Counted from the first letter of the stretch, positions 1 to 64,000 are shown. The stretch: 64,000 nt of DNA from Diplonema japonicum (GCA_964019335.1 OZ025697.1:62001-126000); one strand, 5' to 3'. Numbers and translations: made by a program. Notes: a model not told the origin generated them from the sequence alone.

Positions 1-436
1 AGCAGTACCGTGCAAGGAAACGGATCTTACGTTTGATGTACGTGACGTGTCGTTGGGAGATGTGCGGTGGGAGTTCGAAATAGGCACGGACCTGGACTGT
101 GTTGTAGTAGGTATATGCTGTCCAGAGGGACTCGTGCTCTGACCTTCTGAGGTATGCGTATAGGTGCAGTTGCCCTAAGCACGATGCTATCTCGCCTATT
201 TCCCATCTTTTGATGTTCTTCACCCTCGCCAGTGCAGCCCGCTCTTGGTACTGCAGCTTCCATAGCTCGTTCAGCATCTCGAATGCTTGTTCCACAAACG
301 GGTCAGCGCTCTGCCCCCTCGTTGCGTACAACGGAATCCCCTCAAGCACCTGCACCGCTCGTTTGCTCTTGCTCATCAAAGATGTGTACTTCTTGAGAAT
401 GATGCCATCCCGCTCCCGCTCGTCGTCACCTCCCAT
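1..436 (-). CDS. SCAI: SCAI-family protein, 5' part (runs off window start; absent from the ORF track)
   Basis: Manual translation from ATG at 436: MGGDDERERDGIILKKYTSLMSKSK...ELWKLQYQERAALARVKNIKRWEIGEIASCLGQLHLYAYLRRSEHESLWTAYTYY...KRKIRFLARY, matching the SCAI N-terminal motif LWKFQ..KRW(Q/E)IGEIASKIGQLY..YLRTSE; frame is open to position 1. Confidence 0.8.
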   Translation of the reverse strand, partial: MGGDDERERDGIILKKYTSLMSKSKRAVQVLEGIPLYATRGQSADPFVEQAFEMLNELWKLQYQERAALARVKNIKRWEIGEIASCLGQLHLYAYLRRSEHESLWTAYTYYNTVQVRAYFELPPHISQRHVTYIKRKIRFLARYC

Positions 437-550
437 CTTCCTCTCCCTCGTCTCCTTTGGTGTGTGTTTAGGGGGAATGGGAGGGGTGTTAATGATAAAC
501 CTAGATATGTAAACATCCTACTTCGAGTGTAACCTTGCCATATCCTGTGT

Positions 551-973
551 TCACATTTTCCTTCCCGTGCCCCAGTCGTGCTGCTTTGGGGTAGCTGTTG
601 TGGATGTTGTGCAGTATAAGGAATGCGATGTTCTGTGTACGTTTGACATCTCTTCGATTGCCCATGCGATGCAGGCGCCGATCCCTCCACAGTTCCACGC
701 GTCGGTGGGGGACATGGCACCGCAGACGAGCTGCTGGGAAACGCCGCATGCGGCACCCGCTACTGCGCCGCCTGCACAGCCTGAGGCGCAGGCCCGAGGT
801 GCGCTCTCCAACACTGCTTTCTCGGTGGTCTCCGCGACCTCTTTATCTATTTTCGAGCATCCTCGTGCTATCCTAACTCCTGCAACGGGTATTAACACCC
901 CCAGTCCTACAACCATGCCACCCCCTGCTGCTCCAAAACACATTCCTGTCACGGCAACTGTTATAAACCCCAT
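551..973 (-). CDS. small Gly/Ala/Cys-rich hydrophobic hypothetical protein (140 aa)
   Basis: ATG-initiated ORF on the common coding strand, coding-like composition, hydrophobic Gly-rich segments; no family recognised. Confidence 0.55.
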   Translation of the reverse strand: MGFITVAVTGMCFGAAGGGMVVGLGVLIPVAGVRIARGCSKIDKEVAETTEKAVLESAPRACASGCAGGAVAGAACGVSQQLVCGAMSPTDAWNCGGIGACIAWAIEEMSNVHRTSHSLYCTTSTTATPKQHDWGTGRKM

Positions 974-1039
974 CCTTGCCGCTGTTGTTGCAGTGTCGTG
1001 GTGTCTGAACTAACAAGAAAAAGGTGGGGAAGGGAGGGA

Positions 1040-1076
<37 letters not shown>

Positions 1077-1151
1077 AAAACTGTTCCTTCAAATAGTGTA
1101 ACGACAAAAAGAAGAGAAGAAGAAGAAAAAAAAAAAGTACCCTTAATGCCA

Positions 1152-4100
1152 TCACGAGCCCATCCCGTTGTGCAGAATCATCGAGAACACGTCGTCCTTG
1201 GACATCCCACCGATGGTCCACTTCCCATTCGAGGCTGCGTAGTGGTGCCTCGATTCGTCAGGCATGACAGAAGGGCGGGCAGGGGCTGAGGCAACGGGGA
1301 CAGAAACAGGAGGAGACGCCGCGACAGGAGGCACAATGGCAGGCATGTTTTCTTTGTTTTTGTGTAATATACCTTTGCAAGAGGTAGACCGCCTACACAC
1401 CGAGATGGAGAATATTTAAAAAAAAAAAAAATCGGAGGTACATTTCTTTTGGGGAGGACTAGAGGGTACAAAAAAAAAAAAAAAAACTATCTAAACCCAA
1501 CGCTTACGTCAGGCGTCGAGCACCTCGGACCCCTTATGGGAGATATGTGTTTGTGCATACTTCGTGAAGGGGGCGGTGTTCCAGTGGATTCGGGGTTCCG
1601 TGATATAATTTGCTTCTCGGCAGGTGTGAGGTACTTCGATATGATGGTTGAGGACCATTCGTTGGCGTTGCTGATGCTACAGATCAGCCTGTGAACAAAA
1701 TCAGTTGTGTACTGGTCGGGCAGGGTGCCTGTGGCCTCCTCGTACGCCTTGTACAGCACAGTGTTGAGGTCCCACAAGGACTTAATGATATCAGTACGCG
1801 TGCCAGTCAGAAAGAGAACTTCATCCGTCAGCCCTTGCACAATGCCTTTCATTGTGGCTGTGTCTTTTTTGAATTCTTCACGCGTGTCTCTGCCATCTTT
1901 CAAACACCCTACCAGTTCCCTCTCTAGCCCTTCATAAGCTTCGCATGCTGATTTTGTTATCGCTCCCAACGCACCTTCCACCTTGAACACGTTCCTTATC
2001 ATTTGCGCTACACTTTCCATTTCCCGTTGCTGTGTCGTGAGCTCCCGCTGCATGTCCTTACAAGCATCGCCTAAATGCAGGTTCCGTGTTCTTATCGCGA
2101 GAACCGCCTTTGCTTCATTTACGTTTTTCCTCAAACTGAAAAGCGACCATAAAGCGAAGCACTGCTTCAGTACAATTGCATCGTTCAGCCTGCACACGGC
2201 CATGGCGTGAACCTTTCTCTGCCTCAAGCGGCATGCGTTGGCCTTGTTCTTGCGGTAGTTTGCGAGCATCATGTACCACCTGCTGTACTGGACTGCTTTA
2301 TTCCTCACGTGCAGGGTGTCCACTGCCTTGCGAATCTTTTTGCGTAGGTCTCTGAACCGCCGTAAGGTACCATACCCCCGTGACAGGAGCCTCGCCATGG
2401 TGACGTTGTGTAGGAATATCGAGCATTTTGTGTTATACAGCCTTTTCTTCAGTCCCATGCCCTGCTGCAGGTTGAGGTTGTCTTCTCTAAGAGCGACCCA
2501 GTCATCTTCTGTCATGCGCTGCTCGTTTTTCATGCTGGTGATGGTGGCTTGTAGTCTATCTCGTTGACCTTCCCAGTTTTGTTGCTCTGCTTGTAACGTG
2601 TGCCGCAAGGCTCTGGTTGTGTTTTGTTCTTCTTCCAGGTTCGCGAGGAGCCCTTCTGTTTCACTCCCCACGTGGTCTTTGTCGCAGAGCAGTTCTTTGA
2701 GCTTTCTTTTCAGTGCCTCGCGTTCTGCGTCCCATTCGTCCTCTTTGGACTTCCCGCTGGCACGCAGTGTCTCGTTGCCTGTCATGTGGCGCTCGAGGTC
2801 TTCCTGGAGTTCCAATAGTTTCTTCTTGTCTGCTTGACTCACCCGCTCCACATGTTGCAACGTGGCGCGCATCGTGTCTACTTCTGCCACGCGCTCAAGC
2901 AGCTGTGCCTCGTACAACGTCTTCTGCTTGCTGAACTGCGCTTGCGCATCAGCGAAAGCTTCCTCTCGCTGCAGCATGGTTGCGTCTGCCTGCAATTTTC
3001 TTTCGTTCAGCTCCTCAACAGTCCTCTTCAGCCTCTTATGTTCGTCGCTTAGTGCTGAAGCTTCTTCACCTGCTTGCTGTTTGCTGCTGTTCAGGAACCT
3101 CATCTGGCTTTTCAGCTCTTCTCGCTCAGCTTCCCAGCATTTTGCAGCCTCTGAATGCAGCTGCTCCATTTTCACAAGCTCAGAACCGCTTTCCATCTTC
3201 ATCTTGCGGAGCAGTTCTTCCCGTTCCTGCCTTGCTGCTGTCATGTCTTGTTGCAGCCTCAGCTTCTCAGAGTGCAGAGATGCAACAGAAGCCAGGTGTT
3301 CCTTCCTTTCTTCGTCCCACTGCTGTTGGTTGCTCTGCAGTCTCTTCTTCAGCATTGCGCATTGGTCTGCCATCGATTCCCGCATGACCTCTGCGTGCTC
3401 GCGCTGCTTCTCAACAACCTTGCTGAAGTCAACCTTAGCATTGGCGGCCCCCTCCTCGTACCCGACGATGGCCTCCCTTGCCACGGCAAGGTCCAGCTTC
3501 AGCTGCTTGATCGTCTGCTCATCTGTCGCCGTTTTCTGTAAATATTTATTTTAGTTAATTAATAAATATGTTTTCACATACCTTTTGTGCTGAGGCAGCT
3601 TGCGCCCTGAGGTCGACCAGTTGTCCATCGAGGTGTTTGATGGATTCTTTCGCAGCCTTCGAGGCTTGCTGCTCGGAGGTGAGCTCCTGCTCACGTGTTA
3701 CGAGCTGATGCCGCGTGGCGGTGAGGTCAGAGGTGAGGTCTCTGTTGTGTTTAGTATAAATGTCGAAAAACATGGCAAAACAAACCCAATGTAGCTGTTT
3801 TTGAGTGCTAGCTGCTGCTGGAGGTCGGAGTGCGTGGCTACCAATTGTGCGTGCTGCTCCCTTAGCAGGTCGTAGGAAAAGAGCTGGTCCTGCAGTGCCT
3901 TTATGCGCAACAGGTTAGCGTCTTCCTTGGGGGTGTCAAGAGTGGGGATAGGAGTAAGCTGCACGAGATGGTCCTCCAGCCTTCGATACTCATCTTGCAC
4001 AGCATTGCGGGAGGCATGTAGCATTGCTATCTCGTATGTGTTGGCCTTTTCTGTTGCTACCGAAGCTTGAAGTTGTAGTTGGACACCGTCTCGTTCTCTG

Positions 4101-4333
4101 TCTCCTCTTGCAACGAGTTCTTTCAAGACCTCCCCTTCTCTCTTGAGGGCGCGGTACCGTCCGTTCATGTCCTCTAGTTCGGCCTCTACTACCGCTTTTT
4201 CTTCTTCTTGTCTTCTCATTACCTTTTTAAGCTCGTCCACGAATGTTTCATGCTGTTCCGTCTGCAGCTTCACCTGCCGCCATGCCTGCGCCACCTCGTT
4301 CTGGGCATCTTTCTGCGCATAGTACGACGACAT
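1152..4333 (-). CDS. large coiled-coil protein, probably cytoskeletal; spliced
   Basis: ORFs 3698..4333, 3555..3773 and 1487..3484 join in frame via GT-AG introns 3742..3785 and 3536..3581. Tentative introns 1459..1507 and 1393..1441 would add ORF 1152..1400 as C-terminus; otherwise the stop is at 1487. E/Q/K/R heptad-rich. Confidence 0.7.
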
Positions 4334-4887
4334 CCTTGTGATGACTTATGGTTCTTTTTTGCTTTTGCAGTTTTTTTTCAATGTTTCAGAATAAACAGTC
4401 TAATGGTGGTGTGGGATGAACCAAAAAAAAAAAAAAAAAAAAAAGATGAGAAAGGAGGTTCCCAGTTTCTTATGGTCCTTCTTGGTTTTCTCTGATGCAA
4501 AAAACTGGCCTTCTGTTCCATCCGTGGAAGGAAAAAAAAAAAGAAGGAGGAGGGAAGGGTGTTTAAATAACAAGCAGCACACCGCCTACCTAACAGCAAG
4601 CCTTCACAAGGGGAAGGGTGGTCGGGGGGTCGGTGGGGCTTAATTTAATTTTTTGTTTTGTCATTGGGGGTTTTCTTTTTTTAAAAATTAAAAGCTTTCC
4701 CTCCTGCTCCCTCTGAAAATTTGTTCATCCAAAAAAAAAAAAACACATCATTTGTAATCACCTCTTTTTTTTTCGTTTATGTAATTATTTTTTTAAAAAA
4801 AAACTTTTTGTGTTTCCTTTTTTTCTTTTTTTTTTTTTAAAAGCTAGGGGCATGTTTATTTTCTTTTTTGTTTTACTTCTGTCCTTT

Positions 4888-5401
4888 CTAGTTCTCACCG
4901 CTCTTGATTTCCTCAGCCTCTGCAAGGAGCTGCTTTGCCTCTTCCTGCATCTCGGCCACGTCCTCAAGGAGAGTCTCTTGCTCCTGTGTGAAAAAGTGAT
5001 GTTATCACGAAGAAAAGATGTACTCCATACCATGAACATTTCGATATCCTCAGCAGCGCGCTTAAGCCTCGAGAGAGCATCAGGCACCATGACCTTGCTC
5101 TCGCTGACAACTTGCTTCTGTTTTTTTTTTTTTCTTCTTTTTTTTTCTCTTTCTTTTTTCTTCTTCTCCCCGTACCTGCTGCCTCAGCCTGAATTGGTCG
5201 GGCTCAGCTTCCGCTTCCATTTTCGCGAGCCTCGCTTCCTCTACGCCGACTTCCTTGCGTGCAAAGATCACATCCTTCTTGATCCTGTGTTGGTTTTTTT
5301 TTCCCTCCTTCTTTTCATAAAAAAAAAAAAAAACAAACAAACCTCTTCAAAGCGCTGACCTTAATCCTAAACTGCTTGGCAACGTCAACAGCGGTTGTCA
5401 T
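4888..5401 (-). CDS. TBCA: tubulin-specific chaperone A (tubulin folding cofactor A)
   Basis: Removing introns 5285..5342, 5118..5175 and 4984..5030 gives MTTAVDVAKQFRIKVSALKRIKKDVIFARKE...FRLRQQKQVVSESKVMVPDALSRLKRAAEDIE..., the TBCA pattern (xIKxxxxKRxxKE...KQ.E.L.ES..M.PD...RL). Confidence 0.88.
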
Positions 5402-5465
5402 TTTTTTTTCTTCTTTTTTTGCTCTCTTTTCCTTGTCGGTTTTCTTATTCTTTCAAATCCCATCT

Positions 5466-5503
<38 letters not shown>

Positions 5504-5538
5504 ACTTGAAAGCACCCTTTTTTTTGAAAACAGGTTTT

Positions 5539-6846
5539 TCACGCAGGCATGGGGTACAGCAGCCTCCCAGCTGGCAACTCTATCTCAAGTATCTGAGGTG
5601 GTTTCTTCTCGGTGTCGTCCCTGCTTACACGCAGCCGGAGCATGACAGATGTCAGCTCCCAAGGCATCGGAGCACGTGTTCTGGGACAGGTCCCGAAAGG
5701 CAACTTCCGTTTGCTATAAGGCACCGTGAGGTAAGTAGCATGGATAGTGGCCCAATCGCGTGTACCCTCGGTGGAGGTTAAAAGTGCAGGCCGGGGATTG
5801 AAACCAAGACAGACTCGGTCGCGCGGTATCTTCAGCTCGTGTGAAAACTGCATCCCCGGAGTGACATTCGGGGGTATGGGAATGACCAGTGCACCAAGCC
5901 CCACAGGATGCTCCTTGAGCAGGACCCTCTCAGGGGGGATCACCTCCGGCGCGATAAAATCCAATATTTGCACGTCAAACTCCTCGTCTTCAGCAGTGAG
6001 CTCGATGTCTTGGTAGTCACACTCCACCATCTCATCACCGTCTTCTTCCTCATCCATTTCGGGCTGCATCATCATGTCAGGTTCGTCGAAGTCTAGCCCG
6101 CCATCCACGAGAAGGTCGTCGCTTGTGAATATCTCGCCTGTGTCGTCTCTTGGTCGTTTCTTGCTTAAACGTTCGGTTCTTTCAAAGTAAGCTGCTCTGA
6201 CAAGGCCCGCACCCGCTTGCAGCAACGGGAAGGCTTCCTCGACCTCATCAGACGGGACCACATCTGCTATGATCTTCACGAAGTAAGCGTGGCATTGGCA
6301 ATATCTTATAAACGCTGTTAGGTCGGCTGCGTCAATGATGGCAGCCCATCTTTCGTGCATGGAGCATCGGAGTTGGACTGTGGTGTGGCCTGAGAGGAGC
6401 CCCTCGCCGCGGAGGGACGGCAGGTAAAACCTTTCATCGTCATGTCTGAGGTTTGCAGTGTCGTGAGGGATCTTGATCTGCAAGGCTTGTTCTGATGGGA
6501 GAAGCGTCTTGTCTTTCCATGTTTTGAGCTCCACATAAAGCTGGACTTCACTTTTCGTTTTCTCTTGCTCCCTTGCCGCGACGCCGCTTCTCGGGCCGTC
6601 GAGCTTTTTTCTGTATTTGTACGACATTAGTCGTAACCCTGCTACCCACTCCCTTAAGAGTTCCTCTTGCATTACTACACCCGCCTCGCCTGTAAGCCCT
6701 CTTGTTTCCCTTAACCTTGGAAGCGCCAACCCAACCCTGCCTACTACATCTGCATCGAAGGCGTCCAGCATGGCGCCTCCCTTGCCTTCGATCATTTCCA
6801 GAAGCTCGTACGCCGTCTGGATGTTCTCTTCTTCGATTTGTTCCAT
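5539..6846 (-). CDS. hypothetical protein (435 aa) with central acidic region
   Basis: Long uninterrupted ORF with coding composition; no family recognised. Confidence 0.75.
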   Translation of the reverse strand: MEQIEEENIQTAYELLEMIEGKGGAMLDAFDADVVGRVGLALPRLRETRGLTGEAGVVMQEELLREWVAGLRLMSYKYRKKLDGPRSGVAAREQEKTKSEVQLYVELKTWKDKTLLPSEQALQIKIPHDTANLRHDDERFYLPSLRGEGLLSGHTTVQLRCSMHERWAAIIDAADLTAFIRYCQCHAYFVKIIADVVPSDEVEEAFPLLQAGAGLVRAAYFERTERLSKKRPRDDTGEIFTSDDLLVDGGLDFDEPDMMMQPEMDEEEDGDEMVECDYQDIELTAEDEEFDVQILDFIAPEVIPPERVLLKEHPVGLGALVIPIPPNVTPGMQFSHELKIPRDRVCLGFNPRPALLTSTEGTRDWATIHATYLTVPYSKRKLPFGTCPRTRAPMPWELTSVMLRLRVSRDDTEKKPPQILEIELPAGRLLYPMPA

Positions 6847-6985
6847 TTTTCTTTTTCCTTCGCCTGTAAGGCTATAAGGTTAATTTGGTTGTAAGAAAGA
6901 ACGGGGGGGGGGGGGGGGGGAAGAATTAGAAACATATCTATTAAACCTTTCTTCCCCTTTAAAAAAAAAAGACAAGACAAGGGCG

Positions 6986-8023
6986 CTACGCATTGCACGT
7001 GTCATCCGCCTCGTCACAGGTCTCATCGTGTTCGACGGCCGGTTCGCCGTTATCTTGCTTCTTGTGTTGTTTTTTAGCGTATGCAACAAGCTTTCTCCGT
7101 GTAAAGAGAGGTATCTCCTGCGGTAGGTCGCTTTCGTTCTCAAGGTACCTTTTTTTTTTTTTTTTTTTTTTCTCCCCATTAGCATACTGGAAGTCATTAA
7201 TGGAGACGAAACCCTGCTTCATGAGCACGGCTTCCCAACTTTGCACCCCGATGGATGATAGAACAGCGGTGAGGGTCTGCGGGTCATCCTTACCCTCCTC
7301 TGGGGGCGCTTGCTGTATTTCCTCCTCCCTCACTTTTTCTTTTTTTTCGATTTTTTCAGGTGCCTTTGCCTTCTTTATAGGTTCGTGTGGGGCTGTATCC
7401 GACCGGGAGAGAACGTCAATTTCAAATTTCAAGATTGCCCAGGGACGGATTCCCCATGATCGCTTTCCCCTTTCGCCATAGGCGAGATCAGGGGGGATGG
7501 TGAGAACGGCTTTGCTGCCCACGGTCAGGCCGATGGTCCCGGAGTCGAGGCCTGGGATGATTTTCCCTGTGTCTGGTTGACCCGTTTGGAAGGTGAAGGA
7601 TTTCGCTCGGTCAAGGTATGTGTTCCAGAATAAAGTCCCATCTTCCCGGTAGCCCCCTATGCGTAGGCTGGTCCAGTCGCCAGCTGCGACAGCCTTGCCG
7701 TCGCCGTGCTTCAAGATTTCTGTTTGCACCTCACCGAATTTTATGCTGGCTTCTGCGGCTTTGCGGAGCCTTTCATTCACATAAATTTCTCCGTAGTGCC
7801 CGAAGAGCTTCGTCTGGTAGGCCACCATCCCTGCGAACAGAAGCAATAATGGCCAGTATGTCAGCAGCCAGTTTTTCACCCCCTTCGAGAAGGAGGGAAG
7901 GCGAGAAGGCGCGGGAAGGTGTTCCTCATCCTTGCTTCTTGTGTGCGTTCCGCTTGCTTCATCACTTTGCTTCGTTTCGTCCTCGCAAAAGCTCACTTTC
8001 TTCACCTGTTGCCCTTGGGCCAT
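6986..8023 (-). CDS. membrane-anchored FKBP-type peptidyl-prolyl isomerase with C-terminal SAM-like helical domain
   Basis: Start MAQGQQ at 8023; TM segment YWPLLLLFAGMVAY; FKBP motifs GKIIPGLDSG..GSKAVLTIPPDLAYGERG..LKFEIDVL; 39-nt intron 7149..7187 removes a spurious poly-Lys. Confidence 0.85.
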   Translation of the reverse strand: MAQGQQVKKVSFCEDETKQSDEASGTHTRSKDEEHLPAPSRLPSFSKGVKNWLLTYWPLLLLFAGMVAYQTKLFGHYGEIYVNERLRKAAEASIKFGEVQTEILKHGDGKAVAAGDWTSLRIGGYREDGTLFWNTYLDRAKSFTFQTGQPDTGKIIPGLDSGTIGLTVGSKAVLTIPPDLAYGERGKRSWGIRPWAILKFEIDVLSRSDTAPHEPIKKAKAPEKIEKKEKVREEEIQQAPPEEGKDDPQTLTAVLSSIGVQSWEAVLMKQGFVSINDFQYANGEKKKKKKKRYLENESDLPQEIPLFTRRKLVAYAKKQHKKQDNGEPAVEHDETCDEADDTCNA

Positions 8024-8805
8024 TTTTTCTTTTTTTTTTTTTTTTTGTGTTTCTATTTTTTTTTTTTTTTTAGTCGGTATTTCCAGCGAAAGTGAATCCG
8101 AGGGAAGGGGAACGGGGGGGGGAAGGTTAGGGTAGTCTGATACCAGTAAAAATTGTAAAAAAAAAAAAAAAAGAAAAGAAAGAAAGAACAACGGCCTATG
8201 TTCACTATCTGTTGGCGGGGTACTAAAAAAAAAAAAAGTGGCAGATTCTTGGGATTCTTTTTTTTATCCCGCCAACACTTAGTCGCCGTCTTCGGAAAGA
8301 AGGGGAAGAAAGGGGGAAAAAAAGAAAAGAAATATGGCATAAAAGAGAGCAGAGGGAAACGAGGGTTACCCTTTTTTTTTTTTCCCCTTTCAAGTAAAAA
8401 AAAAGAAATTATTGGGTATAAAAAAATCAGAAGAAAAAGAACAAAAAAAGGGGGGGGTGTGGAAATCCTCCGGCTGAATGCGGGCACCGTCCTTGTGTCA
8501 CAGGGGGCCTCCTTATGCTACCTCTTTATGGCTTCCCCCACCCTATTTCTTCTTCCCCCTTCCTTCTCATCCCCTTCTTATTTTTTTTTTCCTGCCCCTT
8601 TCCCTTTTTTTTCTTTTATACCATCACCGTATTGAAACAAAAGGGAGGGGGAAGTAGACATCCCCCCCTTTTTTTCTTTATTTCTTCGCTTTTAAAAACG
8701 GAAGAAAAAAAAATATTAAAGCGATAACCAAAAGTCCTCTCTGTTGTTCTTTTTCTTTTTTTTTTTTCTTTTTTTTTATCTGTCTTCCTTCTCCCTCCCC
8801 CAATA

Positions 8806-9426
8806 TTAACGGTAGAAAGAGTTTTCCGTAATATGATGAAGGACCCTCTTGTGCAGACCGAGGTCAATGAGGGTGGACAGGGGCGCCCCTCTACGGAGCG
8901 CTTCTCGTATTAGTGTAGAAGAGATGTTGGCGGTGGTGCCTATTTCGACAGCGTTAGGAGTAGGGATGTAAGGGTAAGGTGGTCGTGTGGCCACATAAAG
9001 CGTTTGACCGAAAAAATACTCAAGGTTTGCAGAGGGCGGGAAAGAAGCAAGTGCATCCGTCCCACAGAGTTCGCCCACATCAGCGGCACCGTAAAGGCCT
9101 TTAACCATCTCGAGCAAGCGTTGTAAGCTCCACGGCTCGCCTGCCCGAGGCATGTACTCACTGCAGTCACCCATGAAGACGTTCATGCCCTCCTCGTTGA
9201 CCACCCTCTTGCAGCACAGCTCCATCCTCTCTCTCTGACCTAATACCGCTTCCTTCCGCCCGCAGCCTTGCTTTGGTATAAGCAACACTTCGTCTGCTCC
9301 GCTAGCCAAGCACTTCCTTGCCGCGTCGACGTGCCCTTCGTGCACCGGGTCAAAGGTCCCGACGTACGCCACCACCCGCATCCCACTTCTCTTCACAGGC
9401 TTCAGAAGACATTCGATGGGCACCAT
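8806..9426 (-). CDS. HxGH nucleotidyltransferase (NadD/NMNAT-like adenylyltransferase)
   Basis: GTFDPVHEGH motif, ERMELC, GTD and ISSTLIRE motifs typical of nicotinate/nicotinamide mononucleotide adenylyltransferases. Confidence 0.8.
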   Translation of the reverse strand: MVPIECLLKPVKRSGMRVVAYVGTFDPVHEGHVDAARKCLASGADEVLLIPKQGCGRKEAVLGQRERMELCCKRVVNEEGMNVFMGDCSEYMPRAGEPWSLQRLLEMVKGLYGAADVGELCGTDALASFPPSANLEYFFGQTLYVATRPPYPYIPTPNAVEIGTTANISSTLIREALRRGAPLSTLIDLGLHKRVLHHITENSFYR

Positions 9427-9528
9427 TCCTCTTCTATGACGTTGGGGTTATGGAGGAAAGAATATACAAAAAGAAATATAAAAGGGGAATAAGGGATTAA
9501 GTGTAAATCTTAAAAAAACATAACTTCT

Positions 9529-11354
9529 TTATCTCTCACACAGCTCGAGCTCGATTCTTGCTGTTACGTTCCCAGGAGGCCTGTGGCACCAGATGTATGA
9601 CGACGCACGCGATGCGCCCCGCTTTGCGAAGGGTGGTTTGTAACAAGGCTTGGAGACACCGTCGTGGCATGTTGCCGCGCAGCACAGTTCAAAAGGCGAC
9701 CGGGTCTTCTTCCTATGGTAGAAGACGGACAAGGGGCGTGGGGAGTGCGGGTTCCATCGGTATTTTCGAAGGTCGGTGAGGGCAGTCGCGAGGTCAGGGT
9801 GGAAGTACCCCAGGAGTTTCGGCCACACAGACTGGTCTGTCCACCTGTACCGGAACCAGGAGTACCCGTACTTCGTGTTGTTTCTCAAATAGTCCACCAG
9901 TTCTGTGTACTCACTGCTGTACAGCAGCCCTGTCCACACCCCGAACAGCGCAGAGTGCCAGCTCAATGCTTCGTTCTCATATAACCAATCCCCGGCGCTG
10001 CTTGCCCGCAGGCCTTTCTCCATCGCGTATGTGTCCACGGCCCTCTGGCTGTCCTTGCTGCACCCATTCCCGTTGTTCGCAAACCCAGTATGGAACCCCC
10101 AGCTGTTCTCCATCACTATCCTACTCAGGATGTCTTCTTCCAGTGTTTTGAAGAACCTAATGTCCCAGTCGATCTTGATCAAGAAATCGTATTCCTTCAG
10201 CCTTTGGTCCTGTTTTTTTTCTCTTTTTTTTTTCTTTCTTTTGTTAATCTTCTGCTCGATACCTGTAACAGCTCCTGCACAAAGACGCTCGTTCCCTGCA
10301 CGTACCGCAGGCCGTTTATCATGAAGCCGTCCGGAGACCTCTCCGTGACACCCGTGCACAAGGGAGTGCAACCACACCGTGGCCGCACCCCAGCTAGAAT
10401 AGTACTGTTCAACTGCTTCGGGAAGGCCTCGACAATGCTGGACAGGTAGATAGGGGGGCTCACCACGCCCCGCACAGTGGCGGTGAAGCTTGTGCTATTG
10501 GGGGTCTGGACCAATCGGAAGAGCTTGATGACGTCGCTGTGCTCGATGCGCGTGCTCTCCGTAATGATGAACAATGTGATGTTGCGCGGCTTGAGGAAGA
10601 ATGGCACCCATGTTTTGAAGGTCTCGGCTGTGCCTTCCAGCACTCTCCGTGAGTTGATATAAGCAAGCCCAGCAGCAGACACAGGCCCACCCCGCGCGGG
10701 GTACGGCTTATGAGGCGTGAAGGTAGTTGTCGGGACACCCTCTAAATGCTTTGCTTTGTACGACATTCTTGCGATGCAGACGTTCGTAGCGTTCGTCAAG
10801 GCGGAGGGCGACATGATCAGCTTGTGTGTGGGGGGCACGCATATGAGGTTTTTAGGTGACCTGGACTTTCCGCAGCATTTGCACCATTGGTAACCTATCT
10901 GCCCGAAGTTGCACCTTTCCCGTTCGATGATGGACTCCCGCTTGAGGCCCACTAGGGACTTGCACACCTTGGGGTTGTCGGTGCTTTCGAATACTACCTC
11001 GCGCTCGACGCGTCCCCTGAATGCCACCACAGTGCTGTGCACCCACAGGGCATCTCTTCCTACGTCCTCGTTGCTGGGTGCGATCTGCGCGTAAAGACAC
11101 CCATGTGATGGGTTTGCATCGAAGTACTGCTCCACCATCGTCGCGTTTGTGAAGTGCACTACAGGGAGCCCTTCCACTTCCCATGCCCGACCCCCTGCCG
11201 CGCGTCCTGCCCTGCACGACACGTACACTAGGAAGTCTTCTTTTATATGCGGCCTCAGGTCAATAGGGTCCTCTTCTGGGACTTGCCCGAACCCAGTCAT
11301 GGCGGTCAGCGCTTCACACCCACATAGCGTCACCAGCGCCACGCACAGCCGCAT
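9529..11354 (-). CDS. secretory-pathway glycosyltransferase-like protein (GT15/KRE2-like, tentative)
   Basis: N-terminal signal; ORFs 10197..11354 and 9529..10377 join via intron 10210..10262; motifs LKEYDFLIKIDWDIRFF and FRYRWTDQ resemble GT15-type YDYxxRxD/E and RWxD. Confidence 0.55.
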
Positions 11355-11362
11355 GTTCCTTG

Positions 11363-11395
11363 TTTAGGGTTGGGGTTGGGGTTGGGGTTGGGGTT
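11363..11395 (+). repeat. telomere-like G-rich repeat TTTAGGG(TTGGGG)4
   Basis: Read directly at 11363-11393, just upstream of the ATG at 11354. Confidence 0.85.
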
Positions 11396-11465
11396 TAAAG
11401 GAAAGTATGATGTTCTTTGTTAACATTTCTTTAATAGGTCTACAATATCGATAATTCTAAGGTGT

Positions 11466-12882
11466 CTATGTGTGCACGCCGGCGTTCACGGCCAAGCCTT
11501 TCAGAGTTGCTGTAATGCCCTGGAGCTGCCTCTGGGCCTCCTCCTGAAGAACCTGGATGCGGCGGTGTTCTTCAGCAGATCCAGACCGTGAGGGCACCCG
11601 CGATACCTATTGTGTGATAAAAGGCTGTGAGGGGACATACCGAGGACGCGACAGGAGTGGGCGCAGCAACAGGGGGGACAGGTGGTGGCGAGACGCGGGT
11701 CAATGAAAGAGAGGGCTCACTTGCTTGAGGCTTCTTAAGATGTGGGGAAACGTTTCTATGGTCAGGCCTTTGAACCGGCTGTCGGGGAGGTGGCGACGTT
11801 GCTTTCAACATAGCACCCTGTGTACTGAGCATCCCGCTGGGAGTCTGTTGCAATGCCAGGGTACTAGACAACACATTGAAGTCCATGCTGACAGCCAGTT
11901 CTTCCAGGAGCCGGGTGGATCCCCGTGCGAGCTCCGCCTTTAGCGACACCATCAAAGCAGCGCCTGTTTTCTCGTCCATGTACGTCCCGTTGGGTAAGGG
12001 CGCCGCCCCCAACAGCCTCCTGTGCACGAGTGCGATGCTCTTTTTGCTTTCTGCTATCTGAGCTGTCACGTCGTGCAGTTGCTTCAGTACATTTTCCTCC
12101 TCCCTTGCCTCTGCTAGTGCTGCCCGTTGGCATTCTTCAAGCCTTTTCTTCGAACTGTCCACGCTGCTCAGCGCTTCGTTCCTCCATTTGTTCTGGTACT
12201 TCAGCGACGTGGTGAGCATCTCCATCGCGTGGCAGGCGTTCAGGGATTTGATGAGGCCTTCCTGTTCCGCGTCGGCGTTCTGTTGCGCGAGCCTCTTGAT
12301 GACTGCCTCAAGTTCGTGGAGGTCATGGTGCGTCGGCATGGGGGGGGCTGTGATGGAGCCTGGGTCCAACAGGGCAGCCTCCAATTGGTGGTATTTCTGT
12401 TTCTGTTCCTTGAGCCAGGCATGGTGCGTAGGGACAACACGCTCCAGACGTGCGAGAGAAAGCTCAAGCGTGAGCTTGGTCTCCTCGACAGCACGCAGCT
12501 TGTCCTCCAATGTGGACAGCTGGATGTCAAGGACCTCTTGCTCGTGCTTTGCTACATTGGCAGCAGCGACCCCTGCAGGCTCCGTTCGTGCTTCCTTCTG
12601 GATGAGCGTCTTCTCAGCCGCAGACAGTTGCTGCGGCAACGTGTTGATGTCGAGAGACGCAGCCAGTGACTGGGGCACATCCATGTCACCTTCATGCAAA
12701 CCGTAACCGCCCAGGTCGTCACAGATTGCTAGCAACCGACTGCACTCACTCCTCATCAAGGTGTTGGCCTCATCATCAACGCTCTGTGCTGTCCACTCAA
12801 AACCTGCACTTGGCACATGTTCCATCACCGGTCTGGGTGGACTTAACCTCCCGTCTGCCGTGCCCACCATATTGCCCAGCAT
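11466..12882 (-). CDS. coiled-coil hypothetical protein with Pro-rich C-terminal region
   Basis: Start MLGNMV at 12882; 34-nt intron 11607..11640 (GTATGT...AATAG) extends the frame to ...LAVNAGVHT* at 11466. Confidence 0.72.
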
Positions 12883-13754
12883 CGGTCCTGTTTTCGTGGG
12901 GTGAAAAAAAAAGGGGGGTAAAGAAAAATGAAAAGAGAGGTATGTTGAGAGCGAAAAGAAAGAGAAGAAAAAGGCGGGGGGGGGGGGGGGTGTAAATTTA
13001 AGAAAGTGATCTGCCATTTTCTTTTCCTCCCTTTTCTTTTTATTCTTTTCTTTTTTTTTCGAAGTAGATTCACTGGGCTATTAACCGACGGAAGAGAAAA
13101 AAAAAAGTGAACCCCCTCCGCAACTGCCAATTTTGCATCTGACAATCAGTCTAGAGGGGGGCGGAGGTTATATTGGCAAGGAAACGCGTTTCCAAGCTTT
13201 CTTTTGAAAATAAGGAAACGGTAAACGGAAACGCATCCCCGTTTCTTGCCAACATAGCCCTGGGAGGGAAGAAAAAAGGGGCCATTATTTTGTCAGCCCC
13301 CCCCCCCCCCCCCCCCAGTTAAAACAGAAAACTGCTACAGCATAGCTGAATTGCTTACCCCCCTTTTGTTTATTTCTTCTTTCTTGTGTGTGTGTTTCTT
13401 TTCTTTTTTTCTTTTCCTGGGAGAATACGTACTTTGAGTAGTAACAGCAAAATGAGAGAAAAAATACAACCTCTTCCCTCCAAGATAGAGTTTGGTCAAT
13501 CGGGGGCACCGGGGTTACGAAAGGCATTGTTATTTTCTTTTTTTTTTTTTATTTTTCTTTTTTTTTTTTCGTTCTTTCTCTTTCCTCGCCTTTCCCCTGT
13601 TGTGCCCTCAGGACAAGCATATGTACGAAAGGGCTGAACGGAATAGGAATCGTTGGCACGCCAACAAATGGGCTTTGCCAAGAGGGAAATCGCAAGAATG
13701 GGAGGGGGAATTCTTTTTTTTTTTTTTTTCTGGAAAGAAAAAAATTTTCTTTTT

Positions 13755-13783
<29 letters not shown>

Positions 13784-13785
<2 letters not shown>

Positions 13786-14038
13786 ACTGCATCTGTTCGT
13801 TCACCTGTTGCTGAAGGGACTCAATATCGTCAACATGGTCAACGCCATGCGCTTTGAGCACCCTAAGCGCATTTGACAGCTCGGCTATCTGTACCGATTG
13901 AAGCCTCGAGAGCTGAGGGTGGATCTTTGACACTTTGGAACTTCCAGCAACCTGCCCGGAGCTCTTTATCCTCCTGAAGTCACCATGGATCTCGTTATCA
14001 CACGCGGGTTGCGAAGGAACAATAACATCTACTGTCAT
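13784..14038 (-). CDS. small hypothetical protein (84 aa)
   Basis: ATG-to-stop island of coding composition between homopolymer spacers, on the common strand. Confidence 0.55.
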
Positions 14039-14529
14039 TTCTTTTTTTTTTTCCCCTCACTCAAAACCTTTTTTTTTTTCTTTCCCCTCCCCATACACGT
14101 GTCATTTCAAAAAAAAAAAAAAACCAAAGTATAATTAATAGAATATATAAAAAATAAAAGGGGGGGGGCAAAAAATATTTTGCATAGAAAAAATGAATGG
14201 GTAATCGGTAATAGAAATAGGGAGAGGGGGGGGGGGGGGAATAGGAAGGATCTGGGGATTCTTGGGGAATAATTAAAAAAAGGGGGAGGGGGAAAGTGTT
14301 CTTTTTTTTGGGGGGGGAGTGTAAATCAATGTTATTTAAAAAAAAAATCCTTCTTTCCTCTTGCCGCGTAATTAAATTGGGTGGAGAACAAGAAAGATAT
14401 GGGAATACAGCATAGGGGTAATAGTGAACTAATATACAGTGCGCACGTGACCTAACACAGTGCTACGTCGTCAACACAAGCTACTCATCTTCCTGTGAAA
14501 AAAAAAGCCTTTCGCCCAACAGTTCGTAT

Positions 14530-17293
14530 TTAACATACATTTCTCTTTACGGCCCAATCATCCTCATCCTCCATCTCGGGGTCAACAAGGATGCAGCTCT
14601 TGATCACCAAGCAGATAAGAAGTGCGCCAGCCAGAAGGATGAGGCCCACCCACCAGAAGTCCCAAGCATCGTCGAAGAGGGGAGCGCACACGAAGGCGAA
14701 CCTAGTCATCAGCTTGATCAGAATGTTAAGGGCAGGCCCAGAGGTGTCCTTGAACGGGTCACCCACAGTGTCACCGCACACGGCCGCCTTGTGGCAGTCG
14801 GTACCCTTGCCCTGAACCTCACCGTCAATCGAGAACCCACCAGCCTCAATCCACTTCTTGGCGTTGTCCCAAGCACCACCAGTGTTGCTCATCATCACAC
14901 CAAGGAGGTACCCAGAGGAGATGGCCCCCATGAGGAGACCCACAAGGCAGTGGGACCCGAAGAGGAAACCCATCACAAGAGGGGAGAAGATGGCAAGAAC
15001 ACCGGGGAGAAGCATCTCCCTCAGAGACGAGTTGCAGCTGATGGTGATGCACCTCTTGTAGTCGGGCTTCTGGGTGGGGTCAGTCAGGATGGCGGGGTTC
15101 TCCTTGAACTGCCTCCTCACCTCGTGCATCATCTCCTGGGCGGCCTTGTTCACGGAAAGCATGGTCATCGCACCGAACACGTACGGGAGGAGGGCACCCA
15201 CAAGGACACCAATCACCACAACAGGGCGGAGAAGGTCGACATCCTCGATACCAGCAACACGGGCGAAGGCGGCAAGGAGGGAGAGGGCGGAGAGAACAGC
15301 ACTCCCGTTGGCGAAACCCTTACCAGTGGCGGCGGTGGTGTTGCCAAGGGCGTCAAGGCCGTCGGTGTAGTCCCTCACCCAGCTGGGGAGCTCAGACATC
15401 TCAGCAATACCACCAGCGTTGTCAGACACAGGACCGTAGGCATCGGTCGACATGGTCACACCAAGGGTGGAGAGCATACCGCACACGGAGATGGCAGTGC
15501 CGTAGAAACCAGCTAAGTAGTAGGCACCGAGAACAGCGGCCACGATGAGGAGAAGGGGAACAACGGTGGAGTACATCCCCATACCGAGACCCTGGATCAC
15601 AACGGGACCAGGCCCGAACTCAGTGGCGCGCCCGATGGACTGGGTGGGCTCCTTTGTGTGGCTGGTGAAGTACTCGGTCACCATCCCGATGAGGATACCA
15701 ACAACAAGACCCACCATGATGGAACCCAGCAGACGGGGACCGGGGTAGGTCTCGTCAAAGGGGATTTCGTTCATGTCATCTAGCGTGTCGCCCTCCTCCT
15801 CGAAGAGGAAGACAGTAAGAAAGATGACGCACACCACAATAAGAACACTCGCAATGATGATGTTGAACCTCATGGCGGCGAGGAGGTCGTCCAGGCTGGG
15901 GGCAGAGCCGTCCGCGTTTGTTGAGACCCTAATGTGCACAGTGCAGACAATGCTGATGGCCAGCCCGATCATCATGATGTAGAAGGGAAGAGCCACACCC
16001 TTCTCACCAAACTCGGAGGCTCCCAGCACGGCGGCGGCAACAACAGCCCCAACGAAGGACTCGAACAGATCGGCACCCATACCAGCAACATCACCCACGT
16101 TGTCACCAACGCAGTCAGCAATGGTGGCGGGGTTCTTGGGGGAGTCCTCACCAAGGTCCTTGTCCACCTTACCACAAAGGTCGGCACCAACATCAGCAGC
16201 CTTCGTGTAGATACCACCACCCACACGGGCGAACAGGGCAACAGCGGAGGAACCGAAACCGAACCCACCAAGGGACTCGGTGTTTCCGAAGATGGCGTAG
16301 CAAAGGGTCAAACCGAAGATACCGCAGGACACAACACCGAGACCCATGCAGGCACCGGTACGGAAGGCCACCTGGAGACCCCTCGACATACCCTCCTCCT
16401 TGGAGGAGTAGCAAGCAGCGGCGGTACGGCAGTTACCCTCAGTGGCAATGTGCATGCCCATGTACCCACAGGCGGCGGAGAGGAAGGCCCCGAACAGGAA
16501 AGACACGGAGGCTGCGGGGACCCAGTCGTTCTCCTGACCGTCGATGGCGATGAAGAGGAAGACCCAGAGGAGGGCGACGAAGGGTGCGAGCCAAGTGTAC
16601 TCCTGGTGGAGGAAGGACATGGCAGCCTCGTGGATTACCTCAGCGGTCTCGTGCATCTCGTCGGTACCACGGGGCTTGGAGATGACGTCTCTCATGTAGA
16701 GGCAGACAGTGGCGAAGCCGAGGAAGGAGACACACATGGCTCCCCAGATTGCGGTGTAGGGGACTCTGTAAGTGCAATTGTCGTTAAGCCTTTCAAGGTC
16801 AGCTGTGTAGCCGGCCCTGAGGGCTCCTCCGGCGATGGTGATGGGGATGCATCTAAAGTCTGTGAAGTGGCTTGTGGCCTGAGTGGTGCCCCAGTGCTGC
16901 CAGTGGCGGGATTTGAGGGCCACCGCTTGTGGGTGGAACTCGTCGTTTCTATCAAAGTCATCCTCGTAATGGGCAATGAAGCAGAGGGCGAAGGCGGCAA
17001 GCGAAAGCACCACAAAGACCGCAGCAAAGATGAGTCCAGTGGGACTCTCCACACCTCCGTTGTGGTCCCACTCTTGTAACTCTTTCACAGGCTGGATATC
17101 TGCAGACCTTTCCTTCTTGTCCTCACTTACTTCGTCAATAGGTTCCATGGAGGCAACCTCAGCTCTGTCAAGTGCCCCAGAATCTTCCGGCTTCGCCTGT
17201 TTATTTAAGAGTTAGTTTTCTTTTTCCCTCTTTTCTTTTTATTAGACAAACCTCCTGATCAGCTCCAGGCTCTTCATCGTGCACAACACCCAT
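14530..17293 (-). CDS. hppA: membrane-integral pyrophosphatase copy 1 (K+-dependent, Na+-PPase-type signature)
   Basis: [73 protein letters not shown]; exon 1 17252..17293 ([14 protein letters not shown]), intron 17197..17251. Confidence 0.95.
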
Positions 17294-18325
17294 TGCTGAT
17301 GGCGACTTTCTTTTTTTCTCCTTTTTTATACTTTTTTTCTTCTCTGTCTATAACCTTTATTGAACCTTTAATTTTTTTTTTAAAAAAAAATTTATTAATA
17401 CTGCGCTCATAGAATAAATAAAAATTCAAATTCAAAAAGAAGAAGAAAATTTCGAAAAAGTAAAAGAAAAAAGAGGGGAGGGGGGAAATGATGCAAAGTG
17501 GGGGAGAGAGGGAGGGGGGGGTATAAATAAAGTTTTATTTTTTCGCTTCCTGTCTTTTGGCTGGGGTTACAATCTGAACCACAGTCATGTCCTCTTATTC
17601 TTTTTCCCCTTTCCCTTAATCGCCAAGGGTGAAGAGGTTTCAAGGGAGTAAACCACTCTAATTTGTCTCAGGTAAAGGAATTTGGGGAATAGGAGGGAAG
17701 CCGTGTGCCCTTGCGCTGCGGGTTGGGTGGGGGAGGAGGTGGCGGAGCAGATGGATGGAGATCTGTGACATTAGCTCTCGATAATTATCTGAAAGTCAAG
17801 AACTAGGCACAATAGGATGCGGGGATTACGATGAAAAAAGAGGAAAGATAAAAGGAATTCATTGTTATGAGGTATAAGTGTTAGCAACAGCAAAAGCGAA
17901 GACGACAAAAGGAAGAGGAAAAAAAAAACGAATTTGCGAGATACGAGCCCACGGGAAATGAGTTTCTGTTTTCACAAAACCTGTAAAACTCGTTAAAAAC
18001 GCAGGGCGGGTGGGGGGGGGGGGGTTGGTAATAGCGAGGGGGGGGGGGGGGGGGGGGGAAGCTGGCGGAGCAAAGAAAAAAAAAGAGGCATGATTATTAT
18101 TTTTTTATTATAAAAACTTCGATGGGGGTAACAATGGGTAAATGTGTCGTCCTATCACTGCAAGCAATGGGGATTCACAAATAAAATATGGGAGGGGACT
18201 AGGCAGAGGGCTCGTACGCAAAGCTCGTCGAGTGCCTTTACCGTAAAGGCGAGGGGTAACACAAGGGGGTAAAACAAAAACAAAAAACAAGGGAAAATAA
18301 AATGGGAAATTCGTATCACAACATT

Positions 18326-21180
18326 CTAGACAACAGTGTCCTTGGGTGCCTCCTCCTTGGTCACCTCAACAAGCTCCTTGTTCTCAGCAACCGGCTCGTC
18401 GTCGTCGTTGTTACTGTCCGCAGCGTTCACGTACACAAGCACCAAGGCAATCAACACCATGGCGACACCTAGGAGGGCAAGACCAATGTACCAGAAGTCC
18501 CAAGCATCGTCGAAGAGGGGAGCGCACACGAAGGCGAACCTAGTCATCAGCTTGATCAGAATGTTAAGGGCAGGCCCAGAGGTGTCCTTGAACGGGTCAC
18601 CCACAGTGTCACCGCACACGGCCGCCTTGTGGCACTCAGTACCCTTGCCCTGAACCTCACCGTCAATCACTAACCCACCAGCCTCAACCCACTTCTTGGC
18701 GTTGTCCCAAGCACCACCAGTGTTGCTCATCTTCACACCAAGGAGGTACCCAGAGGAGATGGCCCCCATGAGGAGACCCACAAGGCAGTGGGATCCGAAG
18801 AGGAAACCCATCACAAGAGGGGAGAAGATGGCAAGAACACCAGGGAGAAGCATCTCCCTCAGAGACGAGTTGCAGCTGATGGTGATGCACCTCTTGTAGT
18901 CGGGCTTCTGGGTGGGGTCAGTCAGGATGGCGGGGTTCGCCTTGAACTGCCTCCTCACCTCGTGCATCATCTCCTGGGCGGCCTTGTTCACGGAAAGCAT
19001 GGTCATCGCACCGAACACGTACGGGAGGAGGGCACCCACAAGGACACCGATCACCACAACAGGGCGGAGAAGGTCGACATCCTCGATACCAGCAACACGG
19101 GCGAAGGCGGCAAGGAGGGAGAGGGCGGAGAGAACAGCACTCCCGTTGGCGAAACCCTTACCAGTGGCGGCGGTGGTGTTGCCAAGGGCGTCAAGGCCGT
19201 CGGTGTAGTCCCTCACCCAGCTGGGGAGCTCAGACATCTCAGCAATACCACCAGCGTTGTCAGACACAGGACCGTAGGCATCGGTCGACATGGTCACACC
19301 AAGGGTGGAGAGCATACCGCACACGGAGATGGCAGTGCCGTAGAAACCGCAGAGGTAGTAGGCACCGAGAACAGCGGCCACGATGAGGAGAAGGGGAACA
19401 ACGGTGGAGTACATCCCCATACCGAGACCCTGGATCACAACGGGACCAGGCCCGAACTCGGTGGCGCGCCCGATGGACTGGGTGGGCTCCTCAGTGTGGC
19501 TGGTGAAGTACTCGGTCACCATCCCGATGAGGACACCAACAACAAGACCGAGGATGATGCACCCGAACAGACGGGGACCGGGGTTCAGCTGGTCCTTGGG
19601 GACGTCGCTCATGTCGTCAATGAGGTCCGCCTCCTGCTCGAAGAAGAAGACGCAAAGGAACAGAACACAGACGGTAATCACAACGGCGGCAACGAGGATG
19701 TTGAACCTCATGGCACCGAGGAGGTCGTCAAGGGTGGGGGCAGAGCCGTCCTCCTTCATCCCGATCCTGATGTGCACAGTGCAGGCAATCGACACAATGA
19801 GACCGATCATCATGATGTAGAAAGGAAGAGCGACACCCTTCTTCCCGAACTCGGAGGCTCCCAGCACGGCGGCGGCAACAACAGCCCCAACGAAGGACTC
19901 GAACAGATCGGCACCCATACCAGCAACATCACCCACGTTGTCACCAACGCAGTCAGCAATGGTGGCGGGGTTCTTGGGGGAGTCCTCACCAAGGTCCTTG
20001 TCCACCTTACCACAAAGGTCGGCACCAACATCAGCAGCCTTCGTGTAGATACCACCACCCACACGGGCGAACAGGGCAACAGCGGAGGAACCGAAACCGA
20101 ACCCACCAAGGGACTCGGTGTTTCCGAAGATGGCGTAGCAAAGGGCCAGACCGAAGATACCGCAGGACACAACACCGAGACCCATGCAGGCACCGGTACG
20201 GAAGGCCACCTGGAGACCCCTCGACATACCCTCCTCCTTGGAGGAGTAGCAAGCAGCAGCGGTACGGCAGTTACCCTGGGTGGCAATGTGCATGCCCATG
20301 TACCCACAGGCGGCGGAGAGGAAGGCCCCGAAAAGGAAGGAGACCGAGGCGGCAGGCTCCCAACCGTTCTCCTGACCGTCGATGGCGATGAAGAGGAAGA
20401 TCCAGAGGAGGGCGACGAAGGGTGCGAGCCAAGTGTACTCCTGGTGGAGGAAGGACATGGCGGCCTCGTGGATCACCTCAGCGGTCTCGTGCATCTCGTC
20501 GGTACCACGGGGCTCAGCCATCACGAGTTTCATGTAGACGCAAACGGTGGCGAGACCGATAAAAGAGCAGGCCATGGCTCCCCAGATCGCGGTGTAGGGA
20601 ACGTGGTAGGTGCAGCGAAGGTCGTATCCGGCGTAGTACTCAGTGAGGTTCCAGCTGGGGTTCTGAGCGAACAACTCGATGACCTCCTGGGGAGCAGTCC
20701 CGTTCTGAGTCCAAGCGAAGCAGGTGCTCTTGGCGTAAGGGTTAGCAACGTTGGCGGTGGGGATGGCAGGGAAGAAAAGGGGACCAGTGGGGTTGAACTG
20801 CGAGGTGAACACCTGCCAGTGACGGGAAGTGAGGGCGGTGGACTGGGGGTGGAACTTGTCATCCCTGTCGAAGTGGTCGTAGTACTCAGCCATGAAGCAG
20901 AGGCACAACGAGCAGATGGCGAAGAGAACGAAAACAACGGCGAGAATACCAGCGAGCTTGTTGTCCTCACCGGGGTTAGCGTCGTAAGGCTGGAGAACCT
21001 TGGGGGGTCCCTCGTCTTTGCTCTGCGAGGCATCAGCAGACTCAGGTACCACGCTGGCAGCCGCAGCATCATCAGTGGTCATGTCCGCATCCGCAGGGGA
21101 CTGTAGTATTTGTTCATCGTAAAAATTATTCGTCATACCTGCGGGGTCTCGGCGTCGATAGGCTCGTTAGCAACACCCAT
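18326..21180 (-). CDS. hppA: membrane-integral pyrophosphatase copy 2
   Basis: Same motifs; exon 1 21139..21180 ([14 protein letters not shown]), intron 21101..21138. Confidence 0.95.
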
Positions 21181-22276
21181 AGTGATAAGATAACCTGAAG
21201 AAGGCGATATTTTGAGACGAATTATAATGAAGAAGAAGAAAAGGAAACGTGATGGGGCAGTGGGGGAGAAAAAAAAAAGGTGCCCAATCGCCCCCAGTTG
21301 CTGTCATTTGGAGAGTTGGGAGGGGTAAAAAGAAAAATGGAGAGGAACAAAAGGCAAAAAAAAAAAAAAAAAGAAGAAGAAGTAACGAATAAAGAAGCAC
21401 GCACCCGAACACCCTCGCCAGGGGATAACCAGCAAAGTTCAACTGGGATAAACAATTGAATAATCTTATTTTGGACCCCTAGCGAGTGGGGAAGTGGGAA
21501 AAAGAAAAGGTCAGGGAGTGGTGCTAAGTCGGGCTGCCCTTCATATCGTTCAAAAAAAAAAAAAAAAAACAAAGAATGAAAAAAAAAGGGGGGGCTAAAA
21601 TAAAAAAAAAATGAAAAAAAAAAAATATTGATGGAAAAAAAAAAATAATATAAATTTAACGACAGGATGCTACGGACGTAATTTCTTTTTTTTTTTTTTT
21701 TTTTTTCGTTTTCTTTTTCTTTTCTTTTTTTTACCCTTTTAACAATTTTTTTTCGTATAGTCATTGAAATGCACTTAGGCTTTTTTTTTTTTTAAGTAAA
21801 TAGAAATAAAAAAAAAAAATCACATTGCAGCAACCTGGATGAAACCAGGAAGTACATATCAGTTGGTAAGGGCGATGATGCTTTGGGGGGAGGGGGAGGA
21901 GAGGGGCAGGGAAACGGGATTCATAAAAAGTACCCCCGGTCACCGATGTGACGAAGGTAAGCCTTCCACGAGAAAAAAAAAGGGGGGAATGAACAATGGG
22001 GAAACAAAGGGGCGGGGGAAACAGTGAAAATCTGGAGCACAGCGGGAAAGAAGAAGGTATAAAAGGATCAAGGGGGGGTATGGGGCATGAATTCAAATAG
22101 TAAAGGTTTCTTAACATACTTCCATCACCTCAGTCTTCAGGGCGACAGATACTGGGGATGAAGGTGGTACGAGTAAAAAGATACTAAAGTAAGAAAAAGA
22201 GAAAAAAGTGAGCACGGGAAATAGTAGTGCTTTTGTTCGTATCAAAAGCATGGTACTATGCAGCAGCTCTTACTTT

Positions 22277-25200
22277 TCACGCCTCTGCCTCCACCTCAGC
22301 CTTGGGCTCCTGGGACTTGGCATCGTTCTCCTCCTCCTCCTCAGGCTTGCTCGCGTGAGCAACGAACATAACCACAGCACCCACAAGGACCATGGCGACA
22401 CCCAGGAGGATGAGACCAATGTACCAGAAGTCCCAAGCATCGTCGAAGAGGGGAGCGCACACGAAGGCGAACCTAGTCATCAGCTTGATCAGAATGTTAA
22501 GGGCAGGCCCAGAGGTGTCCTTGAACGGGTCACCCACAGTGTCACCGCACACGGCCGCCTTGTGGCAGTCGGTACCCTTGCCCTGAACCTCACCGTCAAT
22601 CGAGAACCCACCAGCCTCAATCCACTTCTTGGCGTTGTCCCAAGCACCACCAGTGTTGCTCATTTCCACACCAAGGAGGTACCCAGAGGAGATGGCCCCC
22701 ATGAGGAGACCCACAAGGCAGTGGGACCCGAAGAGGAAACCCATCACAAGAGGGGAGAAGATGGCAAGAACACCAGGGAGAAGCATCTCCCTCAGAGACG
22801 AGTTGCAGCTGATGGTGATGCACCTCTTGTAGTCGGGCTTCTGGGTGGGGTCAGTCAGGATGGCGGGGTTCTCCTTGAACTGCCTCCTCACCTCGTGCAT
22901 CATCTCCTGGGCGGCCTTGTTCACGGAAAGCATAGTCATCGCACCGAACACGTACGGGAGGAGGGCACCCACAAGGACACCGATCACCACGATGGGCCTC
23001 ATCAGGTTCACACTCTCGATACCAGCAACACGGGCGAAGGCGGCAAGGAGGGAGAGGGCGGAGAGGACAGCGCTCCCGTTGGCGAAACCCTTACCAGTGG
23101 CGGCGGTGGTGTTGCCAAGGGCGTCAAGGCCGTCGGTGTAGTCCCTCACCCAGCTGGGGAGCTCAGACATCTCAGCAATACCACCAGCGTTGTCAGACAC
23201 AGGGCCGTAGGCATCGGTCGACATGGTCACACCAAGGGTGGAGAGCATACCGCACACGGAGATGGCAGTGCCGTAGAAACCGCAGAGGTAGTAGGCACCG
23301 AGAACAGCGGCCACGATGAGGAGGAGGGGAACAACGGTGGAGTACATCCCCATACCGAGACCCTGGATCACAACGGGACCAGGCCCGAACTCGGTGGCGC
23401 GCCCGATGGACTGGGTGGGCTCCTCAGTGTGGCTGGTGAAGTACTCGGTGATCATCCCGATGAGCACACCGACAGCAAGACCGAGCACGATGCACCCGAA
23501 CAGACGGGGACCGGGGTTCAGCTGGTCCTTGGGGACGCTGCTCATGTCGTCAATGATGTCCGCCTCCTGCTCGAAGAAGAAGACGCAAAGGAACAGAACA
23601 CAGACGGTAATCACAACGGCGGCAACGAGGATGTTGAACCTCATGGCACCGAGGAGGTCGTCAAGGGTGGGGGCAGAGCCGTCCTCCTTCATCCCGATCT
23701 TGATGTGCACAGTGCAGGCAATCGACACAATGAGACCGATCATCATGATGTAGAAGGGAAGAGCGACACCCTTCTTTCCGAACTCGGAGGCTCCCAGCAC
23801 GGCGGCGGCAACAACAGCCCCAACGAAGGACTCGAACAGATCGGCACCCATACCAGCAACGTCACCCACGTTGTCACCAACGCAGTCAGCAATAGTGGCG
23901 GGGTTCTTGGGGGAGTCCTCACCAAGGTCCTTGTCCACCTTACCACAAAGGTCGGCACCAACATCAGCAGCCTTCGTGTAGATACCACCACCCACACGGG
24001 CGAACAGGGCAACAGCGGAGGAACCGAAACCGAACCCACCAAGGGACTCGGTGTTTCCGAAGATGGCGTAGCAAAGGGTCAAACCGAAGATACCGCAGGA
24101 CACAACACCGAGACCCATGCAGGCACCGGTACGGAAGGCCACCTGGAGACCCCTCGACATACCCTCCTCCTTGGAGGAGTAGCAAGCAGCGGCGGTACGG
24201 CAGTTACCCTCAGTGGCAATGTGCATGCCCATGTACCCACAGGCGGCGGAGAGGAAGGCCCCGAAAAGGAAGGAGACCGAGGCGGCAGGCTCCCAACCGT
24301 TCTCCTGACCGTCGATGGCGATGAAGAGGAAGATCCAGAGGAGGGCGACGAAGGGTGCGAGCCAAGTGTACTCCTGGTGGAGGAAGGACATGGCGGCCTC
24401 GTGGATCACCTCAGCGGTCTCGTGCATCTCGTCGGTACCACGGGGCTCAGCCATCACCATGCGCATGTAGAAGCAGACGGTGGCGAGACCGATAAAAGAG
24501 CAGGCCATGGCTCCCCAGATCGCGGTGTAGGGAACGTGGTAGGTGCAGCGAAGGTCGTATCCGGCGTAGTACTCGCTGGCGTTCATGTTGTACAAGGTAG
24601 CGAGGGTAGTCACAACCGCCGGGTTGGCTGCGCCGTTCAGGGTCCAGTCGAAGCAGCTGGTCTTGGCGTAAGGGTTGGTCGCGTTGTTCATCTCCACAGG
24701 GACGGCAGCGGGGGCAGTCGAGTTGTCGATGATGGCGTCGGGCTGGATGGTGGGCCAGTAGATGGGACCAGTGGGGTTGAACTGCGAGGTGAACACCTGC
24801 CAGTGACGACCCTTCAGAGCCGTCGCCTGGGGGTGGAACTTGTCATCCCTGTCGAAGTCCTCGGTGTACTCCGCAACGAAGCACAGGGCGAGGGCACCGC
24901 ACGCCATCACGATGAACACGATACCGGCAACGAAGGCCATCGGCGAGTCCACACCGGGGTTCTTGTCCCAAGGCTGCATCCCACCCTCCTCCTCCTCCTC
25001 AACGGCGGCAGGGGTCTCCTCCTCCACGGCAGCCGGCTTCTCTTCCTCTACCGCAGCAGGGGTCTCCTCAACAGGCTGCTCCTGTAATTATTTGTAAAAA
25101 GGTGCAAAAACAAAGAAATCATTTCCCGCGTGACGACAAAAGAAGCCTCTCGCCCCAAATATTTTATTGCAGACTATTCGGGAAAAAAAAAGGATTGTCT

Positions 25201-25785
25201 CGATTTTAGTGGTGTCATCCGGTATGTGACACAGCGGCCACCCTTGTGATTCACCCCGAAGCCTCCCAAGTCAACTGTGGTCCCGTAGAAAGGGACACAG
25301 AAGAAACTAGACGACAATTGGAAAGTATGTTGTGGTATGCTCGCTGGCACAAGGCCACGGAGAGGTTTCTCGTCAAAACACCTCCTTGTTCGATGTAATG
25401 GGATAAGGGACTCTGTTGAGTCTACCCCGTCCAGATTTCCCCACATGTACGGCTCGAGAGTTCCCTTTCGCTTGAGGTTCCCTCCAAACCAAGGTTACCA
25501 GGAACCACAGGGAGGGTAGTATATTGGCCACCAAAAAATGAGAATGTAGCTCTGAGCCCAAATTTTCGCTATATTGTACAAACTGCGTGAAAACCATGTG
25601 CATCACTGTTGGTAGGTCGCAGCATGCGTTGTCCTGCCAGCATGTTGCACTTGAGATGGGCAACGAAAATATGCGAAAATATCATGCAAAGGTCCCCTAT
25701 CGATACTGGATAAGTATCCCTCCCCTTTCCTCTTCTTCCATACCTGAGGGACCTGCTCTTCGATCGGTTCATTGCTCGATGGCAT
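22277..25785 (-). CDS. hppA: membrane-integral pyrophosphatase copy 3
   Basis: Same motifs; exon 1 25744..25785 ([14 protein letters not shown]), long intron 25082..25743. Confidence 0.93.
24998..25072 (-). repeat. three imperfect 24-nt coding repeats ([10 protein letters not shown]) in the mPPase copy 3 N-terminal tail; the same repeat lies at about 29643-29717 in copy 4
   Basis: Translation [28 protein letters not shown]. Confidence 0.75.
25082..25743 (-). other. 662-nt first intron of mPPase copy 3 (paralogous introns are 37-55 nt)
   Basis: GTATGG donor after a 42-nt exon homologous to copy 4 exon 1; TTACAG acceptor followed by the same EQPVEE sequence as in copy 4. Confidence 0.8.
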
Positions 25786-26933
25786 TGCTTTTTTTTTTCG
25801 AATTTTCCCTGTAATGGAGAGGTACTAACAAATAGCAGGCAAAACAAAAAGAAATAACAAGGATGAATGAAAAAAAAAAAAAGGCAAATGACAAAACACA
25901 GAGGAGGGGCGAGGGTCGGGAAAAAAAAATGTGGGTGGGTGAGAAAAAAAGAAAAAGAAGAAAAAAAAGAACAATGAACAAAGATGTGAGCGGTTGATGG
26001 GTGTGGGGAAAGAAGAGAAAAAGGGCACTTTTAAAAAAAATGTCGTAAAAACTTTTTAAAAGAATCGTTTTTTTTTTCCCCCGGTTCTTTTTTCTTCTTC
26101 TTCACATCTCTCAAGAACTCGCCTTGAGTAGGGGGGGGGGGGGGGGGGGGAAATCGGCCGAAGGCAATAAGGGGGCATTTACCCGCCTATGTGCACCAAG
26201 GCTTCTTCGTCTGCAGTAAAATTTACTTCTTTGAATTACCAAAAAATACTAAATTCAAAAAAAAAGTCCCAGGGAGAAAAAGAAGAAAAAAAAAGTAAAA
26301 AGCCACGGCGAGAAGCAGGTAGCCGCAGGGGGGAGTTTCCTTGGATATGTGTTTTCATTCGGTACTTTTCTCTTCCCCTTTTTTTCTTTTTTTTTTCTTG
26401 CTATTTTTTTTTTTTTTTTTTTTAAACACGAAGAACACAAGTGTCCTAAAATGCTTTGCAAAAACCGGACGTGGTCCCCCCAGAACTTAACTTAATATTC
26501 TGGAAAAATACAAATAGGTAGTGTTTTTTTTGGGGGGGGGTGGAGGTAACGAAGGTGGGGAAAGGTGGGAAAATCAGGGTACAGGGGAAGCAGGAGAACA
26601 GGGAAAGGGTCGTGAATCTCATTTTTCTTCTTCGGTTTTTTTTTTTCAAACCAAAAAAAAAAACGAATGGGGAGAAGCGCCTGGGGGGGGGGGGTAAGCA
26701 TGAAACTCGTTGTGTCTAAAAGGCCAACGAGCCTTCACTAGCTGATGCATCTACTAGCATACTCTTATTATATCTCTCCTCCAGTTACTCGTCACTCTGG
26801 GGTATATCCCCATCGACAGAAATTCACAATACAAAAAGAAATTGGGGAAGGCGAGTCTTCGAGGGCGGGTTGGGTACACATAAAATGAAAGGTGGGAAAG
26901 AAAAGACAACTACTGCACAACTTCCACAACACC

Positions 26934-29819
26934 TCACGCCTCGGGCTCATCCGCGGACTTAGTGTCGTTCTTCTCCTCCTCCTCCTCAGGCTTGCTTGCG
27001 TGAGCAACGAACATAACCACAGCACCCACAAGGACCATGGCGACACCCAGGAGGATGAGACCAATGTACCAGAAGTCCCAAGCATCGTCGAAGAGGGGAG
27101 CGCACACGAAGGCGAACCTAGTCATCAGCTTGATCAGAATGTTAAGGGCAGGCCCAGAGGTGTCCTTGAACGGGTCACCCACAGTGTCACCGCACACGGC
27201 CGCCTTGTGGCAGTCGGTACCCTTGCCCTGAACCTCACCGTCAATCGAGAACCCACCAGCCTCAATCCACTTCTTGGCGTTGTCCCAAGCACCACCAGTG
27301 TTGCTCATTTCCACACCAAGGAGGTACCCAGAGGAGATGGCCCCCATGAGGAGACCCACAAGGCAGTGGGACCCGAAGAGGAAACCCATCACAAGAGGGG
27401 AGAAGATGGCAAGAACACCAGGGAGAAGCATCTCCCTCAGAGACGAGTTGCAGCTGATGGTGATGCACCTCTTGTAGTCGGGCTTCTGGGTGGGGTCAGT
27501 CAGGATGGCGGGGTTCTCCTTGAACTGCCTCCTCACCTCGTGCATCATCTCCTGGGCGGCCTTGTTCACGGAAAGCATAGTCATCGCACCGAACACGTAC
27601 GGGAGGAGGGCACCCACAAGGACACCGATCACCACGATGGGCCTCATCAGGTTCACACTCTCGATACCAGCAACACGGGCGAAGGCGGCAAGGAGGGAGA
27701 GGGCGGAGAGGACAGCGCTCCCGTTGGCGAAACCCTTACCAGTGGCGGCGGTGGTGTTGCCAAGGGCGTCAAGGCCGTCGGTGTAGTCCCTCACCCAGCT
27801 GGGGAGCTCAGACATCTCAGCAATACCACCAGCGTTGTCAGACACAGGGCCGTAGGCATCGGTCGACATGGTCACACCAAGGGTGGAGAGCATACCGCAC
27901 ACGGAGATGGCAGTGCCGTAGAAACCGCAGAGGTAGTAGGCACCGAGAACAGCGGCCACGATGAGGAGGAGGGGAACAACGGTGGAGTACATCCCCATAC
28001 CGAGACCCTGGATCACAACGGGACCAGGCCCGAACTCGGTGGCGCGCCCGATGGACTGGGTGGGCTCCTCAGTGTGGCTGGTGAAGTACTCGGTGATCAT
28101 CCCGATGAGCACACCGACAGCAAGACCGAGCACGATGCACCCGAACAGACGGGGACCGGGGTTCAGCTGGTCCTTGGGGACGCTGCTCATGTCGTCAATG
28201 ATGTCCGCCTCCTGCTCGAAGAAGAAGACGCAAAGGAACAGAACACAGACGGTAATCACAACGGCGGCAACGAGGATGTTGAACCTCATGGCACCGAGGA
28301 GGTCGTCAAGGGTGGGGGCAGAGCCGTCCTCCTTCATCCCGATCTTGATGTGCACAGTGCAGGCAATCGACACAATGAGACCGATCATCATGATGTAGAA
28401 GGGAAGAGCGACACCCTTCTTTCCGAACTCGGAGGCTCCCAGCACGGCGGCGGCAACAACAGCCCCAACGAAGGACTCGAACAGATCGGCACCCATACCA
28501 GCAACGTCACCCACGTTGTCACCAACGCAGTCAGCAATAGTGGCGGGGTTCTTGGGGGAGTCCTCACCAAGGTCCTTGTCCACCTTACCACAAAGGTCGG
28601 CACCAACATCAGCAGCCTTCGTGTAGATACCACCACCCACACGGGCGAACAGGGCAACAGCGGAGGAACCGAAACCGAACCCACCAAGGGACTCGGTGTT
28701 TCCGAAGATGGCGTAGCAAAGGGTCAAACCGAAGATACCGCAGGACACAACACCGAGACCCATGCAGGCACCGGTACGGAAGGCCACCTGGAGACCCCTC
28801 GACATACCCTCCTCCTTGGAGGAGTAGCAAGCAGCGGCGGTACGGCAGTTACCCTCAGTGGCAATGTGCATGCCCATGTACCCACAGGCGGCGGAGAGGA
28901 AGGCCCCGAAAAGGAAGGAGACCGAGGCGGCAGGCTCCCAACCGTTCTCCTGACCGTCGATGGCGATGAAGAGGAAGATCCAGAGGAGGGCGACGAAGGG
29001 TGCGAGCCAAGTGTACTCCTGGTGGAGGAAGGACATGGCGGCCTCGTGGATCACCTCAGCGGTCTCGTGCATCTCGTCGGTACCACGGGGCTCAGCCATC
29101 ACCATGCGCATGTAGAAGCAGACGGTGGCGAGACCGATAAAAGAGCAGGCCATGGCTCCCCAGATCGCGGTGTAGGGAACGTGGTAGGTGCAGCGAAGGT
29201 CGTATCCGGCGTAGTACTCGCTGGCGTTCATGTTGTACAAGGTAGCGAGGGTAGTCACAACCGCCGGGTTGGCTGCGCCGTTCAGGGTCCAGTCGAAGCA
29301 GCTGGTCTTGGCGTAAGGGTTGGTCGCGTTGTTCATCTCCACAGGGACGGCAGCGGGGGCAGTCGAGTTGTCGATGATGGCGTCGGGCTGGATGGTGGGC
29401 CAGTAGATGGGACCAGTGGGGTTGAACTGCGAGGTGAACACCTGCCAGTGACGACCCTTCAGAGCCGTCGCCTGGGGGTGGAACTTGTCATCCCTGTCGA
29501 AGTCCTCGGTGTACTCCGCAACGAAGCACAGGGCGAGGGCACCGCACGCCATCACGATGAACACGATACCGGCAACGAAGGCCATCGGCGAGTCCACACC
29601 GGGGTTCTTGTCCCAAGGCTGCATCCCACCCTCCTCCTCCTCCTCAACGGCGGCAGGGGTCTCCTCCTCCACGGCAGCCGGCTTCTCTTCCTCTACCGCA
29701 GCAGGGGTCTCCTCAACAGGCTGCTCCTATTTGGTGTTGAGGTTTTCTTTGTTGCGAGAAATGTTGTTTTCACATACCTGAGCAGCCGGTTCTTCAATTG
29801 GTTCATTGCTTGATGGCAT
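26934..29819 (-). CDS. hppA: membrane-integral pyrophosphatase copy 4 (exon 2 nearly identical to copy 3)
   Basis: Same motifs; exon 1 29778..29819 ([14 protein letters not shown]), intron 29727..29777. Confidence 0.95.
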
Positions 29820-30593
29820 TTTGATAATCTGCAGAAGGTTCGTGCTTGAGTAGTAGTTCACAAGAACGGGAATGGGATGGGTTGGGTCGGGAAAGTGAAA
29901 AAAAAAGAAAAAAAGATGAAGAAAAACAGATAAGGAGCAACTTAACAATGTAGCTTCACATAAGCCTGCCTCAGACTGTTGGGCACGTAATCTCCTTTCT
30001 GGAGGGGATGGTGAGAAAAAAAATGTAATAAAAAAAAAAAAAGAGGAATGAGGGGGCAAACACTCACCGCATGCAATCCTCTGCCACTTCTTTTTTTTTT
30101 TTGCACTGGTATTGCAGGAGGTTCAATAGAAAAAAAGAAGAAGAAAAAAAAACAACTTTCAGCATTTTTTTTTTTTTAATTCTCCCTTTTGTTTTTTTTT
30201 TTTTTTTTTGTTTTTGTTTTCCTTCCTTTCTCAAATTTTCTGAAAAAAATGAAAATAGAGAATCCGTTTCCTGTATATCGGTTTTCTTTAAACGATTTTT
30301 TTTTTTTTTTTTTTTCCAAGGGGGATGGGCTACAAAAGGGGGGTGTTCCGGTCAAAGAAACAATGAAAAGCAAAAATGTGGGGCAGAGAACAGGGGATTG
30401 GGAGCAATGGAGGAGCTGGAAGCAGTAGTAAACTAGTGCCTCACTGGACGTCGCCGTTGGCCAGCGACAGCCCGGAAGTAAAAGACAACAGGGAGGAGGT
30501 GATGGGGAAAAAAAACAACTTCAAACACATAGTACTCTCAAAGTATGAATAAAAAAGGAAAGACAAAGAAAACTTACTCTACTGACAAACCAC

Positions 30594-33435
30594 TTACTCT
30601 TCAGCGGCCACCTCTTCGGGGGCCACCTCAGCCTCCTCAGTCTTAGGAAGTTCATTGTTCTCCTCCTGCTCAGGCTTGCTTGCCTGAGCAACGAAGTACA
30701 GCACTCCCGCAACGAGCACAAGAGCAGCGGCCAGGAGGGCAAGACCAATGTACCAGAAGTCCCAAGCATCGTCGAAGAGGGGAGCGCACACGAAGGCGAA
30801 CCTAGTCATCAGCTTGATCAGAATGTTAAGGGCAGGCCCAGAGGTGTCCTTGAACGGGTCACCCACAGTGTCACCGCACACGGCCGCCTTGTGGCAGTCG
30901 GTACCCTTGCCCTGAACCTCACCGTCAATCACGAACGACCCAGCCTCAATCCACTTCTTGGCGTTGTCCCAAGCACCACCAGTGTTGCTCATCTTCACAC
31001 CAAGGAGGTACCCAGAGGAGATGGCCCCCATGAGGAGACCCACAAGGCAGTGGGATCCGAAGAGGAAACCCATCACAAGAGGGGAGAAGATGGCAAGAAC
31101 ACCAGGGAGAAGCATCTCCCTCAGAGACGAGTTGCAGCTGATGGTGATGCACCTCTTGTAGTCGGGCTTCTGGGTGGGGTCAGTCAGGATGGCGGGGTTC
31201 GCCTTGAACTGCCTCCTCACCTCGTGCATCATCTCCTGGGCGGCCTTGTTCACGGAAAGCATAGTCATCGCACCGAACACGTACGGGAGGAGGGCACCCA
31301 CAAGGACACCAATCACCACAACAGGCCTCATCAAGTCAACGCTGTCAATACCGGCAACACGGGCGAAGGCGGCAAGGAGGGAGAGGGCGGAGAGGACAGC
31401 GCTCCCGTTGGCGAAACCCTTACCAGTGGCGGCGGTGGTGTTGCCAAGGGCGTCAAGGCCGTCAGTCAGGTCCCTCACCCAGCTGGGGAGCTCAGACATC
31501 TCAGCAATACCACCAGCGTTGTCAGACACAGGGCCGTAGGCATCGGTCGACATGGTCACACCAAGGGTGGAGAGCATACCGCACACGGAGATGGCAGTGC
31601 CGTAGAAACCGCAGAGGTAGTAGGCACCGAGAACAGCGGCCACGATGAGGAGAAGGGGAACAACGGTGGAGTACATCCCCATACCGAGACCCTGGATCAC
31701 AACGGGACCAGGCCCGAACTCAGTGGCGCGCCCGATGGACTGGGTGGGCTCCTCAGTGTGGCTGGTGAAGTACTCAGTCACCATCCCGATGAGGACACCA
31801 ACAACAAGACCGAGCACGATGCACCCGAACAGACGGGGACCAGGGTTCAGCTGGTCCTTGGGGACGTTGCTCATGTCGTCAATGATGTCCGCCTCCTGCT
31901 CGAAGAAGAAGACGCAAAGGAACAGAACACAGACGGTGATACCGCAGGCAGCAACGATGATGTTGAACCTCATGGCGGCGAGGAGGTCGTCCAGGCTGGC
32001 GGGGGTGCCGTCCTCGTTCTGCTTGACCCTGATCTGCACGGTACACAAGATGGACACGAAAAGACCGATCATCATGATGTAGAAGGGAAGAGCCACACCC
32101 TTCTTCCCGAACTCGGAGGCTCCCAGCACGGCGGCGGCAACAACAGCCCCAACGAAGGACTCGAACAGATCGGCACCCATACCAGCAACGTCACCCACGT
32201 TGTCACCAACGCAGTCAGCAATGGTGGCGGGGTTCTTGGGGGAGTCCTCACCAAGGTCCTTGTCCACCTTACCACAAAGGTCGGCACCAACGTCAGCAGC
32301 CTTCGTGTAGATACCACCACCCACACGGGCGAACAGGGCAACAGCGGAGGAACCGAAACCGAACCCACCAAGGGACTCGGTGTTTCCGAAGATGGCGTAG
32401 CAAAGGGACAGACCGAAGATACCGCAGGACACAACACCGAGACCCATGCAGGCACCGGTACGGAAGGCCACCTGGAGACCCCTCGACATACCCTCAGTCT
32501 CGGAGGAGTAGCAAGCAGCGGCGGTACGGCAGTTACCCTGGGTGGCAATGTGCATGCCCATGTACCCACAGGCGGCGGAGAGGAAGGCCCCGAAAAGGAA
32601 GGACACGGAGGAAGCGGGGACCCAGTCGTTCTCCTGACCGTCGATGGCGACGTAGAGGAAGACCCAGAGGAGGGCGACGAAGGGTGCGAGCCAAGTGTAC
32701 TCCTGGTGGAGGAAGGACATGGCGGCCTCGTGGATCACCTCAGCGGTCTCGTGCATCTCGTCGGTACCACGGGGCTCAGCCATCACCATGCGCATGTAAA
32801 GGCAGACGGTAGCGAGACCGATGAAGGCGACGGCCATGGCTCCCCAGATCGCGGTGTAGGGAACGTGGTACTTGCAAGAGAAGTCGAAACCGGCGTAGTA
32901 CTCGGTGATGTTCCACGTGGGGTTGGCGGCGAAGATGGCAACGACCTCAGCAGGCGGTGTGTTGTTGACCGTGTACGAGATGCAGGTGCTCTTGGCGTAG
33001 GGGTTGGGGGTCAGGTCAGGGTAAAGAAGGCGGCCAACCGGGTTGAACTGGGACTCGAAGCGCTGCCAGTGACGGGAAGTGAGGGCGGTGGACTGGGGGT
33101 TGAACTCATCGTCCCTGTCGAAGTCCTCATAGTACTCAGCCATGAAGCAGAGCACAAGAGCACACGCAGCGAAGATCAGGAAAACACCAGCAGCGATAGT
33201 TGCAAGGGGCGAGTCCACACCAGGGTGCTTGTCGAAGGGCTGAAGCTCCCTCTCCACTGCCTCTTCTCCAGCGGCTTCAGCGCCAGCCTCAGCGTCAGCC
33301 CGTGGCTCAGATGACTCATCCTGAGTCTTCTGCTCAACCTGAGCCTCCTGTGAGTAGTTAAAATCAAATAAAAAAGAATGTTGGCATGTATACCTGGCCC
33401 GACTGCTCATCGATTGGTTCGTTTGCGACACCCAT
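30594..33435 (-). CDS. hppA: membrane-integral pyrophosphatase copy 5
   Basis: Same motifs; exon 1 33394..33435 ([14 protein letters not shown]), intron 33348..33393. Confidence 0.95.
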
Positions 33436-35098
33436 GTTGTCAAGTATTGATAACTGTATGGGGGGGGGGGGGGGGGGCTTGTAAAGAAAAAAAGGCAGGG
33501 TTGCACAAGAGGTTTGGTAAGGAAAAAAAAAAGAAAAATGGACACAAGAAAATGAAAAAAGAAAAACAAAGTGAAGATGGAAGTAAAGAATGAATAAAAA
33601 AGGGGGGGGGGGAAGTTTCACAAGGAAAACACAAAAAAGAAAGCGGGAGGGGATATTGCCCGGGGGGACCAAATGAAAACGAAGGAGTTTGGCGCCAGGA
33701 TGGGGAGGGGCGGAAAAAAAAAGGGGGGCGGGGAAGGAACCACACGAAGAAAACAAAGCAATGTAAGAAAAATAATGGAGGGGAAAAAAAAAAAGAGAGA
33801 GGGGGAAAAAAAGAGAAAAAAAGAGGAAGAAAAAGGGAAGAATGTAGCTTCGAAACTTTTAGAGGAAGAAGGATCAACTTCTTGACTTGCTTCCGTTTAG
33901 ATTCACCGTTTTCCTTATTTTTCTTTTTCTTCCGTTTTCGTTCCTCTTTTCTTTTCTTTTTTATCTTCTTTTTTTTTTTGCCCACCTCTTACCTGCTCTC
34001 TCTACGGTAGGGGAAGAAAAAAAAAAGAAATACAATATAAAAAAAAAAAGAAAGAAAACAGGCTACACAGAACGGGGATAATAAGCGGGCATGTAAGCTA
34101 CTAGGCAACTAGAAGGAAAAAGAGTACTGATACTTGCAGTCCACTTCCTTTCCTCCTGACCCCTCTCTTCCTTGGCACCTTTTGTGGAAAAAAAACAAGG
34201 GGGGGGACCAAGACACACTTTCGGGGGTGGGGAAACAATACAAAAATCTTTTTTTTTTTTTCGTAGTTCATACAATGGCAGTGGTGTGAGGGTAAAATCC
34301 TTTTTGTGGGGGCGTGGACGGAGGCAGAGCCGCCACTTTTATTTTTCTTCCCCCTTCTTTCTTCAAAGTTTTTTTTTTTTTTTTTTTTTTTCCTTCCTAC
34401 TTCACTACTGCCACACGAACCTTCCGTTACCATTTTTTTTTTTTTTTTCCATTCTCTCTTCACTCTTACTCAATTCCCGATACTCTTCTTTTTTTTTTTT
34501 TCCCCGTCGTTTCATCAAATCTCTTTTGAATTCTTATTCTTTCTAAAAAAAAAAAAAGGAGATGGGGTAAAAATAAAACAGGGGGAAGGAGGATCATGGG
34601 GATCAAGTCATTTTTTTTTGTCAAAAATTTCCCTCCAAATTTTCAAAAAGACCTTTCGAAAACTAGAGTAATATGGGGCTAGAAGCTGTGCTTCCAGCAT
34701 ATTGCTGTTGGTGTGGGTTGGATCAAAAGAAAAAAAAGGGGGGAAGTGGAAACCAAACAAAAAAAAAGGGGGGGCCGGGGATGGGTGCAGGGGAAGGCTG
34801 GGAGGTAGGGAAGGCTGATGGGAGCGAAAAGAAGAAGAGAAAAAAGAAAAAAAAAAAACACAATCTCTAGTTTTTTTTTTTTATTATTATTTTCTTGAGC
34901 AAAACTGTACGGAGGCGAGGTTTATTTTTTTTTTTTTTTTTTTTGGGACTCTCTTTTTTTTTTTTTCGTTTTCTGAACATTTTCATTTTTTTTTAAATTC
35001 AAATGCTATACTTTTCACAATTTCTCAGTCACGGGCTGACTGATCCTGTTGATTATGTACTTTATTCCCCCCTTCCCCCCTTGCACACCTCACTCTGC

Positions 35099-37937
35099 CT
35101 ACTCGTCCTTCTCCTTCGCATCCACTTCTTCATCTTCATCATCAGTCATGCTCATCTTGTCAACATACATCACCACAAGCACGACCAAAACAACAGCAAC
35201 AGAGAGGAGGATGAGACCAATGTACCAGAAGTCCCAAGCATCGTCGAAGAGGGGAGCGCACACGAAGGCGAACCTAGTCATCAGCTTGATCAGAATGTTA
35301 AGGGCAGGCCCAGAGGTGTCCTTGAACGGGTCACCCACAGTGTCACCGCACACGGCCGCCTTGTGGCAGTCGGTACCCTTGCCCTGAATCTCGTCGCCAA
35401 TCACGAACGACCCAGCCTCAATCCACTTCTTGGCGTTGTCCCAAGCACCACCAGTGTTGCTCATCATCACACCAAGGAGGTACCCAGAGGAGATGGCACC
35501 AATAAGGAGACCCACAAGGCAGTGGGACCCGAAGAGGAAACCCATCACAAGAGGGGAGAAGATGGCAAGAACACCGGGGAGAAGCATCTCCCTCAGAGAC
35601 GAGTTGCAGCTGATGGTGATGCACCTCTTGTAGTCGGGCTTCTGGGTGGGGTCAGTCAGGATGGCGGGGTTCGCCTTGAACTGCCTCCTCACCTCGTGCA
35701 TCATCTCCTGGGCGGCCTTGTTCACGGAAAGCATGGTCATCGCACCGAACACGTACGGGAGGAGGGCACCCACAAGGACACCGATCACCACAACAGGGCG
35801 GAGAAGGTCGACATCCTCGATACCAGCAACACGGGCGAAGGCGGCAAGGAGGGAGAGGGCGGAGAGAACAGCACTCCCGTTGGCGAAACCCTTACCAGTG
35901 GCGGCGGTGGTGTTGCCAAGGGCGTCAAGGCCGTCGGTGTAGTCCCTCACCCAGCTGGGGAGCTCAGACATCTCAGCAATACCACCAGCGTTGTCAGACA
36001 CAGGACCGTAGGCATCGGTCGACATGGTCACACCAAGGGTGGAGAGCATACCGCACACGGAGATGGCAGTGCCGTAGAAACCGCAGAGGTAGTAGGCACC
36101 GAGAACAGCGGCCACGATGAGGAGAAGGGGAACAACGGTGGAGTACATCCCCATACCGAGACCCTGGATCACAACGGGACCAGGCCCGAACTCGGTGGCG
36201 CGCCCGATGGACTGGGTGGGCTCCTCAGTGTGGCTGGTGAAGTACTCGGTCACCATCCCGATGAGCACACCAACAACAAGACCCACCACGATGCACCCGA
36301 ACAGACGGGCACCAGGGTTCATCTGGTCCTTGGAGACACCCGAGGGAAGGTCATCAAGGAAGTGGCGCTCGTACTCGAAAAAGAAAATGCACAGCATCAG
36401 TGCACAGGCAGTGATCACAACGGCGGCAACGATGATGTTGAACCTCATGGCCTCCAGCAGGTCGTCCAGGCTGGCGGGGGAGCCATCAGGGTTCTTCTCA
36501 ACCCTAACGTAGACGGTGCAGGCAATCGACACAATGAGACCGATCATCATGATGTAGAAGGGAAGAGCGACACCCTTCTTCCCGAACTCGGAGGCTCCCA
36601 GCACGGCGGCGGCAACAACAGCCCCAACGAAGGACTCGAACAGATCGGCACCCATACCAGCAACATCACCCACGTTGTCACCAACGCAGTCAGCAATGGT
36701 GGCGGGGTTCTTGGGGGAGTCCTCACCAAGGTCCTTGTCCACCTTACCACAAAGGTCGGCACCAACGTCAGCAGCCTTCGTGTAGATACCACCACCCACA
36801 CGGGCGAACAGGGCAACAGCGGAGGAACCGAAACCGAACCCACCAAGGGACTCGGTGTTTCCGAAGATGGCGTAGCAAAGGGTCAAACCGAAGATACCGC
36901 AGGACACAACACCGAGACCCATGCAGGCACCGGTACGGAAGGCCACCTGGAGACCCCTCGACATACCCTCCTCCTTGGAGGAGTAGCAAGCAGCAGCGGT
37001 ACGGCAGTTACCTTCAGTGGCAATGTGCATGCCCATGTACCCACACCCAGCGGAGAGGAAGGCCCCGAAAAGGAAGGACACGGAGGAAGCGGGGACCCAG
37101 TCGTTCTCCTGACCGTCGATGGCGACGTAGAGGAAGATCCAGAGGAGGGCGACGAAGGGTGCGAGCCAAGTGTACTCCTGGTGGAGGAAGGACATGGCGG
37201 CCTCGTGGATCACCTCAGCGGTCTCGTGCATCTCGTCGGTACCACGGGGCTCAGCCATCACGAGCTTCATGTTGATGCAGACAGCGGCGAGACCGACAAA
37301 GGAGCAGGCCATGGCTCCCCAGATTGCGGTGTAGGGAACGTGGTACTTGCAGGAAAGGTCGTATCCGTTGTAGTACTGTTCGGGGGTCATGTTGGCGGCG
37401 GTGCATGCGGCAACGACCTCAGGGCGGGGGAAGTTCACATCGGTGGTGTAGTCGATGCAGGTGTACCCAGCGTGGGGGTTGGCAACGAGGGGCGCGTTTT
37501 GGTTTGTGCCAAGAGCGCGGGGGTAGAACAGAGGACCTGCAGAGTTGAACTGCTTCGTGTAGGAGGTCCAGTGACGGGAGGTAAGGGCGATGGACTGGGG
37601 GTTGAACTCATCGTCCCTGTCGAAGTGGTCGTAGTACTCAGCCATGAAGCAGAGCACTAGAGCACAGGCAGCGAACAGAATGAACACCGCTGCTCCAATC
37701 ATAGGGAGGGGTTCGTTGGTTCCTGGGTTATGGTCGTACTTTTGCCTCACAACCTCCTCTTCTTCTTCTTTCTTTTCGGCCTCAACAGCAGAAGCACCTG
37801 CTCCCGTCAACGTCCTCGTGGCCTCCTCCGCATCTGCGTCCGCCTGCTGCTGCTCCTCCTGTGAAATAAATTTGTGAAAAAAATAAGTCGCATACAGTTG
37901 GAGGATCTTCATCAATTGGCTCATGAGCAACACCCAT
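35099..37937 (-). CDS. hppA: membrane-integral pyrophosphatase copy 6
   Basis: Same motifs; exon 1 37896..37937 ([14 protein letters not shown]), intron 37859..37895. Confidence 0.95.
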
Positions 37938-38644
37938 TTTAAATCAGGTACTTGATAACTGTGTTAACTTAAAACTTCTTTGTAAACAATGCACAGCGGA
38001 AGAAGTAATATAAAAAAGGGTAAAAAAAAAAAGGGGGTCATTAAGGGGAAGTGGGTAAATGGTGACTTTTTTCTTGGGGCGGGCGGGAAGGGTGTGTTCA
38101 TTATATATTGTTTTAGGTGTAAAAGATAAAAAAAAGGGGGAGGACCACAGCACAAGGAGTATTGAGAAGAAGCCCCCAAGAGTGTTGGGGGGGGGGGGGG
38201 GGGGGGGGTGAGTATAACAATATAGTGAGAAGGCGCGGAAGGCAATGCAGCCAGAAGCCAGCTCCACGAACGTACGGGCCGACGCATTTCCGGAAATCGG
38301 GGGGAGGGGGACGAAGGAATACAGTGCGTCATGCCTGGGTACGAAGAAAGGAGAAAACAAAAGTGAGGCATTTTCCTCCTACATTTGCTTTCGAAGTTAA
38401 AAAAAAAGGGGGAGAGAGGGAGGTAATAATTGTGTAAATATCAGGGGTGGGGGCAGGGTCAAAAAGAAAAAAACAGCAACTAGAACGTGCATATTGTACA
38501 TTAAGTAAAAAAAAAAAAAGAAAAAAAAAGAAGGGATTATTTCGGAAAAAGAAAATAGAGGGGGGGATAAAGGATGGGGGAGAAATAGTTATAGATAGCT
38601 AATATACAATGTTAAAAGAAATAAGATAGAAGCAAAGGACATGC

Positions 38645-41263
38645 CTACTCTTCGATAGGTTCGTTCGGCTTAGGGTCTTCTATCGTTTCAGCCACAGGGG
38701 CGTCGTCACTCTCACTCCCCGCAGAAGTGAATGCAATGACTGCACCTGCAATAATGAGGGAACCCGCCAGGAGGATGAGGCCCACCCACCAGTAGTCCCA
38801 GCCATCGTCGAAGAGGGGAGCGCACACGAAGGCGAACCTAGTCATCAGCTTGATCAGAATGTTAAGGGCAGGCCCAGAGGTGTCCTTGAACGGGTCACCC
38901 ACAGTGTCACCGCACACGGCCGCCTTGTGGCAGTCGGTACCCTTGCCCTGAACCTCACCGTCAATCGAGAACCCACCAGCCTCAATCCACTTCTTGGCGT
39001 TGTCCCAAGCACCACCAGTGTTGCTCATCATCACACCAAGGAGGTACCCAGAGGAGATGGCCCCCATGAGGAGACCCACAAGGCAGTGGGACCCGAAGAG
39101 GAAACCCATCACAAGAGGGGAGAAGATGGCAAGAACACCGGGGAGAAGCATCTCCCTCAGAGACGAGTTGCAGCTGATGGTGATGCACCTCTTGTAGTCG
39201 GGCTTCTGGGTGGGGTCAGTCAGGATGGCGGGGTTCTCCTTGAACTGCCTCCTCACCTCGTGCATCATCTCCTGGGCGGCCTTGTTCACGGAAAGCATGG
39301 TCATCGCACCGAATACGTACGGGAGGAGGGCACCCACAAGAAGACCGATCACCACAACCGGCTTGAGAAGGTTCACACTCTCGATGTCAGCAACACGGGC
39401 GAAGGCAATAAGAAGAGAAAGGGCGGAGAGGACAGCACTCCCGTTGGCGAAACCCTTACCAGTGGCGGCGGTGGTGTTGCCAAGGGCGTCAAGGCCGTCG
39501 GTGTAGTCCCTCACCCACTCAGGCAGCTCAGACATCTCAGCAATACCACCAGCGTTGTCAGACACAGGGCCGTAGGCATCGGTCGACATGGTCACACCAA
39601 GGGTGGAGAGCATACCAACACATGAGATGGCAGTGCCGTAGAAACCAGCTAAGTAAAAGGCACCGAGAACAGCGGCCACGATGAGGAGAAGGGGAACAAC
39701 GGTGGAGTACATCCCCATACCGAGACCCTGGATCACAACGGGACCAGGCCCGAACTCAGTGGCGCGCCCGATGGACTGGGTGGGCTCCTCAGTGTGGCTG
39801 GTGAAGTACTCGGTCACCATCCCGATGAGGATACCAACAACAAGACCGAGGATGATGCACCCGAACAGCCTTGCACCAGGGTCCTTCTGATCGAAGGAGA
39901 CAGAGTAGCCGGGCGTGCTATCAAGGTCGTCAAGGAAGTCACCCTCCTCCTCGAAGAGGTAAAGGCAGAGAAGGAGGCACGACACCACAATGATACTACC
40001 GGCAATGAGGACATTCAGGCGCATGGCCTTCAGCAAGTCGTCGAGGTCGGGTGTCTTCTCGGTGTTCACCCTGATATGCACAGTGCAGAATACGCTAGTT
40101 ACAAGCCCAATGGCAATGATGTAGAAGGGAAGAGCGACACCCTTCTCACCAAACTCCGTAGCCCCCACGACAGCAGCAGCAACAACAGAACCGACATAAG
40201 ACTCGAACAGATCGGCACCCATACCAGCAACATCACCCACGTTGTCACCAACGCAGTCAGCAATGGTGGCGGGGTTCTTGGGGGAGTCCTCACCAAGGTC
40301 CTTGTCCACCTTACCACAAAGGTCGGCACCAACGTCAGCAGCCTTCGTGTAGATACCACCACCCACACGGGCGAACAGGGCAACAGCGGAGGAACCGAAA
40401 CCGAACCCACCAAGGGACTCGGTGTTTCCGAAGATGGCGTAGCAAAGGGACAGACCGAATGCACCGCAGGACACAACACCAATGCCCATGCAGGCACCGG
40501 TACGGAAGGCCACCTGGAGACCTCGTGAGATACCGGCCTCTCTTGAGGAGTAGCAAGCAGCAGCGGTACGGCAGTTACCTTCAGTGGCAATGTGCATGCC
40601 CATGTACCCACACCCAGCGGAGAGGAAGGCCCCGAAAAGGAAGGACACGGAGGCTGCGGGGACCCAGTCGTTCTCCTGACCGTCGATGGCGATGAAGAGG
40701 AAGATCCAGAGGAGGGCGACGAAGGGTGCGAGCCAAGTGTACTCCTGGTGGAGGAAGGACATGGCGGAATCATGAATTATCTCAGCAGTCTCGTGCATCT
40801 CGTCGGTACCACGGGGCTTGGAGAGGACATCGCGGGCGTAGAGGAAGACAGCAGCAAAGCCAAAGAAGGATGTGCACATGGTAGTCCAGATTGCGGTGTA
40901 GGGGACTTTGTAGGTGCAAGGGCCGATCTGGAGGGCGGCAGAGCGGTCGATGGTGCCGTCGTTGGGCCTGTCGCGGACTATCGTAGCGTTAATGCACATA
41001 GGCTCCGAGAAGGCATAAAGCCATTGCCTGAAATGCCTGTTTTCCAGTGCCGTCCACTGCGGGTTGAACTCGTCGTTCCTGTCAAAGTCGTTCTTCTCAT
41101 TCGCCACAAAGATCAACGCGAAGGCAGCACACATGAACACCAAGCTTACCGCAGCCCCGACAAGCGTCCCGGGTCCAGGCGGTTCCAAATGCCCATCAGC
41201 ACCATTTCCCTCACCCTCAGTCAGCTCCACAGGCTTCTCATCTGTCTTGACCTCTTCAGACAT
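38645..41263 (-). CDS. hppA: membrane-integral pyrophosphatase copy 7 (most divergent, apparently intronless)
   Basis: Same motifs (DLFESYVG); start [10 protein letters not shown] at 41263; the upstream part of the tracked ORF is homopolymer spacer. Confidence 0.93.
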
Positions 41264-41611
41264 GTCTCCACGTTTAGTAGCGCGTGTAAATTTAACAAAA
41301 AGAATTTCCTGGAACGAAAATGGTACCAATGGTGGCAGAAGCGAAAAATGATATTTTGAACAAAAAAAAGGGGGGGTGGGGGCGGATATTAAAAAGAAAT
41401 AAATAATTGAATACGGGTAAATATAATAGGGAATATGGGGAGGTGTAAAAAAAAAGGGGGGGGAGGGACCACGCATATGCTTAGGAGTGTATGCCCGGAG
41501 AAAAAAGAAAAGGGGAGGGAGAAAGGAGAAGTTAAAAAAAAGGGGGGTATATAGGAATAGTATACATTAAAAAATAAAAAAAAAGGAGAGAGGACAAAGG
41601 ATCCCTCTCCC

Positions 41612-42843
41612 CTAGTCCCGTCTGGACCCTGCGTGGGTAACAATAGAGGGCAGCACGATGTAGTCACCAACATCAAGCCTGAAATCAATGATAAGTGTCC
41701 CGGTGGACTGTGTTGTACCCTGAGCATAGATGTACACACGCTCAGCATTCTCAGCATCACGAGCCAGCGAGGAAGCATCGCCCGTTGTGACGGACCCCTT
41801 CACGTAGTTGGTGGGGAAGGTTTGCCTGCAAAAAAAAAAAAAAAAAATTCTTTTTTTTCCCTTCTTTTTTTATTCATTACATACGTAATGCACTCCAAGT
41901 ACTCGGGCCTGATCCTCGAGTCATAATTACAAAATCGCAGCCCGTGGATCTCTTCGTCACCAGGCCACCCCTCTTCCCAGAGGTTGGAGCTGTTCTTGAA
42001 TGAAACATTGTAGAACCCGTTGCTGGAATCGATGTTGAACTGAATGCGGACCCACGTCGAGACGGCAGAGTTCGAAAACATAGAATCCTTAATCTTTGTA
42101 ACCTTGTACGCGGTGACCAGTGTACCGGTGGGGTCTGTCGGGACGTCAGTTGCAGCGGAACAGTTCGACGCACCATCGCTGTAGTCGGTGGTGACACCAG
42201 CAGGGTTGTACTGTGTGGTTGTGGTGTCTGCCTTGGAAGTGCTTGACGATGCGGTGGTGATCCCGAACGCGCAGTGGGTGTCGCGTCCGTCGTTTGTGTT
42301 CAACGCATCGATGGTGGTAGGGACTCCACGCGATGTCATCTCCAAGCTTTGAAAGATCTGAACGTCGATCTCCATTGTGGTCGTGGAACAGACACCTTTG
42401 CACCCTTTGTAAGCGTGCGAGAAGTCGCAATTCAACGCAACATTACTGTCCGTCGACGCGTTCATATCGCTGGCGTAGCAGTTACCTGGAGTGTAGCTGT
42501 CAGACGATGACACAGTGGATGGGGTGTGTGCTGGGTTGTTGTCACCCGCACGGCCGTTGTCCGTGTGCGTCGCCACACCGTTCGCAAATGCCTGCCCGTT
42601 TTGTCCCAAGATCGTTGTGGAGTCGAACACTATATTGACGGCCCCGCCCCCGTTCGGGAACCTCGGGTCCCTCCCCCTTGGGATCAGGAAACCGGTTGTC
42701 GAATCCAACGCGGTGTTTCTAAACGACGACAGGTACGTCACGCTGTTGTTCACACTGACAGTCATATCAGAACGAGGCTTCGCACTGCGTGACAGATACC
42801 CCTCGCACGCTGCAAGCATGGTGATTAAGGCTGCAATACGCAT
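41612..42843 (-). CDS. secreted Ser/Thr/Asn-rich hypothetical protein
   Basis: Signal peptide MRIAALITMLAACEG; intron 41826..41884 joins to ORF 41612..41803 (ECIT|QTFPTNYVKG...). Confidence 0.72.
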
Positions 42844-42987
42844 TTTTTTTTCCTTTCTTTCTTTGTTGTCCTTTCTTTTTTTTTTTTTTTTTTTCTTAGA
42901 GAGAAAAAAAAAAAAAAAAAAAAAAGAGGGGGAAGTTATTTTATGAGAGATTTTTTTTCATCTTTCTTTTGTTTCGGTTTTCCGGTG

Positions 42988-43449
42988 TCAGCACAGTCTT
43001 GCCGCTTCGCATGCTGCTGCACCACTGAGAGTCTTCGGGTTGTGTTTTTCAAGACATCTTGCCTTCAGTGAATACAACAACGGGAGTTGAGAAGCTGGAG
43101 CGTTCTGAATGGCTAAGGATACACAGTTTGATGCGTTGCCGTAGTAGCCAGACTCGTGGAGGGTAGAGGCCAAACTGTGCCAGGCACTCCATGTTGTGGC
43201 GGGATCGTCTTCAAGAATAGTCAGTTTCAAGACCAACGCGTGTTTGGTACAGCCCAAGGTCTCCAGAACCACTTGAAGTCTCTTTCGTTGTTCGACCCCC
43301 ATCCCCGCCACGTCCCAGCAGGGAGTGGCATTGACTAGTCTCCTCATTTCCCTCTTGGCATCATTGTCGGCAGCCTCCGCAAATTCTCTAGCCTCTCTGT
43401 ACCTCCTCATTTTAAAAGCCCACTCGAACCGCCTCAAGTTGGCTGACAT
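42988..43449 (-). CDS. small helical, TPR-like hypothetical protein (153 aa)
   Basis: AWHSLASTLHESGYYGNASNCVSLAIQNAP resembles one TPR motif. Confidence 0.6.
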   Translation of the reverse strand: MSANLRRFEWAFKMRRYREAREFAEAADNDAKREMRRLVNATPCWDVAGMGVEQRKRLQVVLETLGCTKHALVLKLTILEDDPATTWSAWHSLASTLHESGYYGNASNCVSLAIQNAPASQLPLLYSLKARCLEKHNPKTLSGAAACEAARLC

Positions 43450-44176
43450 TGTGTAAGTGCTGTTGAATTTGAAAAAAAAGAAAAATCGGGTGAACCGGTG
43501 AAGAAAAAAAAAAAGAAAAAATGGAGGGGGTATTCAAAGAAAAAGAAAAAAAACAGGGGATGGACGGGGGAGGGGGAAATTTCTTTTGACGATTTTGTGC
43601 TTTTTTTTTTTTTCTCCTCTCCTGCCCCCCCTTTTTTTCTTTTTTCGTTTACGCAGAATGAAAAAATAAGAAAGAAAAGTACGTTCAAATGCACTTGAAG
43701 GTGAGGGGGCAAAGAGCGATGGGGGAGAAGGGGGAACAACTTGACAGGAGATACGGGGTGGGGGGCACGATAGCGAAAAATGAGTGGGTAGGGAGGGGTT
43801 TTACAAAAAAAAAAAAAGAAAAATGGAGCAACTCAAAAATAACCCATTTCCCCCCCCCCCCATTTTAAAAGTCTTTTCGGAGGGTGACAAAAAAAAAGAA
43901 AAACATTGGAAATTTAAAAACGTCAAAAAAGGGGGGGGGGGAAGTTCTTTTTTAATCGCACCTACTCTTAAAGAAAGGAGTGAGACATGCTTTTTTTTGG
44001 GGGGGGGTAGAGAAAAGAAAAAAAAAACACTTGAAGAAACCAAAGTACTAAAGAGGAAAAAAAAAAAGTCGATCTCCTTTTTAACCTCTTTTTTTTTCCC
44101 AAGGGGGAGGGATGGTGGGGGAAAACGGGGGAAATACATGGAAAAAGCTACAAAAAAAAAAAAGAACACAGGCTGT

Positions 44177-44328
44177 CTATTCCTCCTCTTCCTTGGGAGC
44201 CTCCTCAGCAGCAGCCTCCTCAGCAACAGGCTCCTCTTCGACAGGCTTCTCTTCCTTGGGGGCCTCCTTAGGGGCCTCCTTAGGCTTCTGGAACTCGAGA
44301 GGTGGCTGGCGTGCCTGAAGAATAAAAT

Positions 44329-44365
<37 letters not shown>

Positions 44366-47229
44366 CATGCAAAAAAAAAAAAAAAAAAAAAAAAGTACCT
44401 TGGAACGAACAGCGTTCTCGTACAGGTGCATCAAGTTGCCTGCGTTAGCAACTATCTCATCGTCAGTCTCAAGCATGGCAAGGTCCTTGAGGGTCATGAT
44501 GTCGAAAGTGATGACAAGAGTCTAAAGGGGGGTTTTTTTTTTCTCTTTTCGCTGTTTACCTTGATAGCCTTGAAAATCTGACTGTACTGGAATTTCTCGA
44601 TCTTCTTAAACTTACCATAGATCTCCCATTCCTGGCCTTGAGGCAACTGTTTTTTTTTTTTTTTTTCTTTTTTTTCTTTCCATAGCCATCAACATACATC
44701 GCTTTTTCCAAGCAGCTGGACGATAACACGTTTCACCTCCATGTGCGCGGAAAGGAAAACCTTGTGCACGGGGATGGACTTGCCTGTTTAAAAAAAGATA
44801 AGGGGTGGGGAAAAAAAAAAGAGAAAAAAAAAGAGAGAAATGTCAATCATACACTTGTCGGTCGTGGTGAGGATGAGCTGGTGGTCGAGGTCGAAGTTGA
44901 GTGCGACCTCCTTCAGCTTGGCCATCACGTCGTTCAGTTTCTCCCTGGTGGCTCTCACATCCTCGTCGCTGTCCTTCTTGTTCTGGATATCTTTTCTGAT
45001 GTCTTCGTTGCTCTTCTTCGCTTCCGCCACCCTCTCCTTGAGCGCATCCCTCTTTTGCTTCAGTGCGTCCCTCTTCGACCTCAGGTCCTCCAGTGCCTCA
45101 ATCCTCTTCATCCTCTCCTTCTCCTCTTCCTGCTGCCTCTGGAGGTCTGCGAGCTTCTTCTCCTTCTCCGCAAGCTCGTTCTCTGCCTTGTTCTTCATGT
45201 GCATGTTCAGCCATTCATCGCACTTCTGCTGGTACAGGGCCAGCAGGCCCTTCTCTGTGTTCCTCTGCAGCAGGTCCGCGAGCGCCTTCTTCTTTTCCTT
45301 TTCCCTGAGCCCCTGTCCCCACTTCCAAAACTTCAGGAAGTACACCCTCTGCATGCCCCTCACGCTGTTGTTCATCATGGTCTCAGCAAGAGCGGACTTC
45401 TTTGCGTTTCTCTTCGCAACCTGCCTCCAGTTCACCCATTTGAAGTAGTACACGCGCATCAGCCCGATGTCGCCGGAGCGGAGCAGGGCGCTGGCGACCT
45501 GTTCCCTCTTCTTGCGGATCCTCATGCGGTCCAGGAACCTCGTCCACTTCCTGTACGAGAACCTCATGAGCCCCTTCTCGGTGTTGGCAACGAGGGCCTC
45601 GGCCAGGTCGGTCTTGTGCTGCTCCTTCTTCTTCTTGAAACGGTAGGCATTGATCTTCTTCCAGTATGCCCTCCTCAGACCCTTCTTTGTGGTGCACAAG
45701 ATGCTGTCGACCATTGCAAGCTTCTGCCTTTGCTTCTTCCCCTGCAGTGCGATGGCGCCGAGCTTGTCGTAGTAGACACGGATCAGGCCCTGTGTCATGC
45801 TGCGCGCAAGGCACTCCGTGACTGCCGACCTTCGGTTGATCTCGTACTTCTTGGCGAGCCAAGCGGCCCACTTCCTCTGGTAGATGTACAGGAGACCCTT
45901 GGTCGTGTTCACCATCAGGGCGTGGGCAAGGTTCTGCGTCCTCCTTTTGTCGATAGCCATGATCTGTTGTGGGTGTCAGGTCTGTGCGTGTGTTGCATAC
46001 ATTGTCAATGAACTTCTGCCAGCTGTCGAGCCCTGCCTGGTCCTTGTTGATGATGACCTGCATCCCGTCGATCGCTTCCTGCATCTGCTCCTCAGCCCTG
46101 CTCCACTGCGCGAACCAAGAGAAGTTGGCACCGTTCGACCCAGTGGACCACACTCGCACGGCGTCCCAGGAAGCAAAGGTGGTGAGGTCGCGGAAGGCCC
46201 CACACTCCAGGGGCGCACCGCCCTCAATGTTGCTGTCCTCAGACTGGGAGTTGCGCCTGTGGAAAAGTGGAAAAAAAAAAAGAAAAGAAAAACATACGGG
46301 CCAAAGGGCGCCGTAGACTCCCACTTGTGAACCCTACCGCTGTCGTCAATGCTCCACATCTGGTGAGCCCTCGTGTCACCGATCAGCTTCCTGATGGGAC
46401 AGTCATGCCAGCCCTCCTCGCCAATGGGCTGCCTGTCGGGATGCCTCTGGGTGACCTGCCCCCAGGCATTGATGAGACCCTCGGAACCACCGCTGAACAG
46501 CATGCCGTCCATGTACTTCAGGCAGGTCACAGTTGCGCTGGGGTGTGCCTCGAACACGCGAAGCGACTGCAGGGACTCGCTGTCGAGGACGTTGACGTTG
46601 CCCTGAAGATCACCAGTGAAGACGAAGGTGCTGTACGCCTCGAGCGCAGTGAGGGAGGTCGAGGGGCTTGCCCTCTGGATGTGTGTAAAGGGAGCTGGTT
46701 CGTCGGGGTTCCTCTCGTCATCCTCGTCATCGATCTTCTCAGGCGCCGCCCACTTGATGATGAGACCGTCGGTGGAACCGGAGAGCATGGAACCGTCGTA
46801 CACTGGGCAGAAGAAGTGGACGGGCCCTGTGTGCGGCTTGTCAGTCTCGGGGAGGGGGCTCATGGCGGAGGGCCATTCCTCGTCGACGACAAGGTGATCG
46901 TAGACCTTCACACCACCGTCGTTGAACCCAACCCACATGTAGCTGTTGGTGGCGTACAGCCTCTCCACCAACCCGGCACCGCTGGGCTGCGTCTTGTGCG
47001 CAATCTCACCCGTGAACCCGTTCCTCACAGCGATGCTGCCGTCCTCCTCCGCAGTCCACAGCGTGGCACCTCCCTGGAGCACCTCGATGGCCCTCACACC
47101 ACTCGCCTCGAACTCCTTCACAACAGACGACACAGCGCCCTTCGGGGCCACTGGCTTGGGCCTCCTCGGGCTACCACTGACAGGGTCCATCCCATAGCTG
47201 TACCCACCACCCACCCTTTGCGCCGACAT
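44177..47229 (-). CDS. WD40-like beta-propeller plus ~34-aa helical repeats plus coiled coil; probable flagellar/cytoskeletal protein
   Basis: Seven exons join in frame via introns 46257..46297, 45964..46000, 44784..44852, 44647..44697, 44522..44559 and 44315..44398; WD-type blades (MLSGSTDGLIIKW, LFSGGSEGLINAW); strong codon bias. Confidence 0.82.
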
Positions 47230-47354
47230 CTTTGTTCAATACCCTGCAATGAGGTGTGAATATACGTCGTTCTTGTATTACTCGTTACTTTTTACTGGTG
47301 TCTATACTGTCCTAGTTTCTTTTTTCCTTTTAAAAAAAAACAAAAGGGGGATAG

Positions 47355-48055
47355 TTAGTTGGCGGTGTCCTGTATGTCATGCATGCGCACCTGGCCTTCA
47401 GATTCGCGCTGCCTCTTGCGGTGCAGCCGCTGGATGACCAAGATGTTCAGCAGAAGTGCGATAGACGCGATTGCAGCCCCACCGTACTGCGCTTTAATGG
47501 CCTCCTCGTTACAAGACTCCATAGGGGCCGTCACATTGTCCATAGGTGTTGTTACATTCCCACTGTCTAGAGGTTCCTGGGGGGTGCCAGAGGTGGAAGA
47601 ACAGTCCTCGTCCAAGTAGTAGGCGTTGACCCCAATGGTAGCCCCCAGGAGGCAGTAGGTGAGGGGGAGCATCACAAGAAGCTGTTTTTTTCTTCTTCTT
47701 TTTTTTTGGTGAGCATACCATAAGATTGTTGCAACCCCCCACCCAACCGTCCTTAGAAAACGTGCAGTACACTAAAAGCACGGCTGTGAATGAGCCCAAC
47801 ACCACGGCCAGAATATGAACCGTCTGTGCCCCATCCACTCCTCTCCTTTTTTTTGTTTTTTTTTTTTTTTGTTTTTTTTTTTTTTTTTTTTTTTTTTTTT
47901 GTTGGTATTGTTGTCCCCTCTACATACTTCGATGCGTCCACGATCCACCCCGTCATAAAGATCAGCAGTCCCACAATGAACCCCACCACCAGCAACACAT
48001 GGAACAGCTGGTTCTGGAAATCCTTCATGCGCGAGCAGCATCCCTCTTCGGCCAT
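47355..48055 (-). CDS. small four-TM membrane protein
   Basis: Three ORF fragments join via introns 47846..47927 and 47682..47718 into a protein with four hydrophobic helices and a Cys-flanked loop. Confidence 0.68.
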
Positions 48056-48202
48056 TGTGCTTGTGTACAAAGCTGCCCTAAAGACTCAATCGTGCGGGAA
48101 AATAAGAAGAAACAAGGGAATAACTATAAAAAAGAGAGCATCTTATTTAACAATCTATCTAAAATAGTGCACAGACACACACACACACACACCTCACAAA
48201 GG

Positions 48203-50119
48203 TCAACTATCGTCCGATGATGTGTAGTCGGGCGGCGGGTCTACCCCGTCGGCGTCGGTAACGTCAGAGTCGTCTTCTGAGAACTGTTGTTGGGGAGCAG
48301 CGTACTGAGCGTGGGCGGTGTGCCTGTGGGTGGGAACAGGCTGACCCACCTGCTGATGGAACTGATAAGGCAGTTCTACACTCCCGTGCCCGCTCTGGCT
48401 TGGGCTACGGCTGTACGCTTGTTGACTACCCCCGTAATAGTTGTAATAGTCCATAGAGGAGTTGTACCACTCTCGGTACTCGGGTGACGAATAGTACTCT
48501 TGCAGGGCTTTTTGGTACGCAGCGTGTTCTCTTGTGTGCTCATCATGGGCTTGCCGCACCTTATGTTGTGTGTGCTGTTGCATCCTGTCGAGAGAGCCTT
48601 GCCTTCGCTCGACGGGAGCAGGGTACACCTTGTGAGGGTTCACAGGAGGCGACAGCGACGCAACGGTCGTGTTGCACGACACGCCGAGCATGGGGTCTCT
48701 AGGCACTGTGCTCCTCCCCGTCCATTTGGACCCCGATTTGAAGACATCGCACTCCCGTACCTCCTCCTCACGCTTCACCATCCTTGCCTTCCGCATCCTG
48801 TTCACGTACTCCGAGTAGCCCTTCAGCCTCGTTGTGTCCACGCCGCTGATCGGTATTTCCTGGTTCACGTACGGCCGGAACGTGCAAAACTCTAGTTCCT
48901 CCTTGTCGTGCACGTGCTTCAGTTTTGAAAGGCGATGCTCCCTTCTCGCGATCCACCCCAACCCCTTAGTGGCCAGGTCGGTGTAGCCATGTGACACTTC
49001 GTGCGCTTGGGAAAACGGTGCCGAGCGTGACCGAGTCAGCGCGGGCGTCGCTTTGGGGTCGAAGTAGCACTCCCTTTTCTCTTCTTGCTGGAGGCGTTTT
49101 CGGGTGCGCTCCGTTTCCTGCTGCTTCTTCTTCCCCGCTTGTTCCCAGCGGTTGTACATCGACGACAGCTCGGCACGGGTCATCTTCTTAGTGTTTTGAG
49201 ATGGGATGAAGTCCCCGCGGCTGTCATCACGCTTGGAGTGCATAGGGTGGTTGGGGTTCTGGTGGGAAAGGCGGCCCTTGTGGGTGTTGGAGGAGCGGTC
49301 TGCCATGCCGGAGAGGATGATGGCGGAGGCTTTGCTGACGTGGGACTGCTTCGCAAGGGAGGTGATGGAAGCGGAACGTTCCCTGGTGGCGGACTCCTTC
49401 CTGACCTCGGCACGGGTTTTGTGGTGCTGCAATCTGTCGAAGACTGTGTGAGACTTCTCGGCGGACGAGCTCCGAACTGTAGGTGCCGACACTGTAAGGG
49501 GCGAAACGTATGAAGACGACGGCTGCTGCCCATAAAGCCTGTCAACAACATCCCTGTCAGGGCGAAGCGAGGCAGCGTAGTTGGAGATGGTAGGTTTTTC
49601 TTGCATCCCATGGGACTCGCTTGCGTGCCGTTCTTCAAATTTGTCATATAAGGTTGCCTGTCGTTGCTTCTCATTGACGAGTAGGTAGTCGTGGAGTTCC
49701 ATCCCCTGTGTCCTGTCCCTGACCCCTTCGCTTGTGTTGTTGATGGCAGGGGCAGTTTTCACTTCTTGTTGTTCCCTGTTTGCCTTTTCCCTCTGCAGCT
49801 CCAAGATTCTATCCTTTGCAGCTTGCTGCCATTGTTCGTTATTGTACTTTGGTTGCTTGTACTTACTCGATTCATTAATCCTCGGTTCAAAAGGGAATTT
49901 CTCTTCCTTTCTCTCTGGCCTTTCCGGTACCTTGCACAGCCGGTCTTCAACAGGTACTCCGCCCCTCTTCAGGCCCCTTGCGTATTCCGTGATTAAAGGT
50001 TTGTCCCTTAGTTTGCCAAGCTCCTCCTTTAATCTCTCCGCTTTGAGCTTTTGCGCGTGTTCTTTGTACCCTTCGCCGGCAGACAGCAGCCAGTTTTCAA
50101 CAGGCTGGGGCTCCGCCAT
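48203..50119 (-). CDS. hypothetical basic/helical protein with repeated F-x-P-x-(I/V)-N type motifs (possible microtubule-associated protein)
   Basis: Start MAEPQP at 50119; motifs FPFEPRIN, TAPAIN, EKPTIS, ECYFDPK, FCTFRPYVN. Confidence 0.7.
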   Translation of the reverse strand: MAEPQPVENWLLSAGEGYKEHAQKLKAERLKEELGKLRDKPLITEYARGLKRGGVPVEDRLCKVPERPERKEEKFPFEPRINESSKYKQPKYNNEQWQQAAKDRILELQREKANREQQEVKTAPAINNTSEGVRDRTQGMELHDYLLVNEKQRQATLYDKFEERHASESHGMQEKPTISNYAASLRPDRDVVDRLYGQQPSSSYVSPLTVSAPTVRSSSAEKSHTVFDRLQHHKTRAEVRKESATRERSASITSLAKQSHVSKASAIILSGMADRSSNTHKGRLSHQNPNHPMHSKRDDSRGDFIPSQNTKKMTRAELSSMYNRWEQAGKKKQQETERTRKRLQQEEKRECYFDPKATPALTRSRSAPFSQAHEVSHGYTDLATKGLGWIARREHRLSKLKHVHDKEELEFCTFRPYVNQEIPISGVDTTRLKGYSEYVNRMRKARMVKREEEVRECDVFKSGSKWTGRSTVPRDPMLGVSCNTTVASLSPPVNPHKVYPAPVERRQGSLDRMQQHTQHKVRQAHDEHTREHAAYQKALQEYYSSPEYREWYNSSMDYYNYYGGSQQAYSRSPSQSGHGSVELPYQFHQQVGQPVPTHRHTAHAQYAAPQQQFSEDDSDVTDADGVDPPPDYTSSDDS

Positions 50120-50570
50120 TTTCTTTTTTCTTTTTTGTCGATTCTCCTGTTTACTCCTCGTGGCCGTCTCGGCAAGATGAACAAGTACAGGTCGTAAACT
50201 GACTGAGAAAACATAAAAAAAAAAAAAGAAAATGGCGATAGAAAGAATCAAAACAAAGTAGTACCTCCATGGCCGGACACACCCACGCGCACACTAGTTT
50301 GCTCGTGGCCAAAGGGGGGGGGGGCAAAAAGGGATAGGTGGTTTCTTTTCTTTGAAAAAAAAATATTGAGCAACACAAAACAATAGGAAAGAGAACAGAA
50401 ACACGGGAGGGGGGAGGGGGCCAAATAAAAAGAAATATCACAAAAAAAAAAACTCCCATACACACACAAAAAAAAAAAAAAAAAAAAAAAAAAAAGAAAA
50501 ACCAAAAAAAATGAGAGAACTTTTTTTTTTTTTTTTTTTTCCGCAGCAAACATCGACTCGCTCTGCCTTT

Positions 50571-51686
50571 TTAACTGTAATTAGCAAACTCCCTGTCAGC
50601 GGTCCTGTCGCCCCTGAAAGATTCGCGTTCACCGGAGGTCCCTTGGCGGTGGTGCACGTTGTAGTAGTAAAAAATGGCACCAGCGATGAACGCGACGAAG
50701 ATGGCGCCGATCACCACAGCGAGGACGGCGGTGGGGGAGACACTTTTCGGTTTTTTGAGGTCGAAGATCGTGAACTGCTCGTTGCCGTCCAACACGCTGA
50801 CGGTGAAGAGCTTCGTGGTTCCGAACACCGACACTGACGACACTTCACCGTCGGGCCCGGCTATGTAACTGGACAACCCCACATTGGACGTCTCGATCAT
50901 CCTCACCTCACCACCAGTGGCTACAAATACCTGCCCTGCAACGGAGATATCAGGCCACGACCTAGCAAGCCCAAGACCTACAGATGCAAACGAAATATTC
51001 TGCACATTCGTAGGTTCCCACATCGGCGGTCCAACCACGTACACCGTCAGCATGTCGCCATGCTGAATGTATAAACGGTCATAAACTAAAACATCAGTGG
51101 GAGGCTCACTGAACTGGAAGATATGTTGAACGGCGCCAGTGGTATTGAAGACAGAGACGGCGGATTGAGCTAGACAGGTGGCGTAGATGTGATCGGAAAC
51201 GGCAAGTTTATCGCCGCAAAAATCTGATGCGAGTTCTTGTGGTGTGAATGAGAATGTTTCGGTGGAAACGTCTATGGAGTAGAGTGACGTTGTTGAGACG
51301 TAAAGGATGTCGCCGGCAAGAGCGAGATCCTTGACGGCGGTGGGGAGTAAAACGTGCTGTTGCATGGTAGGTGGTTCCTCTGTGGCGTTCAGAACTGTAA
51401 CGCAAGCTCCGCTTGCGACGAAGATGAGCTCTCCTTTGTTGGTTGAGGTTATCGCCTGTACTTTTTCGTTGCATTGAGGATCCATATCGATCGTGCGGTT
51501 TTCTCTGGGTTCTTTCCAGTCGGTCATGATTATTACCGAGGCTTTTGACTTTGTACCAACGTATGCAAATTGATCATTCTCACGCGGAACATGCACCACA
51601 TGCGCATCCGTTACATTCAATTCCCCGATTTTTTTGTATCCCGTAGTTGCGTAGGTCGCCGTTGCCAGTAGATGAAACGCTAGCAT
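50571..51686 (-). CDS. type I membrane protein with beta-propeller-like ectodomain (371 aa)
   Basis: Signal peptide, short beta-strand repeats (DLALAGDILYVS, KLAVSDHIYAT), C-terminal TM AVLAVVIGAIFVAFIAGAIFYYY. Confidence 0.75.
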   Translation of the reverse strand: MLAFHLLATATYATTGYKKIGELNVTDAHVVHVPRENDQFAYVGTKSKASVIIMTDWKEPRENRTIDMDPQCNEKVQAITSTNKGELIFVASGACVTVLNATEEPPTMQQHVLLPTAVKDLALAGDILYVSTTSLYSIDVSTETFSFTPQELASDFCGDKLAVSDHIYATCLAQSAVSVFNTTGAVQHIFQFSEPPTDVLVYDRLYIQHGDMLTVYVVGPPMWEPTNVQNISFASVGLGLARSWPDISVAGQVFVATGGEVRMIETSNVGLSSYIAGPDGEVSSVSVFGTTKLFTVSVLDGNEQFTIFDLKKPKSVSPTAVLAVVIGAIFVAFIAGAIFYYYNVHHRQGTSGERESFRGDRTADREFANYS

Positions 51687-52227
51687 TTTTTTTTCTTCCC
51701 CTTGTGATAATGGTAGAGGGGGGGTTTTTTTTTAAAGTAAAAGTGTGGGAATAGGTATGGGGAAGGTTACGTGTGGGAGGGGGGGATAGAATATAAGAAA
51801 AAAAAAGTTGGGGGATTAAAAAAAAAGTTAGGGGGTATCTTAAGAAAAATTAAGAGGTGGTATTTTTTTTGGGGGGGGGGCAAAAAGGGAGCGTGGACAA
51901 CGGGCTTTCTTCTGTTCTAAAAGAAAAAAAAAAAAAAAAAAAGAAAAGAAACACACTTTTTTTTTCTTAACTCTTCCTGCATCTAGGAAAAAAAAAAAGA
52001 AAGAAAAAAAACCGCCCCCGTCTTATCTAATTAAAAGGAGGGAAAAAAAAAAAAAGCAAACAAGAAAGAGCACACTTTTTTTTGTTGTTTTTATTTTTTT
52101 TTTATATAAAAAGGGGATCAAAACCCCGCCACCCCCCCCCCCCACTCTAAGCCCTTTTTCCCCCTTTTACTTATTCTTGTGTATTTGTCACCCCCCCCCC
52201 CCCCATATAACCCGCAGTAAGTTCTTA

Positions 52228-52317
52228 TCACTCTTCCATGGGTTCCGAGATCTCAAACAGCTGTCGCTTCTCCTCGGTAAGGATACCTTTTTTTTCATTT
52301 ATTTTTTTCATTTTTCA

Positions 52318-52360
<43 letters not shown>

Positions 52361-52476
52361 CGGTTGTGCCAGGCTCCATGGTAACAGGGTATTGCCTTTT
52401 GTACTGCTTTTCATTGACAGACGCAAGATCCTTATCATACGGGCGCAACATGGTACCGGAGGTGTCTCCCTTCTGC

Positions 52477-52512
<36 letters not shown>

Positions 52513-53186
52513 TTTTCCACCCCTTCCTTAAATACCTTGCACACCCACAGGTCACAGCAGTTACCCGATCCAAGGTCGTGGAAAATACCGGCGCGGAGTG
52601 CTTGATGCGCAAGGTCTTTCGCTTCCTCTTCTGTCAGGTCGTCTCTGTAGCCTTTGTCGAGGACCGCCTGTGCGGCGAGGGAACCAGAACCCATGGTAAG
52701 GTAGGCGTGCCTGCGAGAGTAACCGTGGTTGGTGATGGAGCACAGGTTGGGACCGTTCACATCACAACCCCCAAGAATGATGTGAGCGCCAATGTACCCC
52801 TGGTACTTTGCAAGGTGACGTTTGATCAGAAACTCCGCGTGTCTGAACCGTGTTTGTTTACCGGTTTCAAACCTGTGGAGGTTGAGGGAGGCCTGTATCA
52901 TTTTCATCACGTGGTCACAGTCTGCGGCTGTACCTGCCCCGCAGGCAGTTACGTTGGGTGCCAAGTCATGGATCTTCTGACACCATTTATCCGCGACGAT
53001 CTGGCCCGCCGAGGCCCTGTTATCACTCCCCATCACAACCCCGCCTTTGAACACCAAACCCACAATTGTTGTCCCCGTCTTCTTGTGCTTCGATGCCACA
53101 CCCTTCTCCGCCAGTCCCGCGTTACGCTGCACATTTTCAAAATTGAACGCCTGCAGCTGGCTTTTGGGTGGGGCCGGACCTGCCAT
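52228..53186 (-). CDS. PSMB7: 20S proteasome subunit beta-2 (beta type 7)
   Basis: Propeptide FNFENVQRN..KKTG|TTIVG, GAGTAAD, YQGYIGA, MGSGSLAA, GIFHDLGSG; introns 52473..52535 and 52287..52360. Confidence 0.95.
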
Positions 53187-53643
53187 ATTTTTTTTTTTCC
53201 CTCTCTTTTTCTTTTTTTTTTTTTGCTTTCTTTTTTTTTTTTCCCCGAAAATCAACCGAGAAAAAAAAGGGGGGGGGGGGAGGGGAAAAAGAATGTAGGG
53301 GAAAGGCTTCATTTCGTTGGAAGGGGGTAAAAACAAATGGGATTTTTTTTTTCTTCCCCCCCTTCCTCGGATACTTGAAGCGAACAAGAGAAGGAAAAAA
53401 AAGGGGGGGGGGAGGGAATGGGGGGAAAAAAGAAAAAAAAGAAAAAAAAGAAAACGTTTAGGGAAAGGGGGGGTAGTGGAAGAAAGAAAAAAAAAAGTTA
53501 AAGGGTCTCTACCTGTTCCCCTCTTCTGGTGGGGCCTCGGTCTTTCCCCCTTTTTTTTTTCCTTCTTCCGACTGTGTTGCCTTTCTCACCTATCATCGTC
53601 ACAAGAAAGACCTTCATTTTAAGAAAGGAAAAGATTTGTGTGG

Positions 53644-53674
<31 letters not shown>

Positions 53675-54029
53675 CGGGGGGGAAAAAAAAGAAAGAAAAT
53701 CTAAAATAAACTAAACGCGTCATCGGGGATCGGGGGAAAAGCGACACTTTTTTTTTCTCTCTTCAAATTTCTTTTTTCCCTCTTCTTGCGATAATACCTC
53801 TCCCCCTTTTTTCCTCTTCCTTCGGTGGTCTAACTAATGAACATAAAAAAAAAGACCCCCCCCATTTTTTTTTCTTCTTTTATTCTCCCTCATTTTCTTT
53901 TTCTTGTATTCTTCTTTGCTCTCACAGGGCTCAATAAACTGGCCCCAAATGGGTTAAGTTATGAGATAAAAGAAGAAGGGACAATAGAAAAAAAGAAACT
54001 TTTTTTTTTTTTTCTCTCTCCCCCACCCT

Positions 54030-56172
54030 TTACAGAGACCAGTCAATAGGCGACTTCCCCACCGACTCCAAAGCGCTGTTGGTACGCGAGAAAACCTTAC
54101 AATTCTTCCATTTGTTCCAGCTGAGAGGGGACGGGTGCGCTGATTCAACCACCTTTTTTTTTTTTTTTGTTCTTTTTTTTTTTTTTTTTTGTACACACCG
54201 CATGTTTCGATTTGTTAATCATGGTCAATTTCTTCTTAGCATAGTTCCCCCAAGCAACGAAGACGACCCTGTTATTTCCAGCATTCAGCAGTCGTATCAC
54301 GCTGTCTGTGAACATCTGCCACCCACTTGCAGCGTGCGAATTCGGCTTGTGCGCTTCTACAGTCAAAACTGTGTTCAACATCAGCACACCCCGCTGTGCC
54401 CAGGCTGTTAAATCTCCCGACTTGGGCTCCTTCCACCCCTTGATGTCGGTTTTCAACTCCTTGAACACATTTTTTAGACTTGGGGGCAATTTCTTGCCAC
54501 CCATCACCGAGAAACACAACCCGTGTGCTTGGTTCACATCGTGATAAGGGTCCTGCCCAATAAGCACCACCTTAACCGACGACAAAGGCGTCAAGTTGAA
54601 CGCGTTGAACACCAGCCCGTCAGAGGGGAACACCGTTGTACGCTTACGTTCTTTGATGAGCCACTTTTTTTTTTTTTTTTTTGAAAAAAAAAAAAAAAAA
54701 AAAAAAGAAATACATACATCGTTCAAATAGGTAAAGTAAGGTTGTTGCACTTCGTCGAGCAAAGCGGTTTTCCATTCCTTGCTCTTCATGTTTTCCCACA
54801 ATGGGAGTTTCACGTCCTTCGCCAAACCGAAGAGGTGCGCGGGTGCCTTTCTCGCAGAAGCAGGTGTTGCAGGAGCGGGTTTATCCGTTTCATCTTCCGA
54901 GAGGTCAGTAGGTGCATCGTTGTCATTGGCGGCCGTTGACTTCGTTGCCAACGGGATTCGTTTGAAACGTTTAACCGTTGCCGTGAGGGGCGTGGCTGCC
55001 ATCGCATCGTGGAGGCGTTTCTTCATCTGACGGATCTTTTCATCGTGCTGGCGGGCAGCTTCTGCAGAGGCGGCTGCTTCAGCAGCTTCCTTCTTCTGTT
55101 GTTCCTCGTCAGGTGTGAGGTCCCCGATGGCAGCCTTAGAAATGGTCAGGATCAGCTTCCTCTGTGACACGATTTCCCCCTTCAGTATCTCCATGCTCTT
55201 GCGCATGTACTGTCTTTCAATGTCGCGTGCCTTCTCCTTTTCCACTTCTTCGGCGTATTTTCTTTCAAACTCAACTTGCAGGAATCTTTCCTTGTCCTTG
55301 ACCTCTTCGTTGACAAGGCGGGTCATCTCCTGTTGTAGCTCCCTGTCTCTGTTTTCCTTGGCCTCCCTCAACCCACGGAGGACTCTGAGAGCCTCGGAGT
55401 CGATCGACACCATGTTCTTCCTTGCTAGTTTTGAGTTCGTGGATTCCAGTTCATGTTTGTCGATGTCTCGTGTTGCTTGCTTGTCGAAGTCGTTTTGTTT
55501 GACGTCCTGCTGGGCGATCTCGAAGCCGAGGGTGTTCAGTCTTTGGATGTCTTTGACAGCTTCCCCTGAGATCCTCAGCGGGATGAGCGATCTTTCTAAT
55601 GTGTTGACAACCTCAATAAAACCCGCTCGAGAGGTGTCCAAGTCGATGGTGCCAGGGCTCATGTCGTAGTCGTTGTTGAAGTTGGGCTGTGCAGGCTGGC
55701 CCATTCCCCAGCTGGGTTGTGGTGTGGAGTTGGAAGCGCCGAATGACAAGTTGTTGTTGTTGTTGTTCCCGAACGAGAAGCCTCCCGTCTGCTGGACAGG
55801 CGGAGAAGCGTTGAAGCCGAACCCTGATGGCTGCGCCGCGGGTACAGGAAGAGCGCCACCGAAGCCGCCTCCAAAGTTGCCGCTTCCAAAGCCGGTCTGA
55901 TGTTGAACGCCGCCGAAGCCGCCGCCGCCTCCAAAGCCGCCCCCAAAACCGGTGGTCTGTTGTGGTTGTTGTTGTTGTTGCTGTCCGTTCCACCCTTGTC
56001 CCCAGGTTTTTTTCTTGTACCATGCGCCCTTTCCTCCCATTGACCGGTTTTGCTTCACGGGTGATACTTTTTCGTCAGAGTCTTCTTCAGAGTCTTCTTC
56101 ATCTGTTTCAACAGTCTCGGTTTCCGTCATATCCTCTGACTCTGTCTCTGATCCTACCATTTGTCTGGCCAT
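54030..56172 (-). CDS. UNG: family-1 uracil-DNA glycosylase with long N-terminal acidic, FG-repeat and coiled-coil extension
   Basis: VKVVLIGQDPYH, AHGLCFSV, PPSLKN, GVLMLNTVLTV, HPSPLS and PIDW after removing introns 54664..54717 and 54153..54198; one continuous frame from ATG 56172 to 54718. Confidence 0.9.
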
Positions 56173-56175
56173 CTT

Positions 56176-56209
<34 letters not shown>

Positions 56210-56288
56210 CTCCTCCCACCGCTTCCTTTTGGAAAGAAAAAAAATTTTTTTTTTACTTTCAAAGAAAAAAAAAAAAAAAAAAAAAAAG

Positions 56289-56543
56289 TTAGCTTTTGCT
56301 TTTCGCATCAAGCTCATCGATTTCTCTCTGTACCTCGGCCCGATACTGAAGGTACGACCGGTTGTCAGCCCACGACCAGTAGGTGTTTTCGATGTAATCG
56401 TCAAATAGAAAGAATGTTATTGTGGGCACGATTACCAGTGTGCCGAAAAGTATGGCATAATCTACTTTCGTGCGAGTGATGTTTTGGGTGCGCCGGAGAC
56501 TTCTCGCGTCATTCGCGAGTATAAGCCGGGTGAGGCGAAACAT
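56289..56543 (-). CDS. small single-TM protein with putative mitochondrial presequence (84 aa)
   Basis: MFRLTRLILA N-terminus, one TM (AILFGTLVIVPTITFFLF). Confidence 0.65.
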   Translation of the reverse strand: MFRLTRLILANDARSLRRTQNITRTKVDYAILFGTLVIVPTITFFLFDDYIENTYWSWADNRSYLQYRAEVQREIDELDAKSKS

Positions 56544-56721
56544 TCTTTTTTTTTTTTTTTTTTTTTTTTTTTTCCTCCTTCAAACCTCTACCCTTCCCCC
56601 TTTTCTTTTTATATAAGCTTTTCGATACGGATCTTTTCTTTTAAAAACTTTTTTATATAAAAACCTTGATGATAAAAAAAAAGGTTTTGATCGAAAAAAA
56701 ATAAAATAAAAAGAGGTGTGA

Positions 56722-57264
56722 CTACTTTTCCTCTTCCTCCTCCTCCTCCTCCTCGTCTTGATCATCATCAAATGTTGGGGCCACGTTTGGGTTCCCACGC
56801 AGCCAGGGATCTTCTTCTTGACTTTCTTCCTCTTCACTTTCTTCCTCTTCTATTTTCTCGTTCTCTGGTGGAGATTGTTGTTGTTGTTGATTTTCTGTAA
56901 ATCTTTTTGGGAGATTGCCTTCTTTCATAAATTGTTTCACCTGTTTTTATGTTGGGGGGGACAAAAAAAAAAAAGAAACCTGTTTCTCACTTAACCGGTG
57001 GTTAATCACCCCACAGACCCCAGCTTCTTCATCACATTCTTTTGCTACCACAATCAAATCCCCTCTTTTGATCCACACCACTTTGTTAAATTTTGCGGGG
57101 AGCCTGACCAATAACAAATTTCCCTCGGCATCCTCCACCTGGTAGTGGTTCCCCCGCATGTCTACAAGCCTGACCACAAACTCATCCTCTTCCATTGTGT
57201 ATCTGTCACTGTTGTGTGTTTGACAGAGGTGCTTTGCACGATGTTTCCTTCCTGCCCCGGACAT
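56722..57264 (-). CDS. EIF1AD: eIF1A-domain protein (eIF1AD-like)
   Basis: RGNHYQVE..LLVRLPAKFNKVVWIKRGDLIVV; intron 56941..56979; acidic tail. Confidence 0.88.
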
Positions 57265-57324
57265 TTTTTTTTTTTTCTCTTTTTTTTTTCTTCGAAAAGC
57301 TGAGCATACGTATACGCTTACGCA

Positions 57325-57359
<35 letters not shown>

Positions 57360-57681
57360 GGCTTTGATTGCAACACTAGGTGGCGTTAAGCGTGCAATGA
57401 AGCACGAACTACCTACTTGATTACAGGGGGCGCTCCTCGGCCGAGCAGTAGCTTCTTCTGCATTCCGCGTCGTGTCCTTAATGCGTGCGGTGTGCTCAAC
57501 CCTAGCCGGGGCGTCCCGAGTAACCAAGATTCTGCGCTCGTGCAGTTTGCTGCCTGTTCGTCACCCTGAGCATCTGCGTTACGTTCTTCCACTCGGGCGC
57601 TACCGGTGATGACCGACGAGGAGGTCAACAGCGAACAACACATCTGATGTACTTCTTATATTTTCATGTTATCCCCACCAC

Positions 57682-57719
<38 letters not shown>

Positions 57720-57736
57720 TTTTTTTTTTTTCAAAT

Positions 57737-59032
57737 CTAAAGTAACCCCTTAACATCCTCTTCGGTACCTACAAACCGTATTTTGTCCCACGGTACGCGG
57801 ATGGACACACCATCTTTCATGACGATTGCATTGGTAAACATGTGTTTTTGCACAACACCGGACCTGAAGGAACCACCTGCATCATGGAAGAGAACACTTG
57901 CCCCAACTGGCGGCTGCGTCGCGAGGCGAACACGGGGGAAAACAGTATCCAAGGCAGCAATTATTTTCGAGTGGAGTTGATGGTGAAGATGATGCGGCAC
58001 GTACCCAGGGCTTGTGGAGAGGGATACACCTCGTGGTGGTCCATGAACATCAACTAGCCTCTTCACTTCGCGACGAAGCGTATCGACACCTCTATCAAGC
58101 CCGGTCATTGTAAGGACATGTCTGGGCAGACCGAAACCGATATCTGCAAGGTTAAAAATCTCCTCAGTAGCGTGTTTACTCCCGTCCCATGTTGAAAACC
58201 ACTTCAAAAAATTCGGAAAGGTCGTGTTTTCGGGGAATTCCTTCAAGAAACCGTCGAGCCTCGTTTGGTCTTTCGAAAGAACGATTTCTTTAAGCTCCGT
58301 CGGGGTGTCGAGGAATGCTAATATCTCGCCCAAATCCTTTGCGACGGCTTCCCCCACCATCCCCACCACAGCGTTCAGAACAGGGTTATCGCATGTTACG
58401 TAATCTTCATCAACATCAATAACATAAGCCTGAGATGCTGGGGAAAACGGTTTGTTATGCCTCACAACCTTCAACCCAAACCAAGATGTGACGGGGAGGG
58501 TTTTGTTCTTCCGCCTGCCTTGTGTTAAATTCGAAGACGCCCAATAGTCCAGCACCGTTGCTGGTGATGAGGAGAACACAATATCTGGAGGGGTCCCGTG
58601 GATGCTCACATTATATGAGCCTTCTTGGAATTGCAAGGACCAAGCAGGGGCTACCCATATTACCTCTTTAACATTGTTCGTGAGAATTAAAGGGAGTAGC
58701 CAGTCTGCAATGTCGGTGAATTTCTCTGCCGAACGGGCCCAATGAGGGTGTTTATTGTTGACAGTGTGCCAGACGCCTGGGGGGAAGCTGGGCATGCCGA
58801 GGTCCGGGTGGCTGTCGAAATGTATAAAGCTCATCCCTGTTCCCCATTTTGCCACGGTGCCCATTACCTCGTTGTGGTTCTCTCCTATAACCGCTCTTAC
58901 CTCGTTTTCTTCAATAGCATCGGGATGGAAATGTTTCTCGATGGTTTTCGCTGTGCCCACCGTTATCCTTTCTCCCATGAGGATTAATATTAAGCACACT
59001 AGCACCATTTCCCGTAGTTTGGGCTTATTCAT
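57737..59032 (-). CDS. UPF0489 (C5orf22-like) domain protein with N-terminal hydrophobic segment
   Basis: ENHNEVM, IHFDSHPDL, IADWLLPLI, VIWV and VIDVDEDY motifs; the 3' end may be altered by an intron ending at the AG at 57682. Confidence 0.75.
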   Translation of the reverse strand: MNKPKLREMVLVCLILILMGERITVGTAKTIEKHFHPDAIEENEVRAVIGENHNEVMGTVAKWGTGMSFIHFDSHPDLGMPSFPPGVWHTVNNKHPHWARSAEKFTDIADWLLPLILTNNVKEVIWVAPAWSLQFQEGSYNVSIHGTPPDIVFSSSPATVLDYWASSNLTQGRRKNKTLPVTSWFGLKVVRHNKPFSPASQAYVIDVDEDYVTCDNPVLNAVVGMVGEAVAKDLGEILAFLDTPTELKEIVLSKDQTRLDGFLKEFPENTTFPNFLKWFSTWDGSKHATEEIFNLADIGFGLPRHVLTMTGLDRGVDTLRREVKRLVDVHGPPRGVSLSTSPGYVPHHLHHQLHSKIIAALDTVFPRVRLATQPPVGASVLFHDAGGSFRSGVVQKHMFTNAIVMKDGVSIRVPWDKIRFVGTEEDVKGLL

Positions 59033-59528
59033 ATTTTTTTTTTCTTAATGTGTAACTTTTTTTTAAATTGGGGAGAGGGGGAATCGAGGCGGGAGTTAAA
59101 TAATAATAGCTCTTTTTTTTTTTTCTTTTCGGTAGTAGGTTTAGTAGTTTCTCTCTTTTTTTTTTTTTTTTTTTATTCTACCCCTAGCTGCCTTTCTCCC
59201 ACGGGCATTTTTAGATACAATTATTTTGGCTCTGGGGTGATCGGGTCAAGTATGGCCAATCACTGGTCATGTTGTCCATAGTTAGTAAGAACGACTTTCA
59301 AGGTGTGATATAAAAAAAAAACTTGATCATGTTAAAAACGAGCTTCTTACCAGTGTCACCCCCACACTGACTTACGTGTTTGGACTTTCCTTGGGGGGGA
59401 GGGGGATTGTGTGCTTTTTTCTTTTCTTTTTTTTTTTTCAAACGTGAAAAAAACGGGGGTGGTTAAGAAAGGATTTTTTTTGTGTGTTCATATGTATTTT
59501 AACAACAACATTATCTAGAGAACTCTGG

Positions 59529-59581
<53 letters not shown>
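59529..59581 (+). repeat. poly(A) homopolymer of about 53 nt; one of many A/T and G/C homopolymer tracts in the spacers
   Basis: Read directly. Confidence 0.8.
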
Positions 59582-59582
<1 letters not shown>

Positions 59583-59741
59583 ACAAGAGCTTGTGGTGGC
59601 AGGCAGAACTTTTTTTGTTTTAAGCTATCATAGTTTTTTTTTTCCTTTTTTTTTTTTCCGTCCGTTTTGTTCTTTTCTTACTTTTTCTTTTTTTTTTTCT
59701 TTTTGTGTATTCGCTCAAACTCGGCTGTCTGAGAAGGTCCG

Positions 59742-59794
<53 letters not shown>

Positions 59795-60348
59795 CGCTAT
59801 GATAGGAAACAGGGCTAGCAACTGCAAAAAAAAGAAGAATAGAGAATAAAAAGGGGGTGATCGCTAACCTTATATATATAATCTCTGCTTTTTTTTTTAA
59901 TTCTTTTTTCCCTAACCAAGAAGCATCCAAACTACTCGAGTGGAGGGGGGGAGGGGGGGTCGTTCAGGCTAATCTTTTTTATTTTCCTTTATTTTTTTTT
60001 CTTCCCCTTTCTATTTATTTCCTTCATTTTCTTTTTTCTTTATCACCCCGAAAAAAAAAAGGGGGAAGAGGGTGGGGAAACAAATAGTTATTTACTGCCA
60101 GAATAAAAATAAAGTAATGACTGTGTACCAACTTGTAGCCGTTCTCTCGTTCGTTACCGTCCAGGGGCCTGCAGAGCCCTATGAGTGCCGTGAAATAATT
60201 TCAGAATGAAATACAACAAAAGGAAACAGAGTAAAAAATATTCACGTCCACCGACGGTAATCTATAGTAATTCATCCTCCCTTTAAGTGCGCTCCAAACC
60301 TAGGAAATAGAAAACGTGAGGGGGGTGGTGCACCACTGCAACCACCAA

Positions 60349-60390
<42 letters not shown>

Positions 60391-60462
60391 TACAGAAAGT
60401 AACCGAAGCTGAAACTAATCTACAAAAGCAAAAAAAAAAAAAAAAAAAAAAAAAAAGAGTCC

Positions 60463-63400
60463 CTACAACGACATTCGCCTGACAGACATCTGGGTACTCG
60501 TTGGGCTTGCGGCACTGAGGGCCGTGCTGTCTTGTCTCTCCCCTTGCTTCCCATCGTTCACCTGCTTAGCAAGATCCGTCATCATTTTACTAAACGACGG
60601 CGGCTTGCTTTTCGAGCTCATCGCAGGGCTCGCACGACCGTCCTTCTCAATCTCGTCGAGAATCTGCGTTTTATTTTTATTTTTATTTTTTTTTTTTAAA
60701 TTCCACATACCGTTCGGAAATCAGGAGGTGGTGGTAACACCAGACTCTTCTGACTTTTCGCAGACCTCGGTTGGCTTGGTGGAGGAACAGGAAGAACGGA
60801 AGGAGGCACTCCTACACTCGCAACAGAAGCAGACTTCAAAACCGGTTGCGAAGGATACGTAGGGGGTATAAAGCTCGGAGCTGGCGTATTCGAACTGATC
60901 CCAGCAGACAACGGACTAAACAACCCAGGATCAAAGGCACTGCTTGTATACTCCGACTGTACGATCCCTGTCGTGGGCTTAGGCAAGAGCGGGTGAACAT
61001 TTGGTGTGTCGCTACTACTGCTTCCCAACACGATCTCATCCTCATGGCTGGACTTGATTTCAACGGTACCCTTGTCGGACATGGAGTGGGTTTCTGAAAT
61101 GGGAATGGCCTCGTCTTCAGGGGGTTCTTCAAGAGGTGTGGCTTTGTAGGCCAACGCGAGGCAGCACCGTCCCCATTTCGGCCCTCTCAGCTTGCTCCAT
61201 AGTACTACGGATTTCATCCAGGATTTCAAGACGCCCCATCGTTTTCTCGCTCTTATCGATGCGGAGGTCGCCGCTTCCATCTCAAACATAACAGCGTGGC
61301 CGGTGAAGTTTGCAAATCGGAATTCAGCGGGGATCATCGTGGGGAACCTGCACAGTGACCCGCCTATATGGTCGCGTTCTTCGCCGTACTCCCATGCTTT
61401 ACCTCGCAACAGGCACCGGTAGAATCCCTGCCGTAAGATGTGGCGGCGTTCGTTTTTAATGTCGTAGGCAGCGGGGTCTTGAAGGATGACGACGTGGCCG
61501 GATTCCGCAGCTTTACGTATTTTTCTGTCGTCCCAGATTTTCGGGTCGAAAACATCGTCCAAGGACATCAGGCAGCGTGCGGTGTTGATTCCGCAGCATT
61601 TCCACGCTTCGTTGTTGAACATACTGTCCTCCATCAACCCTTGAACCACATGTGCTGGGATCAGTAGCAGTGAACACGCAGATTCTGTCGTTACCTCGCT
61701 GAACCTGTCGTGGCCTGTTAGGATGCGGTTCCACCCCGCGGTGTAACCGGATCCGTATTTGAATATCTTCCGTCCTACTCTTAGTTGAATGATCCCTACC
61801 ACTACCACGATTAGGCCGTTGAACTCGGGGCCTTCTAAGCGAACGTTTTCGGGTACCCTGTTAGAGTGGTTTTTTTTTTTTTTTTTTTTTTTTTGTTTTT
61901 TTTTTTTTTACGGGAAAGAGACATACATCACAACTTTCGTGGAGCACCTGTACAGTGTCTGCTGTGTTGCTCTGGAGCCGGCTTTGTACCAGCTGAGAGT
62001 TTCTAGAACCTCGGACGCCTCTGCTGGAGGCATGCTTCTGGATAGTTTTTGCGTCACCATCTTCATCCGCTTCTTTAAGATCGCGAGTAATGCATTCTGA
62101 TTTTTTTTTTGGGGAGGAACATTTTTTTTTTTTTTTTTTTTTTTCGTGTTCGCATACTGCATCTTGGTCGTCGAGCCTGGCTTCTTTTCTCATCTTCTTG
62201 ATATTGTGCTCCATGGTGTTGAGGATGTTTCTGCACGCAGAGCGGGTCCTGGTGATTTTGTTTTATTTTTTTCATTTTTTTAAAAAAAAATTGTCGCCAC
62301 TTTGACATACTTCAAACTAGTGGATATGTCAGGCCTGTCTTCGGCAGCCTCTGTGAGGGCCTTGATGATCTCCCTCTTGGCACGCTTGCAGTGCGTGTCG
62401 ACGGCATTGCTCACGTCTCGGTTGCAGATGGCTTTGATTCTTTTACACGTCTCGTCCTGTGCTCTGATGACGGCCAGGGACACATCGAAGGCGTTCTGCC
62501 ACCTCCACTTCAACAGCCACTCTCTCATGCCTTGGTTCACTGCGATTGTTTCCTCGACTCTTGACGGGTTGAAGAGCTCTTTGATCCATTCAGCTTGGAT
62601 TAATGTGTCGGTCCACGGCCGTTCAAGGTCCATGGGCATCTCTGTTGAACGCACGATCTCCTTCGTCATGTGCCTGATGCCTTGCCTGCGAAGCGTTCCC
62701 AGCTTGTACTGGTTCACGAGTGATGCGCTCATTGACGAAAGGTATACTGCCTTCCCCTCCACTCGTTGTTTCTTGCACACCTCTTCGTCAGAACACGTCA
62801 TGTCTTTCTTCTCAAACCACCCGTTCTTGTTGTATGGGTCCTCCATCTTAGTCCCGATCATGCGCCGCAGGTCAGAGTACTTCCCCACCTGCTCCCAGTT
62901 AGTGTCGTATAGGATAGGGTTGGACCTTAGCTCGCGGAGGTCTTCGTTTTGTTCTTTGAGGAGGTTGTTCCACACGTCGTGCATGCGGCACTTCTTGCGC
63001 TCCTCGATCGCGTTCAGGCTGAAGTACTGCACAACGTACTGCGTGGTGACCCCGTTAACACACAGTGTCAGGATGCAAATCCCCGCCACGTGGAACACGA
63101 ACTTCTCCCGAACGAAAGGAACAGCTACCTTTTCGTCGGCTTGGATAATAAGCGCCAGTGCAAGGCCTACCGCACCTCGCAATCCACCCCATGTCACAAG
63201 ACAGAGGTTGGCCCAGTCTACCTTATACTTGAAAAGCCGCATCACAGGCCAAAATACAAGCAAACAGAAAAATCGGATAAAGTTAATACCCAGGTAGGTA
63301 ATGCACAGGTAGCCGACGTCCGTACCTGTTATCCCGTTGAAAGCTTGAATGTAGGCGATGAGCCCCGCGAGGATGAAGATCAGGGTGTTGGTGAGGTAGA

Positions 63401-64000
63401 CGACAACCTCCCAAAACTCGTGGAGGGTATGCGTCACCTCTGGGGAGATACAGTGCCGGTAGTACGACATGAAGCACCCGCAGGTCACAACCCCGAGCAC
63501 ACCGGACAGCTCGAAAAAAACCTCACACACGAAGAATGTGACGTATGCCGCAACAAACGTCATAGTGATCTCGACCATCGCGTCGTTAAAAACACGGTTC
63601 AGAAGAGCGACGGAGGCCATCCCGATTCCAATGCCTACTGCTGCACCGCCAACAGCGACCTTGAAAAGCTGTAAAACAATTGCACCGTACGATTTGTCCA
63701 ACGTGCACTCCAATGCGCAGAAACACTGGTCAGTACACGTGTCCCAGTCGGGCGGGCATGAGTTTGTTTGGATAGCTTCCACCAACACGTGGAAGAACAC
63801 GATGGCGGTCCCATCGTTGAACAGAGACTCACCTTCTATCATGGTTGAAATAACAGGCGACGCGCCCAACTCCTTCAGCAGCGCAACCACTGCCACGGGG
63901 TCAGTGGCTGAAAGAATCGTCCCGAAGAGCAAGCAAGCGTACCAGTTCCAGTCATAGCTCACAAACATGTACTTCGCCATGACCGCCGTTAACGTCGATG
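60463..64000 (-). CDS. CPA1 Na+/H+ exchanger, SOS1/SLC9C-like, with C-terminal cytosolic region including a putative cyclic-nucleotide-binding-like domain (5' end beyond window)
   Basis: LSATDPVAVVALLKELG, IEGESLFNDG, WGGLRGAVGLALAL; introns 62249..62310, 62097..62157, 61858..61926 and 60664..60710 restore one frame. Confidence 0.9.

Follow-up and report, generated by a model that had tools for sequence, protein, structure and literature searches.

The window analysed here is a 64,000-nucleotide stretch of the Diplonema japonicum genome (GCA_964019335.1 OZ025697.1:62001-126000) that carries seven full-length membrane pyrophosphatase (mPPase) genes, all on the minus strand and arranged head-to-tail. 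An earlier note on this DNA had placed them at 14530-41263, limits that coincide with the copy-1 stop codon and the copy-7 start codon. Six of the seven genes begin with a 42-nt exon 1 (14 residues) followed by a GT..AG intron, at a conserved position, before the long exon. Copy 1 has an ORF at 14530-17148 and an exon 2 at 14530-17196 (888 codons plus stop) based on the ORF, a PF03030 match of 794 bits and a frame and junction check, while its 55-nt GT..AG intron (17197-17251) and 42-nt exon 1 (17252-17293) were placed by analogy with copy 6. Copy 2 (18326-21180; ORF 18326-21136) comprises exon 1 at 21139-21180, a 38-nt intron at 21101-21138 and exon 2 at 18326-21100. Copy 3 (22277-25785; ORF 22277-25027) has a long intron of 662 nt (25082-25743) between exon 1 (25744-25785) and exon 2 (22277-25081), and in copy 4 (26934-29819; ORF 26934-29672) exon 1 (29778-29819) and exon 2 (26934-29726) are separated by 51 nt (29727-29777). 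The corresponding features are 33394-33435, 33348-33393 (46 nt) and 30594-33347 in copy 5 (30594-33435; ORF 30594-33569), and 37896-37937, 37859-37895 (37 nt) and 35099-37858 in copy 6 (35099-37937; ORF 35099-37933). Copy 7 (38645-41263; ORF 38645-41476) is a single coding exon with its ATG at 41263, and a search upstream of it for a mini-exon found none; the description of the genes as intron-bearing thus fits copies 1-6 and not copy 7. Exon 2 alone was used in every search, fold and alignment.

The array consists of active, transcribed eukaryotic genes. In transcripts P0001-P0003 of the D. japonicum set EukProt EP01064, the exon 1 peptide runs straight into exon 2, which is the copy-6 splice, and a contig of run X2 has a match to the window that ends at 37857, the copy-6 acceptor site. 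Together with P0015, the same transcripts match copy 6 and a paralogue on contig C113. Transcript proof of splicing is limited to copy 6, the other introns being read from the sequence, and the RNA contigs matched to the window, which are assembled only, broken at repeats and cross-joined among paralogues, give weak support for transcription. The view of an amplified set of spliced, expressed eukaryotic genes is supported.

Each copy has one full-length match to PF03030 (H_PPase) at 790-795 bits over profile positions 2-644/645. The hydrolytic centre draws its acidic and basic residues from motifs in helices 5, 6, 11, 12, 15 and 16; these are found in 7/7 translations, and their columns are invariant in alignments A1 and A2. 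The ORF translations also confirm that all seven proteins combine GNTTAA with GADLFES(F/Y)VG in helix 6, with Glu three residues after the Asp and Gly at +7 (E6.53 and G6.57); the decapeptide of copy 7 differs from that of copies 1-6. In the HMMER alignment to the Vigna radiata H+-PPase (4A01) the helix-6 segment lies opposite Vigna GMGSDLFGSYAESSCAA, which puts the Glu of the window proteins at 6.53 and their Gly at 6.57, the reverse of Vigna (Gly, Glu). The motif of the GNTTAAxGKG kind supplies A12.46 and G12.49 in all copies, the residues named as determinants of K+ dependence (PMC11486809, PMC10897367), in place of the Lys 12.46 and Thr 12.49 that mark K+-independent (AVP2-type) enzymes. 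A regex survey returned S5.43/E6.53/S6.54/G6.57/A12.46/G12.49/N16.46 for 7/7 copies, and the residue numbering is verified by the fact that the same survey recovers E5.43 in a Flavobacterium-type control (a Puia sequence). The gate Glu at 5.43 of the Flavobacterium johnsoniae type is absent, all seven copies having Ser. This seven-residue signature is the same as that of a Phocaeicola homologue (L090) and is found in 243 of the 375 surveyed sequences. The Na+-site ligands D6.50, E6.53, S6.54 and N16.46 lie under K16.50 in all copies (GADLFES, ALNILIK). The motifs against which the earlier note had set these proteins (DxFGSxAE, GNTTKA with DLFES, and Thermotoga LLESFVG) hold in the present data set, where the E6.57 clade has DLFGSxAE, the K+-independent representatives have GNTTKA with E6.53, and the Thermotoga-like representative has LLESFVG.

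Two possible guides to the transported ion were set aside. Position 16.46 is Asn in the copies, as in Vigna, and Asp in Thermotoga; it was dropped as a discriminator since Asn is also the rule among E6.53 bacterial enzymes, the Phocaeicola homologue included. NCBIfam names were discarded because 13/13 mPPase models are labelled 'sodium-translocating'; among these models the window proteins pass only the cut-offs of the generic NF001960 and TIGR01104 (V_PPase).

The AF2 model of copy 1 (pLDDT 88, pTM 0.90) aligns in Foldseek to the Thermotoga, Vigna and Pyrobaculum structures with target-normalised TM-scores of 0.85-0.90, and since Thermotoga and Vigna score equally this comparison does not separate Na+ from H+ types. 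The predicted topology has 18 helices, the 16 of the mPPase core and a further one at either terminus, which would make both of the variable, acidic tails cytosolic. The extra C-terminal helix occurs in most of the E6.53 eukaryote clade described below and in none of its bacterial sisters, and the added N-terminal helix and lumenal loop are found in diplonemids and the red-algal line. The copies differ in their tails and first lumenal loop and are nearly invariant in the core, with identities of 88-100% in the core, 35-69% in the N-terminal extension and 26-62% in the C-terminal tail. Copies 3 and 4 show no differences from the N-terminal extension to the end of the core, and their C-terminal tails are 93% identical; copy 7 is the most divergent, its core being 88-90% identical to the other six. 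A near-constant core with varied tails and first lumenal loop suggests high dosage combined with differing targeting or regulation.

In a maximum-likelihood tree from a careful IQ-TREE run (support given as ultrafast bootstrap/SH-aLRT), the diplonemid proteins are monophyletic (100/100) and sister to Rhodelphis plus red algae (100/100). They lie within a 45-row E6.53 eukaryote clade (99/92) that includes red algae, Rhodelphis, the prasinophyte Mantoniella, the diatom Cylindrotheca, the raphidophyte Chattonella, the foraminifer Elphidium and all sampled diplonemids. Orthologues are present in eight other diplonemid species of six genera, among them D. ambulator, D. papillatum, Rhynchopus euleeides, R. 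humris, Flectonema, Namystynia and Hemistasia. The eukaryote clade is sister to Caldilineaceae (99/96) and nested in Chloroflexota (100/98); these are also the closest prokaryotic relatives among the matches listed, at ~50% identity. A horizontal acquisition specific to this protist is not supported by this distribution, and because the clade is common to many eukaryote groups, a bacterial (Chloroflexota-like) origin older than the diplonemids is indicated. The Chloroflexota-plus-eukaryote clade adjoins the clade with the Phocaeicola homologue (100/97); the window proteins are thus sister to that clade and outside it, which places them outside the Na+,H+-PPase clade. The E6.57 (AVP1/VP1) clade stands apart from the window proteins (100/100), and joining the E6.53 eukaryotes to it was rejected by the AU test (65 lnL worse, p = 0.011), in line with the earlier assignment of Na+-type rather than VP1-type residues (E6.53 + A12.46). 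The tree anchors are proxies rather than assayed proteins (the Phocaeicola homologue and sequences scoring 656 bits to 4AV3 and 764 bits to 4A01), used because the matches listed from the bacterial and archaeal genome scan were mostly MAGs with no characterised species among them; look-ups of sequence clusters yielded names for eukaryotic members and for no assayed bacterial enzyme. The nesting of the window proteins among E6.53 bacterial lineages should therefore be read with the assayed enzymes represented by proxies only and with the Carboxydothermus hydrogenoformans H+-PPase, like Ostreococcus and Bathycoccus, left out.

A search of the 62.5-Mb D. japonicum assembly for a separate AVP1/VP1-type (E6.57) gene found none; such a gene does exist in another diplonemid, Lacrimia lanifica (P0131). 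Contig C26 carries a K+-independent-type mPPase with GNVTKA that presumably pumps H+. Contigs C113 and C50 carry degenerate mPPase paralogues that have lost the hydrolytic-centre motifs, and everything that a search for orthologues of the C113 paralogue returned was an active enzyme at <=37% identity. Contig C35 has exons similar to type IIC P-type ATPases (TIGR01523 and TIGR01106 matches exon by exon, below cut-off), so the cell may have no strict need for a PPi-driven Na+ pump.

From these residues and the tree, we propose that the array encodes K+-dependent E6.53 PPi-driven pumps for which Na+, perhaps with H+, is the most likely ion at cellular Na+ levels, a reading to which we give a probability of about one half. 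Each complete pump would hydrolyse PPi at the cytosolic face and export a monovalent cation from the cytosol, through the membrane of an organelle or through the plasma membrane. The gate residues D6.50, E6.53, S6.54 and N16.46 under K16.50 would form the arrangement that binds Na+ in the Thermotoga mPPase, and it is this arrangement, with the nesting among E6.53 K+-dependent-type bacteria that include proxies for Na+-transporting enzymes, that favours Na+. A published model has K+-dependent enzymes keeping helix 5 'in', with E6.53 swinging from S5.43 to make a Na+ site (PMC10897367). Ion specificity is not readable from sequence, and the caveat in the earlier note that residues alone are not decisive is upheld by the literature: no residue pattern predicts selectivity across mPPase subclasses (PMC10897367), an enzyme whose Glu is returned to 6.53 from 6.57 is not thereby made a Na+ pump (PMC6882861), and the K+-dependent, H+-only PPase of C. 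hydrogenoformans carries E6.53 + A12.46 (PMC6882861 Table 1).

That last enzyme is a documented precedent for the main alternative, in which the seven proteins would be H+-only, K+-dependent E6.53 pumps that do the work of the missing AVP1-type enzyme in acidifying compartments of the acidocalcisome or lysosome kind. K+-independent H+ pumps likewise use E6.53 (PMC10897367), and the missing AVP1-type gene, present in Lacrimia, means that proton pumping at acidocalcisome-like organelles may have passed to E6.53 enzymes. The Asn at 16.46 is common to Vigna, and the HMMER bit scores of the window proteins are slightly higher for Vigna (505) than for Thermotoga (473). On the other hand, the E6.57 H+ clade is separate by the AU test, and the neighbours in the tree are E6.53 K+-dependent-type bacteria, whose assayed representatives are Na+-transporting by the classification in the literature and in which the same Asn prevails. 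By the helix-5 model, K+-dependent E6.53 enzymes should contain a Na+ site, and contig C26 would already provide a H+-pumping mPPase. We regard proton-only transport as a substantial possibility, though not the one that we favour. Dual Na+,H+ co-transport of the Bacteroides vulgatus kind seems unlikely: the gate signature is identical to that of the Phocaeicola homologue, whose clade is directly sister to the Chloroflexota-plus-eukaryote clade, but the window proteins fall outside it. This alternative overlaps with the explanation that we favour, which admits H+ beside Na+. A recent bacterium-to-diplonemid transfer, or bacterial contamination of the assembly, could be read into the bacterial-style automatic names and the ~50% identity of the closest prokaryotes listed, but is highly improbable given the conserved GT..AG introns, the copy-6 splice in transcripts, the diplonemid orthologues, the eukaryotic nearest relatives and the C-terminal helix that bacterial sisters lack.

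Taking the Na+ reading further, the E6.53 eukaryote clade may represent a genuine family of primary Na+ pumps powered by PPi, and Diplonema, with its AVP1-type gene lost, may export Na+ through seven tail-variant isoforms at several membranes; we put this forward tentatively, as somewhat less than an even bet. If Na+ is the ion, a Na+-PPase system would be shown for the first time in a eukaryote; marine protists of several supergroups, diplonemids included, would have a cheap, ATP-independent means to hold cytosolic Na+ low, and PPi would be directly tied to their salt balance. If the ion is H+ instead, the array would represent a second, independent E6.53 K+-dependent proton pump and would sharpen the selectivity question. 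Diplonemids are among the most diverse marine heterotrophs, and D. papillatum can be transformed. The intact, transcribed genes of the Diplonema array, with their simple gene models, are ready candidates for such tests.

To our knowledge, every assayed Na+-pumping pyrophosphatase is bacterial or archaeal. Recent reviews treat Na+ transport by mPPases as prokaryotic (PMC11593465, PMC9408878). The idea of eukaryotic Na+-type PPases is not new, however: marine prasinophytes (Ostreococcus, Bathycoccus) were flagged as having 'probable Na+-PPase orthologues' (Pérez-Castiñeira & Serrano 2020; PMC7438732). The D. papillatum orthologue also carries an automatic 'sodium pump' name, which is no evidence since NCBIfam calls every mPPase model 'sodium-translocating', including the best match of the K+-independent-type gene on C26. 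What is new here is the predicted 18-helix topology, the divergent tails on a near-identical core and the finding of no AVP1-type gene in the assembly.

Among known systems, the Thermotoga maritima Na+-PPase (4AV3, 5LZQ) shares A12.46, E6.53, D6.50, S6.54, K16.50 and the 16-helix fold with the window proteins (Foldseek TM-score 0.86-0.90, ~38% identity). It differs in having D16.46 instead of Asn and LES instead of FES, the window proteins add helices at both ends and a ~70-residue lumenal loop, and the Thermotoga-like representative is far off in the tree, on the other main K+-dependent branch. Plant AVP1, Vigna (4A01) and protist VP1 enzymes have A12.46, G12.49, N16.46, the fold and a eukaryotic host in common with the array, but carry their Glu at 6.57, form a separate clade and have no extra terminal helices. 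The C. hydrogenoformans H+-PPase resembles the window proteins in E6.53 and K+ dependence and pumps H+ only, and the Bacteroides (Phocaeicola) vulgatus Na+,H+-PPase subfamily is linked to them by the gate signature of its homologue and by the sister position of its clade. The prasinophyte candidates are likewise eukaryotic and marine and cluster with bacterial Na+-PPases, and their Na+ role is also only probable. Mantoniella, which we take to belong to the same algal class as Ostreococcus and Bathycoccus, shares the eukaryote clade with the window proteins; its sub-clade is without the extra C-terminal helix and long N-terminal extension, and the diplonemid genes, by contrast, are arrayed in tandem in seven copies. 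The D. papillatum orthologue is 72% identical overall and has the motifs and the N-terminal extension in common with the D. japonicum proteins.

The seven membrane pyrophosphatase (mPPase) genes of the array, numbered by rising coordinate, follow one another on the minus strand of window 14530-41263 as long ORFs at intervals of 3.5-4.7 kb, each with one end-to-end match to Pfam PF03030 in a profile search (790-795 bits, 7/7 copies). One ten-residue motif is present in all seven translations, and a second ten-residue stretch takes one form in copies 1-6 and another in copy 7. In a HMMER alignment with the Vigna radiata H+-PPase (4A01), DLFESFVG of the window stands opposite DLFGSYAE of Vigna; the gate Glu of the array copies is therefore at 6.53, and the Gly at 6.57, in the helix.position numbering of mPPases. 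A regex survey found S5.43, E6.53, S6.54, G6.57, A12.46, G12.49 and N16.46 in 7/7 copies and, as a control on the numbering, recovered E5.43 in the Flavobacterium-type sequence of Puia. The residue signature claimed for the seven copies in the earlier note is borne out by the translations, the alignment and the survey alike.

The phylogenetic analysis combined the window copies with 120 word-based database matches, 80 named bacterial or archaeal loci among the matches listed, Spirochaetota loci including one enzyme of the E6.57 (AVP1/VP1) gate type, and family-wide representatives (146 of them new, four already in the set) that were found with this Spirochaetota enzyme as query and cover the E6.57, E5.43 and K+-independent types. 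FastTree (375 sequences) and IQ-TREE (107 sequences, LG+C20+F+G4 by PMSF) recover one and the same nested series of clades around the window proteins; the support figures given here are ultrafast bootstrap/SH-aLRT from IQ-TREE. Diplonemids form a clade (100/100) that is sister to Rhodelphis and red algae (100/100), and both belong to a larger clade of 45 rows (99/92) whose named members are all eukaryotes, including Mantoniella, Cylindrotheca, Chattonella and Elphidium, while several others are unnamed metatranscriptome proteins. Sequences from Caldilineaceae and Methyloglobulus are the sister group of the eukaryote clade (99/96), the two together fall within Chloroflexota (100/98), and this larger group adjoins a clade with the Phocaeicola homologue (100/97), a proxy for the Bacteroides vulgatus-type Na+,H+-PPase. 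The E6.57 clade stands apart (100/100) and takes in the E6.57 enzyme from Spirochaetota, a protein of the diplonemid Lacrimia and a representative whose score against 4A01 is 764 bits. A tree constrained to unite the E6.53 eukaryote clade with the E6.57 clade is 65 log-likelihood units worse and is rejected (p-AU 0.011); the array proteins therefore do not branch within VP1/AVP1, the position that the earlier note had named as refuting its reading. Its suggestion of horizontal acquisition by this protist is not supported: bacterial ancestry on this topology is a property of the whole eukaryote clade and not of diplonemids. One member of the E6.53 eukaryote clade (P0160) carries Gly at 6.53 as well as at 6.57 and so has the gate Glu at neither usual position.

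A six-frame mPPase search over the 62.5-Mb D. japonicum assembly recovered the seven array copies and revealed an eighth enzyme of array type on contig C113, which is identical to D. japonicum transcript P0015 across all tree-retained columns. Two further long mPPase-like ORFs lack the catalytic Asp motifs. The first, of 1069 aa (minus strand, L010:1309-4518, C113:195238-197274 region; 373 bits to PF03030), adjoins the eighth active paralogue and is intact, with AGQNLSSVIG where DNVGDNVGD is expected, GIAATS for GNTTAA and, at its N-terminus, a stretch of ~300 residues rich in Q, G and P. It has the appearance of a pseudo-enzyme; a search for an orthologue found none, the top matches being active enzymes at 37% identity. 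The second, more degenerate ORF (700 aa, 68 bits to PF03030; L013:751-2853, C50:382917-384221 region) shares contig and strand with the array, at a distance of ~280 kb. The assembly's only K+-independent-type mPPase gene (C26:590532-592832; L009/L011/L012/L015), with GNVTKA and ADVFES, comes in four or more pieces, its frames separated by TGA codons, and so has several introns, whereas the array genes are near-intronless. The earlier note had also proposed looking for a separate VP1-type gene, and no AVP1/VP1-type gene was found in the assembly: Lacrimia lanifica P0131 as query returned only E6.53 copies at 42-47% identity. P0131 itself (EukProt EP01063) is an E6.57 AVP1-type mPPase, and unless it is a contaminant, diplonemids differ in the K+-dependent types they have kept. 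On contig C35, multi-exon matches to TIGR01106 (type IIC Na,K/H,K-like P-type ATPase) at 102237-109042 and 174661-183926, each exon under the whole-protein cut-off, possibly represent duplicated copies.

The array genes are transcribed, and the earlier description of them as intron-bearing is correct for six copies. Upstream of these lies a 42-nt exon that runs up to a GT, followed by an intron that closes with AG in phase with the long exon (55, 38, 662, 51, 46 and 37 nt in copies 1-6). These 14-codon first exons, all on the minus strand, were read from the sequence at window 17252-17293, 21139-21180, 25744-25785, 29778-29819 and 33394-33435 for copies 1-5, and at 37896-37937 for copy 6. They are conserved as MGVxxEPID or a ten-residue alternative starting MPSSNEPIE, with a similar start in proteins of D. 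ambulator and Rhynchopus humris; Gly2 is common, yet the context for N-myristoylation is poor. Transcripts P0001-P0003, which a cluster look-up assigns to D. japonicum (EukProt EP01064), open with 14 residues followed directly by a further 12, exactly as copy-6 exon 1 joined to exon 2. The copy-6 junction is thus directly confirmed, and the other five are predicted by analogy with it; in copy 7, translation apparently begins at ATG 41263, with no 42-nt exon ahead of it. These transcripts and P0015 together indicate a genome of D. japonicum itself or of a very close relative. Weak support for transcription and splicing comes from two runs presumed to be RNA, whose assembled contigs (fragmented and cross-joined between paralogues) cover the coding body and little of the spacers, one contig match ending at 37857, adjoining the predicted copy-6 acceptor site. 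Copies 3 and 4 agree fully in the N-terminal extension and core, and to 93% in the C-terminal tail, but differ in intron length (662 nt at 25082-25743 against 51 nt at 29727-29777), so the intron insertion or deletion came after a very recent duplication. Every long ORF at window 1-43000 is encoded by the minus strand, the spacers abound in coding-strand runs of poly-pyrimidine and poly-C, and AT skew reverses its sign near 13-14 kb and a second time near 43 kb; the region resembles a one-directional gene cluster of the kinetoplastid kind. Most ORFs flanking the array in this region had no Pfam match.

Most of the eukaryote E6.53 clade has an extra hydrophobic helix past helix 16, which is absent from the Chloroflexota sisters, from the E6.57 clade and, inside the eukaryote clade, from the Mantoniella sub-clade and a few further members; diplonemids and the red-algal line also have ~100 residues added at the N-terminus. 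Searches and fold used exon 2 alone, rather than exon 1 joined to it. The AF2 model of the copy-1 exon-2 product (pLDDT 88, pTM 0.90) has the 16-helix core preceded by an N-terminal helix at 53-77 and a ~70-residue loop in which two Cys are conserved, and followed by a C-terminal helix at 845-869. Both termini of the Vigna H+-PPase are lumenal, and with one helix added per end both tails of the array proteins should, on this model, be cytosolic. Identity among the seven copies is 88-100% in the core, 35-69% in the N-terminal extension and 26-62% in the C-terminal tail, a pattern that may reflect dosage plus isoform-specific sorting or regulation.

We give a probability of about 0.5-0.55 that the array enzymes transport Na+, alone or with H+. 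Their residues favour this, as they reproduce every Thermotoga Na+-site ligand but D16.46 (Asn here, as in nearly all sampled E6.53 bacterial enzymes including the Phocaeicola homologue). It is also favoured by the helix-5 model of Strauss et al., under which K+-dependent enzymes that carry E6.53 should have a Na+ site (PMC10897367), and by nesting among E6.53, K+-dependent-type bacterial lineages in the IQ-TREE analysis, where characterised enzymes are represented by proxies only. The same model and nesting speak against the array enzymes pumping H+ only, which is nevertheless a serious possibility at somewhat under even odds: the C. hydrogenoformans mPPase, absent from the tree, is K+-dependent and carries E6.53 yet pumps only H+ (PMC6882861), selectivity is without an agreed sequence signature (PMC10897367), and the missing AVP1-type gene leaves a proton role open. 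Database names were rejected as a guide to the ion because NCBIfam calls every mPPase model "sodium-translocating".

Probable Na+-PPase orthologues awaiting validation have been described in marine prasinophytes (Pérez-Castiñeira and Serrano, 2020; PMC7438732), and the D. papillatum orthologue already bears an automatic sodium-pump name in NCBI. As far as could be found, what is new is the seven-gene array, the conserved mini-exon of its genes, the predicted topology of 18 helices with its distribution over the eukaryote clade, the sister relationship of diplonemids to the red-algal line, and the finding of no AVP1-type gene in the D. japonicum assembly. The array is a solid, testable candidate set, not a new kind of system.
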